From contig OY781066.1 in the NCBI GenBank assembly GCA_963676395.1, forward strand, positions 640,001-704,000: 64,000 bases of DNA. Reading direction: 5' to 3'. Below are positions 1 through 64,000 of the stretch, piece after piece (within the stretch, counting starts at the first letter, position 1; every line of letters begins with the position of its first letter). Under the pieces are notes generated by a model. It worked only from the letters and a program-made list of their open reading frames with translations. It ran no database searches and was not told the origin of the DNA. The translations under genes and the position numbers were made by a program. The DNA comes from a bacterium. GTDB lineage: Bacteria; Fidelibacterota; Fidelibacteria; Fidelibacterales; Fidelibacteraceae.

Positions 1-23
1 GTTTACTTACTCATTTTGAGCGA

Positions 24-917
24 CTACTGAAACAACTTGGTACTCAAATACTTCTCTCCCCTATCAGGAAACATCACAACAACGCAGCCATGTTCGACAT
101 TCTTGATTGCTTCCAAAGCAGCCACCATCGCCGCCCCGGAACTCATCCCGACAAATATACCTTCTTCTTTAACGATGCGCCTTGCCATGTCAAACGCCTC
201 TTCACTTTCAACCATGATCTCGGTATCTATCTTTGAAGGATCATATATCTCGGGAACTATAGCTTCATCCATATTTTTCAAGCCCTGAATATAGTGTCCT
301 TTAACCGGATGTGCGCACACGACTTGAATATTAGGGTTATTTTCTTTTAAAGCCTTACTCAACCCCATAATAGTACCTGAAGTACCAATACTCGAAACAA
401 GGTGAGTTAACATTCCTCCGGTTTGTCGCCATAGCTCTTCAGCAGTGACCTTATAATGTGCCAACTTATTATAATGATTCGAAAATTGGTCGGGATTAAA
501 ATATTTTTCCGGATTTTCTTTCATCAACTCACGCACTTTGCATATAGCTCCATCAGTACCCTTATCGGCACCGGTTAAAATTATCTCAGCTCCAAAAGCT
601 TTCATCATCTTTCGTCGCTCTATCGAAACGGTTTCACTCATGACAATCGTTACGGGATAACCTTTTACCGCTCCAATCATGGCAAGACCTATTCCGGTAT
701 TCCCGGAGGTCGCTTCAAGAATTATTTGACCGGGCTTCATGATCCCTTCGGCTTCAGCCTGCTGGATCATTCGCAAGGCGATACGATCTTTAATGCTTCC
801 GGTGGGATTAAAGCCTTCCAACTTCGCGTAGATATTTATATTCTTGTTTGGATTTAATTTATTAATTTTCACCAGTGGTGTTTGTCCAATGCTCTGCAAT
901 ATATTCGAATAAATCAT
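24..917 (-). CDS. cysK: Cysteine synthase (O-acetylserine thiol-lyase, CysK/CysM family)
   Basis: KLEGFNPTGSIKDR PLP-lysine motif, EATSGNTG, GTSGT, GMSSGA, FPDRGEKYLS. CysK vs CysM not resolvable. Confidence 0.88.
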   Translation of the reverse strand: MIYSNILQSIGQTPLVKINKLNPNKNINIYAKLEGFNPTGSIKDRIALRMIQQAEAEGIMKPGQIILEATSGNTGIGLAMIGAVKGYPVTIVMSETVSIERRKMMKAFGAEIILTGADKGTDGAICKVRELMKENPEKYFNPDQFSNHYNKLAHYKVTAEELWRQTGGMLTHLVSSIGTSGTIMGLSKALKENNPNIQVVCAHPVKGHYIQGLKNMDEAIVPEIYDPSKIDTEIMVESEEAFDMARRIVKEEGIFVGMSSGAAMVAALEAIKNVEHGCVVVMFPDRGEKYLSTKLFQ

Positions 918-990
918 TTTTTCTCCATTTTGTATAGTATCCTGTTCTTATTAAGAACACATACGCTTGTTCCAAGTTTTGGTAAATAAA

Positions 991-3174
991 TTATAAAGGT
1001 AAGTGCAAAATAAAACAAGAACCTTCGCCGACTTTGCTATCCACAATTATCTTTCCGCGGTGCAATTCGGCAAATTCCTTACATAATATCAGTCCTAAAC
1101 CGGTACCATGTTCACCATCTGTTCCGGGCTCACTTACTGACTTGTCCAATAAAAACAGTTTATCGCATTTCTCAGGACTCATGCCCACTCCAAAATCACG
1201 GACACACAGTTGCAACATATCGTCTTTTTCTTTAGCAATAATCTTTATTTCACTGCCATGATACGAGTATTTTATTGCGTTGGAGATTAAATTTTGTAGA
1301 ATTGTATTCAGCATATTTTCGTCTGCCAATACAACAACCGGAGAAATATCAAAATCGATCTTAATTTGTTTTTCGCGAGCGATCGTTTCCATCAACTTGA
1401 TCGTATCTTGAATGGGGAATCTGATATCCAAAGCTTTGGGCTCAAAGGATATTTTTCCTGTTTGAGACCGTGCCCATTCCAATAAATTTTCAAGAAGCTT
1501 ATATGTTTGAGTCGATACGGTTTCAATATGATTTGAATATTCTTTTACTTTATCGTAGTCTTTTTGCTCGGAGGCTTTTCTTAATAATCCCGAAAATCCG
1601 ATCAATGAATTAAAGGGACTTTTTAGATCATGAGCAATAATGGATGTAAATTTATCTTTGGTTGCATTTAATTCCTGTAATTTTTTTTGATTCCCCTTAA
1701 GGATCAAATTGGTAGATTTATTCGAGGAAAAGAGTTTCAACATAAAAAAGGCAAAAATAACGACCATACTTAAAATAATCAGGAGGAGATTCCTAACGGT
1801 TATCTCCCTTTCCAAACTCATTTCACTGACTAGGTTTTCCTGTTCTAATTCTTTTATTTTTTGTTCTCTTTTTTCATTATCGTATAACGCTTCAATTTGA
1901 TTCATGGAGCTTAGAGCTTTGGATTGACTTATAGAATCGGACAAAGCGATTTGATCACTGCGGTACTTGAATGCTTTTTCATAATTTCCTTCTTCGGCAT
2001 ATATTTCCGCCAACAAGGAACAAATACTAATCGTAATACTTTTTTGGCCATTATTTACAGCATGTTCTAAACCTATATTTAAACTATCCAACGCGGATTC
2101 ATATTCACCCATACTGTAGTATATTTGTCCATACAATTTATATAAGCCCGGGAAACCCAATACATCATTTATTGATTTTTTAATTTCTTTGGATCGGTTT
2201 AAATATCCTAAAGCCAATTCATTTTCACCAATTGAATGCTCAATTAGAGCCCTGTACTTACAAGCATTGGATAAACCAAATCCAAGATTCAATTCCTCGT
2301 ATATATCTATAGCATTTTGGTTATTATATCTTGCGCTTGCCGCATCCCCTAAATGTAGATAAGTCATTCCCAATTCATCGTGCGAAATCGCTACACCGGT
2401 TAAAGCACTGGCGTCGTCAGGTAAGGCTTTATATCTTTCCAAGGCATCACTAAAGTATTCCTGAGCTTTATCGTAAGCATCCATGGTAGTATAAATACGA
2501 CCCACACAATATGTTACCCACGCAGCGCCTTCTTCTAATTGTGCTATTTCATATTGTTCTCGCGCTTTTAAAATAAATTCAATAGCCTGCCCATAAATAC
2601 CTTCTAATCTAAAAATATTAGAAAGTTGGGCATAAACAATCGCCATATTTACATGATCGGATACTTTTCTTGAGTACACAAGAGCTTCATTATATCTTGA
2701 CATTGCTAAAGCCTGATCACCGGTCATTCTATGCTCAACAGCCCCCAAAACACCAAGGACTTTACCTAAGTTCTTATAATCGTTTTCTATTCTATAAAGT
2801 TTTACCGCTTTATTTAACAATACCATTGCCGTATCGGTTTCATCGGCATAATGACTTGTCAACCCTAAATAATGCAATGCTTTTGCTTGCAAATCAACAT
2901 ACCCCAATTTTTCTGCCTCATTAAGGGCTTGGCGCAACGTTTTCTTTGCGAGAGAATAATCAGTTCTTCTATGTTGATATCCTATCTGAAGCCTTGCTTC
3001 AATCCGAGGTTTCCCGTCATATTCTTTGGCGACTTGATATAAACTATCTAAATCTTCAGATAATAATACAGAGGAAAATGTCATCAATAGAATTAAGAAC
3101 AAGTATTTAAGCTTTGATTTAGAAGTATTCCTAAAGTTTGAACTCGAACTCATACTATCTCCCTGGTTTAGCAA
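991..3174 (-). CDS. TPR-repeat membrane sensor histidine kinase
   Basis: N-terminal signal/TM, TPR-like helices, TM, H-box IIAHDLKSP, N-box NLISNAIKY, G boxes DFGVGM and GTGLGL. Confidence 0.9.
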   Translation of the reverse strand: MLNQGDSMSSSSNFRNTSKSKLKYLFLILLMTFSSVLLSEDLDSLYQVAKEYDGKPRIEARLQIGYQHRRTDYSLAKKTLRQALNEAEKLGYVDLQAKALHYLGLTSHYADETDTAMVLLNKAVKLYRIENDYKNLGKVLGVLGAVEHRMTGDQALAMSRYNEALVYSRKVSDHVNMAIVYAQLSNIFRLEGIYGQAIEFILKAREQYEIAQLEEGAAWVTYCVGRIYTTMDAYDKAQEYFSDALERYKALPDDASALTGVAISHDELGMTYLHLGDAASARYNNQNAIDIYEELNLGFGLSNACKYRALIEHSIGENELALGYLNRSKEIKKSINDVLGFPGLYKLYGQIYYSMGEYESALDSLNIGLEHAVNNGQKSITISICSLLAEIYAEEGNYEKAFKYRSDQIALSDSISQSKALSSMNQIEALYDNEKREQKIKELEQENLVSEMSLEREITVRNLLLIILSMVVIFAFFMLKLFSSNKSTNLILKGNQKKLQELNATKDKFTSIIAHDLKSPFNSLIGFSGLLRKASEQKDYDKVKEYSNHIETVSTQTYKLLENLLEWARSQTGKISFEPKALDIRFPIQDTIKLMETIAREKQIKIDFDISPVVVLADENMLNTILQNLISNAIKYSYHGSEIKIIAKEKDDMLQLCVRDFGVGMSPEKCDKLFLLDKSVSEPGTDGEHGTGLGLILCKEFAELHRGKIIVDSKVGEGSCFILHLPL

Positions 3175-3222
3175 GTAATATTTAATATAGAAATTATTAT
3201 TAATATTCTAAAAGAATTTTTA

Positions 3223-4140
3223 CTATTCAATAATCATTAAAGCATGTTTATGATTAATGATATTCAGTTCTGTACCCGCTTCACAAATCGTTTCACCATC
3301 AGCATGAACAGCCATAGTACCTGAGAGCGCCCGAACATTCAGCCAATCTGTCCTTCCTGTTAAAGTATCCTCTCGTTTACTTTGCTCACCTTTAGTGTAA
3401 GCGATCATCGCAGATAGCAGTTCTCCTCGCTTTCCCTGCTTTGTCATACAAATATCAAACAAGCCATCATTCATTTTCCCTTCGGGTGCCATAAAAAAGC
3501 TTCCGCCCAAGCGACGACCGTTCATCACAGATACCAGTGCCGGAGAAATATTGATAACTTCGTCATTAAAACTGATTTTTAATTCGGGAGCAGTGGGATA
3601 TTTGATCAGAGTTTTTATTGCTCCCAATGCGTAACCGGCAGCTCCGTGTATATAGTTCATTTTTGCAGCTTCAAGCCCAACAAGTGTATCAAAACCTATT
3701 CCTAAACCATTTCCAAAATACCTTCCCTCGGGATAATCACCACCTCTTACTTCCCCAACATCCATCGGGACCGATGCTCCATCTTTTATACGTAATAGAT
3801 CTTTTCCTAAACCAATAGGTATATCAGCGGAAAACGCAAAATCATTTCCCCTTCCAATAGCAAGAACACCAAAAGCGGGAATAGTTTCCATTTTATTTGA
3901 TGCTTTCATTAAACCATTAATAATCTCATTAATAGTACCATCACCACCGGCAGCTACAATGAGTGTATTTTCCATTAAAGCATAGCTTTCCGCTAACTGG
4001 ATGGCGTGACCGGGTCTTTTTGTTTGAATTATTTCATATTCAAGACCATGTTCAGTAAAAAAAACTTCTATTTCAGGGATCCTCTTTTCAGCATGACCTT
4101 TTCCTGCTGTAGGGTTTAAAATAACGATATAGCGTTTCAT
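3223..4140 (-). CDS. Diacylglycerol/lipid kinase, YegS/BmrU family
   Basis: NPTAGKG, AAGGDGTINE, GRGNDFA, GIGFD, HADGE motifs. Confidence 0.9.
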   Translation of the reverse strand: MKRYIVILNPTAGKGHAEKRIPEIEVFFTEHGLEYEIIQTKRPGHAIQLAESYALMENTLIVAAGGDGTINEIINGLMKASNKMETIPAFGVLAIGRGNDFAFSADIPIGLGKDLLRIKDGASVPMDVGEVRGGDYPEGRYFGNGLGIGFDTLVGLEAAKMNYIHGAAGYALGAIKTLIKYPTAPELKISFNDEVINISPALVSVMNGRRLGGSFFMAPEGKMNDGLFDICMTKQGKRGELLSAMIAYTKGEQSKREDTLTGRTDWLNVRALSGTMAVHADGETICEAGTELNIINHKHALMIIE

Positions 4141-4298
4141 CCATACTCCTGCGTAAAAAATTGGAACGTCAATATAGGGAGAAAGATGAGAAATTGAAAG
4201 GGGATTTCATTGATAAAGCAGAGAATTATTAACTATAAAAATAAAACCTGAAAACATTTTCAGGGTTTTAAAATTAATTTATATCATCAACATTATCA

Positions 4299-4460
4299 TT
4301 AGAAATATGAAAATATCTCATCATCATGTTGATCAATCAAAACTGAATGATTACATCCATCCGAATCAATACGATATATACTTGAACCTACATCATCACG
4401 TCTTTCATAGATAATACACTCTCCATCAGGTGGCCAAACCGGTTTCATCCCGGGGGGCAT
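4299..4460 (-). pseudogene. Fragment of a TolB-like/PD40 beta-propeller gene
   Basis: Manual translation MPPGMKPVWPPDGECIIYERRDDVGSSIYRIDSDG... resembles the P-x-WSPDG..I.Y...IY.I..DG repeat; in-frame stop two codons upstream. Confidence 0.45.
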
Positions 4461-4628
4461 TGCTTATTACAATATTCTTATTGAATAATAGGTTTACAGA
4501 GACAATAAAGGTTAGTTCTCAGTTTTTTGTAAGTTGCATACTGTATAATAATATGTAATAGTAATATGATTATGAGGTGCTCTCAGGAGCGAAAGGTTTT
4601 GCTTATAAGTATTAATTTTGGGAATAAT

Positions 4629-4691
4629 AACCGAGTCGGTTGTCAACACGCCAAACCGAGTCGGTTCAAGTATTCTTCAACTGACTCGGTC
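4629..4691. repeat. Three AACCGA(G/C)TCGGTT-type palindromes at 25-bp period
   Basis: Copies start at 4629, 4654 and 4679 (third is degenerate, AACTGACTCGGTC). Confidence 0.8.
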
Positions 4692-4745
4692 CAATAAAAA
4701 CAACCGAAAATATAACTTGCGCTATCTTTATATCTTTTCCGACTT

Positions 4746-5543
4746 CTAGTATAATTTATTGGATTTCTCCCAGGCTGTAACAATCCCTTTGATCATGGCA
4801 GATGAAAAACCGGCATGTTCCATTTGATTTAATCCTGAGATAGTGACTCCCTGAGGTGTTGTCACTCTATCAACTTCAAACTCAGGGTGATTCCCTGTTG
4901 CGAATAATAATTCTGCTGCACCTTTGGCAGTTTGAGTTGCCATGAGTTTTGCATCTTCGGCATGCAAACCAATCTCTATTCCGCCCTGAATTGCAGCACG
5001 AATTGCACGCATAAAGAAGGCAATTCCGCAAGAAGCTAAAGCGGTTGAAGCGGTGATTTGTTCTTCCTTAAGATATATGGTCTTGCCTAAGTGAGAAAAG
5101 AGCTTTTCTACTTTTGGTACCAGATCCATATCCTTTTCTCGACATGCTAAAGCTGTCATAGACTCACCAATTGATATGGCAGTATTGGGCATAGCTCTGA
5201 ATACAGGCAGATCTTTACCAAGTTTTTCTATAATATCAGCGATTTTAACACCACTTACAATCGAAATGATTCGATGTTTTTTTTCGTCAAGGTAAGGACT
5301 TATTTGAGATAATAATTTATCAACCTGTTGCGGCTCTACAGTCAGGATCAATGTATCTGCAAAAGTGACCGCTTCCGAATTATCGCTTGTAAGGTGGCAG
5401 CCATCAGTAGCAAATTTTTCTATTAGTGATAGTTTTGTATTACTTAGTATGATGTCTTTATAATCCAAGCCACCTTCTTGAACAAGTCCCCGATATATTG
5501 CCTGGCCTATATTTCCCGCACCAAGAATTGCGATCTTTTTCAT
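4746..5543 (-). CDS. proC: Pyrroline-5-carboxylate reductase
   Basis: ILGAGNIG Rossmann motif, ISIVSGV, RAMPN, VTTPQGVTISGL. Confidence 0.95.
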   Translation of the reverse strand: MKKIAILGAGNIGQAIYRGLVQEGGLDYKDIILSNTKLSLIEKFATDGCHLTSDNSEAVTFADTLILTVEPQQVDKLLSQISPYLDEKKHRIISIVSGVKIADIIEKLGKDLPVFRAMPNTAISIGESMTALACREKDMDLVPKVEKLFSHLGKTIYLKEEQITASTALASCGIAFFMRAIRAAIQGGIEIGLHAEDAKLMATQTAKGAAELLFATGNHPEFEVDRVTTPQGVTISGLNQMEHAGFSSAMIKGIVTAWEKSNKLY

Positions 5544-5716
5544 TTTGTATCCTTTATAATTGAAAGGAATTTATAATAAAAATGTAATAATAACAAGTTT
5601 CCTTGAATTAATATCTCGAGACATTAAATAATATTTACTGATTTTCTTGTCCAAATATTTATTTTAGGTTCGATATCACCCGTGTTTTTTTACATTTTTA
5701 CTCCCTAAATTGTACA

Positions 5717-5748
5717 CCGGTAGTATCGCAGGGGAGCAATACTACCGG
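5717..5748 (-). terminator. Strong hairpin downstream of the DUF11 operon (terminator or 3' RNA element)
   Basis: Stem CCGGTAGTAT/ATACTACCGG, minus-strand loop contains CUCCCC; no clear U-tract. Confidence 0.45.
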
Positions 5749-5817
5749 CTAGAGAGAGAGTTTATGTTGATGAGAGTTGAATATTAAATTATTTTATTAC
5801 CTACCGCAAATTACAGA

Positions 5818-8800
5818 TTACCAATTAAAAATATCCTCCGAAAATTTCATATGGAAGCTCAAGAAAAAATTATTATATAAATAATTTTGAGATCCAAAAT
5901 CAGGATCCTCAAATCGACTAATTTGATATCCTAAACCTACCTGCATGTTCTTGATAAGGTTATAGCCGACCTCAACCGACGAGCCTACTTTATCCTGACC
6001 TAATTGAGGAATATCAATAAATTTCACATCAGCAGCGGCATACCATTTTAAACTTAGGTCATATTCTAATCTTAAAGCAAAATATCTGGTTGTAATAATA
6101 TCTTTAAACTGAAGTATCTGTTCATCTACGATCATTCTATAGGCAAATGAAAACCCTACTTCTAATTTTTCCGTTGGCTGCCAATAATTATGTGCGTACA
6201 GAATAAATCTTTCATTATTTGTCTTATCGGCAACATGCGTATTCTTATCTTGCAAATATGCTACCTTGATCAACGAATTAAAGAAATCACTTCGCTCAGG
6301 ACGTATTGCAAGACCAATTTGATTGTCCGATTTAATAACATAATCATTAAATGATTCCAGATAATTGGTTTGCGTATACGTTAGCTTTGCAAGAAATGAT
6401 AAACCGCGCGCCAATTTAAAATCCATATTAAACATTACGTTCCATTGACGTGAATCACTCTTGGCTAACAATTCACCTTTAGCTGTCATTTTAAAAGGTA
6501 TTTCAGGCAAAAATTCAAATGAAGTTGATAGGGCCTGGTGATCAATCGTTGCAACCCTAAGGCTGTCGGCTACAGAAACATTCTCATAAGCTACGTTAAA
6601 GGTAATATTCTTACCGATCTTCCATTTATTCTTTAAACCGATGGTGGCACGGTTCCGATCGTCGCCACTGGTTCCACCAATTTCATATTTACCTGTTAAT
6701 TCGGTATTCTCTTTTACTTTTGAATCAATCCCAACAACAAATTGATTGGGTTTTTCACTGTTTTCTACACGCTTATATTTAGCTATTAAAGCTACTTTTT
6801 CGCTAATGGAATATGTTAAGCCAATACCGGTAAAAGTGGGCTTAGCCTGATCGGTCTTAATGAGGTTTTGCTCTCGTTCAACGGTTGCTTTGATTTTCTT
6901 GCCTAATTTATAATCAAGAGCTCCTTTGATCAATTGGGAACGCGTAGATTTCAGCGTATCACCGCTTATAGAGATCTTCTCGGCATTTTCATAAGCAACA
7001 TTTACATTTCCTTTTTCCAAAAACGATTGCTTATAAGTAATATTGAATGCTTTAGCGGTATTTTCATTTACAGTACCCACTTTGCTTAACTGGTTATAAT
7101 ATTCGGATTGTAATTGACCAAATTTCTCATTGCCCATTTTTAGACGAAAACCATATTTCTGAGAACCACTTTCAGAACTTTTACCTGTTTGAGACATATT
7201 TGTAAAAGACGTATCAATATTTCTATAGTATGCCGAAATATTAAAAAACTTCATAGGGTTAAATAAAATCTCTGCTTTATATGCATTACCTAAGATCTTT
7301 TCACCACTCATCTCAGGAGTAATTGACTGTGCAACTTCACTTTTTATTGACAGCCATTTAAATAAGGGCATTGTAGCATCTAAACCGTAAAGATAATAAT
7401 TTGATACTTGTTTTTCTTCCGCAACAAACAAAGCACCAAGATTCAATTTTTTAAAAAGTGTACCGTCGTATCTGATACCACCGATAGCTGTTTCTCGTTT
7501 TCCGGATTTGTATTCGTACGAAATAACAATATAAACAGGGTTGCCGTCATCATCTAAACTGGGGACAGGCTGCTTGAACATGATAGAACCATCTTCATAA
7601 TTAATGGTATAATCTTGATATCTGTTCATTTCTTTAGAACGAATAACAATTTCTGAACGATACTTATCTCTTGTCTGTATTTCGATCTTATCTGAAAGTT
7701 CAGTTACATAAGTTTGTGACAAGAAATAATAACCTGAAATACCTTCACCTCGGATCTCATCCAATTGCATTTCACGATCTGTAAAGGTACCAAAAGCTCT
7801 TATGGAATGTTCTTTATAATTAAGATCAGCAAGCAAACCGTTAAATGTTCTATTATACGCTGTAAATTCAGCTTGGTCTAATTTAGTATCAAAATCACCA
7901 TACATAACAGCCGATTCATTTTCTTCCAATTTAATAAATAATTCGGAATTACTTTGAGCATCATATTCAAGGGTAGAGGCATCACCATATACCGCATATT
8001 GCTCCGAAGGGTCAATATCCTGATAGAATTGATCACGATAATTTCGTTTAGAATCGTAAGAAGCGGTCAATTGATATTTATTAAGAATATTTCCTCTGGC
8101 GTAGAATGCTACTCGACCACCATACATAGCTAGATTATTATTAAAAACCTTTTCACGCCAAACTTCTACATCAGGTTCATTTTCATTATCAGGAAAATCC
8201 TGAAAATTTGATACCGCACCATTTACGGATCCAACAAACATAAAATCACCCTGAGGAGTTGTGTAACGAACCGGCATTTGAAAATATTCACCGCGAACTG
8301 AAACTTCAAGTATGGCCTTTGTAGCTTCTTTAGGAGATTTTACAGGGAATTTCAATTCCCCGTTTTGAACAGGTAATTGAACACCCGCTGCCATTATATC
8401 CATATCTTCCGAAGCAACTTTTCCATGTGTTAATTGTACGGTTGCAACCTTTAAGTTATCAAGCAAGTATCCCCACTCATCTCTAAATTCAAAGCTCAAT
8501 GTATCCATACTGTGTCCATCGGCCGGAATCTCTATCTTTTCTTTATAAGGAACCATGCTCTTTGGTGGCCCCATAACATGGATATTACGTTCCGAAGTAA
8601 AGATCTTATCTCGCGCACCCACTGATTCAACGCGGAACTTAACCGGCCCATCAGGGACATGAATATTGAGAAAATCATAAACACCGTCTACACGAATTGT
8701 TCCTTCGGATGCTAATTCATCGTTTACATATAATTTAGTATTTGCACCGGCTTTACCCATGACCGTAACGGCAACATGATGAAGATTTGTAACGCTGCCT

Positions 8801-8904
8801 TCCATAGGATTCAGGATAAGTGCCTGACCCAGGAGCGGGATAGCTCCCAAACAAAGGATCAATATGATCCAAAGAATTTTAAGCGTTTGTTTCTTCATAA
8901 TCAT
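5818..8904 (-). CDS. Large outer-membrane beta-barrel protein with N-terminal Ig-like domains
   Basis: Signal peptide, alternating amphipathic strands with many Y/F/G, YAVYGDAS motif, aromatic C-terminal strand; abuts the stop of the upstream gene. Confidence 0.75.
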   Translation of the reverse strand: MIMKKQTLKILWIILILCLGAIPLLGQALILNPMEGSVTNLHHVAVTVMGKAGANTKLYVNDELASEGTIRVDGVYDFLNIHVPDGPVKFRVESVGARDKIFTSERNIHVMGPPKSMVPYKEKIEIPADGHSMDTLSFEFRDEWGYLLDNLKVATVQLTHGKVASEDMDIMAAGVQLPVQNGELKFPVKSPKEATKAILEVSVRGEYFQMPVRYTTPQGDFMFVGSVNGAVSNFQDFPDNENEPDVEVWREKVFNNNLAMYGGRVAFYARGNILNKYQLTASYDSKRNYRDQFYQDIDPSEQYAVYGDASTLEYDAQSNSELFIKLEENESAVMYGDFDTKLDQAEFTAYNRTFNGLLADLNYKEHSIRAFGTFTDREMQLDEIRGEGISGYYFLSQTYVTELSDKIEIQTRDKYRSEIVIRSKEMNRYQDYTINYEDGSIMFKQPVPSLDDDGNPVYIVISYEYKSGKRETAIGGIRYDGTLFKKLNLGALFVAEEKQVSNYYLYGLDATMPLFKWLSIKSEVAQSITPEMSGEKILGNAYKAEILFNPMKFFNISAYYRNIDTSFTNMSQTGKSSESGSQKYGFRLKMGNEKFGQLQSEYYNQLSKVGTVNENTAKAFNITYKQSFLEKGNVNVAYENAEKISISGDTLKSTRSQLIKGALDYKLGKKIKATVEREQNLIKTDQAKPTFTGIGLTYSISEKVALIAKYKRVENSEKPNQFVVGIDSKVKENTELTGKYEIGGTSGDDRNRATIGLKNKWKIGKNITFNVAYENVSVADSLRVATIDHQALSTSFEFLPEIPFKMTAKGELLAKSDSRQWNVMFNMDFKLARGLSFLAKLTYTQTNYLESFNDYVIKSDNQIGLAIRPERSDFFNSLIKVAYLQDKNTHVADKTNNERFILYAHNYWQPTEKLEVGFSFAYRMIVDEQILQFKDIITTRYFALRLEYDLSLKWYAAADVKFIDIPQLGQDKVGSSVEVGYNLIKNMQVGLGYQISRFEDPDFGSQNYLYNNFFLSFHMKFSEDIFNW

Positions 8905-11900
8905 TTATTTTTCTATCGTGATCTCTATTGAATCATCAAATAGAATATCACCATTACTTTGAACCTGTTCTTTTTGTGAGAGGACTCTGATCTCTACGCG
9001 GCGGTTTGCCTCGCGTCCCTCAACTGTATTATTATCAGCTATTGGATATTCCCGTCCATAACCTTTCATTTCAATTCTGCTAGGTTGGATCAAATATTTC
9101 TTGATCAAAACCTCACGTACGGCTTCTGCACGACGTTCCGATAATACTTTCCCAACCTTCCAACTACCTACATTATCACTGTATCCTTCGATTCGTATTT
9201 TTGCCCAAGGCTGCCAACGCAAAAATTCTGCGATCTTTGCAATACCTTCATCCTCAACAGATTTGAGTTTTGGAGAGTGGAATTCGAAGTCGGAATCTTC
9301 TATAACTTCCATAAAAAGCAAACGATTTACTTCGGTTGAAATGGTATTCATCATCAATGGGGTTTGATGTAATCTACCATCTCCAATATGGTATTCAAGC
9401 ATTGATACGACAGAACTGTGTGAACCGATCTCTTCGGTTTCATTTGGCAATAACTGGAAACTCATTTCATGCTGTTTAGATTCTTTTAGATCACCCATAT
9501 CCCAAATAATTGCATTTTTACCTGCTATTTCAGGTTTATATGATGCAAAATCCAGTTTACTGACCGTTTCGTCCAGAATAAAACCTTTAGGTAGATATGT
9601 GTAGAATTTAACGTCCTTAAGTAAGATAGAACCGGTATAGTTCAGATCTAACTGAAGGTTGATCTTTTGTTTTTCATCTGGAGCTACGCGAACCGGGAAA
9701 AAAGTCAGCTTAATGATGCGTCGTCCATTCTTCTCAACTCTAGACAAATCTTTTAAGTACTTACATTTGATCCGCCGTTTTTCTATACCGAATCCCTGCA
9801 GTTCTTTACACATGACATCTACAGGCTGCTGTTCTGCTTTAATAGATTTATGCATCATATTGACATCAAAACCATTGCTTTTAAAAGCTTCTTCAACGAG
9901 AACCGTAACATCACTACGCCAATTAAGATATTTTTTAATGTCTATCAGCTCTTTGCTTTTTGATAACTCATAACGGTTATTATCATTATTATATTCAAGA
10001 ACTAATTTCATTGACCAAGGATCATAGGAAGTCATTCTTAATGCCCTAGTCATTGTTTCTTGTTCTATATCAACAACAGATCTTTCAGGAAGCTGTTTAT
10101 TGTTTTTAGGTTTTTCTGCTTTTGTTACAACTTTTTTCTCGGGTACAAAGTTTTCGCCACCGAGTACAAAATTCGCTTTAGCGATACCCGAGGCGGATAG
10201 CTTAACAAGTCTTGAATCCGTATCGCCAAGGAAATCACTTGAAGAAAGTAATACATGAGTATTCTTGGGCAAGGTAATTGGATTAATCTTAAGTACATGA
10301 GACCCTAAGCGTACACTTGGAATTGAGTATTTACCATATTCATCTGTAGTAACTCTTACACCATTTTCAGTAACTAATTCAACATTTTTAAAAGTCTCTT
10401 CATCATTATCGTGCATGTTGTTTCCATTGCGATCGTAAAATACTTTACCAAAGATCAAACCATAACCTTGCATCATACTTGGTTTAATAACAACCTTGGC
10501 AACAGCTATATTAGAAAGAACCTGATCACCTGTTTGGAAGTAACCTCGAGCAGATGCCATATTTTCATTCTCACCGAAGCTGCAATTCATACCGACAACG
10601 GTACGATACTTAATCTTTATACTTCCCCCCGGAGCAATGGAACGATCAACATGCCATAATAGTGTTGCCCGATTATCTTGCATAAGCATTTCGGGATCGG
10701 CAATAGTCTCGGTACCAATAATGGTACGACCTTCACGATATCTGAAACCGACAGGAAGTTTATCGGTCAGCAAAAAGTTTGTAATACCTTGATCTTCACT
10801 TTGATTTGTTACTTCAACGGTATATGTCAACACATCACCCAATTCGGCGATCTGTTTGTTTACAGTTTTTTTAACAACAAGAAATGGAGCAATAATACTT
10901 GAAGTTGCCTTTGTACGGAGATCATCGGCAGTATAAGCTGTATCATTTTCAGTATAGATATAAGCAGTATTCGTGATATCTTTTTCAATATTAGCCGTAA
11001 CTTCAACAAGAAAAGTAATTGAATCGTGCTGTTGAGCGTGCATACCATAACGAAGGAATGAAACTTCATTGCTAACCGGGTTATATCTATCAAAACGCAT
11101 ACCCATACCATTAACAAATGAACTTTCGATAAATTCAACTTCTTCGGGAAGCTGATCTACAAGATGAATAGTATCGGCGATCACATTATCCAATGTTTGG
11201 AAATAAATTGTGTACCTTAAACTATCACCCTTAACCACAATCTCTTTATCTACCCGTTTGTATACATCAAAAAGAATCGGCTCATTGTAGATATCGGCAT
11301 TAATCACATGAATACCGCTTTGATCTAAATTTACTTCCCGGGTTCCTGCATAGAAATATTCGCCTTTTCCAAAAATAGCATCGATCCTGTAATTGCCAAG
11401 ATCCAATTTATTAAAATAAAAGAAACCACTTGTATCAGTGCTCACAGAATCAATATATACGGGATTGTCATTATATTTATTCAGGGTGTTTTCACTAAGG
11501 TGGCTTAAGTAAATACTGACTCCCGATCTACGGATAGGATCACCTGACATATGATCAACGATCCTTCCAGATAAAGCAGCCGTATTTTTAACATCATCAA
11601 CCTGTCCTGTACCGGAATCGGTAACCTCAACTGGCTGATCAATCGTATGACTATCACCTTTTTTATCATTGAATTGAACTCTAATGATATAATCACCGGA
11701 ATGATAAAGAGCAATACTATAGTTACCGGATTCATCTGTGACAGCTGATCCGATAATATTACCACCCTGGATCAACAGTACTATAGCACCACTTACGGGC
11801 AATCCGGAATTATCACGAACAACACCGTTAACTCTTCGTGCATAAAATACAACATCGGTGGAGTCAGTTAATCTATCACCATTTACAGCAACAACTTCGG

Positions 11901-14148
11901 CACTGACCTTTGTTGGTACATAATCGGTAGATACAACCTCTGAACGCAAACGCATTTCGGCATAGCCGTTTGAAGTACTGACAATATGATTTGTACTTAA
12001 TAGAGTACCGTGTTCAGTATAAAAATGAACATCGGTACCATCGGATACTGGTCTCCCGGCACCATCAAATACACGGGCTGTTAATTGTGTATAATCTTCA
12101 CCATTTCCAATGACTGAATCAGGATTCGCTGTTAAATCTAATTTATAAGGCTTGATCTCAGTAATAAAAGTATTTGATTCAGAAACAACACCCAATGATT
12201 GAATGTTTGCTTTATTTTTAATCTCTTCGACCGCTATATGATCTTCTTTTATTTTAACATCAAGTTTAACACTACCTTGAGTATTAAGAGCTAAATGTCC
12301 TAAATTCCACATTACAGTATTATAAGTACTATTGTAATTATATGCGCCGGTTGCAGAGATAAATTTTAAGTGCTCACTTAAGGTATCAACAATAACGGTT
12401 GATGTTGCAACAGCATTTCCTTGATTAGCATAATTAAAAATATAGCGGATCGTATCACCAACCAATGCTTCATCGACTGAAGATTTAACCAGGCTTAATC
12501 CTGGAGCGGAAACAATTTCGACAAGGGATGTATCTTCTGCAGAAAATCCACAATCAGATTCCATTACAGCATTGTTATTTAACTCAGTACCGTTTACCAA
12601 AGGTTTATGAACCCTAACACTCAAGTTTAATGCTTGCGATGAGCTCATTAAAGCATCCACATCACCAAGAAACCATTGAATCACATGATCATGGGTATAA
12701 TAATGGTAGGTACCGGAAGCAGATATAAAATCGACATGAGCAGCTAAAGTATCATAAACCATTACATTCTTTGCTATACCATGTCCGCTATTAATATAAT
12801 CAATCGAATAATTTACCAGTTCACCCGCCTGCACTTTAGTGCTGTCGGCTGTTTTACTTATTTGTAATATAGGTGACTCAATTAAAATATCGGAATAAGC
12901 TGAAGCAGCCTTTCCTTCGAAACATACAATATCAGATTCACTGCGTAAATAACTTCCATCTGGAACACTTTTTTTAATTCTTACTGTAACTTCAACCGTA
13001 TCTTGTTTACCGGCACTCAATGGATCAGGATGAAAGGTGATATCATTATCATAAAGATCATAAATCGCACTCATGGAAGATGAAATATACTCCATATTCT
13101 TGTGCAAAGTTTCTTTCATTTCCAAACCGGTAGCGGCAGCATTCCCACGGTTTTCGATGAAGATTTGATATGTGACAGTATCTAAAGGTGAAGCATATGA
13201 AGGCATACTTCTTTGCATATAAAGATCAGGTTCACCTAATGATTCAGATACAAGTACTTTAGCGGATGTATACTTTTGTTCCCCCCCGGAACTTACGGAT
13301 GCAAAGTTAACAATATTGGTACCGGCCGGGACACCATCACGAACAATTACCATTACACTTCTTTCAACAATGTCACCCGGGTGAACATCACCTACAGACC
13401 ATGAAACGATGCCACTTTGTTCTTGCTTATCACCGCTTGCCGAAACAAAAACCAATTCTTGTGGCAAATCATCAAATAGCATAACATTATAGGCTGGAGC
13501 ATTACCCATGTTAAAAATGCGTATATTGTAATTAAGAGTTTCACCGGGCCTTGCACTGGGCTTATCAACTATTTTTTCTATACTAAGTGAAGCCTTATTC
13601 CCAATTAGAATACTTGCCGGTGCAGAAATACCCTTAACTTTTTCAGCAGTTTCGTAAACCGCCGTGTTTAAAATTTCTTCATCATGTGAAAAACCGGGAG
13701 GAACCATACAGAAGATATCAAACTGTAAAGCATTCCCGAAATTTAAACTAAGATTATCCCAGGTAAGAACATTAGCGTTCACCTGAGCTGGTGGATTAGA
13801 GCTAAGATAGGTTAATTCACTGGGTAAGGTATCGGAAACCGAAAATGAAGAAGCGATGAAATTACCCGTATTACTGATCTCAATATGATATTTTACTGTA
13901 TCCATGGGAAGGTAAACGGGTGAATCAACCGATTTAGAGATTGTTAAAAGATATGCCGGTGCAACAACAGTCGTTGTTTGCTCACTTGAAACATTATAAC
14001 GATAACCACCCGCATCAGAATAACTACCATGTGCGGTATTGGTGATCTCAGTTCCAAAAGGAGTTTGCGCATAAATGCAACTAATACTTGATACAACAAG
14101 TACCAGCAGCATATAAATTACCCGCAATGTCAGAAACCGGTCTCTCAT
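8905..14148 (-). CDS. Multi-DUF11 repeat protein with Big_1-like, carboxypeptidase-regulatory-like, SdrD-B-like and C-terminal OmpA domains
   Basis: About seven L-x-I-x-K...Y-x-I...N-x-G...D-x-LP...N-x-A repeats; GKVFYDRNGN; OmpA motifs IEGYSDNVG, LSERRAEAV, GYG, NRRVEI. Confidence 0.88.
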   Translation of the reverse strand: MRDRFLTLRVIYMLLVLVVSSISCIYAQTPFGTEITNTAHGSYSDAGGYRYNVSSEQTTTVVAPAYLLTISKSVDSPVYLPMDTVKYHIEISNTGNFIASSFSVSDTLPSELTYLSSNPPAQVNANVLTWDNLSLNFGNALQFDIFCMVPPGFSHDEEILNTAVYETAEKVKGISAPASILIGNKASLSIEKIVDKPSARPGETLNYNIRIFNMGNAPAYNVMLFDDLPQELVFVSASGDKQEQSGIVSWSVGDVHPGDIVERSVMVIVRDGVPAGTNIVNFASVSSGGEQKYTSAKVLVSESLGEPDLYMQRSMPSYASPLDTVTYQIFIENRGNAAATGLEMKETLHKNMEYISSSMSAIYDLYDNDITFHPDPLSAGKQDTVEVTVRIKKSVPDGSYLRSESDIVCFEGKAASAYSDILIESPILQISKTADSTKVQAGELVNYSIDYINSGHGIAKNVMVYDTLAAHVDFISASGTYHYYTHDHVIQWFLGDVDALMSSSQALNLSVRVHKPLVNGTELNNNAVMESDCGFSAEDTSLVEIVSAPGLSLVKSSVDEALVGDTIRYIFNYANQGNAVATSTVIVDTLSEHLKFISATGAYNYNSTYNTVMWNLGHLALNTQGSVKLDVKIKEDHIAVEEIKNKANIQSLGVVSESNTFITEIKPYKLDLTANPDSVIGNGEDYTQLTARVFDGAGRPVSDGTDVHFYTEHGTLLSTNHIVSTSNGYAEMRLRSEVVSTDYVPTKVSAEVVAVNGDRLTDSTDVVFYARRVNGVVRDNSGLPVSGAIVLLIQGGNIIGSAVTDESGNYSIALYHSGDYIIRVQFNDKKGDSHTIDQPVEVTDSGTGQVDDVKNTAALSGRIVDHMSGDPIRRSGVSIYLSHLSENTLNKYNDNPVYIDSVSTDTSGFFYFNKLDLGNYRIDAIFGKGEYFYAGTREVNLDQSGIHVINADIYNEPILFDVYKRVDKEIVVKGDSLRYTIYFQTLDNVIADTIHLVDQLPEEVEFIESSFVNGMGMRFDRYNPVSNEVSFLRYGMHAQQHDSITFLVEVTANIEKDITNTAYIYTENDTAYTADDLRTKATSSIIAPFLVVKKTVNKQIAELGDVLTYTVEVTNQSEDQGITNFLLTDKLPVGFRYREGRTIIGTETIADPEMLMQDNRATLLWHVDRSIAPGGSIKIKYRTVVGMNCSFGENENMASARGYFQTGDQVLSNIAVAKVVIKPSMMQGYGLIFGKVFYDRNGNNMHDNDEETFKNVELVTENGVRVTTDEYGKYSIPSVRLGSHVLKINPITLPKNTHVLLSSSDFLGDTDSRLVKLSASGIAKANFVLGGENFVPEKKVVTKAEKPKNNKQLPERSVVDIEQETMTRALRMTSYDPWSMKLVLEYNNDNNRYELSKSKELIDIKKYLNWRSDVTVLVEEAFKSNGFDVNMMHKSIKAEQQPVDVMCKELQGFGIEKRRIKCKYLKDLSRVEKNGRRIIKLTFFPVRVAPDEKQKINLQLDLNYTGSILLKDVKFYTYLPKGFILDETVSKLDFASYKPEIAGKNAIIWDMGDLKESKQHEMSFQLLPNETEEIGSHSSVVSMLEYHIGDGRLHQTPLMMNTISTEVNRLLFMEVIEDSDFEFHSPKLKSVEDEGIAKIAEFLRWQPWAKIRIEGYSDNVGSWKVGKVLSERRAEAVREVLIKKYLIQPSRIEMKGYGREYPIADNNTVEGREANRRVEIRVLSQKEQVQSNGDILFDDSIEITIEK

Positions 14149-14172
14149 CTCTCTCTCGGTTTTACATTAAAC

Positions 14173-14195
14173 CCTGCCCCGAAAATCGGGGCAGG
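14173..14195 (-). terminator. Intra-operon hairpin after the 559-aa gene
   Basis: CCTGCCCCGA-aaa-TCGGGGCAGG, weak U-tract on minus strand. Confidence 0.6.
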
Positions 14196-14231
14196 ATTTT
14201 ATTTCAAAGATAACGTTAAGCGTTAAACTTA

Positions 14232-15911
14232 TTATTGAATTTTAGTTTTAAATTCAACGGTTGTTGAAGCGCCGGCACCCAAAGTAGGAAGTTCGAAGAC
14301 AACGGTATTTTTTTCAAGTTGTGCTTCATCTTCATCCTTGGCATCTGTTTTTGCTACACCACCCAGTTTCATAGTACCTCTTTGATACCATGTGTTTTCA
14401 GGGACATCATCATCAATTCTTAGATCTGTTGCAACACCTGTACCAACGTTTAAAATAGTAATGGTGTATGTCAGAACTGTACCTGGAGGTTGGTTACCTG
14501 TAGGCGATACGGCTTTTAAAAGGGATAGGATAGGAGCCGTAACAGTGATTGTTAATTCACCTTCGTCTGACTCATCTTCATTTCCTTCTGAAGTGGCTGT
14601 AAGGGTCATAACAGAAACAACTTCATCAGGTGTACCTGCCGGAATCTGGCCTTTGGCAACAAGATATACAACTGCACCCTGAGCCATTGTAGCTGTTTGA
14701 GCATCTTCTAGTTCTTCTTCATCTTCATCGATCCGACCGTTTTCATTGGCGTCCAAATAGAATTCCCAATCTGGGATCAAATCACAGACCTCAGAAATAT
14801 TCATTTTGTCGGGACCATTACCTTTATTGGTCACCGTAACTGCGTAATAAACATAATCTGAGGGGTCACCGACAGTTACCTGATCGGAACCTACTGCAAC
14901 AAACCAGATCTGAGCTACTGTTAACGTAGCACCACTGGCATTAGCTGATACAGCGAGCTGATCTTCACCTAAAATATTCTTCCAAAGCAATACGGCTGCA
15001 TTGGCAATGACTGTATTTACAGGAACATTATCATTGATTACAATCTGGAAAGTTGCTGTTGCACTTGAGCCACTGCTGATTTCATCAAACATGAAATTGG
15101 CAACTGAAGGAACGCCTTCGATAAATTCAGCGTCATCATCACCTTTATCGTCTGATTGTGCTACCCCATTGATCTTAAGAGATCCGGCTACATATGACGT
15201 GTTTACAGCAATACCTGCCGCAAATACAACATCCTGAGCATCTGCCGAACCTGTATTGGTTACTGCCAATGTATAAGTAACAACATCACCCGGTTGAGGA
15301 TCATTGTTATCAGCAGTCATCGTAAAGGTATACTCTGAAGTTTTTACTCGTACGCCCATGTATGCGGCTGTTTTGATCTCATTATTAAAACGTGATTCCA
15401 AACCAAGTGTAATATTTGCTGATGAAGCATCTTCTCCCGAAATATTTTCAACAACGACGACAATGTTGTATGACGTGTACATTGCCATATCAGGAGTTTC
15501 TCTGACTTCTTCTTCGCCTTCATCTACAACGCCATTTCCGTTGGCATCATGATATACGGTTGAAACAAATTCATCTCCTGTAGGACTTTGAAGAGCATTG
15601 CTGATCTTATATGAATCAACACCGTTTCCCGTATTAACGATCGACATTGGAAATGATACTGTTCCGTATAAAACCATATTCTGGAAAGCTTCCATCGGCG
15701 ATAAATCCACACCGGCAACCTGTGATACGATCGTTGTTACTGTGTTTGAGGTTACGCTGGCCATGGCATTGCCATTGGCATCACGGTAGTTACCTGTTGC
15801 AAAGTTGCTGATCTCTGTGCCTGCCGGTGTTGGTAGAGCAACCATTGCAAAGGCAACACTCGACAACATTATCGTTGCCAAAAGTGCGACTAATACATGT
15901 TTAAATTTCAT
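14232..15911 (-). CDS. Secreted DUF11-repeat protein, candidate major fibre subunit (copy 1)
   Basis: Signal peptide, TPAGTEISNFA N-terminus, internal DUF11/Ig-like repeats, D-x-N-x-NG Ca-binding-like loops, C-terminal truncated DUF11. Confidence 0.85.
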   Translation of the reverse strand: MKFKHVLVALLATIMLSSVAFAMVALPTPAGTEISNFATGNYRDANGNAMASVTSNTVTTIVSQVAGVDLSPMEAFQNMVLYGTVSFPMSIVNTGNGVDSYKISNALQSPTGDEFVSTVYHDANGNGVVDEGEEEVRETPDMAMYTSYNIVVVVENISGEDASSANITLGLESRFNNEIKTAAYMGVRVKTSEYTFTMTADNNDPQPGDVVTYTLAVTNTGSADAQDVVFAAGIAVNTSYVAGSLKINGVAQSDDKGDDDAEFIEGVPSVANFMFDEISSGSSATATFQIVINDNVPVNTVIANAAVLLWKNILGEDQLAVSANASGATLTVAQIWFVAVGSDQVTVGDPSDYVYYAVTVTNKGNGPDKMNISEVCDLIPDWEFYLDANENGRIDEDEEELEDAQTATMAQGAVVYLVAKGQIPAGTPDEVVSVMTLTATSEGNEDESDEGELTITVTAPILSLLKAVSPTGNQPPGTVLTYTITILNVGTGVATDLRIDDDVPENTWYQRGTMKLGGVAKTDAKDEDEAQLEKNTVVFELPTLGAGASTTVEFKTKIQ

Positions 15912-15929
15912 CTGTCTCTCCTTAAAATA

Positions 15930-16418
15930 TTATTTTACTGTTACTTCAAATTCGAGCTGCTTACTTTCTTTCGGTGTAAGCGATTTCTTCAATTCCCATT
16001 GTACGTGTGTAACCATATCGGGGGAAGCGGCTTTTTTAACCATTTTACCATTTTTGTCTTTTATCTCATACTTAGGAGGCCATGCCTGATAAGTTCTGCC
16101 ACCATCAATAGAAAAACTTACATCTGCATGTTTACCTTTGGCCGAATTAGGTTTATACGATGTACCGGCTGGAATAGGATCCGTGATCACTGGTTCTGTC
16201 ATGGTTCCTGTTCCTATATTCTGTGCCCAAACCGTATATTTGATCACATCACCCGGTCGATAGGCAATTGCTTCTGTGCCCATTCTTTCTGCCTGACTCA
16301 TGTTCATTTTCTTTTCTGCGATGCGCAGTTCAAGCTTTGGGCTACCTTGTGCAAATGCTGCAGTACCAAAAACTAAAGCTACCAACAGAACGAGGACTGT
16401 TAATTTACGTAGTTTCAT
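15930..16418 (-). CDS. Small secreted single-DUF11 protein (copy 1)
   Basis: Signal peptide; PGDVIKYTVWAQNIG, ITDPIP, FSIDGG, ends LEFEVTVK. Confidence 0.85.
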   Translation of the reverse strand: MKLRKLTVLVLLVALVFGTAAFAQGSPKLELRIAEKKMNMSQAERMGTEAIAYRPGDVIKYTVWAQNIGTGTMTEPVITDPIPAGTSYKPNSAKGKHADVSFSIDGGRTYQAWPPKYEIKDKNGKMVKKAASPDMVTHVQWELKKSLTPKESKQLEFEVTVK

Positions 16419-16430
16419 TCTCTCTCCTTT

Positions 16431-17195
16431 TTATTTGACTACTACTTTATATATTACATTACCACTGCCACCGGCCTCTAAATTACCATTTAATGTAAAA
16501 AGCAAATCAGTAACAGGTAAGGTCTCTTCGTTATTATATGTTAATCCGCCATCATGGCTGTAAGTGACAGTCATATTATTTCCAGCAGCCGTACCGGGGA
16601 CATAATCCGTATTACTGCCTATCGTTTCATAGATCATTACAGAAGTTGCATCACCATCACCGCTATTTACATACGTAAGCGTATAAGTAAGCTGCTCTCC
16701 CGGAAGTCCGGTACTTTTATCTACAGATTTATTCAAAACAAGAAGCGGCGCTGTTGTACCCTGAACATTAACAGTTGCAGTAGGACCTATTTGTGTTTGA
16801 GAAATTCGATATCCCGTAACTCCGACATATACACCGAAATCACCCGTTTTTAAACTGGTAGTCGCTTTAAAATTAATCACTACCTTTTCTCCACTCCACA
16901 TAAGGAACCAATTAGTCCATGTTAACTGGTTTCCGTTGATATATGGATTTGAGTTTGTAGCACCATAAGTAGAGTTATTTACATAAGTAAATCCATCGGG
17001 TAAAACGACTACAGTTTGTGTTGGCATAATCCAATTTCGTCCGGTATTCCTTATCGTTAGAACATAAGTTACTTCTTCTTGAGGAGCTACTGCAGAAGGT
17101 GTTGCTGTTAAAGATAATGAGACGGCAGCAAAAAGGCTTGTAAGCGAAAAAGCCACTAGCAGAACTACAATTTTTTTCATAATTGTTTTTCTCAT
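16431..17195 (-). CDS. Secreted two-domain DUF11 protein
   Basis: Signal peptide; VTYVLTIRNTG..LPDGFTY and LVLNKSVDK..PGEQLTYTL repeats. Confidence 0.85.
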   Translation of the reverse strand: MRKTIMKKIVVLLVAFSLTSLFAAVSLSLTATPSAVAPQEEVTYVLTIRNTGRNWIMPTQTVVVLPDGFTYVNNSTYGATNSNPYINGNQLTWTNWFLMWSGEKVVINFKATTSLKTGDFGVYVGVTGYRISQTQIGPTATVNVQGTTAPLLVLNKSVDKSTGLPGEQLTYTLTYVNSGDGDATSVMIYETIGSNTDYVPGTAAGNNMTVTYSHDGGLTYNNEETLPVTDLLFTLNGNLEAGGSGNVIYKVVVK

Positions 17196-17262
17196 CTTCT
17201 CTCTCTTTTATCTCTCTCTTAATGAAATAAGATGTGCAATCGCTCAAGTAAGTATAATAAAG

Positions 17263-17334
17263 GGTCTCTCAACTCCCTTTATGTTAAGCCTGATCGGTTA
17301 TTATAACCGGACTGCTCACGACCTTATTTTCAAT
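17263..17334 (-). ncRNA. Candidate structured 5' leader RNA, copy 1
   Basis: 72-nt element homologous to 21804-21875, directly downstream of a predicted promoter. Confidence 0.45.
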
Positions 17335-17342
17335 TCTATACA

Positions 17343-17371
17343 ATAATAGCCAAGATCTTCTAATGATGCAA
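17343..17371 (-). promoter_or_regulatory. Predicted sigma70-type promoter TTGCAT-N17-TATTAT
   Basis: Same architecture at 21884-21912. Confidence 0.55.
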
Positions 17372-17664
17372 TATTTTTCTCTTAATTAAGAATTAATAAT
17401 TTCTTTACTAATTCTTAACTTTTCCAACACCATCTTGTACAACTACCTCAAACAGTATACTATATATAGATTCAACATCAAATTCTGCTGTTTCCGATTG
17501 ATATTCTATCACTTTTTCTTCATTGAAATCTTTCATTCACTCTGTCTTTTCGCATATTTTTTGAGACTTACCTCAGTGGCACATATTATATCTTGAATAC
17601 CCCACACCCTTTAGCCAAAAGCAATGCAATTGCTATATTACAACAACACACTAAGCTTAATTCT

Positions 17665-17781
17665 TTAGATATTGGAAGTTAAGTTCCTACTCAGAATTGG
17701 GTGTGACAGCAGGATAAGATGGATAGCTCCAAGAGCCCCACCTTGTCCATGCGCCATGTTTGATTTTTGATTGTCTCTCAT
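17665..17781 (-). CDS. 38-aa small protein A (not in ORF track): MRDNQKSNMAHGQGGALGAIHLILLSHPILSRNLTSNI
   Basis: Ungapped 15/38 identity with ORF at 22071-22187, with synonymous codon differences; GA-rich RBS. Confidence 0.7.
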   Translation of the reverse strand: MRDNQKSNMAHGQGGALGAIHLILLSHPILSRNLTSNI

Positions 17782-17840
17782 GTCTTCAATCTCTCTCATC
17801 ATTCACACTAGTCTATGTCTTCATCATTCATTCTAATATC

Positions 17841-17929
17841 ATATTACACAGGTTGTTATAGGATTCCTAATTAATTATCTTTAATAAACACTTAAGAATA
17901 ATTCAAGGTAGATTTAAGGAATATTCAAG
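17841..17929 (-). promoter_or_regulatory. Promoter cassette A: four T(T/C)AAG boxes at 11-bp period plus TAGGAA-N17-TAATAT
   Basis: Boxes at 17892, 17903, 17914, 17925; homologous to cassettes at 20567 and 22250. Confidence 0.65.
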
Positions 17930-18004
17930 AAGAAAATTGCTAATCGGATTTCAATACTTATCATTCGAGATTCCCGCACTATCTCTCAATTCCTATCTTT
18001 ATAT

Positions 18005-18030
18005 AAAAAGCCTCGATTTCTCGAGGCTTT
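18005..18030 (-). terminator. Intrinsic terminator after 559-aa copy 2
   Basis: AAAAAGCCTCGA-tttc-TCGAGGCTTT. Confidence 0.75.
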
Positions 18031-18057
18031 CTCATTGTATTAAAGTTCTTAAGTTTA

Positions 18058-19737
18058 TTATTGGATTTTAGTTTTAAATTCAACGGTTGTTGAAGCGCCG
18101 GCATCCAAAGTAGGAAGTTGAAAAACAACGGTATTTTCTTCAAGTTGTGCTTCATCCTCATCCTCGGCATCTGTTTTTGCTACACCACCCAGTTTCATAG
18201 TACCTCTTTGATACCATGTATTTTCAGGAACATCATCATCAATTCTTAGATCTGTTGCAACACCTGTACCAACGTTTAAAATAGTAATGGTGTATGTCAG
18301 AACTGTACCTGGAGGTTGGTTACCTGTAGGCGATACGGCTTTTAAAAGGGATAGGATAGGAGCCGTAACAGTGATTGTTAATTCACCTTCGTCTGACTCA
18401 TCTTCATTTCCTTCTGAAGTGGCTGTAAGGGTCATAACAGAAACAACTTCATCAGGTGTACCTGCCGGAATCTGGCCTTTGGCAACAAGATATACAACTG
18501 CACCCTGAGCCATTGTAGCTGTTTGAGCATCTTCTAGTTCTTCTTCATCTTCATCGATCCGACCGTTTTCATTGGCGTCCAAATAGAATTCCCAATCTGG
18601 GATCAAATCACAGACCTCAGAAATATTCATTTTGTCGGGACCATTACCTTTATTGGTCACCGTAACTGCGTAATAAACATAATCTGAGGGGTCACCGACA
18701 GTTACCTGATCGGAACCTACTGCAACAAACCAGATCTGAGCTACTGTTAACGTAGCACCACTGGCATTAGCTGATACAGCGAGCTGATCTTCACCTAAAA
18801 TATTCTTCCAAAGCAATACGGCTGCATTGGCAATGACTGTATTTACAGGAACATTATCATTGATTACAATCTGGAAAGTTGCTGTTGCACTTGAGCCACT
18901 GCTGATTTCATCAAACATGAAATTGGCAACTGAAGGAACGCCTTCGATAAATTCAGCGTCATCATCACCTTTATCGTCTGATTGTGCTACCCCATTGATC
19001 TTAAGAGATCCGGCTACATATGACGTGTTTACAGCAATACCTGCCGCAAATACAACATCCTGAGCATCTGCCGAACCTGTATTGGTTACTGCCAATGTAT
19101 AAGTAACAACATCACCCGGTTGAGGATCATTGTTATCAGCAGTCATCGTAAAGGTATACTCTGAAGTTTTTACTCGTACGCCCATGTATGCGGCTGTTTT
19201 GATCTCATTATTAAAACGTGATTCCAAACCAAGTGTAATATTTGCTGATGAAGCATCTTCTCCCGAAATATTTTCAACAACGACGACAATGTTGTATGAC
19301 GTGTACATTGCCATATCAGGAGTTTCTCTGACTTCTTCTTCGCCTTCATCTACAACGCCATTTCCGTTGGCATCATGATATACGGTTGAAACAAATTCAT
19401 CTCCTGTAGGACTTTGAAGAGCATTGCTGATCTTATATGAATCAACACCGTTTCCCGTATTAACGATCGACATTGGAAATGATACTGTTCCGTATAAAAC
19501 CATATTCTGGAAAGCTTCCATCGGCGATAAATCCACACCGGCAACCTGTGATACGATCGTTGTTACTGTGTTTGAGGTTACGCTGGCCATGGCATTGCCA
19601 TTGGCATCACGGTAGTTACCTGTTGCAAAGTTGCTGATCTCTGTGCCTGCCGGTGTTGGTAGAGCAACCATTGCAAAGGCAACACTCGACAACATTATCG
19701 TTGCCAAAAGTGCGACTAATACATGTTTAAATTTCAT
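18058..19737 (-). CDS. Secreted DUF11-repeat protein, candidate major fibre subunit (copy 2)
   Basis: Identical to 14232-15911 except K/E, K/E, E/Q and G/D near the C-terminus. Confidence 0.85.
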   Translation of the reverse strand: MKFKHVLVALLATIMLSSVAFAMVALPTPAGTEISNFATGNYRDANGNAMASVTSNTVTTIVSQVAGVDLSPMEAFQNMVLYGTVSFPMSIVNTGNGVDSYKISNALQSPTGDEFVSTVYHDANGNGVVDEGEEEVRETPDMAMYTSYNIVVVVENISGEDASSANITLGLESRFNNEIKTAAYMGVRVKTSEYTFTMTADNNDPQPGDVVTYTLAVTNTGSADAQDVVFAAGIAVNTSYVAGSLKINGVAQSDDKGDDDAEFIEGVPSVANFMFDEISSGSSATATFQIVINDNVPVNTVIANAAVLLWKNILGEDQLAVSANASGATLTVAQIWFVAVGSDQVTVGDPSDYVYYAVTVTNKGNGPDKMNISEVCDLIPDWEFYLDANENGRIDEDEEELEDAQTATMAQGAVVYLVAKGQIPAGTPDEVVSVMTLTATSEGNEDESDEGELTITVTAPILSLLKAVSPTGNQPPGTVLTYTITILNVGTGVATDLRIDDDVPENTWYQRGTMKLGGVAKTDAEDEDEAQLEENTVVFQLPTLDAGASTTVEFKTKIQ

Positions 19738-19755
19738 CTGTCTCTCCTTAAAATA

Positions 19756-20244
19756 TTATTTTACTGTTACTTCAAATTCGAGCTGCTTACTTTCTTTCGG
19801 TGTAAGCGATTTCTTCAATTCCCATTGTACGTGTGTAACCATATCGGGGGAAGCGGCTTTTTTAACCATTTTACCATTTTTGTCTTTTATCTCATACTTA
19901 GGAGGCCATGCCTGATAAGTTCTGCCACCATCAATAGAAAAACTTACATCTGCATGTTTACCTTTGGCCGAATTAGGTTTATACGATGTACCGGCTGGAA
20001 TAGGATCCGTGATCACTGGTTCTGTCATGGTTCCTGTTCCTATATTCTGTGCCCAAACCGTATATTTGATCACATCACCCGGTCGATAGGCAATTGCTTC
20101 TGTGCCCATTCTTTCTGCCTGACTCATGTTCATTTTCTTTTCTGCGATGCGCAGTTCAAGCTTTGGGCTACCTTGTGCAAATGCTGCAGTACCAAAAACT
20201 AAAGCTACCAACAGAACGAGGACTGTTAATTTACGTAGTTTCAT
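19756..20244 (-). CDS. Small secreted single-DUF11 protein (copy 2)
   Basis: Identical to 15930-16418. Confidence 0.85.
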   Translation of the reverse strand: MKLRKLTVLVLLVALVFGTAAFAQGSPKLELRIAEKKMNMSQAERMGTEAIAYRPGDVIKYTVWAQNIGTGTMTEPVITDPIPAGTSYKPNSAKGKHADVSFSIDGGRTYQAWPPKYEIKDKNGKMVKKAASPDMVTHVQWELKKSLTPKESKQLEFEVTVK

Positions 20245-20391
20245 TCTCTCTCCTTTTTATTTGACTACCAGTTTGTCTTCTTTATTAGACTCTTTTCAAC
20301 TTCAAACATATACTTTATTAAATAATAGCAAAAAAATTAAAAGCAAGCGCATAGACATGGTTACAAAACCATATCAAGAAAAATAAAGCTC

Positions 20392-20508
20392 TTAATTTTT
20401 CAGTTCTAGATTACTATTAAGATATATTGAATTCCCCTTTGAGGGAAACACTCTATCATATCTTATAGTAAAATCACAATCCCATGTTGTTGTTTGAATT
20501 TGATACAT
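20392..20508 (-). CDS. Possible 38-aa small protein C: MYQIQTTTWDCDFTIRYDRVFPSKGNSIYLNSNLELKN
   Basis: Same length and same distance from the promoter cassette as peptides A and B, but little sequence similarity. Confidence 0.25.
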   Translation of the reverse strand: MYQIQTTTWDCDFTIRYDRVFPSKGNSIYLNSNLELKN

Positions 20509-20566
20509 CTCTTCATTCTCTCTCCATTCACTCACTTCACATATCTTCGACTATCTCTCTATATGC

Positions 20567-20655
20567 ATATTACACAGCAAGTTAAGTATTTCCTAATTAA
20601 TTATAATTAATAAACACTTAAGTTTAATTAAAGATCAGCTTACAAAATAATTAAC
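20567..20655 (-). promoter_or_regulatory. Promoter cassette C: TTAAG-like boxes at 11-bp period plus TAGGAA-N17-TAATAT
   Basis: Boxes at 20618, 20629, 20640, 20651; shares TTCCTAATTAATTAT..TAATAAACACTTAAG with cassette A. Confidence 0.65.
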
Positions 20656-20689
20656 ATCATCATATCAATATCAGCTTAAAATTCATCAA

Positions 20690-21065
20690 TTGTACTTTAA
20701 CTCGATGCTAATAACTACCACACTGCTGTCGACGTCCATTTCGTTATTAACAGCAAAATCACTTCTATATTCCGGATAATTTTACTGATCCTTGCTTATA
20801 TATTATGTTCTCAGATATTTTATCTTCAATAATAACATCAGTTAAATTTCCATTTAGGGTCATGATAATAAATTGTGTATAGGATGACATCTCAATATCT
20901 AATAACAGTTTTATAGTGTTGGGGGACTATTAGAGTGCTATTGGCATTACGAGAATTTCCGTCACAACATTAAGGCTCTCTGTAACCACAACAAAATCTG
21001 CAAAAAACTGTCATTAATACAGAAAGAATAAAAAGGAACATCCTTTAGATCTTTATTCTCTCATC
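20690..21065 (-). pseudogene. Decayed DUF11 gene
   Basis: Frameshifted fragments DVILYTIYY and GNLTDVIIEDKISENIIYKQGSVKLSG match the 559-aa C-terminal domain (ATDLRIDDDVPENTWYQRGTMKLGG); boundaries approximate. Confidence 0.6.
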
Positions 21066-21080
21066 ATATTTATTCTTGAT

Positions 21081-21569
21081 TTATTTTACAATAACCTGGA
21101 ATTCCAGCTCCTTGCTTGCATTAGGAGCTAAAGATTTTTTCAATTCCCATTGAATATGTGTAATCATATCCGGTGAAGCCATCTTTTTAACGGTTTTTCC
21201 ATCTCTATCCTTAATTTCGTATTTTGGTGGCCAGGATTGGTATACTTTTCCACCATCAATAGAAAATACGATATCTGCAAAACTTCCTTTTGCACTGTGA
21301 GGCTTATAGGAAGTCCCCGTAGGAATAGGATCACTTATCACCGGCTCGGTCATCATGCCTTTTCCTACATTTTGGGCCAATACGGCATAGCGTATCATAT
21401 CACCGGGTTTGCAGGTAACTTTAACCTTACCCATTTTTTCTGCTTGAGTCATATTGATCTTGGTCTCAATAATAGTCAATTCCAACTTTGGTCTGTCCTG
21501 AGCAAAAGAAAACACAGAATAAAACAAAACCAAAACCATTATAAATGGTAATTTTTTGCCTGTCTTCAT
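21081..21569 (-). CDS. Small secreted single-DUF11 protein (diverged third paralog)
   Basis: Same length and clearly alignable to the 162-aa pair (WPPKYEIKD, WELKKSL). Confidence 0.85.
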   Translation of the reverse strand: MKTGKKLPFIMVLVLFYSVFSFAQDRPKLELTIIETKINMTQAEKMGKVKVTCKPGDMIRYAVLAQNVGKGMMTEPVISDPIPTGTSYKPHSAKGSFADIVFSIDGGKVYQSWPPKYEIKDRDGKTVKKMASPDMITHIQWELKKSLAPNASKELEFQVIVK

Positions 21570-21650
21570 TCATCAACTCCGATCTTCATTCATTCTTGAT
21601 CATTTACATATGATCAACATACCATATTGCCGGAAATGTGCTTAGTCAAA

Positions 21651-21749
21651 TTACTTTTTAGAAAAAAGCGCCGTATAAACTGCCATAATCAGTGAACTGA
21701 CCACTGCTGAAGTAAAACTGCTAAATTTTTCTTTCATATCTTGGATCAT
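21651..21749 (-). CDS. Possible 32-aa hydrophobic peptide MIQDMKEKFSSFTSAVVSSLIMAVYTALFSKK
   Basis: GAGGAGAGAGAAGG purine tract upstream; alternative ATG at 21737; single hydrophobic helix. Confidence 0.35.
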   Translation of the reverse strand: MIQDMKEKFSSFTSAVVSSLIMAVYTALFSKK

Positions 21750-21803
21750 CCTTCTCTCTCCTCTTTGATACGGACTTGTTATTCCAACATTACTAAGCAT
21801 TCC

Positions 21804-21875
21804 GGTCTCTCAATTCCTCTTGCCTAACATGTGGTCCGCTTTATCGAACCCGAAACATAGCCCGTTAGTTTCAAT
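21804..21875 (-). ncRNA. Candidate structured 5' leader RNA, copy 2
   Basis: 72-nt homolog of 17263-17334. Confidence 0.45.
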
Positions 21876-21883
21876 GTTAAACA

Positions 21884-21912
21884 AGTTTATAAAACAAATT
21901 AATATGATGCAA
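21884..21912 (-). promoter_or_regulatory. Predicted sigma70-type promoter TTGCAT-N17-TAAACT
   Basis: Same architecture as 17343-17371. Confidence 0.55.
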
Positions 21913-22070
21913 GAATTTTCTCCTTTATCATATACAATTGCTTGCTAAGATTTGGGGGTACTTTATCATTCATAAACCGTTGACACGTGTTAATTCAAAT
22001 ATCTAACAGTTATGATGAAGATTTTTCGTTTACAAATTCCCTAATAATTCGGATCGACTTTTCAAGGATC

Positions 22071-22187
22071 TTATATGTTTGATCCTCGATTAACGTCAAT
22101 CAGGGGGATCGACAAGAGTATCAGGTGAACACCACCCGGTCTCGTAATCGAACTATTTGTCTGATTTGAACTATGTTCAGCTTTCAA
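22071..22187 (-). CDS. 38-aa small protein B (TTG start): MKAEHSSNQTNSSITRPGGVHLILLSIPLIDVNRGSNI
   Basis: Paralog of 17665-17781; GA-rich RBS; in-frame stop shortly upstream. Confidence 0.7.
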   Translation of the reverse strand: MKAEHSSNQTNSSITRPGGVHLILLSIPLIDVNRGSNI

Positions 22188-22249
22188 AACGTCTCTCTTT
22201 CTCTCTTCACATCAGCCCGCTAAATGTCTTCATCACTTACCGTATTAAC

Positions 22250-22328
22250 ATATTAGACAATCAGCCAAGAAATTCCTAATTAAGTTATACTCAATGTTTT
22301 GTTAAGAAATAATTAAGAGAACATTAAG
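22250..22328 (-). promoter_or_regulatory. Promoter cassette B: three TTAAG boxes at 11-bp period plus TAGGAA-N17-TAATAT
   Basis: Boxes at 22302, 22313, 22324. Confidence 0.65.
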
Positions 22329-22452
22329 CTTTTCAATACTTATTTTTACACAAAGCATATATTTTTCATGTTGAATTTCTATTTGGTATTATCAAAATTT
22401 AAACATAGCTTATGTAAAGTTAATTACTCAACAAAGCATTCTGGAGTCGTAT

Positions 22453-24756
22453 ATGATCAATGAAGATAGAATTCAGAAGATATTTGCAATGAACAAATTC
22501 ATTCTTGATATTATTGAAGAGCAAATTATTTATCTTGATAAAAACTTAAAAGTAAAATGGCTAAATAAAGCTGCCAGTGAAGCAACCGGGAAAAGTCAAG
22601 ACGAAATTAAAGGTCAGCTATGCTGTGAGTTGTTTAATCACCCAAAAATATTTTGTGAGAGTTGCCCCGTTAAACGATCAGCTAAAACAGGAGAGCTTTG
22701 CAAAGCAAGAATAAGCACTGCTGACAATAAGATATTCGACATACATGCTCATCCTCTAAAAAAAAATAAAAATGATATAAATGGTACCATCATGGTAGTC
22801 AAGGATATTACACAAAAAGAAAATGCTGTTTCGAGTGACATTTACACCAAGAATATTTATAAAGCGATCTTTGAAAATACCGGTAGTGCAACAGTATTGA
22901 TAAACAAAGATACAACAATTGATGTTGCCAATTCCCTCTTTGAAAAGCTATCAGGTTACGCAAAAAAAGATATTGAAGGTAAAATGTCTTGGACTGACTT
23001 TGTTGTACCCGAAGATCTAAAACGAATGAAAAAGCAGCATGATCTAAGACGTAACGATAATAGAAGAGCTCTTAATTCTTATGAATTCAGATTTATCGAC
23101 CGCAACCAAAACATTAAAGATATTCTATTAACTGTCGATATGATCCCTGAGACAAATAACAGCGTTGCATCACTTCTTGATATCACTGAAAAAAACACCT
23201 ATTTAAGAAATTTAATAAACAGAGAAAAAAATCTAAGCGCTCTACTTGAAAACCCCTCCGGTTATATTATATATAGAACACGCTTCAATATTGAAACCAA
23301 TAAGATAGACATTATAAACGTAAGCCCTTCAGCACATGATATCCTGGGATTAGATGGTAAAGAACTCATGACTTTTAGTGACTGGTTTAAACATATTGAT
23401 CATGAAGATATTGAGAGAATAAAAGAAGCTAGTGATAGAGGAATGAAGCCTCCCTTTATATTTGAGGAAACCGTGAGATATCACCATCCGGAAAAGGGAT
23501 TGATCTGGCTGGAAATTAGAGCTCGAGGAGTACCATATGATAACAACCCTCAATGTATTGAGTATGCAAATGGCATCATTCTGGATATCACGAAACAAAA
23601 ACTCTTTGAACAAGAATTAAATATAGCTAAAAACAAAGCCGAAGAAAGTGATCGTTTAAAGTCGGCCTTCTTGGCTAATATCAGTCATGAAATACGCACC
23701 CCTATGAATGGTATATTAGGCTTTATTGAGCTATTGAACAGCGAAGAACTAAGTGAAGATAGACAAAAGAATTATTTAAACATCGTTAATAAAAGCGGAC
23801 AAAGAATGCTTAATACTTTAAATGATCTTATTGATATTGCTAAGATAGAAGCTGGAGTAATGAAGGTTCATCATAATAATTTTAACTTCGTTGATGAATT
23901 GCACCATATTTATGATTTTTTCAAACCTGCAGTCCAGGAAAAAGGCTTAACATTTATACTGGATTTACCAAAAGTTTCCCAACATAAAATTATTAACAGT
24001 GATCAAAATAAATTTACTACAATCATTTCAAGCTTGATAAAAAATGCCATTAAATTTACCGACAAGGGTTCAATTTCTCTCGTTTGTGAAGTAAAGAATA
24101 ATGAGCTTACTATAGCAGTTAAAGATACCGGATCGGGTATTCCCGATTCGAGGCAAGATGCCATATTCAATCGCTTCGAACAAGGTGATATTAAAGATCA
24201 TCTGGCAAAACAAGGTTCCGGACTCGGTTTATCTATTGCAAAAGCATATACTGACATGATAGGAGCAAAACTTTGGTTCGAAACTACCCTAAATGAAGGA
24301 AGCACCTTTTTTCTTTCACTCCCTTTAAATAACAACAGCAAAAACGGAAGCATAGATATTATGACTAAATCGCAAGAAATAAACAAAGCTTTAAGCGACA
24401 GCATCATTCTGATCGTGGAAGATGATGAAGATTCACAATTTTTTCTTAAAATTATACTGGAAAACAGATGCAAAAAAATAATACTGGTTCAAAACGGTTT
24501 AGAAGCAGTCAAGGCTGTAAAAGAAAATAAAAACATAGACTTTATTCTAATGGATATTAAACTTCCTAAAATGGATGGTGTAACCGCCACTCATGAGATC
24601 AGGAAATTCAATAAAAATGTTTATATTATCGCACAAACGGCATATGCTTTTCACGGAGATAAGGACAAATTTATTAATGCCGGTTGTAACGAATATATTA
24701 CAAAACCGATCAATAAAGAAAAACTTCTGTCAATATTTAATAAATATCTATCTTAA
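22453..24756 (+). CDS. Cytoplasmic PAS-PAS-PAS hybrid histidine kinase with receiver domain
   Basis: PAS motifs, FLANISHEIRTPMNG, NAIKFT, DTGSGI, GSGLGL, receiver VEDD..LMDIKLP..MDG..TKP. Confidence 0.92.
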   Translation: MINEDRIQKIFAMNKFILDIIEEQIIYLDKNLKVKWLNKAASEATGKSQDEIKGQLCCELFNHPKIFCESCPVKRSAKTGELCKARISTADNKIFDIHAHPLKKNKNDINGTIMVVKDITQKENAVSSDIYTKNIYKAIFENTGSATVLINKDTTIDVANSLFEKLSGYAKKDIEGKMSWTDFVVPEDLKRMKKQHDLRRNDNRRALNSYEFRFIDRNQNIKDILLTVDMIPETNNSVASLLDITEKNTYLRNLINREKNLSALLENPSGYIIYRTRFNIETNKIDIINVSPSAHDILGLDGKELMTFSDWFKHIDHEDIERIKEASDRGMKPPFIFEETVRYHHPEKGLIWLEIRARGVPYDNNPQCIEYANGIILDITKQKLFEQELNIAKNKAEESDRLKSAFLANISHEIRTPMNGILGFIELLNSEELSEDRQKNYLNIVNKSGQRMLNTLNDLIDIAKIEAGVMKVHHNNFNFVDELHHIYDFFKPAVQEKGLTFILDLPKVSQHKIINSDQNKFTTIISSLIKNAIKFTDKGSISLVCEVKNNELTIAVKDTGSGIPDSRQDAIFNRFEQGDIKDHLAKQGSGLGLSIAKAYTDMIGAKLWFETTLNEGSTFFLSLPLNNNSKNGSIDIMTKSQEINKALSDSIILIVEDDEDSQFFLKIILENRCKKIILVQNGLEAVKAVKENKNIDFILMDIKLPKMDGVTATHEIRKFNKNVYIIAQTAYAFHGDKDKFINAGCNEYITKPINKEKLLSIFNKYLS

Positions 24757-24929
24757 CTATCAATGAGGATTTGCTTATGATAGAGGTTAAATTTCTGATA
24801 TAGTGGACTACGATGCATTTTAAACGATCTTTAAGTCATAACAATATTATCTCAAATATTTATCCTTGATATTTATTTTAATTAATATTATTCTGTTTTT
24901 AATAAAATTTTATTTTCTTTGGAGAAAAA

Positions 24930-25154
24930 TTGAACAAACCCAAAGCCCTAGCTCCAATTTCAATATCGGTATTTATAATTCTTTATTATATCGCCATTGC
25001 CTTTGCATTTATTCATTTAGATTTTATTCCGCTTTGGATAAAATTTACTGCTATATTTATCTCGTTTGCTATCAGCATATTAGTAATAAAAGTGCTTGTT
25101 GAAAGAATCAAAGAAATTCAAAACGGAGAAGAAGATGATCTTAGTCAATACTGA
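24930..25154 (+). CDS. Small two-TM membrane protein
   Basis: Two hydrophobic helices, ends ERIKEIQNGEEDDLSQY; overlaps the start of the next gene. Confidence 0.7.
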   Translation: MNKPKALAPISISVFIILYYIAIAFAFIHLDFIPLWIKFTAIFISFAISILVIKVLVERIKEIQNGEEDDLSQY

Positions 25155-25446
25155 TTATATCAGCGGAAAAGAATTGGAAATGCTTGGAATCGTAAAAGGC
25201 AGTACGATTCAATCCAAACATATCGGCAAAGATATTACGCAAGGCTTAAAAACATTGGTTGGTGGAGAATTAACATCTTATAATGAAATGATGAATAATG
25301 CTCGTGCTTTAGCAACAAAACGTATGGTACAAGAAGCTGAAGAAAAAGGTGCGGATGCCATTGTAAATATACGTTATGCTTCCGCTACAGTTACTACCGG
25401 CGCTGCCGAAGTCATGGCTTACGGAACTGCGGTCAAAATCAAATGA
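25135..25446 (+). CDS. YbjQ/UPF0145 family protein
   Basis: LGIVKGST, LVGGEL..Y, A..RM..EA...GADAIVNIRY, YGTAVK; start moved to the ATG at 25135 (GGAG upstream). Confidence 0.88.
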   Translation: MILVNTDYISGKELEMLGIVKGSTIQSKHIGKDITQGLKTLVGGELTSYNEMMNNARALATKRMVQEAEEKGADAIVNIRYASATVTTGAAEVMAYGTAVKIK

Positions 25447-25464
25447 TTATTCTTTAAAAATACA

Positions 25465-25488
25465 AAAGGAGCTCTTATGAGCTCCTTT
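25465..25488. terminator. Bidirectional intrinsic terminator
   Basis: AAAGGAGCTC-ttat-GAGCTCCTTT between convergent genes. Confidence 0.7.
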
Positions 25489-25654
25489 ATCTATTTATAT
25501 TCTTTGTTCTAACAAAGTCTACACTCTTCATTCCGTATACATATTATAACTTGCTATGTCCCAAAGTAATTTACCCATCTGATTAAAAGGGATGCTTTAC
25601 CAGTTATAAAAAACGAACAAACTACAAGTAACAATGATAGAATATTTCCCGATT

Positions 25655-28009
25655 CTATCTTATTACTATAAATTTCTTTATCACGGCATCACCGGCTAAC
25701 AAACTAACACCCGTTTGAGGATCATCAAAATCCTCCTCCATAACGAAGCGAGCAATATACACTCCACTAACCAGAATCTGTTGCCAATCAGTAGTTAAAA
25801 ACCAGGTATATCCTGCTTCGGATTCTTCAACATCAGTAACATAATCTCCGCGCTCAGAATAAATACTGATCTTACAACCACTTGGTACACCGGCGAACAG
25901 AAGTTTATTTACATTGCCAAGAAATTGAATGTTTTCATTACGTACATTGATAGGATTGGGCACCACTCTTATCAATAAGCTCATCAAAGCTTTTCTATCG
26001 TCAGGATCTCCCAAATCGAAATCATTAATATTTAATTTTTCATTTGGTGCCGGTGGACTTTTCACAGTAGCACCGCGATTGGTTCTTGTGTAAAAGGGAC
26101 TACTTTCCAAAGCGATACCCGGTTTTTCCACATTTTGGCTTCCATCGTCATAAGCAGTGATATAATAAAAATAATTCTGGCCTCTTAATGGTTCGTTATC
26201 AATAAATTGAAATTCATCACTACCATCAACCCGATAATTTTCTATACTTCCATCACTGATATTACAATCTAGAATTCTTTGGTAAGTTGAATCCTTTTCA
26301 ACATAAGCCCGATACACTCTAAAGCCCTCAAAATGGTTATGAGCCATAGAAGCAGCTCCGTTCCAAGTCAATAGAATACCATCAACAGTTGAAAATATTT
26401 CAACTTTTTCGGGCGCTTGCGGGGCAGGGCTGATCGTTTCGTAGAAATTTCCCTTATATAATTTGATGGCTTTTTTAAACGCAAGCATCAAAGAATCACG
26501 ACCGCTATATACTAGATCATTTTTCCATTTATCACAATTATCAGCATTAATCGTCATGGTCGTTGATGGGTTTGCCGGATCAATCACTGTTAATGTTTCC
26601 CCATTTCTTGCCCTTAGCCACTTCCTACCGATCTCATAGCCATAATCATGTCCAACTCCTCCTGCACACTCGGCCCATACAATCTTCACCTTTTCACCGG
26701 GCGCTATAGTGTAGGGCCCAAAAGACAACATTTGGTTATAACCTTGCGCCCCATTAGCAGTAGAATATAATCCGGCATCACCACCCTGTACATTCCAAAC
26801 GGTTTCGGCCATGCTTGGAGCATCATTTCCATTTGCCATATATTTTGTATATTTCTCCGTCATCCCCAGCGCATCATATTGATCTAAGCCCGCCGTAAAT
26901 GTGTATGGATTATTTCCATCAATAAAGCTTTGCGATGAAGGTTGAGATCTATCATCAGTATTATCGGACGGTGAAGTATCAGCGTGTATTACAACCATTC
27001 CCTTGTATTGAACAGAACCCAAACGACCATCATTTAAGGCCGGAAGACCATTATGCGCTGTTCCATTCACATTCGGTGAACCGATATTGTCATAACCGAA
27101 ATTGGCCCATTTCCCCATCCATGCTACATATCCTCGCATCCAATTCCCGTCGGCATCTTGCGCATCCAAACCTGTCATGTCTTCATAACTTGAAGTTGTC
27201 GTAGGGTTACTCTGATCTTCACCTATCACATCACTCATCATACTGTACCCCCAAGAAACCTCTCTCACAGATTCTGAGATCCAGTGTCGATGAACAGGAG
27301 TAAAAGCTCCCGAGTAACACCCTTCTTGCGAAATAGCATCACACCATTGCCAATTAAAGTAAACATCTTCTAAAGTCTGCTCATGAATATTACCCGCCAA
27401 ATTATAAATCCCTGTATTTTCAAATTCGTATTCCGAGATAAGAATATCATCATAATTCTGTTGTGAAACAGCATATACTTTACGTGTAAATGTTAATCCA
27501 ACAGATGTATTTACAACATTGACCAGAACTCTATCGGCTTTAAGTGAAGGATCAACAGAATCAATATCATCATTTTTTCCGTCAGCACCATTAGTCATAT
27601 CATTGGCAACTTTATCATCCACATATACTTCCGGATGATCCTTGCGCGCAAATAAACTTAGTTCCTGAGGCATATACTCACGGATCTCAACATCGGTCAC
27701 GGCTCTGGGACCATTATGAACGACTTTATAAGCATAACTTTTGTTTTGTACCGGATCAAAGAAATTCTTTACCCCGATCCACATCCCCTTGGCGGCCTGC
27801 ATATCCTGATCGCGATAAAATGAATCCCATGTAAAACCATATTGCTGTTGATAATAGGCTACAACTTCATGTTCTGTCCCGGTATCATAAAAGAAATTTT
27901 GCAATGAACCAATGGTGATCCATTTGTAACGAGTAGCAGCTTCACTTGTAAATACAAGTAAAAGTGCCATCGTAAAAAGCAGTACTTTTCGTATTAAATA
28001 ATTTTTCAT
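25655..28009 (-). CDS. Secreted protein with FnIII-like and T9SS-like C-terminal domain
   Basis: Signal peptide; FEGFRVYR..YFYYITAYD; IRVVPNP..ISIYSERG..SGVYI..KKFIVIR. Confidence 0.75.
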   Translation of the reverse strand: MKNYLIRKVLLFTMALLLVFTSEAATRYKWITIGSLQNFFYDTGTEHEVVAYYQQQYGFTWDSFYRDQDMQAAKGMWIGVKNFFDPVQNKSYAYKVVHNGPRAVTDVEIREYMPQELSLFARKDHPEVYVDDKVANDMTNGADGKNDDIDSVDPSLKADRVLVNVVNTSVGLTFTRKVYAVSQQNYDDILISEYEFENTGIYNLAGNIHEQTLEDVYFNWQWCDAISQEGCYSGAFTPVHRHWISESVREVSWGYSMMSDVIGEDQSNPTTTSSYEDMTGLDAQDADGNWMRGYVAWMGKWANFGYDNIGSPNVNGTAHNGLPALNDGRLGSVQYKGMVVIHADTSPSDNTDDRSQPSSQSFIDGNNPYTFTAGLDQYDALGMTEKYTKYMANGNDAPSMAETVWNVQGGDAGLYSTANGAQGYNQMLSFGPYTIAPGEKVKIVWAECAGGVGHDYGYEIGRKWLRARNGETLTVIDPANPSTTMTINADNCDKWKNDLVYSGRDSLMLAFKKAIKLYKGNFYETISPAPQAPEKVEIFSTVDGILLTWNGAASMAHNHFEGFRVYRAYVEKDSTYQRILDCNISDGSIENYRVDGSDEFQFIDNEPLRGQNYFYYITAYDDGSQNVEKPGIALESSPFYTRTNRGATVKSPPAPNEKLNINDFDLGDPDDRKALMSLLIRVVPNPINVRNENIQFLGNVNKLLFAGVPSGCKISIYSERGDYVTDVEESEAGYTWFLTTDWQQILVSGVYIARFVMEEDFDDPQTGVSLLAGDAVIKKFIVIR

Positions 28010-28320
28010 GTTATATATCCTTGTCTATGAGTTAATGATACATCAAAATGAACATCAGGCTTTAATATCTTTTTACTTCAAAAGTCACCTTTATTAATAA
28101 CATTTATACTAATTACTATTTATTGCGAATCTTAATAATAATTTATTGTTTAAACAAGTATTAGATTTGATTAAACATGCCGCCACTCATCCCCCATCAG
28201 TCAAAACTCTAAAAGCAAAAACGGATTCCCCGCTTCTCCCTCACGCCAGTTGAAATGCTTCGGTGTAAATATTTAATTTTATAATAAACAAAAACCCCAC
28301 CGTTTGCTGGGATAATCGGA

Positions 28321-28357
28321 GTGGCTCCGGCCGAAATCGAACCAGCGACACAGGGAT
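28321..28357 (-). repeat. Duplicated 3' half of tRNA-Phe (attR-like), with a decayed terminator copy at about 28289-28311
   Basis: 36/37 match to 30369-30405, with identity decaying at the anticodon loop. Confidence 0.85.
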
Positions 28358-28488
28358 CTTTAGACCTCTGTGCTATACTGGTTATCAACAAGTTATGAGT
28401 TTAGGTGACCAAAAAATGACCGGTGTACATTTTTCAACGTTAACATGCTATTTAACAGGCAGTTATATGATTTATACTTGAAATATTC

Positions 28489-29062
28489 TTACTCGTGATT
28501 AATTGGATACTGTAATGTAAACCTATTATAGATATCCCATATAAAAAAATCGTTGCAATAAATATCAACTCTATTATCAATTGAATCTCCTTTACTTTCC
28601 CAATAACTCCGAATGATCCTCATATACGCTGATGCGTAAAGAAGATTAGTCCTGTCATCTCCAAGTTTATCAATGATCTCTTGTGGAGACTGACTCACAG
28701 TCAGAATTTTTTCATATTTATTTCCTGGATAAAACTCTGATAAACTATCTGTCAATTGGCACTCAATCCAATAAGCAGTCTTCATCTTTACCTGACAGAA
28801 ACCAATGGAACTATTCTTACCTTTTTTAGCCAGATAATTATCAAAGTACTCATCGCGCCAATCATAGTTATTGGTTCGTTCTACATAAGTAATAGCTTTG
28901 AGTTTTAGTGGATCGATATCGAAAGATTTGGAGTCATATTCAATATTATCAGACTGTTCTTTGAGCTTGATCATCTTGTCCTAGTGCTATTGATGAACAA
29001 CATAAAAGGAATAATAGAAATATTATTATATTCTTTTTGTTATACCATTTTAGTAAGTCCAT
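28489..29062 (-). pseudogene. Frameshifted secreted lysozyme-like/transglycosylase-like gene
   Basis: Signal peptide (MDLLKWYNKKNIIIFLLFLLCCSSIALGQ, ATG 29062) lies in a different frame from the body with AITYVE, SIGFCQVK, NLLYASAY. Confidence 0.5.
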
Positions 29063-29078
29063 TTCTTTTCCTTTTAAT

Positions 29079-29678
29079 TTAATATTTTATTACAATCTTT
29101 TTATTATCAATATTAGCCCAAATTAAATAAGTCGTGTATCCCCCTGATGAAATAATATTTTTATCAACTGTTGTTGAAATAACCCTTCCAATATCAGGAG
29201 CATATAATTGAGTCATTGTATAAATATCACAATCAAGTGAATATTTTAAACAATTATTTATTTTTCCCAGATTTGTTTCAATAGTATCATTTTTAGAGAG
29301 AATTGTACAATAAATCATATATGGAATTTGTTGCCAAGTATTATTAATATTTAAATTGAAGTCGAGGTGTACGTATTCAACATTATCAATAAGCCAATAC
29401 ACAATGCCATTTTCTACCCTATATATCTGTTGGGCTCTATGCTCATTTGAAATTGGTTCATAAGTATTCATTACATAATATGTTTTATCATTCAAAATAT
29501 AAGTTGAATCAATTCTTGATATTGTTGAATCAGAAAAAAAAGTATTTGCTCCAGGCGAATAGTAATGCCATTCATTACCAACCTGCAGCGGATAATAATC
29601 TCCTTCTACAGTTATCGGATCAATTCCGTTACAAGAAAGAAAAAAAATTATTAATGATATTAAAAATAATATTCTCAT
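29079..29678 (-). CDS. Hypothetical lipoprotein
   Basis: Lipobox FLSC; YYPLQVGNEWHY; very AT-rich. Confidence 0.75.
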   Translation of the reverse strand: MRILFLISLIIFFLSCNGIDPITVEGDYYPLQVGNEWHYYSPGANTFFSDSTISRIDSTYILNDKTYYVMNTYEPISNEHRAQQIYRVENGIVYWLIDNVEYVHLDFNLNINNTWQQIPYMIYCTILSKNDTIETNLGKINNCLKYSLDCDIYTMTQLYAPDIGRVISTTVDKNIISSGGYTTYLIWANIDNKKIVIKY

Positions 29679-30337
29679 TTCAACACTTATTTCTAAACTT
29701 TAGATTTATCAGTTATTATTTATACTATTTATTATACTACTACCTGATTTTAATAACAAGTTTTTTATTAATTATATTTTTTTATATTATTTTTTATACT
29801 ATTACTTATTTAATATATTATCTTAACCTTATTACCACAATATTCGTTATAAACCCTAAGATATTACACCTAACTCTTTTATACAATTTACTTTAAAACC
29901 CCAATTATATTGCGAGTTTTGTTAATTTTCCGACGGTATTATTTTCAGTAGTTAATTTTATCTTGTGAGAAAAGATAAAGTTATTGATCACCGGATAAAT
30001 GTAAAGTGGAAAAGCCCGGATCCTCAAGAGAGGTTGTGTTTTCTTGCTATACAACTTACCTTCTCTCGCGAGTTTCGTGGGATTTTGATTGGTAGTGTTG
30101 TGAGAAGCTATGGTTTTTTAGTCAGTATTGTGATTGTTTTAAGTGTCTTTTAACTTTTTACTTTTGCCTTGCATCAAAAAAGCCCTCGAGAAACGACACC
30201 TTTATTATTCTTTACCGTTGATAAAAAATAATAACGGTACAGGCATGCCTGTTCCCTACACCCGCCACTCCTCCTCCCCTTATCTCCCTCTCAAAAATCA
30301 AAATATCACAGATAAATAATTTAATTCCACACAAAAC

Positions 30338-30361
30338 AAAAACCCCACCGTTTGGTGGGGT
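30338..30361 (-). terminator. Terminator downstream of tRNA-Phe
   Basis: ACCCCACC-gttt-GGTGGGGT with adjacent A-tract on the plus strand. Confidence 0.75.
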
Positions 30362-30369
30362 CAAAGAAG

Positions 30370-30442
30370 TGGCTCCGGCCGGAATCGAACCAGCGACACA
30401 GGGATTTTCAGTCCCCTGCTCTACCGACTGAGCTACAGAGCC
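30370..30442 (-). tRNA. tRNA-Phe (GAA), CCA not encoded
   Basis: GGCTCTG acceptor stem, D arm AGCTCAGTCGGTAGAGC, anticodon arm GGGGA-CTGAAAA-TCCCT, GGTTCGATTCC T arm. Confidence 0.97.
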
Positions 30443-30517
30443 ACAGAATTTTTAATTCCTAATTTCAAAGCGGAAAATAATAATGCTTTTCGCTCCAAAA
30501 TGCAAGTGGAAATACGA

Positions 30518-30865
30518 CTATTTACGTACTTCTTTAACGCGTGTGGCTTTCTTGCCTTTAAGTTCGCGAATATAATAGATTTTTGATCTGCGAACTTTAC
30601 CAATTGATACGCGTTCGATCTTGGCTAAATTAGGTGAATGCACAGGGAAAATACGTTCAACACCAACTCCATTAGAAATCTTTCTTACGGTAAATGTAGC
30701 GTTAATTCCTGTTCCCTTGCGGGCAATACAAATACCTTTGTACTGCTGAATACGTTCTTTGTTACCCTCGCGAACTTTTACATCCACGACCAAGGTATCG
30801 CCGGCTTTAAATTCCGGGATATCATTTTTCAAGTGCCCGATTGCTGCAACTTGTGTTTTATCCAT
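30518..30865 (-). CDS. rplS: 50S ribosomal protein L19
   Basis: [42 protein letters not shown]; start moved to ATG 30865 on RBS spacing. Confidence 0.97.
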
Positions 30866-31574
30866 TTTTGTCATCTCCTTTATCCGAATACGCTTTCCAC
30901 ATATCCGGTCTGCGTTCTTTTGTTTTATTAATTCGTTCTTCTTTTCGCCATGTATCAATGTTGGCATGATGCCCGCTTAAAAGTACATCCGGTACTTTAT
31001 TACCCTCAAATTCTTCGGGGCGTGTGTACCAAGGACAATCAAGCAGAGGATCCGAGAACGAATCGCTTAACGCAGAATTAATCTCGCTAAGTACACCGGG
31101 TATTAAGCGAATTACCGCATCCATGATCACCACGGATGAAATCTCGCCACCTGTAAGAACATAATCCCCGATGGATATTTCGTCTGTTACCAGCATATCT
31201 CTAATTCGCTGGTCGATCCCCTTATAGTGCCCACAGATAAAGATTAAATGCTCTTCTTCTGAAAGTTCATGAGCAAGTTCCTGTTTGAATGCAACTCCAT
31301 CTGGAGTCGGGAACAATACTCGACTGTGAACACCTTCGGGTGCTTGCTGCAAGAGGGTGCGAATGCCATCATAAAGCGGTTGCGGTGTCATGACCATGCC
31401 ATCTCCGCCCCCAAAAGGATAATCATCTGTTTTACGATGTTTGTCCTTCGAGAACTCACGCAGGTCATGAACATAAATTTCTACCAGTCCTTTTTCTTGA
31501 GCACGTTTCACCATACTCTGATTAATAACCGGTAGGATCATTTCCGGAAAGCAAGTTAACACATCTATGATCAT
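30858..31574 (-). CDS. trmD: tRNA (guanine-N1)-methyltransferase
   Basis: [48 protein letters not shown]. Confidence 0.97.
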
Positions 31575-32098
31575 TCCATCATTCCTTCCAATAATTGGAC
31601 ATAAAGAATCCCCCGTTCATCATCGATATCTTCGATGAACTCTTCCACAAAAGGAAGCATAACAGTTGATCCGTCCATTGTTGTGAATATGATCAAGTCT
31701 TGCGCCGGCAGTTCCTGAACTTCCGTAACTTCTCCGATCAATAGACCATCCTGAAATACTTTATAACCCAGGATATCAATATCTTCATCAAAGTCCGGCA
31801 GTAACTCTACCTGCTTGTCCGTAATAAGCAGCGCTTTATGTGTCAAACGGGCGGACGCTTCTTTACTATCAATACCTTCAATAGCGATACATAGTCTATC
31901 GCCACGAATTTCTACTGATAGAAGAGAGTGGACCTCCTCAGGTTCAACACCATTGCCAACATAAACATATTTCAATGAGCGTAACGCTTGCGCGTCCAGC
32001 TTAGGTTCGGAAAGATAAAATTTACCCCCCAGACCATAGGATTTTCCGATATAACCGATGATCGTGAAGGACATTTTCTTTCTAAACTTATCTGTCAA
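31571..32098 (-). CDS. rimM: 16S rRNA processing protein RimM
   Basis: IGYIGKSYGLGG, GYKV, QDL, MLPFVEEFI; operon position. Confidence 0.9.
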   Translation of the reverse strand: MTDKFRKKMSFTIIGYIGKSYGLGGKFYLSEPKLDAQALRSLKYVYVGNGVEPEEVHSLLSVEIRGDRLCIAIEGIDSKEASARLTHKALLITDKQVELLPDFDEDIDILGYKVFQDGLLIGEVTEVQELPAQDLIIFTTMDGSTVMLPFVEEFIEDIDDERGILYVQLLEGMME

Positions 32099-32324
32099 TT
32101 ATATCAAGTGTCGAACGTGTCTGGCCGGCTTTCGCAGATACTGCTGTCAGCAGTGTACGCAATGCCTGTGCCGTACGACCATGTTTGCCAATGACTTTTC
32201 CAAGATCTGCTTGAGCGACTTTTAACTCATAAATCGTATTATTTTCGCTCTCGATCTTCGTAACTTCAACCTCATCCGGATTATCAACCAAGCGTTTAAC
32301 AATCGATTCTACAAATTCTTTCAT
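32088..32324 (-). CDS. khpA: KH-domain RNA-binding protein
   Basis: LVDNPDEV, DLGKVIGKHGRTAQALRTL. Confidence 0.93.
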   Translation of the reverse strand: MKEFVESIVKRLVDNPDEVEVTKIESENNTIYELKVAQADLGKVIGKHGRTAQALRTLLTAVSAKAGQTRSTLDIIDR

Positions 32325-32394
32325 GGTTAGCCCTTTCTGTTTGAATTTCTAGTTGCTTGTCTATCGTTGATCTAAACACCCGGAACCAAATACT

Positions 32395-32916
32395 TTATTC
32401 GGCAGCGGGTGCTTCTTTGGCTTCTTCAGCAGGGGCTTCGACTTTAGCTTCCTCTTTTACTTCTTCAACGGGAGCTTCGGCTTTAACCTCTTCTTTTACT
32501 TCTTCAGGAGCAGGGGTTTCTTCAACCGGTGCCTCTTCTACTACTTTTTCTTCTTTTTTTGCAACTTTGTTATCTTCTTTTGCTTTAGCTTTGTTAGCTT
32601 TTGCAATTTCCCATTTCTGCAATTCTTGTTTCTTTTTATCTTCTGAAAGATTTGAATTTTCTAAATGCCATTTCAACATAATACCGGCTTTAGAAAGCAT
32701 TCTTTTCACGGTATCTGAAGGTTGAGCACCAACCTTTAACCAATGAAATACGCGATCTTCTTTAACATTAAAATTATTGGTTTCTTTGATGGGATCATAT
32801 GTTCCAATTTGTTCGATAAAGCGGCCATCACGACGTGCGCGTGAGTCTGCGATTACTACACGGTAAAAGGGACGATTTCTTCTTCCCATTCTTGTTAACC
32901 GGATTTTTACTGACAC
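32395..32916 (-). CDS. rpsP: 30S ribosomal protein S16 with acidic C-terminal extension
   Basis: [40 protein letters not shown] start after AAGGAG. Confidence 0.96.
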
Positions 32917-32927
32917 TGTGTTCTCCT

Positions 32928-34259
32928 TTAGTTCCAAGGCAGAGAATTCATATTCCCCATTGCCCTTTTTGGAAGTTTCATTTTGTTCATCTTTTTCATC
33001 ATCTTCTTCATCTGATCAAATTGATTCAAGAGTCGATTGACATCTGCGACATGCGTGCCGGATCCGGTAGCAATTCGCTTGCGTCTGCTCGCATTAATAA
33101 CATTTGGCTTAGCTTTTTCTTGCTTAGTCATCGAATTCAGGATTGCTTGCGTCCTTGAGAACTGTTTTTCATCCACTTGGGCATTCTTTAATTGTGCCGC
33201 TCCTGGAATCATGTCCATCAAAGAAGAAAGCGGTCCCATTTTCTGCAAACTCTTAAGTTGATCCTGAAAATCCTGAAGATCAAATGCATTTTTCTTAATC
33301 TTCTGTTCCAGTCTCGCCGCTTCTTTTTCGTCAAAGGCCTCTTGAGCCTTTTCAACCAGGGAGACAACATCGCCCTTACCGAGAATGCGATTGGCAAAAC
33401 GATCGGGATGAAATTTTTCAAGGTCATCCAGGGTTTCACCTGTTGATATATATTTTATCGGCTTTCCAGTGACCGATCTAATGGATAGTGCAGCACCGCC
33501 TCGTGTATCACCATCTAATTTGGTTAAGACAATACCGCTCACATTCAATCTTTCATTAAAAGCTTTTGCCGCATTCACGGCATCCTGTCCGATCATACCA
33601 TCAGCCACGAATAGAACTTCTTTGGGTTTCAGCTCCTTATGGATACTGTTAACCTCGTCCATCATCGTGTCATCAATATGTAATCGACCCGCAGTATCAA
33701 AGATCAAAACGTTCACATCACTTTTGCGTGCCTGTGCAAGCGCATGCTTGCATATTTTCACGGCATTCTTATTATCTTCTCTATAAACCGGGACATCAAT
33801 TCGCTGTCCTAAGACCTCTAATTGATCAACAGCAGCCGGGCGGTATATATCAGCCGCAACCACCATGGGTCGTTTACCATCCGCTTTCAGCTGTTTTGCC
33901 AGTTTTGCAACAAAGGTAGTTTTACCGGACCCTTGTAAGCCCACCACCATAATCATGGCAGGAGGAAGACCATCAAGTTGTAAAGGAACATATGCTTCGC
34001 CCAGAAGATCGATCATCTCATCATGAATGATCTTTACGACCATCTGGCCGGGAGTAATGCTTGTAAGAACTTTTTCACCAAGCGCTTTCTCTTTAACATT
34101 AGCAATGAACTGCTTTGCCACCGTGTAGTTTACATCGGCTTCAAGCAAGGTTCTTCTAACCTCACGTAGAGCATCAGACACGTTCTGTTCCGTGATCTTA
34201 CCCTGACCTCGTAAATTTTTAAAGATCGCTTGTAAATTGTCCCGTAGCTGTTCAAGCAT
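32928..34259 (-). CDS. ffh: Signal recognition particle protein
   Basis: [35 protein letters not shown]-domain SRRKRIA.GSG. Confidence 0.98.
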
Positions 34260-34567
34260 GTACCGTACTCCAAAATAGCTCAGAAATATAGCAAAATATT
34301 ATCCGAAAGCAAATGTTTTTCAATCAAATACAATATAGTGTTTATCAGTGTTTTATAGCAAGAAAAATGTTCCGCCATGCCGTCAAAAACAATAATAAAT
34401 TTACAACCATTAGCATATAGCGATAAAAAGGCAAGAAATTCTCTAGAAGCGCATAATTCTATACACCTGCAAAATTATGATACAATGGTCAATACAATAA
34501 TTCAATTTTAGGATATATTTTCAGATATATACGAGCAACTCGCCAGCCAACTTAATTTAATTCATAT

Positions 34568-34596
34568 AAAAAAAGGGACAGGTATACCTGTCCCTT
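34568..34596 (-). terminator. Intrinsic terminator
   Basis: AAGGGACAGG-tata-CCTGTCCCTT with A7 tract. Confidence 0.75.
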
Positions 34597-34615
34597 ACAA
34601 CTGTTTCTTTATTAT

Positions 34616-36559
34616 TTACTTCAATTTCTTGACGGTAAACGGTCCTTCAAATTTAAATACATTGTCATATTCTTTAGTTGATCCATCTCGAAGCATACAC
34701 GTAAGCATATCTTTTTCAAGATGCTTCATGATATTATCACCATTCGTGCTATCGGCCATAAAGTAAACCTGCAAAACAGGGTTTTCTTTAAACTCTGTCC
34801 GCAAACGAACTGTACCGGGCTCAAATGATACATGAGATGTTAAATAACTCATCTTTCGGATCACAGTTGAATTTTCAGCATTAACAAAATCAACCTCAAA
34901 AACATTCATTTTTTCGGGATCTTGTTTTCTATAATCATTAAACGCACGATCATAATTCGAGAAGAAAACCTTACGATATTCCAAATATCCAAGAGTATCT
35001 ACATACTCACCGTCACCGGCCATTTCGAACTCAACTTCTTTTTTAACCGTTTCACCTTTGTATTCATATTCGTAATGTTTCACTTCAAGGATTTCGGGCA
35101 ATTTAGCTACATCAAATTTAGCAGGATCGAAATAGAAACTGACATATACCGGTTCACCGAATTCAGTAGCAAAACCATATATACCTTCTTCTTTCATCAA
35201 CAAACGGTAAACATCTGCATTATCGTTACCATCCCAAAGTTCCCAGACACCTTCACGGTAAACGACCAAAGTTTCCGGCGCATCTTCCAAAGAAACACCC
35301 TTACGAATATTATACTTTGAAGGTGAAAATACAGCGCGCTTTACACTTGTGGCATCAGTTTGTGAAGCATCATAAAATAGTGCTACCTTGTGCTTTGAAG
35401 CCCAAACATCCAAACCGACAATACCTTTTACTCTGATCACTTTATTCATCATGGACTTTGCAGAACCATAGCATTTTACCGTAGACAGGTCTTCCAAAAT
35501 AACTTTTTCTACCGTACCCAAAGAATCAGCTTTTTCATAAGCTCCCCAACGCTCTGAAAGCGTTGCCATGGGAAATTGTTTTGCTAAGATCAATGATAGC
35601 GCGATCACAGCGACCATTACGATCACAGGCATCCATTTACCGCCTTTAACCTTAAGCGTTTTATTTACGGGACATGATTTTGTACAATCTAAACACAGTG
35701 TACAATCAGGATGCGTTACAGGATCTGCCGTTGAAACATCTATGCCTTCGGGGCAATGATCATTACATATCTTACATGATGTGCAAGTATCGGTATTTCT
35801 TTCAATTTTAAAGGGCGAAATAGAGAAAAATTTAAAACGAAATACTTCGGTCAGTGCCGTTGCAGAGATCACAACCAACAACAGCCAAAATACGGGGACC
35901 TTAACACCAAATAATAAGAGTACAATATAGACCAATACGATAGATCCGGTTACCAGAATATTTGAGAAAATATTACTTAATGCACCTAGAAAACAAAAGT
36001 ACTTACACCAGAGTTTCTTAATAAAAATAGAACCGATCACGACAGCAGTTATAGTTAGAATAGAAAACAATAATACCGTATCAACATCAAAACCGCTTAC
36101 CGTTCCATAATAGGGACAAAATTTCTTACAAAACAACTCTGAACTTATAATGGTAAAATAGGCCGCTAAAAACAAGAGCACATATTTACCCAACCTCAGT
36201 ATTCTATCAAGAATGCCCTTAAGCGTTATAGAAACACCCAAACGGACACCCAATTTATTCATCCATTCACTGATAGTTCCCACTGGGCACAACCATCCAC
36301 AGAACAATTTTCCAACTAGAATGATCATCAGTGCTATTCCAAGCCCGATAAATACCTGAGTTTCTGAAATTGAACAGGACATCGTTCCTAAATTCAATTT
36401 TGAGCCAAATGACATCAAACCACCAAAAGGACAGTATTTTTCCATATCTGGAGTGAAGGTAGCATTGATACCGGCAACGATTAACGTACCAACAACTAAG
36501 GCAAGAATTAATAATTGAACGATCATTCTTGTCTTGTTGTGAAACCATTTTTTCTTCAT
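34616..36559 (-). CDS. Membrane 4Fe-4S (NapH/polyferredoxin-like) protein with extracytoplasmic ferredoxin-fold repeats
   Basis: YCPFG, FCGWLCPVG, FCKKFCPY, WCKYFC, CTSCKICNDHCP, CTLCLDCTKSCP; start at MKKKW. Confidence 0.85.
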   Translation of the reverse strand: MKKKWFHNKTRMIVQLLILALVVGTLIVAGINATFTPDMEKYCPFGGLMSFGSKLNLGTMSCSISETQVFIGLGIALMIILVGKLFCGWLCPVGTISEWMNKLGVRLGVSITLKGILDRILRLGKYVLLFLAAYFTIISSELFCKKFCPYYGTVSGFDVDTVLLFSILTITAVVIGSIFIKKLWCKYFCFLGALSNIFSNILVTGSIVLVYIVLLLFGVKVPVFWLLLVVISATALTEVFRFKFFSISPFKIERNTDTCTSCKICNDHCPEGIDVSTADPVTHPDCTLCLDCTKSCPVNKTLKVKGGKWMPVIVMVAVIALSLILAKQFPMATLSERWGAYEKADSLGTVEKVILEDLSTVKCYGSAKSMMNKVIRVKGIVGLDVWASKHKVALFYDASQTDATSVKRAVFSPSKYNIRKGVSLEDAPETLVVYREGVWELWDGNDNADVYRLLMKEEGIYGFATEFGEPVYVSFYFDPAKFDVAKLPEILEVKHYEYEYKGETVKKEVEFEMAGDGEYVDTLGYLEYRKVFFSNYDRAFNDYRKQDPEKMNVFEVDFVNAENSTVIRKMSYLTSHVSFEPGTVRLRTEFKENPVLQVYFMADSTNGDNIMKHLEKDMLTCMLRDGSTKEYDNVFKFEGPFTVKKLK

Positions 36560-36739
36560 GATTAGTTCCTTAATTTTTACCAAAGAATATAGCAAATGTG
36601 TATACGGAGCACAAGATAAAATAGGACAAACAGAAAGTAAAACACTTATAAATTCTACTTAATCTCTCCTGAATTGATTTCATGTAATCGTAATTCATCA
36701 TTAAATCATCAATGCTTACTTAACACACAATTCTCAAAT

Positions 36740-36769
36740 AAAAAAGCCCCCGATCTTTCGGGGGCTTTT
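36740..36769 (-). terminator. Intrinsic terminator
   Basis: AAAAAAGCCCCCGA-tctt-TCGGGGGCTTTT. Confidence 0.8.
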
Positions 36770-36793
36770 ATTATTACTTTAAGTAAATTTAAT

Positions 36794-39700
36794 TTACTTG
36801 AGCAATGTCATCTTTCTAACATCTGTGAAGCTACCTGCAGTCAAGCGATAAATATACATACCACTTGCAAGTGTACTTGCATCAAATGCTACATTATAAT
36901 AACCGGCTTCCATTTGAGCGTTGAAAATCTCGGCTACTTTACGTCCACTTAGGTCGTAAATATTCATTGTAACCATTTCAGCGGTCGGGATCTGGAAATT
37001 GATGGTTGTTGTCGGATTGAAGGGGTTCGGGTAGTTTTGCTCAAGAGCAAAATCTGTAGGAACACCGTCAATAGCAACTTCAGTAATATCACTATACAAG
37101 AAAGTAGGAATTACTTGATCGCCCGTATCTGTCACGAGATAAGAACGATTAGAACCACCATAAAACTCTTCAGTATTATCCCATGCTCCATTGCGGCGGC
37201 ATTTAAACTCTAAAGTTGTTCCAGCTTCGAATCCACCAAGATCAGCTGTGTAAATTGTATCGGCTTCCGGATCGGTCATAACAATACCTGTTGACCAACC
37301 ATTGAAAGAACCCATAATATCCAATGCGCTTGATGCGGGATTAAATTCACCGCGGCGAACCATAATGCCCATATCTACATTTGCAGTAACATTGTATTCA
37401 GGATATTCAAAAACATTTACTTTGAAATTATCAAATTCAACGTTTCCACCATAGACATAAAGTCCAGGATAACCAGCTTCTAATACAGGAGCATCAGCTT
37501 GATTAATCGGACAACCAGGTAGCAATTTTCCATCAATGTATAACCAGAATTTATTATCAATAACTTGAGCTTTTAGGTTATGGAAACCAGTTTCAAGTGT
37601 ATCAAAATCTTCTCCAGCATTCCATTGAGTAGTTCCAAACCAAGATGTACCGTTATAACCCTGAAATTTTAAAGCACCAGAACTTGTTGAAGAATTTCTA
37701 TAAACAAAACGATAGAATTTTGTTTCTGAAGGATCAGTTTTAATTGCAAGACCCTTATATAGCGGTTCAGTTGCTGAAGCGGGCTTTACACAATAGATAT
37801 CAGCTGAAACTTCATAGTTTTCCAATTTCTTGCCGGTATCAGTATAAAGCAAACCGGTATTTGCATCATCAACATAAATACCAACATTGCTTAAACCAGC
37901 TGAATCAGCAGCAACTGTCAAGTTTAAACCGCCTGTATTACCATTGGTTGTATTTTCAACCCATGTCAAGTCAGCGGAACCATCAGTAAATTCTTCAACG
38001 TAATCAGCTTGCGTCTCAACAATTTTATGTTTCAAGATCGTACCGTTCTTACCGACAGCCCAAAAATATTCACCGTCAAAATCGCAATGCTGTAGATCGA
38101 TCTCGTCATCAAGGGTGATAACTTGCATCTGTACCCAGGTGGCACCTGTATCTTCCGATACAAAGATCCGTCCATCTTGTCCAACGGCATAAACTGTTTC
38201 GTCATCGACAAAAGTTACACCATAGATATCATCACCTTGAGGAACGTCAAAAGCCAACTCCAATGTATCTAATTTATCAGTTGTTGTTTTCCAAATACCG
38301 TCAGAGCTTCCAACAAGCACAACACCATTACGCTCATCAACTGAACGCATCGACATTGAGCCCATGTCTACAGACATCATGAAACTGTCTAATTCCGTAG
38401 AAGTACTAACACAAATCTGACCAGAGCTACAAGAAAGTAAACCCAAGCCATTGCTTAAAATTTTCATATCATAAATTGTGTTAGTAACATCATTGTCAAG
38501 TTCTGTCCACGTTTCACCATTATTGGTTGAACACATGATCATTCCTTTTGATCCACCTGCAAATACTTTACCATTTGCATAATATAACATATTTACTGTC
38601 TTATTTGTAGACTGAGCCATAGGATTATCAATTGCATCGCTCCAAGTCGCACCTTTATCTGTAGAATATTTGATCAATCCTTGAGATCCACCCATCAGAA
38701 CGGTATCGCCACCAACAACTTCGAGCTCATATATAGTTTCGCTGGTATTAGTTCCAAAGGCCGTCGGATATGTGAAACTTTCACCATCTGCACTGTAGCT
38801 TACTTCACCACCACCATATGCAGAAACTAAGACCTCACCCTCGGCAGGAAAAGCAATACCCCAAAAACTAAGGCCTGTCCAATCAGCTATAGGGTTGAAT
38901 GTCGCCCCATCCGTTGTTTTTAGTACTTGACCATATCCTGAGAAGAGTATACCATTATTCATTGATGAAAAAGCACTGCAACTATAGCCCTGTCCCGTTC
39001 CAGTATATACAGTATCCCAGGTTGTACCACCATCAACGGTTCTTAACATTTCACTATCATCAGTAAAAACAAGAATTGAATCCGGGCTGAAAACTTTTAC
39101 ACCTTCATGATAGTCATTGACAAAGACATAATCACCAGACTGTGTAAATGTTGCACCACCATCCGTTGACAACCAAAGGACATTATGATACGCAGCAAGA
39201 GCAATTGTGTTCTCTCCGGCAACTGCTGAAACATCATACAGTCTCTTGGAACTTGTTCCTAAAACTGATGCCCAACTTAAAGCAAGAGGTGTCCATGTAT
39301 CGCCACCATCGGTTGTTCTCCAGTATTCTGCATTACCATCTTCAAATGCAACACCATTTGTTAAGGAAGTAAATACGACCAAATCAATATCACAACTTGC
39401 ATCTATGATCGTCGTATCCCAGTTTGCACCTGCATCCGTTGTTTTCATGAATAAACCATCTTCACCACTAACAAAATATGTGGTTGAATTAAAAACATCG
39501 ACCCCGAGTAAATCGGTGGTGAAGTTTGTCGTATCACCAATCTGTTCCCAGTTATCACCTGCATCGGTCGATTTATAGATATAACCATCATCATAAACAA
39601 TTACAGCCACATCACCTTGCGAATCCATATCATTGGCCGAAAGCGCAATAGGTAGGTCACTTTTTACCCAGCTGACACCAAAATCTACTGTTTTTTGCAC

Positions 39701-39853
39701 AGTCCCTTTATACACGGTCAGCATAGTTGATGAATTGATCGCTACAGCATCTTTGTAGCTATCATAATCAAAAGGACCTTCAACTGCTTCCCACTGACCA
39801 AATGCCGTAACTGCGAGCATTAGGCAAGCGAGAACAAGTAACAATTTCTTCAT
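36794..39853 (-). CDS. Secreted YCF48/BNR beta-propeller protein with CBM20-like domain and T9SS type A sorting domain
   Basis: Many (S/T)TDGG.TW Asp boxes; VTANVDM..GSFNGW..LEFK; ALEQNYPNPFNPTT..YDLSG..SGMYIYRL..RKMTLLK. Confidence 0.88.
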   Translation of the reverse strand: MKKLLLVLACLMLAVTAFGQWEAVEGPFDYDSYKDAVAINSSTMLTVYKGTVQKTVDFGVSWVKSDLPIALSANDMDSQGDVAVIVYDDGYIYKSTDAGDNWEQIGDTTNFTTDLLGVDVFNSTTYFVSGEDGLFMKTTDAGANWDTTIIDASCDIDLVVFTSLTNGVAFEDGNAEYWRTTDGGDTWTPLALSWASVLGTSSKRLYDVSAVAGENTIALAAYHNVLWLSTDGGATFTQSGDYVFVNDYHEGVKVFSPDSILVFTDDSEMLRTVDGGTTWDTVYTGTGQGYSCSAFSSMNNGILFSGYGQVLKTTDGATFNPIADWTGLSFWGIAFPAEGEVLVSAYGGGEVSYSADGESFTYPTAFGTNTSETIYELEVVGGDTVLMGGSQGLIKYSTDKGATWSDAIDNPMAQSTNKTVNMLYYANGKVFAGGSKGMIMCSTNNGETWTELDNDVTNTIYDMKILSNGLGLLSCSSGQICVSTSTELDSFMMSVDMGSMSMRSVDERNGVVLVGSSDGIWKTTTDKLDTLELAFDVPQGDDIYGVTFVDDETVYAVGQDGRIFVSEDTGATWVQMQVITLDDEIDLQHCDFDGEYFWAVGKNGTILKHKIVETQADYVEEFTDGSADLTWVENTTNGNTGGLNLTVAADSAGLSNVGIYVDDANTGLLYTDTGKKLENYEVSADIYCVKPASATEPLYKGLAIKTDPSETKFYRFVYRNSSTSSGALKFQGYNGTSWFGTTQWNAGEDFDTLETGFHNLKAQVIDNKFWLYIDGKLLPGCPINQADAPVLEAGYPGLYVYGGNVEFDNFKVNVFEYPEYNVTANVDMGIMVRRGEFNPASSALDIMGSFNGWSTGIVMTDPEADTIYTADLGGFEAGTTLEFKCRRNGAWDNTEEFYGGSNRSYLVTDTGDQVIPTFLYSDITEVAIDGVPTDFALEQNYPNPFNPTTTINFQIPTAEMVTMNIYDLSGRKVAEIFNAQMEAGYYNVAFDASTLASGMYIYRLTAGSFTDVRKMTLLK

Positions 39854-39890
39854 GTTTATCTCCTTTATTTAACTTACATATTTATCATTT

Positions 39891-41312
39891 CTATTTTTTC
39901 CTATAAGACAATCCAAATTGCATAACACTGATGGATTGACTGCCGTTTGATGGTTTTTTATTAACATTCTCAAACGTAAAGTCAATATAACCGAAAGAAA
40001 ACAATTGTTCAAGGTTTATTATCGCCCTAATTCGCTTGAAATAATCCGTATTCCAATAAAACTTTGGGACTTCTTTTCCATATTCCAAATTAAAGTTTAA
40101 TTTAGTTTTTGAAGAAAGATACAATTCCACACCGCAAAACATATTCCATTCCATACCGCTTCTTGTGTCCGAAAAGGGGAAAACATATTCCACATAATCA
40201 TATGCAACCTTTCCCGCTTCTCCCCCGATCGATGCCTTTAGGATGAAAGAAGGATTATATTCCATGACTGCACCCGCGTGTGTATAACTTTCTTCGTTTT
40301 CCAAAACGAGCGCATTGGAAATAAGCGATTCACCCCAATCACTGAAGTGAAGATAATCAGCATACATTTTCAATGTAATCGGAGCATCATTCGGGTGCAC
40401 ATTGATGCTGCTAAAAAGCTGGACACCTTTTCTCTGCCAGAATCCTCGCTCTATAGTTTTTGAACTCCTGATCAAATTCGCTTTCGAGATCCGGCCCAAT
40501 CCAGTGGCGCGAAGAACTACTGAAAATGCTTTTTGACCACCGAGCCGCAAGTGAGCACCATAGTCTAATCCATTCCGGATTCTCCGTTTTTTTATGGTCG
40601 CTGAAGAGATTTCATTATAGAACGTATTATAACCCAAATATGTCTTAGTAACGACATCCGAATAACTTTTCACCGCTTCATAGTAGGTTTGATCATCATA
40701 ATAGCGACCATGTAAACCCATTTCAAACGATTTTTTTCGATAATCCAATCCCAACTTGTATTCACTGTTTCTCATAATAGTGATTGTTTTGGGGAAGGTG
40801 TCTTTCAAACCACGTTCCACCCCATAGCTACCCTCAACACCCAAAAATAAGTTATCGGACAACTTGTAATTATATAATATTTGTAGTTGGGGACCATAGT
40901 ATGTCGTATTACCAAGGGTTGAGTCTATCATGGAAAAGTAATCGTCATAGAAATCTTTTTCCATTGAAGCAAACATATTTTTCAGAATAAACTTATCATA
41001 GCTGATACTGGTTAAAAAGAAGGATTTATTATTTATCCGCCTCATGGTTGCATACTCCGCCTGGAAACGTTGAGTCGCACTTGGATCGTACATCCGCTTA
41101 TAGCTATTATTCGCAAATTGAGTTATCACCCTATAATACTCGGTGTTTTTCTCAAACTGCATTGTAGCAGGGTTAGCTGTAAAACTGTTCACACTTAAAG
41201 AATCTTTCAATTTAACCGTATTAACGGGCAATGCAAACTGGCTTTCAAACGCCATTGCAGAAGTAAGTCCTACTACAAACATTATTAGAATATATTTGGT
41301 CATTTTATTCAT
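39891..41312 (-). CDS. Outer-membrane beta-barrel protein (DUF6850-like)
   Basis: Signal peptide, NPA motif, amphipathic strands; positional paralog of 52480-53937; start moved to 41312. Confidence 0.7.
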   Translation of the reverse strand: MNKMTKYILIMFVVGLTSAMAFESQFALPVNTVKLKDSLSVNSFTANPATMQFEKNTEYYRVITQFANNSYKRMYDPSATQRFQAEYATMRRINNKSFFLTSISYDKFILKNMFASMEKDFYDDYFSMIDSTLGNTTYYGPQLQILYNYKLSDNLFLGVEGSYGVERGLKDTFPKTITIMRNSEYKLGLDYRKKSFEMGLHGRYYDDQTYYEAVKSYSDVVTKTYLGYNTFYNEISSATIKKRRIRNGLDYGAHLRLGGQKAFSVVLRATGLGRISKANLIRSSKTIERGFWQRKGVQLFSSINVHPNDAPITLKMYADYLHFSDWGESLISNALVLENEESYTHAGAVMEYNPSFILKASIGGEAGKVAYDYVEYVFPFSDTRSGMEWNMFCGVELYLSSKTKLNFNLEYGKEVPKFYWNTDYFKRIRAIINLEQLFSFGYIDFTFENVNKKPSNGSQSISVMQFGLSYRKK

Positions 41313-42426
41313 GTTGATATCCTGGTGTAGGTTTATTAATAACTTCAAAGTCAACCCTGGAATTATTAGTATCAAATCCCGGACGTATGCGCTCAACGGA
41401 TTGCCCACTGAACTTAACTAATCCCAAACCTCCAAATGAAGCATCGACCGAATAAGGGACTTCTTTGGTATGAGCCGGATTTCCTGATGTTTCGATACAA
41501 TCAATAACGGTACTGATATCAATCCCATCCGATTGATCATAATCCAAGCCATTGCAAAGGGCGTAACCATCACCTGTCATACCGGTCAGGAATCCAACCT
41601 TGCTTGATTGGGTTACCCTCCCATTATTTGTCGTAATATTTGGGACATTTGGATTATCATATGCACCGACTTCGATCATATTCAGAAATTCCCAATCAGC
41701 CTCTGAAAGATCAACCGTATGTCCATCCAAGGGGCCAATCAGATTATGATCGAACGCTTTTCCCGCCAATACGACAAAAGCACCGGGGTCAACAGGATAT
41801 TCCCGCCCCGTCACCGCCTGTCCCGGGAATTGATATATATAGGTTACATGAAGTGTATCGGCAAACAAGGGGGTTGTACCCAAACGCAAGAAAACCATTC
41901 CGTCCAGATATATTGTCTCGGTCAGGCCATTGTATAACTCAATATAGAGGTCATCCCAATAGCGCATTGATGCCTCGGGGCCTGCACTGTACACCTCGTT
42001 GATCTTCAAACCTCGCTTGGATTGAACCATGACAAGTGTATCGGTGTATAAGGTTTCATTGCCTAAAGAATCCGCAATTAGTTCCAATACCTTAGCACCA
42101 ACGACCTCAACCTGAGTGTAGGCATCAGCCCAAAAAATCGAATGAGCCTGAGCCTTATAATAGGCGTAAGGCAATTGATCAAAGGTAACAAAACCATTGG
42201 AATCCGTATCGGCAAAAATCGGAGGAATATTATAATCATCCGTCGTTAATTTAACTTGAAGATTTTCCATCGGTATTGTTACCGAGGAATCCTCATCCGA
42301 AGGAATGGTAAAACGCAGGCGAATAGACAAACTCCCATCAACAGCTGTTGGCTTGCTTTCAAAGAACATGCATGAAGAGATAAGAATTAATAGAAGTATT
42401 AAAAATATTGTATGTTTTTTTATCAT
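41305..42426 (-). CDS. Lipoprotein, DUF4876-like
   Basis: Lipobox ISSC; LKINEVYSAG, YIELYN, QFPG, ADWEF, DNPNVP, DTNNSRVDF..PTPG. Confidence 0.8.
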   Translation of the reverse strand: MIKKHTIFLILLLILISSCMFFESKPTAVDGSLSIRLRFTIPSDEDSSVTIPMENLQVKLTTDDYNIPPIFADTDSNGFVTFDQLPYAYYKAQAHSIFWADAYTQVEVVGAKVLELIADSLGNETLYTDTLVMVQSKRGLKINEVYSAGPEASMRYWDDLYIELYNGLTETIYLDGMVFLRLGTTPLFADTLHVTYIYQFPGQAVTGREYPVDPGAFVVLAGKAFDHNLIGPLDGHTVDLSEADWEFLNMIEVGAYDNPNVPNITTNNGRVTQSSKVGFLTGMTGDGYALCNGLDYDQSDGIDISTVIDCIETSGNPAHTKEVPYSVDASFGGLGLVKFSGQSVERIRPGFDTNNSRVDFEVINKPTPGYQHE

Positions 42427-42436
42427 TTAAATTCTC

Positions 42437-45133
42437 CTAAAGTTTAATACTCATTTCAAGTCCATAGTAAATCGGGGAGTTCAAATTAATCTCAAATCCA
42501 CTATAGGGGCTTACATAAGTAGCTCTATTATCAAAGAAATTGTTGATATACAATGAGACCTCAGCGTTGTTACTCAACGATTTGGAGATCCGCAAATTGA
42601 GCAACCACTGACCTGTATAGTTGTATTCCTCAGCATCATACCAATATGACATTCCCTGATAATTGATATAGGTTTCACCTTCGGGGTTCAACTCTTCATA
42701 ACCATTGCTTTGATATATGTTCTGCCGCTTATAGAACGGAGTATACTGAACATCCATAGTCACCCAAAGACCAAAACGCTGATTTAAATAACTAACCTGT
42801 CCATCCAGTATGAGTTTGCTTTGATAATAAATATATTTTGGATACCATAATTCCCATTCGGATGAAGTTGCCCGATAATCGGGATCATATATCAATCCAT
42901 CAGAACCAGACCGACTGAGTCTGTATGTGGCATTTAAGGCGAATTTAAGATCGCGGATCCGTTTGGTGCGCAGCGTTAACTCGGTACCGTAGTCCTCACT
43001 CCAACCGACATTCTCAGAAATTGAGTAGGAATAATCGGCATTGACCGTATCTGGGTTAACGTCATAACCATCGGGATAGGTTACGCTCTGAGGTCGATGA
43101 TCCGTCTTTGAATAATAACCCGTCAAGGAAGCGCCTAACACATCGGTGATACGCCAATCTAAAGAAGCTTCAGCTTTCCTCGATGCATAGGATTTAAGAT
43201 TTTCGTTGACCTGATAAAATACTTTCTCGGTAACCTGATTGGTGCTGGTATCCAAGTATGCAATATGTTTGGGTACTTTATATATCTGGGTTAGAGACAC
43301 AGATTTTATACTCTGCCCCACACCCATCCTTATATCAAGATCATCGCTCAATTGATATTTGATGTTAAAACGTGGGCTAAAAAAATCACCCTGCTTTGCA
43401 TCAAAAAGAGAAAGCCCATTATCAAAGGAAATCTGGAAACGCTCGGGATTGATAAGATCGTAACGCAAGCCAATCAAGATGTCCAAACGACGCTCGAACA
43501 GATCGAATGTAATCTGATCTTCGGCATACAGTGCGAATTTTAAATTTGCAGGATAACTATCAAAGCTGTATGAACGTTTTGTCGACGAATTACCGTAATA
43601 ATTGAAAATAGAGTCGATCCTAACACCCTCACCAGTATTATTTTCATAATCGGTTTCAAACCCGAATAACAATTTATTGTTTGTTCCCCCAATATTGACA
43701 TTGGATTTACGTTTTAGCTTAAAGGAAACATCCCATTCTTCTCCTTTTTGACTAATCGTTGCATTGTAAGGAAAAACAGCCAGAACGCTGTCGACATACA
43801 ATATAGAATCCGTTCCATCGACATAGACAGTATCCCGGATCGGTGTGATCGTACAATAACTCAAATCAATGTCACTTACATCTGTACCAAAAGGCAAAAA
43901 CAACTGATCGGTGACCATTTTCTGTTTGACCTCATCCTGATTCTTATAGTCCAAGCCGGCAAACAACTCATAACGGACATCATTATCTGTTCGATATTTA
44001 AGAGCCAACTTGCCGGACGCTCTATATCCGCGATTGGTATTCTGCATATGAAATTCATCATTAGGCTCTTCATCATCAAAAATCCGGGTGTAAGTCAAAC
44101 CTAGGCGGGATTTCAGTTTTTTATCAAAAAATGAGTGAGACAGATTTGCAGCCCCATATAAACGCTGATATTCATCGCCTATCTTTCTTAGATCACGTTC
44201 GCTATATGAATAATTGACATGATAATCAAAAACAGTATTATCATCTCCAAAGTTATAACCACCATTATAAGAAAAACCTTTGGTGTCCGGATTGATCTTG
44301 GCTTTAAAACGACGATTGACAGTGCTCTTTTTTGTCTCAACCTTGACAATACCATCGCTAAAGTTACCGTATTCCACAGATGCAATACCGGTAATCACCT
44401 CAACCGATTCGATATTATCGGCGGGAATACTGCGTAAGTCAACGCCGCTTTGGTCAGCAGATCCGCTAACATATCCGGACATTTTCATGTCGCCGGAGAT
44501 CTCATTTCCATCTACGACCACTGATGTTCCGAATGAATCGAAACCATATAAATTTGAATCTGATCGTCTCACTTTACGTAAACCGATGTTTTGCTGGCTT
44601 GCCAATCCCATTTGACCTGATTTTTCCACACCCGGCACCAGTGTTAGTACATCACCCAGGTTGGATGCCTGCAAGTGATCGATCTCACCTGAATCGATTT
44701 TTCTTGTAGTGGCGATCTCTTCGGGTAAAATATCACGACCCATTGATTCCACTTCAATACCACCGATCATAAAACAATAGGATAGATCATTTTTATCGGG
44801 ATTAGCGATCAGTTTAATCTTAACATGATACACACCATCATCCGTAATGGCAAAATCAAATAATGAATTCGCATAAAAACAATCCTTCATTCCCGCAATC
44901 TTGTAGATACCTTCCGGAATATCTTTTAGAATAAAATAACCATCACGGTCTGTCATTGATTGTGCGGAAAACTTTTCACCTTTTTGCGATTCAATAGCTA
45001 CAAGAGCTTCCTTTATGGGAGCATTTCCTTCGTAGTTTCGGACATAACCTCTAACTGTTGCTGCTTGAGAAATAGCTACAAGAAAAACAGAAAGGAGGCT
45101 GACTCCAATGATAAATCGTTGTGTTTTCTTCAT
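42437..45133 (-). CDS. TonB-dependent receptor
   Basis: Plug motifs HLQASNLGDVLTLVPGV and DLRSIPADNIESVEVITG; barrel; ends YYGLEMSIKL. Confidence 0.9.
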   Translation of the reverse strand: MKKTQRFIIGVSLLSVFLVAISQAATVRGYVRNYEGNAPIKEALVAIESQKGEKFSAQSMTDRDGYFILKDIPEGIYKIAGMKDCFYANSLFDFAITDDGVYHVKIKLIANPDKNDLSYCFMIGGIEVESMGRDILPEEIATTRKIDSGEIDHLQASNLGDVLTLVPGVEKSGQMGLASQQNIGLRKVRRSDSNLYGFDSFGTSVVVDGNEISGDMKMSGYVSGSADQSGVDLRSIPADNIESVEVITGIASVEYGNFSDGIVKVETKKSTVNRRFKAKINPDTKGFSYNGGYNFGDDNTVFDYHVNYSYSERDLRKIGDEYQRLYGAANLSHSFFDKKLKSRLGLTYTRIFDDEEPNDEFHMQNTNRGYRASGKLALKYRTDNDVRYELFAGLDYKNQDEVKQKMVTDQLFLPFGTDVSDIDLSYCTITPIRDTVYVDGTDSILYVDSVLAVFPYNATISQKGEEWDVSFKLKRKSNVNIGGTNNKLLFGFETDYENNTGEGVRIDSIFNYYGNSSTKRSYSFDSYPANLKFALYAEDQITFDLFERRLDILIGLRYDLINPERFQISFDNGLSLFDAKQGDFFSPRFNIKYQLSDDLDIRMGVGQSIKSVSLTQIYKVPKHIAYLDTSTNQVTEKVFYQVNENLKSYASRKAEASLDWRITDVLGASLTGYYSKTDHRPQSVTYPDGYDVNPDTVNADYSYSISENVGWSEDYGTELTLRTKRIRDLKFALNATYRLSRSGSDGLIYDPDYRATSSEWELWYPKYIYYQSKLILDGQVSYLNQRFGLWVTMDVQYTPFYKRQNIYQSNGYEELNPEGETYINYQGMSYWYDAEEYNYTGQWLLNLRISKSLSNNAEVSLYINNFFDNRATYVSPYSGFEINLNSPIYYGLEMSIKL

Positions 45134-45520
45134 ATTCACCTTAATTACTTCGTACAAAGTGTTAATTTAGGGGTAATATTTCATGAATAGCAATACATTT
45201 ATATACAAAAGTTCGGAGAATGAAACCGAGTGACAACTCCAGGATTTCAAAAATACCTGTGCTTTAGTGCACTAAAACTATCAACAAACCTACTAACCGG
45301 TGTTCCATGAATATCGGGAGCGATTACTAGCGAATCTATAATTCAGCAACTTTCAACCACCCTGCAGGTTTTCGCTTTCTGATAATTCACAATAATATCC
45401 CCAAATTCCCCGAACAAACAACCAATTTTTTTAATTCTTAATTGTTTTTCTTTTGCCTTTTGCCTTGTCTTCCCTATATTCTCCCCGCAAACAATAAGTA
45501 GTTAAAATCAGGAATGATGT

Positions 45521-46411
45521 ATGGAACATGTAATTGAATGTAAGAACCTGACGCATTATTATGGTGACAAATTGGTTCTTAACAACCTTAATCTTAAGGT
45601 TGAAAAAGGCAGGATTTTCGGCATTCTTGGCAAAAACGGTATGGGAAAAACAACAACCATCAATATTCTGATGGGTTTCCTGCGTCCCACCAGTGGACAA
45701 TGCCTTGTTCTCGGAGAAGAATCTCATAGGTTGTCTCCGGCAACACGCCAAAAGATCGGATTACTGCACGAGGGGCACCTAGCCTATGATTTTATGACCA
45801 TTAAACAGGTCGAGCATTTCTACTCACAATTTTTTCCCGGCTGGAAAAAAGAGTATTATTGGGATCTCATGAAAAAACTGGGACTCAAAGACAATCATAA
45901 GATCCGCAATATGAGCTGTGGTCAGCGCTCACAGGTGGTTCTTGGTTTAATCTTCGCACAAGACCCTGAGTTATTGATCCTTGATGATTATTCTATGGGA
46001 CTTGATCCCGGTTATCGCGCACTATTTATTGATTATTTACAAGATTATGTACGCGACCGGAATAAAACCGTCTTTTTAACTTCTCACATTATTCCCGATG
46101 TTGAGAAAGTCGTGGACGATACCATCGTGATGGGGTACCAGAAACTCTTACTCAAGATGCCTTTGGAAACACTCAAAAAAGACTTCCATCGCTTTGAATT
46201 CCATAATGCAAATGCAAAAAATGCAATCAAAGCCGATGAAGAAAACATTACAAATGTTGAAGTTTATCATGACAAAATCACATTATATTCCTTTAAATCC
46301 GAATCCGATGTAAAAAAACATCTCAAGACCCTGGGTATTACCGTTGATAAAATGACGGAAATTCCAATGAGCCTTGAAGAAGCTTTCATCGGCCTTACCG
46401 GCAAATATTGA
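45521..46411 (+). CDS. ABC transporter ATP-binding protein
   Basis: GKNGMGKTT, MSCGQ, LILDDYSMGLD, TSH. Confidence 0.93.
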   Translation: MEHVIECKNLTHYYGDKLVLNNLNLKVEKGRIFGILGKNGMGKTTTINILMGFLRPTSGQCLVLGEESHRLSPATRQKIGLLHEGHLAYDFMTIKQVEHFYSQFFPGWKKEYYWDLMKKLGLKDNHKIRNMSCGQRSQVVLGLIFAQDPELLILDDYSMGLDPGYRALFIDYLQDYVRDRNKTVFLTSHIIPDVEKVVDDTIVMGYQKLLLKMPLETLKKDFHRFEFHNANAKNAIKADEENITNVEVYHDKITLYSFKSESDVKKHLKTLGITVDKMTEIPMSLEEAFIGLTGKY

Positions 46412-46424
46412 TCAGAGGTGCCAT

Positions 46425-47096
46425 ATGTTAAAAGCTATTTTATATAAAGAATGGATCAAGCTTCGCTGGGCTGTACTCGTGATCGCAGGCTTAACCGTGA
46501 TCTCTTTAGCTTATTCAGCAAGCCAGATCAATTATTACGTCGAATTTCAGGGCGCTTTCCAAAACTGGATGTATGTGATCGGCAAAGATCTTTTACTTAG
46601 AAATATCGTATTCGTTAAAATCTTGCCCATAATCACCGGTCTCGCTTTTGCGTTATTACAATTCATGCCCGAAATGACCGGCAAACGTATGCGTTTGTCG
46701 TACCATCTTCCCATCGGAGAAAAAAAACTCTTGCTCTCATCAGTCGGTATTGGTTTTATGTTCCTGCTGCTTGAGATCATTTTTCTTTTCTTTGGTTTAT
46801 GGTTAATGGTTTCACTCACCTACCCCGCCGAAGTCATCAACAAGGTGCTTATGTCAACTCTTCCCTGGTTTTTGGGTGGTTCGGCAGTCTACTTTATGAC
46901 TGCTTTCATCATTCTTGAACCCTCATGGGTCTACCGTATTATCTACGGTGTGATGGCATACGGTTTGATCACGAAATATTACGAAGCAGGCACTTATGAT
47001 CAATATCAAACACTTTGGGCCTACATTCTTATTGTTGCGTCCATGCCTTTATTGGTTATGTTCGCTGGACATCGATTCAGACGCGGCAGCAAATAA
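46425..47096 (+). CDS. ABC transporter permease-like membrane protein
   Basis: YKEWIK start, six hydrophobic segments, QFMPE..HLP; ATG after GAGGTG. Confidence 0.75.
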   Translation: MLKAILYKEWIKLRWAVLVIAGLTVISLAYSASQINYYVEFQGAFQNWMYVIGKDLLLRNIVFVKILPIITGLAFALLQFMPEMTGKRMRLSYHLPIGEKKLLLSSVGIGFMFLLLEIIFLFFGLWLMVSLTYPAEVINKVLMSTLPWFLGGSAVYFMTAFIILEPSWVYRIIYGVMAYGLITKYYEAGTYDQYQTLWAYILIVASMPLLVMFAGHRFRRGSK

Positions 47097-47111
47097 GGAA
47101 AGGACAACACT

Positions 47112-48344
47112 ATGTTAAATAAAATTTCAAGATATACCATTATCCTACTTATCGTTGTAGTTTCCGCTCTGTATTTGCCGGATTTCTACTCTATGCTTTT
47201 TGACAAAAAAGTCAATGTACCACGCATGAACTATTCGGCGGTAATCAATGATTTTGTTTATACCGAATATTATGGTATGGGCAAGATCAAATACATGGAT
47301 ATCCAGGGCAAAGAATATAACGAAAGAGACTACTTTGCACTGCTACCTTTTATGTATTACGGCAATCTGGAAAAATGGGGTACGCTCCCGGAAAAACTTG
47401 AAGGTATAGAACTGAGTTCAAAGATTATCCGCAGAAATTCACAGATGGTCAAAATCGCGCCAAAAAACGTCAATCCCCCTTCGGTCCCTTTAAACATTAT
47501 GTTCGAAGCCGAACCGGATTATGCGCAACTTGTTATACCTGATGACATTTTCAGACTAAAGAATACCATTGAATTCATTGATCCCGTCACAAACAAAGTG
47601 CTTCAAGAAAAATCTAAGAAATTCCAGGATGCACTAATAGAAGCCGGCTTTGAATTCCCCGCAAAACTATCTGCGGCAAATCAAACAAATCGTAAACCTT
47701 TTGATGAAGGTTACTTTATCAAAGATGCCAAGGATAAAGTTTATCACCTGAAAATGGTCAAGGATGACCCTGTCGTTGTTTACACCGGAATTGATGGTAG
47801 TATTCCCATACGCCAGATCTTTATTTCAGAAAATTCCCGTAAAGAATTCTATGGCTGGTTACTTACCGAAGAAAACGATGTTTATCTCATCACTTATGAT
47901 AACTACACACTTAAGAAAATCCCGACAAAATCAGATAATGAAGGTCAGGATTACGATGCAAATAGCATGAATTTCCGTTTTTACATCTATCCGGTAAACA
48001 AACATATCCAGATCAGTGGCGACGGTTTTTCTCATATGATCATTTTGAATAACGATTATGAGAAAATCGCTGAACACACTATGGAATGGACACCCTACAA
48101 TAAACGTCCGGCGCCCATTGTAAAACAGTATATATTCCCCTTTGAGTTATCAACATACGACCCAATGAAATACATCAAACTTCAGATGGATTGTTTTTGG
48201 TGGCAAGGACTTGTCGGTGTAGCATTATCATTGCTTGCCCTTGTAATTTTCTCAAGAAAACGCCCCATCCTTGATTATGTGATCGTGCTTTTTACTGGTG
48301 TTTTTGGGCTAATCGGAGTATTACTGATCAAGCCGGAAGAATAA
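47112..48344 (+). CDS. Membrane protein, DUF4857-like
   Basis: N- and C-terminal TMs, LLPFMYY, RKPFDEGYF, YHLKMVK. Confidence 0.7.
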   Translation: MLNKISRYTIILLIVVVSALYLPDFYSMLFDKKVNVPRMNYSAVINDFVYTEYYGMGKIKYMDIQGKEYNERDYFALLPFMYYGNLEKWGTLPEKLEGIELSSKIIRRNSQMVKIAPKNVNPPSVPLNIMFEAEPDYAQLVIPDDIFRLKNTIEFIDPVTNKVLQEKSKKFQDALIEAGFEFPAKLSAANQTNRKPFDEGYFIKDAKDKVYHLKMVKDDPVVVYTGIDGSIPIRQIFISENSRKEFYGWLLTEENDVYLITYDNYTLKKIPTKSDNEGQDYDANSMNFRFYIYPVNKHIQISGDGFSHMIILNNDYEKIAEHTMEWTPYNKRPAPIVKQYIFPFELSTYDPMKYIKLQMDCFWWQGLVGVALSLLALVIFSRKRPILDYVIVLFTGVFGLIGVLLIKPEE

Positions 48345-48357
48345 ATTATAAACTTAC

Positions 48358-48428
48358 AGAGATGGAGCAATGCTCCGCCTCTATATAAAATATAAATATT
48401 GTAGAGCCGCAACAGTGTTGCGGCTCTA
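48358..48428. repeat. Two GTAG-type REP-like palindromes
   Basis: AGAGATGGAGCA-a-TGCTCCGCCTCT and GTAGAGCCGCAACA-g-TGTTGCGGCTCTA. Confidence 0.65.
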
Positions 48429-48461
48429 GTGTTTTTTACGCAAAATAAACTCTTTTAAGAG

Positions 48462-48499
48462 AACCGACTCGGTTCATCATAACCCCAACCGAGTCGGTT
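48462..48499. repeat. Two AACCGA(C/G)TCGGTT palindromes 25 bp apart
   Basis: Starts at 48462 and 48487; same motif and period as at 4629. Confidence 0.8.
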
Positions 48500-48671
48500 G
48501 CAAAAAAAACAGGTCAAATATTTTTACAATCTGCAATTAATTGCTGCTTAAGATTTGGGTTTTGTCTCTAGTATTTCATTATTTGTTACTCATCATTAAT
48601 TATTACCCAGTATAGTTTGATTTTCATGCAAATTTATGCTAATATTCAAACTAAACATTAATGAGGATGAT

Positions 48672-51362
48672 ATGATTAAAAAAGGACTGTTCCTTATAAG
48701 TATATGTGCTCTCTTGCTCTCTGCCGAGACGGTAACCTTTAATGGTTATGTATTAAATGAGGACAAAAAGCCAATGCCGGGAACAAATATTATTTTTAAA
48801 GAAACCCTTCAGGGTGTAGCGACAAATGCCGATGGTTATTTCACCATGAAAGTCCCTGTAGGTACCTATACCGTACGTATCAGCTTTATGGGATACAAAC
48901 CCATTGAAGAAAAGATCACTTTCGGTGCATCAAAAACACTTAAAAAAACCTTTACCATGATCCTTGAATATTTCGAGATCGGAGGTATTGTGGTGCAAGC
49001 TGACCGTGAACTCTTACCCACCGAAGCCGAAACAAAAACCCGTATCTCCAGCGGCGAGATCGAACATATGCAAGCATCGAACCTTTCTGACATCATGCAG
49101 TTGACACCCGGCGTGCGTTTTGAAAACCCGGGTATGTCCGAAAAAAAACAGGTTAATATTCGCGCCACAACAAGTACCTCTGATGATAATCATGCCGCCG
49201 AAAATGAATATTTCGGTGCACAAATCCGAGTCGATAATATTCCACTATCAAATAATGCAAACTTACAAATTGAAACAAAAGCGGTAGATAGTAACGGAAA
49301 ACCGCTCACAACTGAGAACTCAGGTCTTGACATGCGTCAGATCCCTGCAGATAATATTGAATCAGTTGAAGTCATTCGTGGTATTCCTTCATCAAAATAC
49401 GGAGATCTAACTTCCGGCATCATTGAGGTAAAAACTAAATCTGAGGTTTCTAACCATCGTATTAAATTCAAATATAATTTTTATAATCAGGAAGCCAATA
49501 TGGGAGGTGGCTTCAAGTTGAATGAGCAACATCATCTTGATTATAATATAAACTATGCCTATGCAGTCCGTGATGTACGCATTCCTGAAGAAAATTATTC
49601 ACGTATTGCAGGTCAATTGGCCCTTACCAGCAAACTCATGCAAAATCTCTATACCATGAAAAACCGTATATATTATACCCGGGCTTTTGATGAACGAAAA
49701 TTGAGGGAAGATGACCTTTACCTTAAAGAGTCTTATAATCGTGATTATACATTTCGCTTTGCTCACAACAGCACATATTTGCTCACAACAAAACAAAAAC
49801 TGGAGTTGGATGTATCGGCTAACTATACACGACAAAATTCATACAGAAAAAGATTAATATCCACAGACAATACTTACGTAACGGATCAAATGGAAGCGGG
49901 TACCGACACTGCTATGTATATTCAGAATTATATGTCTGAACTTTATGTACGCGGTGAAGCATACAATCTTTACTACAACCTAAACTATGCAGCAAATTTT
50001 GATTTTCTAAAAACAGAACACAACTTTCTTGCCGGTGCAACGTTCAGAGATGAATTTAATCTCGGCGAAGGTCGTATTTTTGATCCGCTTACCCCCCCCT
50101 CTGTTTCAGGTATCAAACGAACCCGTCCACGCAGCTATGATGATCTGCCTGCTTTAACCACCACTTCATTTTATGTCGAAGATAAGATCAAAGGTAAATT
50201 GCTCATTCCATTCCAATTGAATTTGGGGGCAAGGCTTGAGTCCTATGGTGACGACAAACTTTTAGCGAATAATTATGGCACCTTTTTAAATCCCAGGATT
50301 AACATGGTGCTGTATCCTACTAAAACCACTCAGATCAGATTTGGATACGGAGAAACTTCCAAAGCCCCGTCTATGGCAATGCTCCATCCCAATCCGATCT
50401 ATCTTGATGTGGACGACGTAAACAATATCGTCGATTCATTAGTTATTGTCTCCACATACATTTATCCAACGGATAACCCAAATTTAAAAGGATCACGACA
50501 GCGCAAATGGGAAGGCAGCATTGACCAGCGGATTGGTAATGTTGGATTAAGCCTTACAGCTTATCAAAGTAACATAAATGACGGTTTTGCTAAAAAAGGC
50601 ACTAAACTACCTATTTTTGTCTATAAGTACGATTATACAGTCTCCGAAACAGACCCACCCATTAGCGATTCGATTACAACCACCTACTCAATCTATGATA
50701 ATTCATTACGCACCATAACTCGAGGTCTTGAAGTCGAGATGCAAACTAAGCCAATAACTCCACTTAATCTGCGCTTGAGAATACAGGCAGCCTACAATTA
50801 CACCTATAGTTGGAATGATAATCAATATGATTACCGTGGTTTTATTTACGACCCCGCGATGGGGCAGGAAGTCAACCCTTTCTTCTCGATTGCAAACATT
50901 GAACGCGAAAAACTTTATATAAATTATAATCTGGAATTCAAGATCAAAGAACTGGGGGCATGGGCAACTATTTCTGCTCAACAGGTAGTTTTTGATAAAG
51001 ACAGATATATCGGCTTGGATGATTCTTTAGCTGTCGGATATTTGGATGCCCATGGTGAACAAGTATTTTTTTCTGAAGCGGAAAGAGCGGCAATAAATTC
51101 GTCGACTTATAAAAGTATAGCCGCGGATTACGACTATCTTGAAGAAAACAGAAAAAACATCTGGCTTTTCAATCTAAGGGTCAGTAAGTCTTTGGGGAAA
51201 GCATCAGAATTTTCTTTCTATGTCAACAACTTCTTTAATTATCGACCCCTGTATCGACGGGTACGGGTTCCAAATGAGTCATACACTTTGGAAAACCCCC
51301 CACTTTACTTTGGTATTGAGGTTTCCTCTAAGATTGACCAACTTTTCCAGAGAGGTAAATAA
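48672..51362 (+). CDS. TonB-dependent receptor (paralog of 42437-45133)
   Basis: HMQASNLSDIMQLTPGV, DMRQIPADNIESVEVIRGIPS, LYFGIEVS. Confidence 0.9.
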   Translation: MIKKGLFLISICALLLSAETVTFNGYVLNEDKKPMPGTNIIFKETLQGVATNADGYFTMKVPVGTYTVRISFMGYKPIEEKITFGASKTLKKTFTMILEYFEIGGIVVQADRELLPTEAETKTRISSGEIEHMQASNLSDIMQLTPGVRFENPGMSEKKQVNIRATTSTSDDNHAAENEYFGAQIRVDNIPLSNNANLQIETKAVDSNGKPLTTENSGLDMRQIPADNIESVEVIRGIPSSKYGDLTSGIIEVKTKSEVSNHRIKFKYNFYNQEANMGGGFKLNEQHHLDYNINYAYAVRDVRIPEENYSRIAGQLALTSKLMQNLYTMKNRIYYTRAFDERKLREDDLYLKESYNRDYTFRFAHNSTYLLTTKQKLELDVSANYTRQNSYRKRLISTDNTYVTDQMEAGTDTAMYIQNYMSELYVRGEAYNLYYNLNYAANFDFLKTEHNFLAGATFRDEFNLGEGRIFDPLTPPSVSGIKRTRPRSYDDLPALTTTSFYVEDKIKGKLLIPFQLNLGARLESYGDDKLLANNYGTFLNPRINMVLYPTKTTQIRFGYGETSKAPSMAMLHPNPIYLDVDDVNNIVDSLVIVSTYIYPTDNPNLKGSRQRKWEGSIDQRIGNVGLSLTAYQSNINDGFAKKGTKLPIFVYKYDYTVSETDPPISDSITTTYSIYDNSLRTITRGLEVEMQTKPITPLNLRLRIQAAYNYTYSWNDNQYDYRGFIYDPAMGQEVNPFFSIANIEREKLYINYNLEFKIKELGAWATISAQQVVFDKDRYIGLDDSLAVGYLDAHGEQVFFSEAERAAINSSTYKSIAADYDYLEENRKNIWLFNLRVSKSLGKASEFSFYVNNFFNYRPLYRRVRVPNESYTLENPPLYFGIEVSSKIDQLFQRGK

Positions 51363-51364
51363 AC

Positions 51365-52483
51365 ATGAAAAAATATATCATACTATTCATACTTATCATT
51401 GCATTATCCTGCGCCCTTGTGGTTACCCCCCCGGATTCCATGCGCTTTTCGGTTGAGCTGACGCTTATCGATACAACGGCAACCGGTGGAGATACGCTTG
51501 TCAATGAAGGCCGGGTGATCTTACAATCTATCACCTATGGTGATAAATTTGAAGGAATAAGTAACGCTGAAGGTAAAGTCCTTTTCGAAAACCTATTACC
51601 TGATAGCTATAATATTCTTGCTACTGCAAATCGTGTTAGCGGTACCGATATTATCCTGATCAACGGTCAGCTTCAAGATACCTCTTTATATGTTGCGGAA
51701 AATGACACCATATCCCTCAAGCTTATTACACAGACCTCAATATCTTCGGCTCTACTAATATCGGAAATTTATTACTCGGGAGCAAAAACCGTCGTCCCCC
51801 AATACTTTCATGATCAATTTACCGAAATATATAACAATAGTAGCGAGACCCTCTATCTGGATAGCCTTATAATTGCCAATGCTGAATATGGCTTTATTGA
51901 TGACTCTCTAATTCACTCAAACCATGCTTACATGTTTCCCGGAACAGGTAATGATTTCCCCATACACCCCGGAGAATTGATCATTATCGCTCAAGACGCA
52001 ATAGACCACTCACCTTATCCCATAAATTCACTTAATCTTTTGGATGCTGATTTCGAATACTATCGCTCAGATATAGGTGATGTCGATAATCCCAATGTGA
52101 CGGATATGATCAAGCTACATTCTAAATACAATAATGACTTTTTATACTCAGTATTTAATAATGTCATTCTCCTCCTGAAAGTAGAAAAACCATACGAATA
52201 CGGATATGATAAATTCGAGCGTATTCTATTACCCAAAAAAGGTGTGATCGACGGCGTTGAATATCGCGATAATCTATCTGAACTTGATCATAAACGGATT
52301 GATGGTAGTATTGATGGCGGCCTGACAGGCGGCATCGCCTCCTATTCAACCCAATCCGTTGAAAGAAATATTGATCGCTATGAGGAGGGGCGGATAATCT
52401 TGATGGATAACAACAACAGTTCATTGGATTTTCATGTAAATAAACCGCCCACTCCCGGTGTAATAGAGGAGGCATCAGAATGA
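51365..52483 (+). CDS. Lipoprotein, DUF4876-like
   Basis: Lipobox ALSC; LLISEIYYSG, DQFTEIYNN, ADFEY, DNPNV, DNNNSSLDF. Confidence 0.82.
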   Translation: MKKYIILFILIIALSCALVVTPPDSMRFSVELTLIDTTATGGDTLVNEGRVILQSITYGDKFEGISNAEGKVLFENLLPDSYNILATANRVSGTDIILINGQLQDTSLYVAENDTISLKLITQTSISSALLISEIYYSGAKTVVPQYFHDQFTEIYNNSSETLYLDSLIIANAEYGFIDDSLIHSNHAYMFPGTGNDFPIHPGELIIIAQDAIDHSPYPINSLNLLDADFEYYRSDIGDVDNPNVTDMIKLHSKYNNDFLYSVFNNVILLLKVEKPYEYGYDKFERILLPKKGVIDGVEYRDNLSELDHKRIDGSIDGGLTGGIASYSTQSVERNIDRYEEGRIILMDNNNSSLDFHVNKPPTPGVIEEASE

Positions 52484-53937
52484 AAAAGCTATTAATTCTC
52501 CTCTCGATCGCTATCATTGCCTTTGCCCAATTTGAAACCACCGAGCAATTGTATCTTGATATCTATTCTGATTTCACGGCAGATATTCCTATGCATAACC
52601 CTGCTTACTTATCAGTTGAAACGGCTCCATATAACTATGCATTCAGTTATTCGTGGCTGGAAACAGGTGGTGAGTATAAATTGCCTTACGATCCGGAAAA
52701 AAAGAGCTACCATAATCTTCAGGTTTCCGCCTATCAAGAAATGGAAAACGGTCTTATTTTTGGCGGTCGCTTCGCTTACCGAAATGAGAAACGTCTCGGC
52801 AAATTATGGCTTCATAATGCTGAAACCAATATCAATATTCCTTTTTACTTTGGAGATAGCACAAAAGGTGATTTCAATTTAAACGGTATCGATTGGAACA
52901 TCGTTTTATCTTACCCTCTTGGGCAAGATATTCGTATTGCCATGGATATCTTTTATAATGTGGATGAGCAGTTTAAATCCGTCTTTCCTAAACCCAACTC
53001 AAAACGCAACAACCTGCATGTTCGTCCCGCTATAAGCTATAAAAGTGATAATCTTAGATTAGGCATTACATCCTCTATCTTCAATTATAAAGAAGAAATT
53101 AAAACTAAACAGTATAGTCTTGAACAAAACAAAACACCCATCTTTATGCGCATTCGAGGGTTGGATCGCGCTCTGTTAAGCTATGCTGAAACCAGTGAAG
53201 AAAGATTGCAAAATATCAATGGTTATAGTGCTTCTGCAGACATTTTACTTTATAATCTTGTATCCGTACAAGCTGCCATTGAAGATGCTGGGGCAGAGAT
53301 CACCGATGGCGGATCCGATCCGGTAAACATGGGTAGCTGGGATATGATGCGGTATTACTATCGTACCGATCTATTAATTGATGCCAGCCGACATGTGCGC
53401 ATCAATCCTAGCTTCTCACAATCTTGGGAATCTGCCAACGGCTATCATCCAGAGTTGAACAATACCATCTATAAATACAATTATCGCCGTTTTGAAGGTA
53501 ATCTTGACATTGCCTTTACCCCTATTAAAAATGAAACTTTTGCGGTCATTGGCGGTTATCGTTTTGAAGATATCAAGCGCGAAGATAACTTTTTTGGACT
53601 GGCACATTATATCCCAAGTACCACACTTATTGTAGGTACACACTACCGAATGGATTTTAAAGACAAAAGTCTAACGATCAATCTTGATTACGAACAAAAA
53701 AATGTGATAAGTTCAACTGAATATTCATCTCTAGCAGGCAAATATTATGAGATTATAACAGAAAATGAAATTGATTACTATGCTACCGACACCGAAAAAA
53801 TAATAGCTGGTATCAAATTTTCTTTTCCAATTAATAAAACTGTCCTTGCTCTTTATGGGAACTATGAAGATATTCGTGCGATGAATTCAGATATAAGATT
53901 TCACGGAGCGAATGTGAAAATTGAATTGATATATTAG
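52480..53937 (+). CDS. Outer-membrane beta-barrel protein (DUF6850-like)
   Basis: Signal peptide, HNPA, PFYFGDSTKGD, PKP; terminal aromatic residue. Confidence 0.72.
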   Translation: MKKLLILLSIAIIAFAQFETTEQLYLDIYSDFTADIPMHNPAYLSVETAPYNYAFSYSWLETGGEYKLPYDPEKKSYHNLQVSAYQEMENGLIFGGRFAYRNEKRLGKLWLHNAETNINIPFYFGDSTKGDFNLNGIDWNIVLSYPLGQDIRIAMDIFYNVDEQFKSVFPKPNSKRNNLHVRPAISYKSDNLRLGITSSIFNYKEEIKTKQYSLEQNKTPIFMRIRGLDRALLSYAETSEERLQNINGYSASADILLYNLVSVQAAIEDAGAEITDGGSDPVNMGSWDMMRYYYRTDLLIDASRHVRINPSFSQSWESANGYHPELNNTIYKYNYRRFEGNLDIAFTPIKNETFAVIGGYRFEDIKREDNFFGLAHYIPSTTLIVGTHYRMDFKDKSLTINLDYEQKNVISSTEYSSLAGKYYEIITENEIDYYATDTEKIIAGIKFSFPINKTVLALYGNYEDIRAMNSDIRFHGANVKIELIY

Positions 53938-54122
53938 GCGACAAAGTCGCTTACCGGCCATAACCTTAGCGAAAGCCGGAAATAAAAAAACAAACTGCGA
54001 TTGTAAGGGGCAACTCCTTAGCTTTAACGCGATTAATCGAATAACGAATTCGATTGTTCTAGGAGGTTCGTCCCCGCGATCAAACAAGAATAAATGTTCT
54101 AAAACAAACAAGGTCCCAATCA

Positions 54123-56246
54123 ATGAAAAAATTACTTACAATCCTTATACTCTTTGTCTCCATTGCCTTTGCGAAAGCCCCGGTTTTTGCGGTAGTCGTT
54201 GATGAAACAACATATAATAATGCCGGCACTTCAATAGATAACTACTGCTTGGCACTCGAAGAAGAAGACGGCTTTAAGGTCGAACTCCTTTCTAAAACCT
54301 GGGATAATCCCGAAGCGGTTAAAAGCGCCCTGCTTGAATTGGGCGAGATCGAAGGTGCTGTTTTTATTGGCGATATCCCTATTGCCATGGTTCAAGATGC
54401 ACAGCATATGACCTCAGCTTTTAAGATCGATCAAAATCGCTTTAAGGATCTCCGGCGCATTTCTGTTGCAACAGATCGTTTTTATGATGATCCTGACTTA
54501 GTTTTTGATTTTATCAAACAAGATGAAGATAATCCGCTGATTTTCTACTATTCACTAACCGAAGATTCTCCCCAAAAAGTTGAAAAAGATTTTTACAGCG
54601 GTCGTATTTTCCCTCCGGTCAATTTTGACAACAGATATGAGTTGATCGCAAAGTATCTGGATCGCGTGGCAAAACAAAAACGTCATCCGGAAGCATTGGA
54701 CAACATGATGACCTATACCGGTCACGGCTATCATTCCGAAGCTCTTAATGCTTGGGAAAATCATACATTAATGTTAGAAGAGCAGTTCCCCGATCTGTTC
54801 AAACCCGGTGCTTCAATCAAGAATTATGAACATACCATGTCTCGGAATATGAAAGATATCATTATGCGTGAACTTCAGGTCCCGGAATTGGATATGGTCA
54901 TCTTTCATGCGCATGGCGGTGACGACGTCCAATATCTCACGGGATATCCCGAAGCCTCAAATGCAAGGGAAAATATCGAAGAAGTAAAGCGCTTCGTCCG
55001 TAGCAAACTCCGTTCAGCCAAACGACGTGGAAATCTTGAGGAAGCAAAAGAATATTACATCAATAATTACGATATCCCCGAACATTGGGTTGACGATGCA
55101 TTCGACCCCGAACGCATTCTGGAAGATTCACTCTATGAAGCAAAGATCGATCTTTGGTCGGAGGATGTGAAAACCATGAAAACACAGGCTGAGGTTTTTG
55201 TGTTCGACGAATGTTTTAACGGCCAGTTCTTTATGCCGAATTATATTTCGGGAACTCATCTTTTTGGTGAAGGAACGGTTGTTGCCGGTATTGCAAATAC
55301 AGTCAATGTTCTGCAAGATATCTGGGCAAATGAATTGATCGGAATGCTGGGACAAGGCATGACGGTTGGCGACTGGCATTTAACCCGCTCTTATCTTGAA
55401 TCACATATCATCGGTGATCCGACCTTTCATTTTAAAGGAGATAATCCCGATGCCATTGATATGCCTTATAAAAAGCTGCTGCGTTCCAAGATCGTCAGTT
55501 TACGAGTCCTGGGTGTCTACAAAATGACAAAAGAATTGGGAGAAAATGCCGAAGAAAAGCTGATTAAACTATACAATGAAGACCCTTCACGCAATGTTAG
55601 GCTGGAAGCACTGAAATCATTGGCGAGCTTGCGTACACCGGCTTTCAGAGAACTGCTAAAAACCAGTATCTACGATCCCAATGAATTGATCCGGCGTGTC
55701 ACAGCCAACTGGATGGGACATATCGGAGATAAGGATTATATCCCTCTTCTGACAGATCGATGGGCAAAAGATATTTCGCAGCGTGTAACGTTCGCAGCAA
55801 AATCCTCACTGGAACTACTGTTTGCACATCCTTGTGCCGATGATTTCCTACAGGAGATCGCTGAAGACAACGGTTTGGATACAGCACGGGTCAATTACCG
55901 CTACGAACGAGCCCAAAAATGGCTGTATGATGAGATACTACCGACGATCACGGATACAAGCCTGACGGCTAAAAAACGTATGAGTAAGATCAGGACATTC
56001 AGGAATTATAACTTTACTCCCGGCGTTAAAACGCTTATTGAGATCGCCCTGGATGAAACCGATGATCCGATCGTTCGTACCGGTGCAATCGAAGCGATGG
56101 GTTGGTTCACCATGAATCCGAATTACAAAGAACTTATGTTAATATTACAACCGTTGACCACATCGGACATTCCAAGCGTTAAAGCTGAAGCGATCAAGAC
56201 GATCAAACGACTGGAAGCGGGACCGAATCTTGTGATCACACCGTAA
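54123..56246 (+). CDS. Secreted peptidase C25-like (clan CD fold) plus HEAT-repeat protein
   Basis: GAVFIGDIP, DRFYDD, YSGRI, VIFHAHG, VFDECFNG, IIGDPT; C-terminal D....VR..A HEAT repeats. Confidence 0.7.
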   Translation: MKKLLTILILFVSIAFAKAPVFAVVVDETTYNNAGTSIDNYCLALEEEDGFKVELLSKTWDNPEAVKSALLELGEIEGAVFIGDIPIAMVQDAQHMTSAFKIDQNRFKDLRRISVATDRFYDDPDLVFDFIKQDEDNPLIFYYSLTEDSPQKVEKDFYSGRIFPPVNFDNRYELIAKYLDRVAKQKRHPEALDNMMTYTGHGYHSEALNAWENHTLMLEEQFPDLFKPGASIKNYEHTMSRNMKDIIMRELQVPELDMVIFHAHGGDDVQYLTGYPEASNARENIEEVKRFVRSKLRSAKRRGNLEEAKEYYINNYDIPEHWVDDAFDPERILEDSLYEAKIDLWSEDVKTMKTQAEVFVFDECFNGQFFMPNYISGTHLFGEGTVVAGIANTVNVLQDIWANELIGMLGQGMTVGDWHLTRSYLESHIIGDPTFHFKGDNPDAIDMPYKKLLRSKIVSLRVLGVYKMTKELGENAEEKLIKLYNEDPSRNVRLEALKSLASLRTPAFRELLKTSIYDPNELIRRVTANWMGHIGDKDYIPLLTDRWAKDISQRVTFAAKSSLELLFAHPCADDFLQEIAEDNGLDTARVNYRYERAQKWLYDEILPTITDTSLTAKKRMSKIRTFRNYNFTPGVKTLIEIALDETDDPIVRTGAIEAMGWFTMNPNYKELMLILQPLTTSDIPSVKAEAIKTIKRLEAGPNLVITP

Positions 56247-56402
56247 TGCATCAATAAAATGGGAGGTGGCACGCTCATTACCAAGCAGCAGGATATTATA
56301 TCCAATCCCGCCTCGTTTGGCCTAATGAGTTTTGGTATACTTCACATTTGCCCTGTTAAGAAATAGAATATCCTGTTTGTAAAGGATATAAGACCAAATA
56401 AA

Positions 56403-56444
56403 GTAAAGGCTCGTCCCAACGCTTCGGGACGGGTCTTTTTTATT
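56403..56444 (+). terminator. Intrinsic terminator
   Basis: AAAGGCTCGTCCC...GGGACGGGTCTTTTTT. Confidence 0.7.
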
Positions 56445-56553
56445 AACTTAGAAAGTGATTCAGACATTATCCTTTCAATTGTATTGAAAGTTCCATCCGG
56501 TCCTCGTAAATTAATTCAATACAATTGACTTAATTTTATACAGGATTCACATC

Positions 56554-57333
56554 ATGACATTGAAACGTACCCACATTCTTGCCCTTATCATGCTATTCGG
56601 ACTATTGTCTTGTGATCGCAACCATACGGAAAGCAATTGGGAAAATTCATTTCAGAACCATCATGTCAAAGGGACCTTTGTTCTAAAGGATCTCGGGACC
56701 GGCAAAACGCTTGTTTATAACAAAAAAAGAAGCCATCAGGCATTCGTTCCGGCATCAACCTTCAAAATACTGAATTCCATGATCGCACTGCAGACGTCTT
56801 CCATTGAAAGCGTTGATGACACCATCAAATGGGACGGTGTAGACAGAGGCTATGTACTCTGGAACAAAGACCATACCATGCGGACGGCATTCCCCGTATC
56901 ATGTGTTTGGTTTTATCAGGAGTTAGCCAGACGAACCGGTAAGAAACAAATGCAGAAATGGGTTAGCGATTCGAACTACGGTAATATGAGCATAGGGCCT
57001 CAGATCGACAGATTCTGGCTTGACGGAGATTTAAGGATCTCAGCACAAGAACAAATCAGTTTTATAGAAAAACTCATTAAAAACGAATTGCCTTTTAATA
57101 AGACTATTCAAGAAACCGTCAAAAGCATCATGATCAACGATGCCACCGACCAATATGTCGTTCATGCAAAGACAGGATGGAGCCAGGGTATCGGTTGGTA
57201 TGTCGGATATATCGAGAGTAATAATAACACTTGGATATTTTCACTGAATATTGATATGGAAAATATCAATCAAGCGGTGATCAGAAAACTGCTGACTTAC
57301 GATATTTTAAAAGAACAAAATATCATCGAGTAA
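56554..57333 (+). CDS. blaOXA: Class D beta-lactamase (OXA family) or close penicillin-binding homolog, lipoprotein
   Basis: PASTFK, SCVWFYQ, YGN, FWLDG.L.IS, KTGW, GWYVG; lipobox LLSC. Confidence 0.88.
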   Translation: MTLKRTHILALIMLFGLLSCDRNHTESNWENSFQNHHVKGTFVLKDLGTGKTLVYNKKRSHQAFVPASTFKILNSMIALQTSSIESVDDTIKWDGVDRGYVLWNKDHTMRTAFPVSCVWFYQELARRTGKKQMQKWVSDSNYGNMSIGPQIDRFWLDGDLRISAQEQISFIEKLIKNELPFNKTIQETVKSIMINDATDQYVVHAKTGWSQGIGWYVGYIESNNNTWIFSLNIDMENINQAVIRKLLTYDILKEQNIIE

Positions 57334-57425
57334 ACGTGACCATCGTAGAAATTTGAGAGATCGAGCCTTTTATTATCAATTGAAAAATACCCCGTTCAAT
57401 AAAAAAGATTTTGACATGACAAATT

Positions 57426-57464
57426 TGTAAAGTGTATTTGTCATATTGAACAACTTACTTTACA
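57426..57464. promoter_or_regulatory. Tandem imperfect 18-bp palindromes, likely operator for the XRE regulator
   Basis: TGTAAAGTGTATTTGTCA and TGAACAACTTACTTTACA just upstream of the operon. Confidence 0.5.
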
Positions 57465-57482
57465 TTTAAGAGGTGTGTAATA

Positions 57483-57899
57483 ATGAGCATAATGAAAATG
57501 GATAAAAATCAACATGATCTAGTCTTACTGCCAAGACTATTCAATAAAGTTGCTTTGGGAATTTTGATCCTTAGTATTCTGTTTGCAACTTTAGCAATTT
57601 TATCAATTATAAATATTGATATGGCAGTTATGAAAACGATTGTTGCAACAGGAATTTTAGTATCACTGTTAATATTTGCTTTGACAAAAGATAAAGTCGA
57701 AGATGAACTCTTATTAAGGATCCGGCTTAAAGCTTTTGCCGGCTCATTTATATTTGGGGTTTTATACGTACTCATTGATCCGTTCATCAATTTACTTTTC
57801 GATCATGATTTCTCATCCGATTTAGGTTTAACAAGAATATTGATTACCATGTTTTTATTTTATTTCATGAGCTTTTATTCAATGAAAAAGAAACGTTAA
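57483..57899 (+). CDS. Four-TM membrane protein
   Basis: KDKVEDE...IRLKAF motif between TM pairs; TAATG coupling to the XRE gene. Confidence 0.75.
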   Translation: MSIMKMDKNQHDLVLLPRLFNKVALGILILSILFATLAILSIINIDMAVMKTIVATGILVSLLIFALTKDKVEDELLLRIRLKAFAGSFIFGVLYVLIDPFINLLFDHDFSSDLGLTRILITMFLFYFMSFYSMKKKR

Positions 57900-58099
57900 T
57901 GAAAAATTCGATCAAAATACAAAGAGTCATTAAAGATTTAACACAGGAAGACTTGGCAAATAAAATCGGTGTTTCAAGACAAACTATTAATTCTATCGAA
58001 AACAACCGATATATCCCCTCGACAGCGCTTGCGCTGAAAATATCAGCTATATTCGATAAAAATGTCAATGAACTGTTTGAGTTAGAAAAAGATGATTAA
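57899..58099 (+). CDS. XRE-family HTH transcriptional regulator
   Basis: LTQEDLA..IGVSRQTINSIE..RYIPS..LALKI. Confidence 0.93.
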   Translation: MKNSIKIQRVIKDLTQEDLANKIGVSRQTINSIENNRYIPSTALALKISAIFDKNVNELFELEKDD

Positions 58100-58132
58100 A
58101 TCCGAAGCATAGTCTTTATTATGTATAAAACT

Positions 58133-58165
58133 GTAAAGGCCCGAGGGATCGAGCCTTTTTTTATT
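58133..58165 (+). terminator. Intrinsic terminator
   Basis: AAAGGCCCGA-ggga-TCGAGCCTTTTTTT. Confidence 0.65.
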
Positions 58166-58169
58166 TCCA

Positions 58170-58240
58170 TTCACCGGATCACTGTTCACGACTGTTCACC
58201 GTTTACTGTTTACTGTTCACCGTTTACTATTCACCGTTTA
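58170..58240. repeat. Degenerate heptamer tandem repeat TT(C/T)AC(C/T)G
   Basis: About nine units, e.g. TTCACCG TTTACTG TTTACTG TTCACCG TTTACTA TTCACCG. Confidence 0.8.
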
Positions 58241-58400
58241 CTCTTCTTCCATAAACGGATATTCATAGGCCTGGGCGGATTGAAATTCTCCTTCACCGTC
58301 CGGAACCGATACCCAGCGCATCAGATTCATAGATGAACCGGCTTTGTCGTTCGTACCGGAAGCTCTGGCACCACCAAATGGCTGTTGACCCTCCACAGCG
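58238..58400 (-). pseudogene. Displaced, diverged copy of the pruA 3' end
   Basis: 163 bp alignable to 59733-59895, with substitutions and a compensating -1/+1 indel pair. Confidence 0.9.
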
Positions 58401-58460
58401 AAAGAGTCCTTTTGTTGTATTAGTTTTTTAACCATATTCAATTTAGATTGTGCATTCTCT

Positions 58461-58889
58461 TTAAAAATTTAATAATGAATCCGATATTCTAAAAAAATAT
58501 GTTACAACATTTTCATCCATAAATGTAATAGACCAATTATCTAAATCCCAAAATTCTGGAATATATTTTTCATTCCAAACACTGCCATCTCTTATAAATA
58601 CAGAAAAACTATCTATTTCACTGTTAAACTTATCTTGAGAAAATACCACAGGTGAATCTTCATCTAATGAAGTTCTGTAAAAACAGACAAAATCATCAGT
58701 GTTATTTATAGTTACACCATCTGGCATAAGTATCTTGTCAACTGTACCAAATTCTGATCCTCCGACAAACACTCTAATACAAACATCACTTTGATTGCTA
58801 ACATACATTTGATGTTCTGATTGTTGTGTGTAGCAAGAATAAATTAAAGCACTAAATATTACTATAAAAAACAGCCCTATTTTTCTCAT
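58461..58889 (-). CDS. Hypothetical lipoprotein
   Basis: Lipobox IYSC, AT-rich. Confidence 0.65.
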   Translation of the reverse strand: MRKIGLFFIVIFSALIYSCYTQQSEHQMYVSNQSDVCIRVFVGGSEFGTVDKILMPDGVTINNTDDFVCFYRTSLDEDSPVVFSQDKFNSEIDSFSVFIRDGSVWNEKYIPEFWDLDNWSITFMDENVVTYFFRISDSLLNF

Positions 58890-59230
58890 TATCTTTCATC
58901 CTCATATGCAACATCTGGGTACAAATCAATTAATCTACTCTCAAGATATTCATCATAATTTAGAGAGTATTGATTAAATTGATCTAAATTATTTTCAAAT
59001 AACGAAATATTTGTTCTTCTATATTCATATTCACGTTGAATTGCATATAGTGCCATTGGTGAGAAATAAGGAATATCATTTAGTAATTCAATCTTTTTTA
59101 TATTCTCAATCTTGGGATTTCCATCATTAACGCTTGTATTATCTACCCCAACAAATTGACATCCAATGGCCCCAAATAGTAAAATAATCATAATAACATT
59201 ATGGAAAGTCTTCTTAATTATCTGTTTCAT
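58889..59230 (-). CDS. Hypothetical lipoprotein, possibly truncated
   Basis: Lipobox AIGC; TAATG coupling to the next gene. Confidence 0.55.
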   Translation of the reverse strand: MKQIIKKTFHNVIMIILLFGAIGCQFVGVDNTSVNDGNPKIENIKKIELLNDIPYFSPMALYAIQREYEYRRTNISLFENNLDQFNQYSLNYDEYLESRLIDLYPDVAYEDER

Positions 59231-59732
59231 TTATACTCTCTTTTGTTCTTTTTTTGTTTTATACTTATATTTTACAAATTATTTATTTTTTTACAACAGT
59301 TTTCTATTATTTAAAAACGATATTTAGTTTACTGCTATATAAATTACACGAAAGCACTAGTCAATTCATTATGACAAAGAATTCATCTTAAAATATAAGT
59401 TTAATATGAACTAAAAATTTATAAACCCTCAACTTCAATTGCAAAAGGACAATTCACATCAAGAGAATCTATTATAACTATCATTTTAATCATAATGACT
59501 CATAAATAGGCTTCTCCCTCCTTCGCACAAGGTTTCGGAGGATAGAACATTATTTATATAAAAATAGAACCCATTTCTGAGTCCTTTTTATTCTGTTTAT
59601 TCAGCCTAATCATCCAGTAATTGTGTCAGAAAAACAACATCTTGTAAATCATATTATCCTGTCAAAAAATATCCTGTCGTTTTCTCGACCAGCCAGCAGA
59701 CCTTCATGATATTCAGGCGCCAGCTGGCAGGT

Positions 59733-61367
59733 CTACTCTTCTTCCATAAACGGATATTCATAGGCCTTCGGCGGATTAAAGGTCTCTTTTACGGTTCGGA
59801 CCGATACCCAGCGCATCAGGTTCATGGAGGAACCGGCTTTGTCGTTCGTACCGGAAGCTCTGGCACCACCAAATGGCTGTTGACCCACTACAGCGCCTGT
59901 GGGTTTGTCGTTGATATAGAAGTTACCGGCTGCATTGACCAGTTTGTCTTTGGCAATAAGCACAGCTTCACGATCTTGAGCAAAAACAGCCCCTGTTAAA
60001 GCGTAAGGTGATGTTTCGTCAACTAATTTGAGTGTTGCTTCAAATTCATCAGCTTCATAAACATAGATCGTTAAAACCGGACCGAAGATCTCTTCTTCCA
60101 TGGTTTTGAATTTTGGATTGATGGTCACGATGGTCGTGGGTTCAATGAAGTAACCTTTCGACTTATCATAGCCACCGCCGGTGATGATCTCGGCGTCCTT
60201 GCTGTTCTTGGCATAGTCAATGTAACCGGCGATCTTATCGAAAGCGGATTCATCGATCACGGCTGTCATAAAATTAGAGAAGTCGAGTGGTGAACCCATC
60301 TTGATGGTTTTAACCATTTTCACATATTTCTCTTTAACTTCTTCCCAGATATTGTCGGGGATATAAACCCGGGATGCTGCCGAGCATTTCTGGCCCTGGA
60401 ACTCAAAGGCACCACGAACCATGGCCACCACCAACGCATCAACGTCGGCTGTTTTATGCGCAACAATAAAGTCCTTACCCCCTGTCTCACCTACGATACG
60501 TGGATAAGATCTGTAAGTAGAAATATTCTCACCGATGGTTTTCCATACATGCTGGAAGACTTCGGTGGAACCGGTAAAATGGATACCGGCAAAATCAGGG
60601 TGCTTAAATACGATGTCACCGATCTGAGCGCCACTTCCGGGCAGAAAGTTGATCACGCCATCAGGCAAACCGGCTTCTTTGAACAATTTCATTAAATAAT
60701 AGGCAGAGAACATCTGAGTTCTTGAGGGTTTCCAAACCACCGTATTACCCATAATAGCAGGCGATGTAGGCAGGTTGCCGGCAATGGAAGTAAAATTAAA
60801 AGGAGTCAGCGCAAAAACAAAGCCTTCAAGTGCGCGGTATTCCAATTGATTCCAAGTACCGATCGGGCTGTAATCCGGCTGGTTTTTATAAATCTCAGAC
60901 ATATAAAATGTATTAAAGTTGAAAAAATCGATCAATTCACAGGCAGCATCAATCTCTGCCTGATAAATGGTTTTACTCTGTCCCAGCATTGTTGAAGCAT
61001 TTAATAAATCGCCATAGGGTTTGGCAAGCAAAACAGCCATTTTCTTAAAAATAGCTGCGCGTGATTCAGCCGGCATTTTTGACCAGGTCTTGCGAGCTTC
61101 CAAGGCGGCATCAATCGCCATCTTGATCTCTTTTTCTCCGGCCATATGGTAAGTTGCCAGTACATGTTGATGATCGTGAGGACATACGACCTTAGCAGTT
61201 TTACCTGTATATATTTCTTTTCCACCGATGATCACGGGGATCTCGATCTCTGTTTTTAACATATCATCCAAGACCTTCTTGACGCTTTCCCTTTCGGCTG
61301 AGCCGGGGGCATAGGTCAAGACACGTTCATTCTCTGCATGGGGAATTTTATAGAGCGCATTGATCAT
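59733..61367 (-). CDS. pruA: L-glutamate gamma-semialdehyde (P5C) dehydrogenase
   Basis: QAEIDAACELIDF, PFNFTSI, FTGST, GETGGKDF, FEFQGQKCSA, EEIFGP, QQPFGGARASGTNDKAG. Confidence 0.96.
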   Translation of the reverse strand: MINALYKIPHAENERVLTYAPGSAERESVKKVLDDMLKTEIEIPVIIGGKEIYTGKTAKVVCPHDHQHVLATYHMAGEKEIKMAIDAALEARKTWSKMPAESRAAIFKKMAVLLAKPYGDLLNASTMLGQSKTIYQAEIDAACELIDFFNFNTFYMSEIYKNQPDYSPIGTWNQLEYRALEGFVFALTPFNFTSIAGNLPTSPAIMGNTVVWKPSRTQMFSAYYLMKLFKEAGLPDGVINFLPGSGAQIGDIVFKHPDFAGIHFTGSTEVFQHVWKTIGENISTYRSYPRIVGETGGKDFIVAHKTADVDALVVAMVRGAFEFQGQKCSAASRVYIPDNIWEEVKEKYVKMVKTIKMGSPLDFSNFMTAVIDESAFDKIAGYIDYAKNSKDAEIITGGGYDKSKGYFIEPTTIVTINPKFKTMEEEIFGPVLTIYVYEADEFEATLKLVDETSPYALTGAVFAQDREAVLIAKDKLVNAAGNFYINDKPTGAVVGQQPFGGARASGTNDKAGSSMNLMRWVSVRTVKETFNPPKAYEYPFMEEE

Positions 61368-61805
61368 TTCTTTGTCTCCTGTTTTTGGACCAAACTATTG
61401 AGTAAATAACGAAATGAGTTTAGGAATTATTTAGACAAATTTCAAGAAAAACACCCTCAAAAGAACAAAATTTGACAAATTGTTGTTTCTTGCGTATATA
61501 GTTGTAAACTGCGTATGATTATTCGCCGGACGCCAGAGTATGCATGACTTTTTGATAGTAAAATGCTAATTTTTCCTATTCTATCCAATGAAATAATTGG
61601 TGGTATACATAGAATTTAGATTACAGAACGTAATTAAATTAAAAGTTGAACTTCATATTAAGGGACCGCCTCAGCTCCAACGCGTTAAAGAAATTCAATG
61701 AGAGAGGGTTAAAAAACGTGGGGCGAACCCCGAAACATCGGTGTGAGACTATTCCACATTTTACCGAGGGAAGAAAATTTTAGTCCCCCAGCTGGCGAAT
61801 ACAGC

Positions 61806-61890
61806 AGCGAGTTTCTTTTGTTTCTTTTCTTTGACAAGCAAAGAAAAGAAAGATATTAAAAAAAAGATCACCCCATCGACTTCGCTCAGA
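61806..61890. repeat. REP/MITE-like intergenic palindrome remnants
   Basis: TTTCTTTTCTTTG-acaag-CAAAGAAAAGAAA hairpin and CGACTTCGCTCAG motif. Confidence 0.5.
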
Positions 61891-62039
61891 ATTGTTTTCA
61901 TGTAGATATTTAATACCCCGGGGTTCACCTGGGGAAATATTGATTATCTCCTCGACCTTACACACTAATATCTCTCTAATAGCAAAAGAGATGACTCTCG
62001 TCATCTCTCACGCATATATATGTAAACTGTGTGTGTGCT

Positions 62040-62333
62040 TTATTCACCGGATGCAAGGGAATGAACAACTTTTTGATAGTAAAAGTCTCCCTTTTCCCTG
62101 ATCCATTCGATCGCTTGTTTAACGGTATTCACCGTATTGGGAATATATTCGTGAATTATTATTTCAAGGATATTCGATTCAAAAATATTTTCGCTAAGAA
62201 GATTGATCAAATAAAGAATGATGTTACCATTGCTAGAATCAAATTTGCCTGCCGGCTGTACTGTAACTTCTGCCTGATTTTGGTTCCATCGGTAGTCATC
62301 GTGGTAGATCATATCGTTTCTGTCGTAGCTCAT
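62040..62333 (-). CDS. Hypothetical protein
   Basis: ATG with GGAG RBS, same strand as neighbours. Confidence 0.6.
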   Translation of the reverse strand: MSYDRNDMIYHDDYRWNQNQAEVTVQPAGKFDSSNGNIILYLINLLSENIFESNILEIIIHEYIPNTVNTVKQAIEWIREKGDFYYQKVVHSLASGE

Positions 62334-62362
62334 GTTTAACTGTCTCCGTCCGAGGTTAAGAG

Positions 62363-62389
62363 AAAACCCCGCTTTGGGCGAGCGGGGTT
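62363..62389 (-). terminator. Terminator after Hsp20
   Basis: AAAACCCCGCT...AGCGGGGTT. Confidence 0.7.
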
Positions 62390-62416
62390 ACGGGGTAAGG
62401 AAGGGATTATGAAATG

Positions 62417-62842
62417 TTAGTTAATCTCAATTTTTCGTGGTTTTGCAAGTTCTGTTTTAGGGATCTCGACGGTGAGAACACCTTCGTCCCAATGTCCCTT
62501 AATGGCTTCCACATCAACATTCGAGGGAAGTTTAAAGGAGCGTGAGAACTTACCGTAGCTGATCTCATTCAGGTAGTAAGAGGCTTCTTTTTTGCGAACT
62601 CTTTCTTTCTTTTCGCCTGAGAGAGTGATCACGTTGTCTTTTACTGAGATTTCAATGTCCTTTTTCTTCATGCCGGGAGCCTCTACATATAAGCGAAAAT
62701 CATTTTCACTTTCTTCAACTTCCATACGAGGACTCCAGTCGCCTGAAGCATAGCTTCCGGTTGAAGCAAAAAAGTTGTCAAAGATGCTGTCGAAATAATG
62801 ATCGACTGTGGGGGCTGAGTAATTACGTTTTACGAGGTACAT
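62417..62842 (-). CDS. Hsp20/alpha-crystallin small heat-shock protein
   Basis: EAPGMKKKDIEISV, EISYGKFSRSFKLP, GVLTVEIPK. Confidence 0.95.
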   Translation of the reverse strand: MYLVKRNYSAPTVDHYFDSIFDNFFASTGSYASGDWSPRMEVEESENDFRLYVEAPGMKKKDIEISVKDNVITLSGEKKERVRKKEASYYLNEISYGKFSRSFKLPSNVDVEAIKGHWDEGVLTVEIPKTELAKPRKIEIN

Positions 62843-62942
62843 TGTATGTCTCCTTTCATGCTCTATTAAGCTTTCTTTATTTCTTTTCTATCGCCGGTTC
62901 TTGTTTTTCTGTACCGGTCATGTCAAATCTCACCTTTCATGA

Positions 62943-63035
62943 TGCCAAAACCATGCCAAAACTATTTCTCTGCCAAAGCGTCTGTAATTTTGTCACACTT
63001 TTCCCAAGAATGGCGATTTATCTGTCATATTGACA
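62943..63035 (-). promoter_or_regulatory. Candidate sigma54 promoter plus upstream palindrome for Hsp20
   Basis: TGGCAT-GGTTT-TGGCA at 62943-62958 (minus); TGTCA-TAT-TGACA at 63023-63035. Confidence 0.5.
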
Positions 63036-63153
63036 TTTTAGACAAAGCATTTTCAAAATATTCTATATGTTTGGGTATGAATTAAATTCTGATCGACCGC
63101 AATCTCGGCTCTATATATCCGTAATATTTAGATAATATTTGATAAACAAAAAT

Positions 63154-63176
63154 GGGCGGACACTTAGGTCCGCCCC
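63154..63176 (-). terminator. Hairpin (REP-like/terminator) after the acyl-CoA dehydrogenase
   Basis: GGGCGGAC-acttag-GTCCGCCC. Confidence 0.55.
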
Positions 63177-63204
63177 AACATCAGTTCATTATTAATTGTA
63201 AAAA

Positions 63205-64000
63205 TTATACGTTTAAATCATTATACAACCCCAGTTTGATGGTCTCTAGTGCTCTTTTACTGTCGGCGAGTGATCCTTTAATATAACGTTTAGCGATCAT
63301 AAGCTTATCATCATTCGTCTCAATTTCTTCAAGTAAGAGATACCCCGTGATCAAATAACTATACATCAAAACCAAATCTCTTGCACAAGCTTCTTTAACT
63401 GCTTTGCTGTCATTAGCTTGAACCAATTTATGGCTTTCTTTAAAGATATTACGGATCTCTTTGAGATAAGCGGAAAGAGCTTTTGACTCACCAAAATATT
63501 CTTTTGCTTCGTATTTATCAAATTTATCGGCATAAAGATCGTTATTAACACCACCAATAGCTGCAACGACTTGTAGTTGAGATGTACCTTCGTAAATATT
63601 CGTAATACGGGCATCACGAGCATGACGTTCAACATTGAACTCTTTCATATAGCCGGTTCCACCATGGATCTGTAATGAATTATACGCAATGGTATTTGAG
63701 GATTCGGTTAAAATCAATTTACACATCGGTGTTAACATGCCGGCTAGACGCATATAATATTTTTGTAACTTCATCTCATCTCCGGCAGGTTTACCTTCGG
63801 CCTTAAGATGTTCAATGCGTTCAACCAGTTTATCACGCATATCAACAGAGCGTGCCGTCGCATATAAAAACGTACGATTGGTTTCAAGCATCGTCTGCAT
63901 ATCGACCAGCAAACTTTTCACAACCGGGATCTTAATGATCGCTTTACCGAATTGCACTCTTGCCTTTGCATACGAAAGTGCCTCTTCGTAAGCAGCCTGA
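63205..64000 (-). CDS. Acyl-CoA dehydrogenase, 5' part outside the window
   Basis: R.QFGK, LQIHGGTGYMKEF.VER..RDARITNIYEGTSQLQ; frame open to the window edge. Confidence 0.93.
   Translation of the reverse strand, partial: QAAYEEALSYAKARVQFGKAIIKIPVVKSLLVDMQTMLETNRTFLYATARSVDMRDKLVERIEHLKAEGKPAGDEMKLQKYYMRLAGMLTPMCKLILTESSNTIAYNSLQIHGGTGYMKEFNVERHARDARITNIYEGTSQLQVVAAIGGVNNDLYADKFDKYEAKEYFGESKALSAYLKEIRNIFKESHKLVQANDSKAVKEACARDLVLMYSYLITGYLLLEEIETNDDKLMIAKRYIKGSLADSKRALETIKLGLYNDLNV

Follow-up and report, generated by a model that had tools for sequence, protein, structure and literature searches.

A locus of divided CLIPPER (DUF11) domains that probably encodes a self-locking surface fibre rooted by a giant outer-membrane barrel

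The locus and the proposed fibre

We analysed a 64,000-nucleotide stretch of DNA (the window; GCA_963676395.1 OY781066.1:640001-704000) from an uncultured two-membrane bacterium. It contains an operon whose proteins probably assemble head-to-tail as a surface fibre that is chemically locked and has a giant outer-membrane barrel at its root. The reading that we favour, and consider reasonably likely, is an enzyme-free fibre with donor-strand joints that are locked by isopeptide bonds. Our literature search returned no paper describing such a pilus. The features of the locus, with the evidence for each, are as follows.

5818..21569, minus strand (all genes): split-DUF11 operon
5818..8904, minus strand: 1028-aa outer-membrane barrel protein (AF2 model)
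8905..14148, minus strand: base, 1747 aa (Pfam, NCBIfam)
9001..9288, minus strand: OmpA-like domain of the base, residues 1621-1716 (PF00691)
13954..14067, minus strand: donor half-domain of the base, residues 28-65 (sequence)
14173..14195, minus strand: G+C-rich hairpin between the shaft and base genes (sequence)
14232..15911, minus strand: shaft copy a, 559 aa (sequence, profiles, complex model)
14235..14546, minus strand: acceptor domain of the shaft, residues 456-559 (Pfam, hhalign)
15714..15839, minus strand: donor of the shaft, residues 25-66 (conservation, complex model)
15930..16418, minus strand: 162-aa protein copy a (sequence, Pfam)
16431..17195, minus strand: tip, 254 aa (sequence, Pfam)
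18003..18029, minus strand: candidate intrinsic terminator after shaft copy b (read from sequence)
18058..19737, minus strand: shaft copy b, 559 aa (sequence)
19756..20244, minus strand: 162-aa protein copy b (sequence)
21081..21569, minus strand: 162-aa protein copy c (sequence, Pfam)

In the proposed fibre, all subunits would be exported by Sec signal peptides, and each joint would be one CLIPPER (DUF11) isopeptide domain divided between two polypeptides. The acceptor would be a C-terminal CLIPPER domain with strands A-E, the Lys and the catalytic Asp/Glu, ending before the last two strands; the donor would consist of these two strands, including the Asn, and follow immediately on the signal-peptide cleavage site. 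When a donor entered the acceptor of a second subunit, the Ig-like fold would be completed and Asn36 brought beside Lys466 and Asp501, and a Lys-Asn isopeptide bond could then form autocatalytically, as inside intact CLIPPER domains. The shaft has both a donor and an acceptor and could therefore chain head-to-tail, and we infer a polymer with more than one shaft along its length. The tip and the 162-aa protein, being acceptor-only, could occupy the distal end only, and the donor-only base the proximal end only, where it would root the fibre via its OmpA-like domain and the 1028-aa barrel.

Donor and acceptor halves

The sequence-only reading had proposed this partition from short strings in the base, the shaft and the 254-aa protein, and every quoted string was found at its place. 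The shaft consists of a signal peptide, the donor (residues 25-66), three Ig-like domains and a truncated C-terminal CLIPPER domain, the acceptor (residues 456-559). Its mature chain, after ...SSVAFA, starts with MVALPTPAGTEISNFA...SNTVTTIV, in which the Asn is residue 36. As had been claimed, this N-terminus holds only the final two strands of a DUF11/CLIPPER domain (GTEISNFA ... SNTVTTIV), and the C-terminal domain, with LSLLKAV (K466) and IDDDVP (D501), stops at VEFKTKIQ, where those absent strands should begin.

The base comprises a signal peptide, a donor, seven DUF11/CLIPPER domains, Big_1, CarboxypepD_reg and SdrD_B-type domains and an OmpA-like C-terminus. DUF11 matched it in 7 stretches (E 1.9e-79; complete repeat, for example, VMVIVRDGVPAGTNIVNFA), and residues 1092-1185 matched the isopeptide-forming domain TIGR04226 with 68.3 bits (cut-off 30). 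Its mature chain starts with QTPFGTEITNTA...TTTVV directly after the signal peptide; this donor carries the predicted bond-forming Asn, and the same chain has no acceptor to partner it, in agreement with its proposed donor-only character.

In the tip, a signal peptide and one complete DUF11 domain precede a truncated acceptor (residues 145-254) with the Lys and a Glu, in the strings LVLNKSV and IYET, and the protein ends at VIYKVVVK. It has no donor and also lacks the variable head of its relatives' tips, which are ~550-610 aa long (heads with, for example, Big_12 or Big_5). Its description as an acceptor-only protein therefore stood, but its place as the only distal candidate did not, since three acceptor-only 162-aa proteins had been overlooked. 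Each of them is one truncated CLIPPER-like domain ending in LEFEVTVK or LEFQVIVK, with Lys37 and Asp80 in copy a. A cap and a donor-binding chaperone are both candidate roles for the 162-aa protein; if it locked covalently onto shaft donors, fibres would have very few subunits. Cleavage sites of the shaft, tip and 162-aa proteins are of the AxA type and contain no Cys.

Profile searches placed the cut between the same strands. PF01345 (cut-off 24.6 bits) scored 263.8 for the base, 55.4 for the shaft, 50.2 for the tip and 26.2 for 162-aa copy a, with copy c below the cut-off at 21.5, while NCBIfam TIGR01451 was above its cut-off for the base, shaft, tip and 162-aa proteins. In the 114-position Pfam DUF11 model, the last shaft domain covers positions 4-84, with the match ending one residue before the stop, and the last tip domain covers positions 2-81, as opposed to six of the seven base domains, which reach positions 98-107. 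We built a custom 124-position domain model for the donor and acceptor boundaries. Here the last shaft domain covers positions 3-88, and shaft residues 22-44 cover positions 86-108 with an i-E of 0.062, which is weak alone. Across 120 family members, 118 of 119 C-terminal fragments ended at or before position 88 and, of the 119 N-terminal fragments with a match, 103 began at positions 82-99, although donor matches are individually weak (family median i-E 2.6). With hhalign, the acceptor profile corresponded to columns 5-91 of the 130 complete-domain columns (probability 98.3%, E 2.4e-14) and the donor profile to columns 90-107 (E 0.0012, probability only 19%); a Pfam scan of the isolated 39- and 44-residue donor fragments gave no match. 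The terminal domains of the shaft, tip and 162-aa proteins end at profile positions 81-89, and their missing strands are found at the N-termini of the shaft and base. By these alignments, the truncations are complementary: the acceptor ends at 84, 88 and 91 in the three models and the donor begins at 86 and 90 in the last two.

Predicted complex and the path of the shaft donor

Strand insertion between two 559-aa chains had been predicted, and the donor fragment (shaft 23-70) was indeed placed in the acceptor fragment (shaft 452-559) in complex models, with ipSAE of 0.76, 0.76 and 0.70 in three runs compared to 0.01 for the best of three controls; these fragments cannot separate cis from trans insertion. 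Of 157 solved complexes, 116 had reached this ipSAE mark, as had 2 of 215 mismatched pairs. The runs were consistent in 95% or more of their contacts, with a partner pLDDT of 81-83. Shaft residues 34-45 and 53-66 lay within the predicted interface, with donor 38-44 paired with acceptor 494-501 and donor 55-58 with strand A (464-466). D501 contacted residues 38 and 39, and K466 contacted 55 and 58. N36-K466 was absent among the 25 contact pairs listed; the proximity of these two residues is suggested by the 464-38 contact together with homology.

The two modelled fragments are parts of a single split domain, and the model does not distinguish cis from trans. In addition, re-association may be predicted for any split Ig domain, and with intact CLIPPER structures in existence the score may reflect likeness. 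The shaft could be a closed circular permutation, in which its N-terminal strands complete its own C-terminal domain to give a ring-like monomer and no polymer, and joining in trans is limited to the tip (or the 162-aa protein) and the base. The AF2 monomer of the shaft fits such a fold-back of the donor onto the same chain's acceptor, with residues 31-60 modelled as strands at pLDDT 92-95 and the C-terminal domain at 92-97 (pTM 0.59), and the type 1 pilin FimA is reported to fold to either a self-complemented monomer or a polymer (PMC6615685). We nevertheless consider closure unlikely. Since donor-only bases are conserved (see below), as are acceptor-only tips and 162-aa proteins, the system needs trans complementation anyway. 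These neighbours need the donor and acceptor of the shaft, for which an intramolecular covalent lock would be a dead end. Furthermore, the last strand of the donor runs into the next domain, and the third domain into the acceptor, without a gap, as in tandem CLIPPER arrays, and closure would presumably require a 360-degree turn of the four domains.

The isopeptide triad

The profile of the complete base domains matched PDB 9IFR with E 1.1e-7. Its conserved K, D and N fall on the Lys, Asp and Asn that are reported as the isopeptide triad of this structure, K715/D748/N806 (PMC12617251). Judging from this alignment, the donor Asn would be the bond-forming Asn of the CLIPPER domain, and the predicted triad is divided between chains at each kind of joint, with K466/D501 on the acceptor and N36 on the donor. 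Among 98 shaft homologues, K466 and D501 are invariant (98/98), as are I34 and A38, and N36 is at least 90% conserved. The Lys is present in 37 of 38 tips and the acidic residue in all 38, and 38 of 39 base donors from other loci have the Asn. Within the shaft, the internal CLIPPER domain has lost its own Lys and Asp; the constraint is therefore strongest on the split domain.

These residues might instead serve folding or stability, with donor-strand joints that are non-covalent. In the 162-aa family the acidic residue is present in only 37 of 53 members (Asn in 9) and the Lys in 45 of 53, so that some joints cannot be autocatalytic. In addition, N35A oligomers of BsaA of Clostridium perfringens are reported to be SDS-stable without the bond until heated (10.1101/2024.11.04.621531). 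However, the invariance of K466 and D501, the bond between the equivalent three positions of 9IFR, and the retention of the triad at the split domain but not in the internal one all argue for a covalent lock in the favoured reading, and we regard non-covalent joints as improbable.

Conservation of the gene set

The sequence-only reading had suggested a survey of homologous loci for the donor/acceptor partition. We found the set of tip, ~170-aa protein, shaft, base and barrel genes in 12 relatives as well as in 67 loci that span many phyla, with the same pattern in both sets. The survey could have spoken against the reading but supported it. Cultured carriers of the cassette include Desulfatibacillum alkenivorans DSM 16219, Oligosphaera ethanolica DSM 24202 and Thiobacillus denitrificans RG. 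The shaft is intact in 50 of the 67 loci. In 45 of the 48 loci that could be tested, the gene following it opens with a donor (35 by model and 10 by a loose pattern only), and in none of the 48 does this gene end in an acceptor. Of the small genes that precede the shaft, 41 of 47 are members of the 162-aa family; the end is acceptor-type in 37, and none carries a donor. Two genes upstream of the shaft, 30 of 35 loci have an acceptor-only tip. Among other neighbours in the 67 loci, the best non-core family occurred in only 13.

The base and the giant barrel

In the barrel protein, a signal peptide and two Ig-like domains (~29-215) are followed by a very large beta-barrel (~222-1019), which contains a short-stranded insert (~377-447), and the chain ends in ...FSEDIFNW. 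About 39 long strands were counted from the AF2 model (pLDDT 80.4, pTM 0.66). No Pfam or NCBIfam family was above its cut-off for this protein, and its own family contains 2682 representative clusters at E<=1e-30. The fold matches were the FimD usher (Z 13.7), SlpA (13.1), PapC (11.2) and LptD (10.9), all at an rmsd of 7-11 Å; the FimD match (rmsd 9.6 Å over 330 aligned residues) is tied with that of SlpA.

The link between base and barrel, part of the earlier proposal of a fibre with its own barrel and anchor, is supported by gene fusions. Outside Marinimicrobia, the base is usually fused to the barrel. Among 38 complete downstream genes, 22 encode both as one chain, and so do 106 of the 150 best representatives of the barrel family; 97 of these 106 have DUF11-type domains and 44 a model-detected N-terminal donor. 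The expected OmpA domain on the base was found above cut-off at residues 1621-1716 (PF00691, E 1.6e-17, 64.1 bits, cut-off 27.2); it is of the peptidoglycan-binding type and is the predicted anchor. Passage of the fibre through the barrel, its direction of growth and its location outside the cell are presumed.

The proteins could alternatively form a tether within the envelope, that is, a periplasmic or outer-membrane-to-peptidoglycan scaffold with the barrel as membrane anchor only. The OmpA-like domain at the C-terminus of the base would suit such a scaffold, and in fused forms this domain adjoins the barrel, either before or after it, so that this part of the chain should be periplasmic; the secretion route of an external fibre is also a presumption. 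However, bases across loci have 4-10 Ig-like domains and tips have variable heads (Big_12, Big_5), both typical of surface adhesins, and these proteins would appear too long for the periplasm. The ~39 long strands exceed the needs of an anchor, and a CLIPPER stalk with an OmpA-like anchor is reported as the architecture of a fibrillar adhesin (PMC12617251). We therefore think an envelope tether quite improbable.

Finally, it is very improbable, and was already disfavoured, that the genes encode independent, ordinary DUF11 adhesins with odd termini that are domain-boundary noise: DUF11 repeats are common in surface proteins and single donor matches are statistically weak, but conservation in a family otherwise ~30-50% identical is highest over the N-terminal 40 residues, the same end strand recurs in 118 of 119 proteins, the gene order is fixed across phyla, and the complex scored 0.76 compared to 0.01 for the best control.

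Assembly enzymes and comparison with known systems

The host genome is 95.29% complete in 1 contig. It contains no match to sortase (PF04203), in line with the proposal of a sortase-free system, and none to the PapD-type chaperone (PF00345, PapD_N; the control was positive in E. coli). No sequence match to Usher (PF00577) was found in the host genome or the locus proteins.

The favoured fibre shares its domain family with CLIPPER fibrillar adhesins (Pfam above cut-off, and the 9IFR match above). In the example from Acinetobacter silvestris (B9T28_05395, PDB 9IFR), there is likewise a CLIPPER stalk with an OmpA-like anchor, but the domain and its bond are intrachain, in one polypeptide with its own head (PMC12617251). 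In contrast, the terminal domain of the locus proteins is cut between strands and its parts are carried by different proteins; separate genes encode head, shaft and root.

As in chaperone-usher pili, the next subunit is predicted to supply the N-terminal segment that completes an unfinished Ig fold, the tip is acceptor-only, the shaft has both halves and the last subunit is the root. There is also a large outer-membrane barrel with FimD and PapC among its best fold matches, although these are tied with SlpA and LptD at an rmsd of ~10 Å. Unlike those pili, the locus has no PapD-type chaperone or Usher family match, the donor is two strands rather than one, and the subunits have several domains, of which the C-terminal one is the acceptor. 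An isopeptide triad is also present at the joint, and the barrel is of much greater size and in many cases part of the same polypeptide as the root subunit.

Fused forms resemble type Va autotransporters in having an N-terminal passenger-like stalk and a C-terminal barrel. However, the type Va barrel has 12 strands, compared to ~39 here, the passenger ends in a half-domain apparently meant for another protein, and the Pfam scan of the locus proteins gave no match to autotransporter families. The lipobox Cys of type V pili (Bacteroidota), whose subunits are lipoprotein precursors, is absent from the shaft, tip and 162-aa proteins. Sortase-assembled Gram-positive pili are likewise covalent isopeptide polymers of Ig-like subunits (the bond at the locus is predicted), but the locus lacks a sortase, and there is no LPXTG motif at the C-termini of the locus proteins examined.

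Tag/Catcher pairs are man-made splits of CnaB-type domains, and the locus appears, by analogy, to be a natural counterpart of them. In SpyTag/SpyCatcher and DogTag/DogCatcher, split isopeptide domains are reported to re-join and self-lock (PMC8878318).

Two natural filaments combine donor strands with a bond. The Saci_0406 thread of Sulfolobus acidocaldarius is reported as a head-to-tail filament with donor strand complementation, an apparent inter-subunit isopeptide bond and no known sortase (PMC9715654). The thread is archaeal, without an outer membrane and of a different fold family, and is not known to have tip, root or barrel genes; Asn57 is bonded to the alpha-amino group of Asp24 of subunit n+2, as opposed to a Lys-Asn triad between neighbours (PMC9715654). 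BsaA follows a 'donor-strand exchange and lock' scheme, in which an N-terminal segment enters the next monomer, an Asn-Glu-Lys triad forms a spontaneous inter-chain isopeptide bond, and mutants of the three triad residues lose oligomers (10.1101/2024.11.04.621531). However, BsaA has a TasA/camelysin rather than a CLIPPER fold and a Gram-positive host, and forms a matrix fibre whose secretion involves SipW and type IV pilus genes; it is not known to have a barrel or donor-only or acceptor-only partners (10.1101/2024.11.04.621531). At the locus, the sole match to the TasA/camelysin fold (Peptidase_M73) was on an internal shaft domain, at 13.4 bits (cut-off 22.5).

Duplication and DNA elements

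The reported duplication of the shaft gene is present, with 14223-16442 repeated as 18049-20268 (2220 nt, 99.46% identity). Shaft copy b differs from copy a at 4 residues, all within the acceptor domain, and 162-aa copies a and b are identical proteins; copy c is a divergent paralogue (DNA 72.6% identical over 303 nt). The hairpin at 14173-14195 was also recovered, with 10 pairs, 8 of them G-C, and is followed on the coding strand by GTTTAATG, with a weak U tract. A hairpin after the major-subunit gene is a further likeness to chaperone-usher pili, and this one may be an attenuator or mRNA stabiliser between the shaft and base genes rather than a demonstrated terminator. The candidate terminator after shaft copy b (18003..18029) is canonical-looking as read from its sequence, with AAGCCTCG-AGAAAT-CGAGGCTT followed by a T run.

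Split DUF11 domain in the putative fibre proteins

The fibre genes form three transcription-unit-like blocks, all on the minus strand, and a signal-peptide-like start could be read from the sequence on all six kinds of protein.

Features of the fibre region (coordinates in the window, strand, feature)
21081-21569, minus, block 1: gene of the 162-aa protein, copy c
19756-20244, minus, block 2: gene of the 162-aa protein, copy b
18058-19737, minus, block 2: shaft gene, copy b
18003-18029, minus, block 2: canonical-looking terminator after shaft copy b
16431-17195, minus, block 3, gene 1: tip (254 aa)
15930-16418, minus, block 3, gene 2: 162-aa protein, copy a
14232-15911, minus, block 3, gene 3: shaft (559 aa), copy a
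14173-14195, minus, block 3: hairpin after shaft copy a, with a weak U tract
8905-14148, minus, block 3, gene 4: base (1747 aa)
5818-8904, minus, block 3, gene 5: barrel (1028 aa)

The sequence-only reading had proposed that a DUF11 domain is divided between these proteins, its last strands with the Asn forming an N-terminal donor and the remainder, with the Lys and Asp/Glu, a C-terminal acceptor. Pfam, a domain model of our own and profile-profile comparison all bore this out. The base contains seven DUF11 domains (Pfam E 1.9e-79) and a C-terminal OmpA-like domain (E 1.6e-17), and six of the seven run to positions 98-107 of the 114-position Pfam model. The last domain of the shaft covers positions 4-84, stopping one residue short of the stop codon, and that of the tip covers positions 2-81. 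On our 124-position model, built from 25 near-complete domains of the locus and its relatives, the last shaft domain spans positions 3-88 and shaft residues 22-44 span positions 86-108. The same boundary was seen across 120 family members: of the 119 N-terminal fragments with a match, 103 begin at model positions 82-99 and the remaining 16 aligned with the following domain, and 118 of 119 C-terminal fragments extend no further than position 88. In profile-profile comparison with the complete domain, the acceptor profile aligned with columns 5-91 of 130 (probability 98.3%, E 2.4e-14) and the donor profile with columns 90-107 (hhalign probability 19%). Singly, the donor matches are weak (i-E 0.062 for the shaft, family median 2.6), and Pfam gave no match to isolated donor fragments of 39 and 44 aa. 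The case for the donor is therefore made by its consistent position and its conservation rather than by any one E-value; no other part of the shaft is as well conserved as the donor segment when 98 homologues are aligned. The three 162-aa proteins, overlooked in the sequence-only reading, are single domains that end at model position 89; they are acceptor-only.

Isopeptide triad and models of the joint

A profile of the six complete base domains matched PDB entry 9IFR (E 1.1e-7), whereas a phmmer search of PDB sequences with one complete base domain gave no match. The 9IFR domain, named CLIPPER, is described as having an intramolecular isopeptide triad (K715/D748/N806) whose bond confers thermal and protease stability (PMC12617251). 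The Lys, Asp and Asn of 9IFR are matched in the alignment by conserved residues of the base-domain motifs L-x-I-x-K, V-x-D-x-L-P and I-x-N-x-A, respectively. Among the 98 shaft homologues (28-66% identity), K466 and D501 of the acceptor are invariant and N36 of the donor is at least 90% conserved. At other loci, the Asn is present in 48 of 50 shaft donors and 38 of 39 base donors, and the tip acceptors have the Lys in 37 of 38 and an Asp or Glu in all 38. The 162-aa family retains the Lys in 45 of 53 members and the Asp in 37 (Asn in 9), and the internal complete domain of the window's shaft has neither Lys nor Asp. The first and third intervening shaft domains carry acidic loops, DANGNGVVDEGEEE and DANENGRIDEDEEE (residues about 120-135 and 385-400), in which Y120, D122 and N124 are nearly invariant and D387 is invariant among the 98 homologues; by sequence they look like calcium-binding loops.

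The joint was modelled as a two-chain fold of the shaft acceptor (452-559) and donor (23-70), each with its family alignment. The ipSAE was 0.76, 0.76 and 0.70 in three runs, compared to 0.01 for the best of three controls. Of solved complexes, 116 of 157 attain the mark thus passed, as do 2 of 215 mismatched pairs; these counts serve only as a rough guide for runs with a supplied alignment. At least 95% of the contacts agreed between runs, and the partner pLDDT was 81-83. Donor residues 38-44 paired with acceptor residues 494-501, and 55-58 with 464-466. D501 contacted residues 38 and 39, K466 contacted 55 and 58, and residue 464 contacted 38. The N36-K466 pair was not among the 25 listed contact pairs. 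We infer this contact from the model and the 9IFR alignment, since the contacting residues 464 and 38 each lie two residues away, on the same faces.

The donor may enter the acceptor of another subunit (trans) or fold back on that of its own chain (cis), and the two-chain model cannot separate the two; its passing ipSAE may stem from a resemblance to intact Ig and CLIPPER folds. In the full-length AF2 monomer of the shaft (pLDDT 87.5, pTM 0.59), residues 31-60 were predicted as strands with pLDDT 92-95, which fits self-insertion in that model, although contacts are absent from its output. Foldseek with the shaft model returned only generic tandem-Ig matches (integrin legs, ciliary proteins).

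The barrel and its fusion to the base

The 1028-aa protein matched no Pfam or NCBIfam family above cut-off, and its profile matched PDB sequences only through the N-terminal Ig-like part (positions 76-210, GH2 enzymes). Its AF2 model (pLDDT 80.4, pTM 0.66) showed two Ig-like domains (29-215) followed by strands from 222 to 1019, in which we counted about 39 long strands and a short-stranded insert (377-447). The best fold matches were the FimD usher (Z 13.7), SlpA of Deinococcus (Z 13.1), PapC (Z 11.2) and LptD (Z 10.9), all large barrels, at an rmsd of 7-11 Å. As FimD and SlpA lie within one Z unit at such deviations, the likeness to ushers is suggestive only. Foldseek gave SlpA, SprA and LptD at a TM of ~0.2.

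At E<=0.001 the barrel family comprises 6035 representative clusters, of which 2682 remain at E<=1e-30. Among the best 150 representatives, 106 are fusions of at least 1300 aa with the barrel in their C-terminal part, and 97 of these carry DUF11-type domains. An N-terminal donor was found in 44 of the fusions by model and in 45 more by a loose pattern alone, and 17 of the 150 representatives have an OmpA-like domain before or after the barrel. In the survey described below, 38 complete genes lie downstream of a shaft gene: base and barrel form one polypeptide in 22 (two of them also with an OmpA-like domain), 12 encode an OmpA-like domain and no barrel, and after 16 of them the barrel has a gene of its own. 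Three loci (L043, 11803-19158; L046, 11784-17468; L073, 9-5723) encode a single polypeptide that runs from donor through stalk and OmpA-like domain to barrel; loci of this type occur in some Latescibacterota and Deltaproteobacteria.

Conservation of the cassette

The gene order was the same at 12 loci of relatives, mostly of the same genus and one from another family of the phylum: tip, a protein of ~160 aa, shaft, base (1400-2250 aa) and barrel (~1030 aa). In most of them the tip has ~550-610 aa, and its last ~230 residues match the 254-aa protein.

We then surveyed one genome per species with a 16-row shaft alignment, some of the criteria for neighbours being pattern-based and loose. The survey yielded 67 loci, with an intact shaft in 50; the other 17 were cut by contig ends, frameshifted or miscalled at the start. 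The taxa represented among the 67 include Neomarinimicrobiota/Marinimicrobia, Latescibacterota, Lentisphaerota (including Oligosphaera ethanolica DSM 24202), Desulfobacterota and syntrophs (including Desulfatibacillum alkenivorans DSM 16219 and Smithella), Gemmatimonadota (Gemmatimonadaceae), and Beta- and Gammaproteobacteria, as well as Steroidobacteraceae, Burkholderiales and Thiobacillus denitrificans RG by name. The donor/acceptor partition anticipated for homologous loci was kept across this set. Of the 47 loci at which the gene upstream of the shaft could be assessed, 41 have a member of the 162-aa family there; this neighbour has an acceptor-type end at 37 loci and carries no donor at any. 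Of 48 downstream neighbours, 45 begin with a donor (35 detected by model, 10 by the loose pattern alone), and none has an acceptor-type end. Two genes upstream of the shaft, 30 of 35 loci encode an acceptor-only tip; at several of the others the tip follows the barrel gene instead. The tip heads are variable, with no Pfam family or with Big_12, Big_5, SdrD_B or extra DUF11 domains. Apart from the cassette's own genes, no neighbouring family proved to be conserved; the most frequent non-core one is present at 13 of the 67 loci. The cassette was also seen in bins labelled Clostridia, Bacillota or Firmicutes (L049, L053, L079, L080, L094), with the outer-membrane barrel in L049 and L094; these carriers are either diderm Firmicutes or mis-binned contigs.

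Proposed assembly and relation to known fibres

The role of each protein would be fixed by the half of the split domain that it carries. Acceptor-only proteins (the tip and the 162-aa protein) would be confined to distal ends and the donor-only base to the proximal end, whereas the shaft, with both halves, could form chains, and the triad would be whole only once two chains meet. The base would be held in place by its OmpA-like domain together with the barrel or, in fused forms, by being one chain with the barrel. Two models fit for the direction of growth: usher-like growth at the base, or growth outward from an autotransporter-like exported root that captures secreted shafts and is capped by the tip or the 162-aa protein. 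The latter, whose Atlas matches were only unnamed clusters of ~160-176 aa, may be a minimal cap setting fibre number and length, or a periplasmic holder of donors.

In chaperone-usher pili, the adhesin has a groove alone and the terminator comes last. The subunit roles proposed here follow the same logic; however, the joint here carries an isopeptide triad completed by two chains, as in an engineered Tag/Catcher pair. Sortase pili, threads of archaea and a single clostridial matrix protein are the intermolecular isopeptide fibres known so far. A donor strand is combined with an isopeptide bond in Sulfolobus threads (PMC9715654) and C. perfringens BsaA (10.1101/2024.11.04.621531), and a CLIPPER stalk with an OmpA-like anchor is described as a single-chain adhesin (PMC12617251). 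Three features are new in these two-membrane bacteria of many phyla: a joint made from a split CLIPPER domain, a cassette of four parts in fixed arrangement, and a giant barrel that is often fused to the root. A full-text search of literature outside subscription journals found no description of a split DUF11/CLIPPER fibre. The sfz/sfb stalk-formation cluster of iron oxidisers was considered and rejected as a counterpart, as it is described as encoding BcsB-like, glycosyltransferase and GH10 proteins (PMC8250860).

On balance, we lean towards the view that these loci encode a distinct and widespread enzyme-free pilus class of two-membrane bacteria. A natural Tag/Catcher split of CLIPPER would polymerise the subunits and lock them covalently in one set order (cap or adhesin, shaft, root), a dedicated ~39-strand barrel, usually fused to the root, would be anchor and conduit, and the conserved ~170-aa acceptor-only protein would be a length-setting cap or a new kind of chaperone that holds donors, not grooves. 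If so, outer-membrane bacteria can build covalent fibres without sortase, chaperone or usher by halving a self-crosslinking domain. The host genome, one contig of 2,335,625 bases (95.29% complete), was found to be without a sortase, PapD-type chaperone or usher. The system is common, as judged from the 2682 barrel clusters at E<=1e-30, and can be tested at the bench since some carriers are cultured. It could explain the attachment of uncultured particle-attached and syntrophic bacteria to surfaces or partners, and could yield a family of natural, orthogonal Tag/Catcher pairs as well as a new giant-barrel export or anchoring machine for study.

Duplicated shaft gene and surroundings of the locus

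The duplication of the shaft gene noticed in the sequence-only reading proved to be a tandem repeat of the 162-aa and shaft pair, with 14223-16442 repeated at 18049-20268 (2220 nt, 99.46% identity). The 12 mismatches are confined to 14227-14403, within the final ~180 nt (3' end) of the shaft gene. They account for four residue differences between the two shafts (K/E, K/E, E/Q, G/D), which sit in acceptor-domain loops. Such a pattern points to a recent duplication or gene conversion that had a sharp boundary. The 559-aa shaft was found at no other locus of the host genome. The hairpin after shaft copy a and the terminator of copy b are compatible with a higher level of shaft than of base transcript. 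Rfam gave no family at gathering score over 13900-22600; Phe_leader matched the terminator after copy b with 36.3 bits, against a gathering score of 55.

Upstream of the three blocks lie non-coding spacers of ~830-880 nt (17196-18057, 20245-21080 and 21570-22452), unusually long for this 2.3-Mb genome. A 132-nt segment recurs in two of these spacers, at 17779-17907 and 20506-20633 (77% identity). A 41-codon ORF at 20765-20890 has a weak likeness to mid-DUF11 (tblastn E 0.012-0.032 to shaft and tips) and may be a relic of a subunit gene lost between copies c and b of the 162-aa gene. Upstream of the 254-aa gene, tblastn detected no remnant of a tip head. A 767-aa PAS/histidine-kinase/receiver hybrid, encoded divergently from the fibre genes at 22453-24756 on the plus strand, is a possible regulator. 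Just downstream of the barrel gene, the gene at 4746-5543 (minus strand) reads by eye like pyrroline-5-carboxylate reductase (ProC), an unrelated housekeeping function that thus marks the end of the cassette.

Follow-up and report, generated by a model that had tools for sequence, protein, structure and literature searches.

Two paralogous 38-codon ORFs, sORF A and sORF C, precede operons coding for DUF11 surface proteins in a bacterial genome assembled as a single 2.34-Mb contig. Do they encode a functional peptide and, if so, does it act on expression of the genes that follow? Both lie in a 64,000-nt stretch of this genome, hereafter the window (Table 1). The coordinates, lengths and translations given for them in the first-pass annotation (MRDNQKSNMAHGQGGALGAIHLILLSHPILSRNLTSNI for sORF A, which starts with ATG, and (M)KAEHSSNQTNSSITRPGGVHLILLSIPLIDVNRGSNI for sORF C, which starts with TTG) agree with the present analysis. 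An alternative start of sORF A, an in-frame ATG-ATG found 21 nt upstream, would yield a 45-aa form. Judged from their sequences, the two ORFs are a real but lineage-restricted pair, encountered in one genome in everything searched. We tentatively assign them as cis-acting leader peptides in the 5′ leaders of the DUF11 operons, a reading that we prefer while rating it at somewhat below an even chance.

Table 1. Features of the DUF11 locus (positions in the window).
Feature	Position	Strand	Remarks
1747-aa protein	8905..14148	-	seven DUF11 domains, Big_1, OmpA domain
559-aa DUF11 repeat protein, unit A	14232..15911	-	
162-aa DUF11 protein, unit A	15930..16418	-	
254-aa DUF11 protein	16431..17195	-	next long gene downstream of sORF A, 469 nt away
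sORF A	17665..17781	-	38 codons + TAA; C-terminal half G18-I38 conserved
Leader A	17782..17839	-	conserved boxes GATGAAGACAT and GTGAA; purine tract GAGAGAGA at -16 to -9 from ATG
Cassette A	17840..17874	-	TTAATTAGGAA-N13-TGTGTAATATG; putative promoter or operator
559-aa DUF11 protein, unit B	18058..19737	-	followed by hairpin and T run at 18030-18005
162-aa DUF11 protein, unit B	19756..20244	-	identical to the unit A copy
AU-rich hairpin, unit B	20332..20400	-	13-nt arms, 92% complementary
ORF B	20392..20508	-	117 nt, 38 codons; equivalent place, unrelated peptide
Alternative 17-codon ORF, unit B	20463..20516	-	MKRCIKFKQQHGIVILL; GGAG at -9, the spacing preferred in the genome
Cassette B	20566..20600	-	one of three copies in the genome
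162-aa DUF11 protein, unit C	21081..21569	-	62% identical to the A/B type
sORF C	22071..22187	-	TTG start; 38 codons + TAA; paralogue of sORF A
Cassette C	22249..22283	-	TTAATTAGGAA-N13-TGTCTAATATG
AT-rich element	22290..22319	-	CTCTTAATTATTTCTTAACAAAACATTGAG; upstream of cassette C
PAS hybrid histidine kinase	22453-24756	+	divergent from cassette C, ~170 nt away

Organization of the DUF11 units

The three units share an invariant 35-nt cassette, TTAATTAGGAA-N13-TGTNTAATATG, of which no other copy is found in the genome. DUF11 genes, whose products are secreted, lie downstream of it in all three cases. From the end of the cassette to the ORF start the distance is 58 nt in A, 57 nt in B and 61 nt in C, so that sORF A and sORF C are each the first ORF about 60 nt behind a homologous cassette, as described in the first-pass annotation. 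We infer that this cassette is a promoter; copy A fits both TTAGGA-N18-TAATAT and TTAAGT-N16-TAATTA. A purine tract (GAGAGAGA or GAAAGAGAGA) is positioned 8-9 nt ahead of the sORF starts. The genome uses Shine-Dalgarno sites (16S tail CCUCCUUUC), with a core motif present in 48% of 1422 long ORFs versus 7.7% in the background. Weak similarity to the AT-rich element upstream of cassette C is found ahead of operons in two relatives, G019 and G017, and is marginal in G019 (local score of 51.5 versus a shuffle maximum of 49.5).

The spacers between the sORFs and the next gene are long (148-469 nt), and a better-matching sigma-70-like site (TTGACT-17-TATGGT) is located directly before the 162-aa gene of unit C. 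The downstream genes may thus have promoters of their own. Decay and rearrangement are evident in units B and C. Unit C carries a 32-codon relic ORF and DUF11 fragments, and its sORF is intact.

Another role proposed in the first-pass annotation is that of a kinase modulator; the candidate target is the PAS hybrid histidine kinase encoded divergently from cassette C. Its Pfam layout (PAS, HisKA, HATPase, REC) has no membrane part, which means that a cytoplasmic peptide could reach it. However, just one of the two sORFs adjoins the kinase gene, and at the DUF11 loci of seven relatives, where the neighbours vary, none of the 12 neighbouring ORFs codes for a kinase, PAS-containing or other. Gene neighbourhood thus gives this role no support and we regard it as very improbable.

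Conservation and selection in the C-terminal half

sORF A and sORF C align without gaps and have 56 of 117 nucleotides in common (20, 24 and 12 of the 39 first, second and third codon positions, respectively). The identity of 15 residues out of 38 reported in the first-pass annotation is correct if the TTG of sORF C is read as M; plain translation gives 14. Within codons 18-38, 12 of 21 residues are shared, with 12, 15 and 4 matches of 21 at the three codon positions. Read in the remaining five frames, the aligned ORFs have 3-6 identical residues. The conserved tail reads G-x-[IV]-HLILLS-x-P-x4-N-x2-SNI-stop and spans the last 18-21 residues. When the observed mismatches were placed at random in 20000 shuffles, at least 14 identities over the whole sORF were obtained in 12 of them, while the 12 identities of codons 18-38 (shuffle mean 4.7) and the 11 identities of codons 21-38 were never reached.

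The 11 synonymous codon differences previously listed from H21 onward are all correct, and different codons are used at 13 of the 14 conserved residues, with 9.0 expected at saturation. The dN/dS check proposed at that time was carried out by the Nei-Gojobori method: pN is 0.32 and pS ~1.0 for codons 18-38, similar to the adjacent 162-aa gene pair (pN 0.23, pS 0.78), and codons 2-17 give pN 0.58 and pS 0.62. The N-terminal 17 codons thus look as if they evolved neutrally, yet they are open and of equal length in the two copies. The proposal of selection on the peptide consequently holds for codons 18-38, on the basis of both shuffles and pN/pS, and does not extend to the N-terminal half. The C-terminal half is under purifying selection, to judge from this one sequence pair. 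Both sORFs are probably translated, since the peptide tail was kept while the DNA diverged.

These data bear on two other explanations. One is that the ORFs were once constrained, for instance as a leader or a small gene in the ancestor of units A and C, and are functionless today, or that they resemble each other by chance. In codon usage they do not rise above random open frames, ranking at the 27th-29th percentile from the top among 6094 null ORFs. The peptide is lost in unit B, units B and C have undergone decay and rearrangement, and the pair is found in one genome only and is missing from the orthologous leader of G019. Chance resemblance is nevertheless excluded at P < 1.5e-4 by permutation. 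Moreover, synonymous sites became saturated while 12 of 21 residues stayed the same and the stop stayed in place, which implies that constraint lasted through most of the divergence, and both frames remain open with intact starts and stops. We find a present-day relic improbable. The other starts from the precursor with a GG/GA junction envisaged in the first-pass annotation: a double-glycine-type leader would be removed by cleavage after G18-A19 or G18-G19 and the remainder exported. It draws on the GA or GG at aligned positions 18-19 and on the conservation of the 19-residue C-terminal part. Double-glycine leaders carry a conserved hydrophobic and acidic pattern. Here, the N-terminal part lacks this pattern and evolves neutrally, and it is the C-terminal half, not the leader, that is conserved. 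Peptidase_C39 (PF03412) has no match in the genome, whereas the control search matched 7 of 14 genomes, and no genes of modifying enzymes or transporters adjoin the sORFs. Such a precursor is hardly credible.

Unit B carries the cassette and an unrelated ORF

The 117-nt ORF at the equivalent place of unit B had been described as barely similar to the other two, and indeed it shares 5 of 38 residues with sORF A and 3 of 38 with sORF C. Its GGAG lies at -17 from the start, a poor spacing. ORF B was rejected as a third family member for its low similarity and because the best-placed start opens a different, 17-codon frame. Over 154 nt at the cassette region, unit B matches unit A at 75% identity. 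Alignment with A remains possible from the cassette through the leader to the ORF start region, and again 3′ of the ORF, but not for the peptide. This suggests that the non-coding parts serve the downstream operon, which would place the sORF inside the operon leader.

Distribution

The search for the tail motif in related genomes, recommended in the first-pass annotation, returned no homologue outside this genome. Neither peptide nor cassette homologues were found in the searched relatives, species genomes, metagenomes and protein libraries, and a contig search showed that the window sequence is covered by contigs of the source sample only; a look for RNA runs found none listed. G019, the nearest relative with an orthologous operon, has no such ORF in its leader, which is contiguous over 510 nt. 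The only protein-library matches to the A/C profile were two ankyrin-repeat proteins (P0003 and P0004), in which it aligns over 14-15 residues with the LLSHPxIDVN helix-loop of repeats such as KLLLSHPDIDVN. These proteins pass only by summing 4-6 repeats, and the match to the sORF extends over less than half of a 33-residue repeat. Ankyrin-repeat kinship was dismissed as convergence or chance, as it concerns a 14-15-residue motif alone and no Ank_2 domain is found in the genome.

RNA structure around the sORFs and the leader-peptide model

Hairpins start at the stop codon or at most 9 nt from it in the three units. In unit B the stop codon of ORF B falls within the 5′ arm, and a T7 tract continues the 3′ arm; this hairpin looks like a weak terminator, its fold being not significant relative to shuffles (z -0.8). 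The same holds for the folds 3′ of the ORFs in all units (z +0.8, -0.8 and -1.6) and for those across the leaders (z -1.0, -0.4 and -0.5). The terminator scan found none beside the sORFs and no conserved RNA switch was detected. No Rfam leader family matched at the sORFs (16000-23000, E up to 1), the sole leader match being Phe_leader at 18001-18144, away from them, with 36.3 bits versus a gathering score of 55. Rho is present in the genome. The three spacers are G-rich and C-poor (C/G 45/105, 13/28 and 44/68), the opposite of the composition of a Rho-utilisation site, and none is rut-like.

In the leader-peptide model, a unit would begin with the promoter-like cassette and continue with a ~55-nt leader, which holds the purine-rich ribosome-binding tract, followed by the sORF, 320-470 nt of spacer and the DUF11 genes, sORF A and sORF C being the leader ORFs of two paralogous transcription units. 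The functional segment would be the last 18-21 residues, acting in cis inside the ribosome exit tunnel, which is about as long as the 38-residue chain. With this tail in the tunnel, the ribosome may be slowed down or stalled when it reaches the stop codon or its vicinity; this would decide whether the hairpin starting at or just after this codon forms, and hence whether the genes further down are transcribed and translated. The model, in which translation, promoter activity, cis action and stalling are all predicted, stems from the position of the sORFs as first ORF behind the cassette and ahead of DUF11 genes in the three units. It also builds on conservation confined to residue 18 through the stop with a free N-terminus, a pattern expected of nascent-chain effectors. 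Further arguments are the purine tract at the starts in a genome that uses Shine-Dalgarno sites, and the minor codons found in the HLILLS core of both copies (relative usage CTG 0.11, CTC 0.07, TCG 0.11) together with hairpins near all three stop codons.

Several features speak against it. Unit B functions either without the peptide or not at all, the folds are insignificant, the sORFs have no terminator beside them, the spacers are G-rich and long, the orthologous leader of G019 has no ORF and the case for selection is built on a single pair. The leader or attenuator role put forward in the first-pass annotation agrees with the position of the sORFs and with conservation up to the stop, but no terminator/antiterminator fold stands out and the spacers are not rut-like. 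In a bolder form of the model, which we consider unlikely, HLILLS-x-P-x4-N-x2-SNI would be a new ribosome-arrest module gating fimbria-like DUF11 operons of an uncultured, T9SS-bearing host, and the signal behind it would have nothing to do with amino-acid or polyamine supply. The differing codons could then reflect mRNA constraints specific to each copy.

Possible action in trans

A less probable but still serious candidate is a free, trans-acting small protein of 38 aa, encoded on a short transcript that would run from the cassette promoter through the sORF to the weak hairpin. The evidence for selection on codons 18-38 applies equally to it, and the long spacers and the separate promoter-like site before the unit C gene are in line with a short transcript. 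The two peptide types parallel the two types of 162-aa DUF11 protein, with which the peptide perhaps works in step. In unit B the 162-aa gene does not differ from that of unit A and the peptide is lost, as expected if the A copy serves this unit in trans, and sORF C is intact although unit C is partly decayed. AlphaFold2 predicts helices at residues 15-26 and 28-36 with low confidence (pLDDT 64); it is possible that a C-terminal helix-kink-helix of this kind mediates binding to a cytoplasmic protein or association with the membrane. However, the peptide sequence has no signal peptide or hydrophobic run of transmembrane length, whereas the DUF11 proteins are secreted; the searched libraries hold no homologue; the AlphaFold2 model is of low confidence; and a small folded protein would not usually conserve its last three residues and its precise length.

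If either the leader peptide or the small protein is true, surface-structure genes of a little-studied lineage would be under the control of an unannotated element without relatives. The pair also illustrates that, where orthologues are lacking, selection on a very small ORF can be recognized by comparing paralogues within one genome. The practical reach is limited by its occurrence in one genome in everything searched and by a nearest relative that does without the element.

Comparison with known systems

Small bacterial proteins such as Sda and MgrB act on larger proteins as modulators. sORF A and sORF C resemble them in size, lack of homologues and possible helix content but have no membrane segment, and they differ by their location inside an operon leader whose cassette is common to the peptide-less unit B. 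With the leuL, pheL and trpL leaders they share a short leader ORF, and the six codons of HLILLS include three for Leu and one for Ile, with several minor codons among them. Unlike these, they show no alternative 1:2/2:3/3:4 hairpins, terminator or Rfam leader match, their amino-acid sequence itself is conserved and the genes downstream are not biosynthetic.

TnaC (24 aa, tnaCAB) and SpeFL (34 aa, speF-potE), the subjects of PMC8450073 and bioRxiv 10.1101/604074, are leader peptides that arrest ribosomes at the stop codon. sORF A and sORF C have no sequence similarity to them, are known from a single genome and precede surface-protein genes instead of a metabolic pathway with an obvious ligand; their spacers are G-rich, they have no Rho-utilisation site or terminator nearby, and stalling is in their case a proposal. 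The likeness lies in the architecture: a short ORF in an operon leader, here between the putative promoter and the DUF11 genes; a length close to that of the exit tunnel and a lineage-restricted occurrence; and C-terminal residues and a stop position (SNI-TAA in the one pair analysed here) that are kept behind a variable N-terminus.

Organization of the DUF11 Gene Cluster

Surface-protein genes of the DUF11 (“conserved repeat domain”) type form a cluster on the minus strand, from about 22320 to 5818, that is organized in three paralogous units, A, B and C. Each is headed by a 35-nt promoter-like cassette and a leader. Units A and C contain the paralogous 38-codon ORFs termed sORF A and sORF C, and ORF B occupies the same place in unit B. 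The genes for the 162-aa and 559-aa proteins occur in units A and B as near-identical tandem copies (96–100% identity; repeat spacing of 3826 nt), each extending from about 26 nt ahead of the 162-aa ATG to just past the 559-aa stop codon. Judged from sequence, this duplication is recent. The repeat is collapsed in the contigs of the source sample. The 162-aa protein of unit C is 62% identical to the A/B type.

Coordinates of the features in the DUF11 cluster and elsewhere in the window.
Feature	Position	Strand	Remarks
Unit A cassette	17874-17840	minus	
sORF A	17781-17665	minus	followed by a 469-nt spacer, then 254-aa, 162-aa and 559-aa DUF11 genes
42-codon ORF	17408-17536	minus	within the 469-nt spacer of unit A
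Unit A, farther downstream		minus	1747-aa protein (DUF11 repeats + OmpA domain), 1028-aa protein
Unit B cassette	20600-20566	minus	
17-codon frame	20516-20463		start with GGAG at −9
ORF B	20508-20392	minus	followed by a 147-nt spacer, then 162-aa and 559-aa genes
Unit B end, hairpin-plus-T run	18030-18005	minus	
A/B duplicate copies	14223-16444 and 18049-20270		162-aa + 559-aa gene pair
AT-rich element	22290-22319	minus	upstream of cassette C
Unit C cassette	22283-22249	minus	
sORF C	22187-22071	minus	followed by a spacer
32-codon ORF	21749-21651	minus	followed by the 162-aa gene
Unit C 3′ part	about 20650-21080	minus	decayed DUF11 gene fragments, flanked by cassette B and the 162-aa gene of unit C
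PAS hybrid histidine kinase	22453-24756		divergent from cassette C
ORFs of 784, 161 and 199 aa	25655-28009, 28489-28974, 29079-29678	minus	no Pfam match at E up to 0.01
TonB-dependent receptor/DUF4876/DUF6850 set	39891-45157	minus	
TonB-dependent receptor/DUF4876/DUF6850 set	48636-53937	plus	

The 32-codon ORF of unit C (MIQDMKEKF...) is preceded by a strong Shine-Dalgarno (SD) site and resembles the remnant 5′ end of a gene akin to the 254-aa one. The regions 3′ of sORF A and sORF C have the short words TTGCATCAT and TTGAGAGACC in common. The 42-codon ORF of the unit A spacer (MKDFNEEKVIEYQ...) has no counterpart in units B and C. Elsewhere in the window, the two three-gene sets headed by a TonB-dependent receptor are divergent paralogues that flank an ABC ATPase/DUF4857 operon.

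Selection on the sORF A/C Pair

sORF A and sORF C are both 117 nt long and align without gaps, sharing 15 of 38 residues if the TTG start codon of sORF C is counted as methionine, as the first-pass annotation had reported. They are identical at 56 of 117 nucleotides (20, 24 and 12 of 39 at codon positions 1, 2 and 3, respectively). The corresponding figures are 12, 15 and 4 of 21 for codons 18–38, and 7, 8 and 7 of 17 for codons 1–17. The remaining five frames give 3–6 identical residues. In a permutation test placing the observed number of mismatches randomly (20000 trials), the 12 residue identities of codons 18–38 were never reached (mean 4.7, sd 1.5), while the 14 identities of the full ORF were matched in 12 trials.

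The protein-level selection proposed from inspection of the pair is supported for its C-terminal half. Nei-Gojobori counting, the kind of dN/dS check that had been suggested, finds codons 18–38 constrained (pN 0.32, pS about 1.0) and codons 2–17 free (pN 0.58, pS 0.62); the adjacent 162-aa gene pair has a pN of 0.23 and a pS of 0.78. These values lead us to conclude that the C-terminal half is held by selection about as firmly as the neighbouring real gene and that the N-terminal half drifted freely without loss of frame. On this single-pair comparison, sORF A and sORF C emerge as genuine, unannotated small ORFs subject to purifying selection. Contigs from three runs contain no variant within the sORFs, which are spanned solely by contigs of the source sample itself. 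The codon-usage log-likelihood of the sORFs was uninformative.

Codons do differ between the copies at all 11 conserved residues from H21 onward, as had been noticed (P 0.005 for the C-terminal half). Over the whole ORF, 13 of 14 conserved residues have differing codons, with 9.0 expected from genome codon usage; the 162-aa pair is at expectation (54 of 94; 52.8 expected). We regard this excess as a curiosity only, because the feature was chosen after viewing the sequence, and it may be a selection effect of how it was noticed.

Cassette, Leader and Start Signals

The motif TTAATTAGGAA-N13-TGTNTAATATG is invariant across the three units. No further copy of the cassette was found in the 2,335,625-bp genome by pattern search or with an nhmmer profile, whose three matches have E values of 4e-30 to 3e-25, the next one being at 5.5. 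Two readings of the cassette as a weak sigma-70-type promoter are possible: TTAGGA-N18-TAATAT or TTAAGT/TTAACA-N16-17-TAATTA. The strand-specific −10-like word of this genome is TATATT, which peaks 31–40 nt upstream of start codons, where 63 of its occurrences in 939 upstream regions fall. Inverted-repeat scanning revealed no flanking repeats of the invertible-promoter type, only unit-specific pairs of 13–14 nt.

In the leader 3′ of the cassette, the boxes GATGAAGACAT and GTGAA and the GAGAGAGA tract are kept. The genome uses SD sites (16S tail CCUCCUUUC): a core SD precedes 48% of 1422 long ORFs and is found at 7.7% of random sites. Ahead of the sORFs, the tract matches this SD in part and at a workable distance. 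From these signals we infer that the cassette would act as a promoter and that the sORFs would be translated. TGAAGA, part of the leader box GATGAAGACAT, is the most strand-biased hexamer upstream of genes (66 occurrences, 22 on the opposite strand, in the 939 upstream regions) and has no positional peak. Cassette C is preceded by an AT-rich element (CTCTTAAyTnTTTCTTAAC...). This element is weakly matched ahead of DUF11 operons in relatives, at 4437-4567 of one locus (L027) and in the upstream region of genome G017 (locus L030), where it overlaps a good promoter-like site, TTGACA-N17-TACATT; the similarity is marginal (local score 51.5, shuffle maximum 49.5).

ORF B, described at first as a third 117-nt ORF barely similar to the others, indeed has 38 codons, and its residues agree with those of A at only 5 of 38 positions and with those of C at 3 of 38. 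The unit B start with the SD spacing preferred by the genome opens a different frame of 17 codons. At the DNA level, units A and B remain alignable over four segments, namely cassette, leader, about 30 nt at the start of the ORF, and a stretch following it. The non-coding parts of the unit were therefore kept while the peptide was lost, which argues for a role of cassette and leader in serving the operon behind them; by position, the sORF is accordingly a leader ORF. Its placement in the operon leader had been correctly described from the outset.

Distribution in Related Genomes and Sequence Collections

A profile of the two peptides, searched in all 33 genomes of the family, had only weak foreign matches, 13 in 11 genomes, all with E values of 0.06–0.77. 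Six of them were inspected and rejected, being inside or antisense to other genes, without a cassette and with unmatched start and stop; some of the six carry strings of the kind VHLILLSH or GGLHLLLFSHP. Among 41 genomes, peptide C matched only the genome's own two copies and one sequence at E 0.37, and the only foreign match of unit A DNA (G012, E 9e-4) falls within an ABC ATPase ORF and is due to chance. A word-indexed library of 5.8 billion clusters, queried with a 45-residue in-frame extension, gave no candidates. The HMM search of 1.84 billion representatives hit only two ankyrin-repeat proteins, through repeated ‘LLSHPxIDVN’ stretches; the genome has no ankyrin domain, and chance or convergence is the reading retained. 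The best score in the ESM Atlas (0.79) is uninformative and reveals no relative. The cassette pattern had no match in the species-genome contig collection and one in metagenome contigs, a chance match in a eukaryote-like PHD-finger contig. For the 162-aa protein, none of 170 pattern matches in the species-genome contigs was confirmed. Peptide and cassette were not found beyond the source genome in these collections, which may omit records very close to it.

Orthologues of the 162-aa DUF11 protein are present in 15 of the 21 other genomes of the genus, usually in operons coding proteins of ~590 aa, ~160 aa and ~560 aa followed by a large protein, with 0.6–1.7 kb of non-coding DNA upstream. Neither the peptide motif nor the cassette occurs in 16 loci around these orthologues. 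The 15 regions upstream of the orthologous operons gave a best HMM E value of 0.29 and, by blastn, only short AT-rich matches. In G019, the genome of the closest relative (162-aa protein 69.8% identical), no such ORF is present in the contiguous 510 nt that separate a divergent oxidase gene from the first DUF11 gene; this region contains a marginally similar AT-rich upstream element. The tree of 162-aa proteins places the unit C copy as sister to G019 plus A/B (supports 87/92 and 90/90), and the A/C duplication is thus probably older than the split from G019. The sORF was probably lost in G019, and the element appears dispensable. A 98-nt block upstream of DUF11 operons, 91% identical between two other relatives (G004, about 600-700 of locus L031; G017, about 544-641 of locus L030), contains a short ORF beginning MMKLTSNVRLLKCS behind AAGGA that may represent another kind of leader ORF in these relatives.

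This narrow distribution would suit a relic or chance ORF pair, an explanation made improbable by the combination of saturated synonymous sites with a conserved tail. It is still less probable that the peptide modulates a kinase, as had also been proposed: none of 12 neighbouring ORFs scanned in seven loci of relatives codes for one.

Possible Function of the Peptide

We tentatively favour, at somewhat less than even chance, a cis-acting leader peptide, one of the roles first suggested. This reading is based on the sORF being the first ORF behind the cassette in operon leaders, on a constraint that covers everything from residue 18 through the stop codon, with a free N-terminal half, on the minor codons of the HLILLS core, on hairpins that start at the stop codon or right beside it in every unit, and on a total length close to the capacity of the ribosome exit tunnel. 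The nascent tail would slow termination, the waiting ribosome would block formation of the downstream hairpin, and read-through into the DUF11 genes would be favoured. Position and C-terminal constraint thus agree with the leader/attenuator proposal, but no fold at the sORFs or leaders exceeds shuffled controls, no terminator was detected beside the sORFs and no Rfam leader family was found there. Further points against it are that the spacers are long, G-rich and not rut-like, although Rho is present, that a better promoter-like site precedes the 162-aa gene of unit C, and that the peptide is absent from unit B and from G019.

A small protein acting in trans is possible, though rather unlikely. 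It would agree with the correspondence between two peptide types and two 162-aa types, in which unit B would rely on peptide A, and with the survival of sORF C while its unit decays. Against it, the peptide shows no export signal, membrane-length segment, homologue or known partner, and AF2 gives only a helix-kink-helix of low confidence (pLDDT 64). The remotest proposal is a precursor cleaved at a GG/GA junction: the genome has no C39 peptidase, and the conserved part of the peptide is not the leader part.

Comparison with Known Leader Peptides

In the full-text literature, ‘HLILLS’ retrieved only subjects that are unrelated by title and abstract opening (mosquito gustatory receptors; 1982 cancer-meeting abstracts), and ‘DUF11’ with ‘leader peptide’ no such element among the matches listed. 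The sORF pair is restricted to one genome in the collections searched. The sORFs are not filed in the family of TnaC and SpeFL because they have no sequence similarity to these peptides and no rut or terminator feature of that type was found with them. In working principle, the sORFs would nevertheless be closest to TnaC and SpeFL, which are described as leader peptides acting by arrest at the stop codon (PMC8450073; bioRxiv 10.1101/604074).
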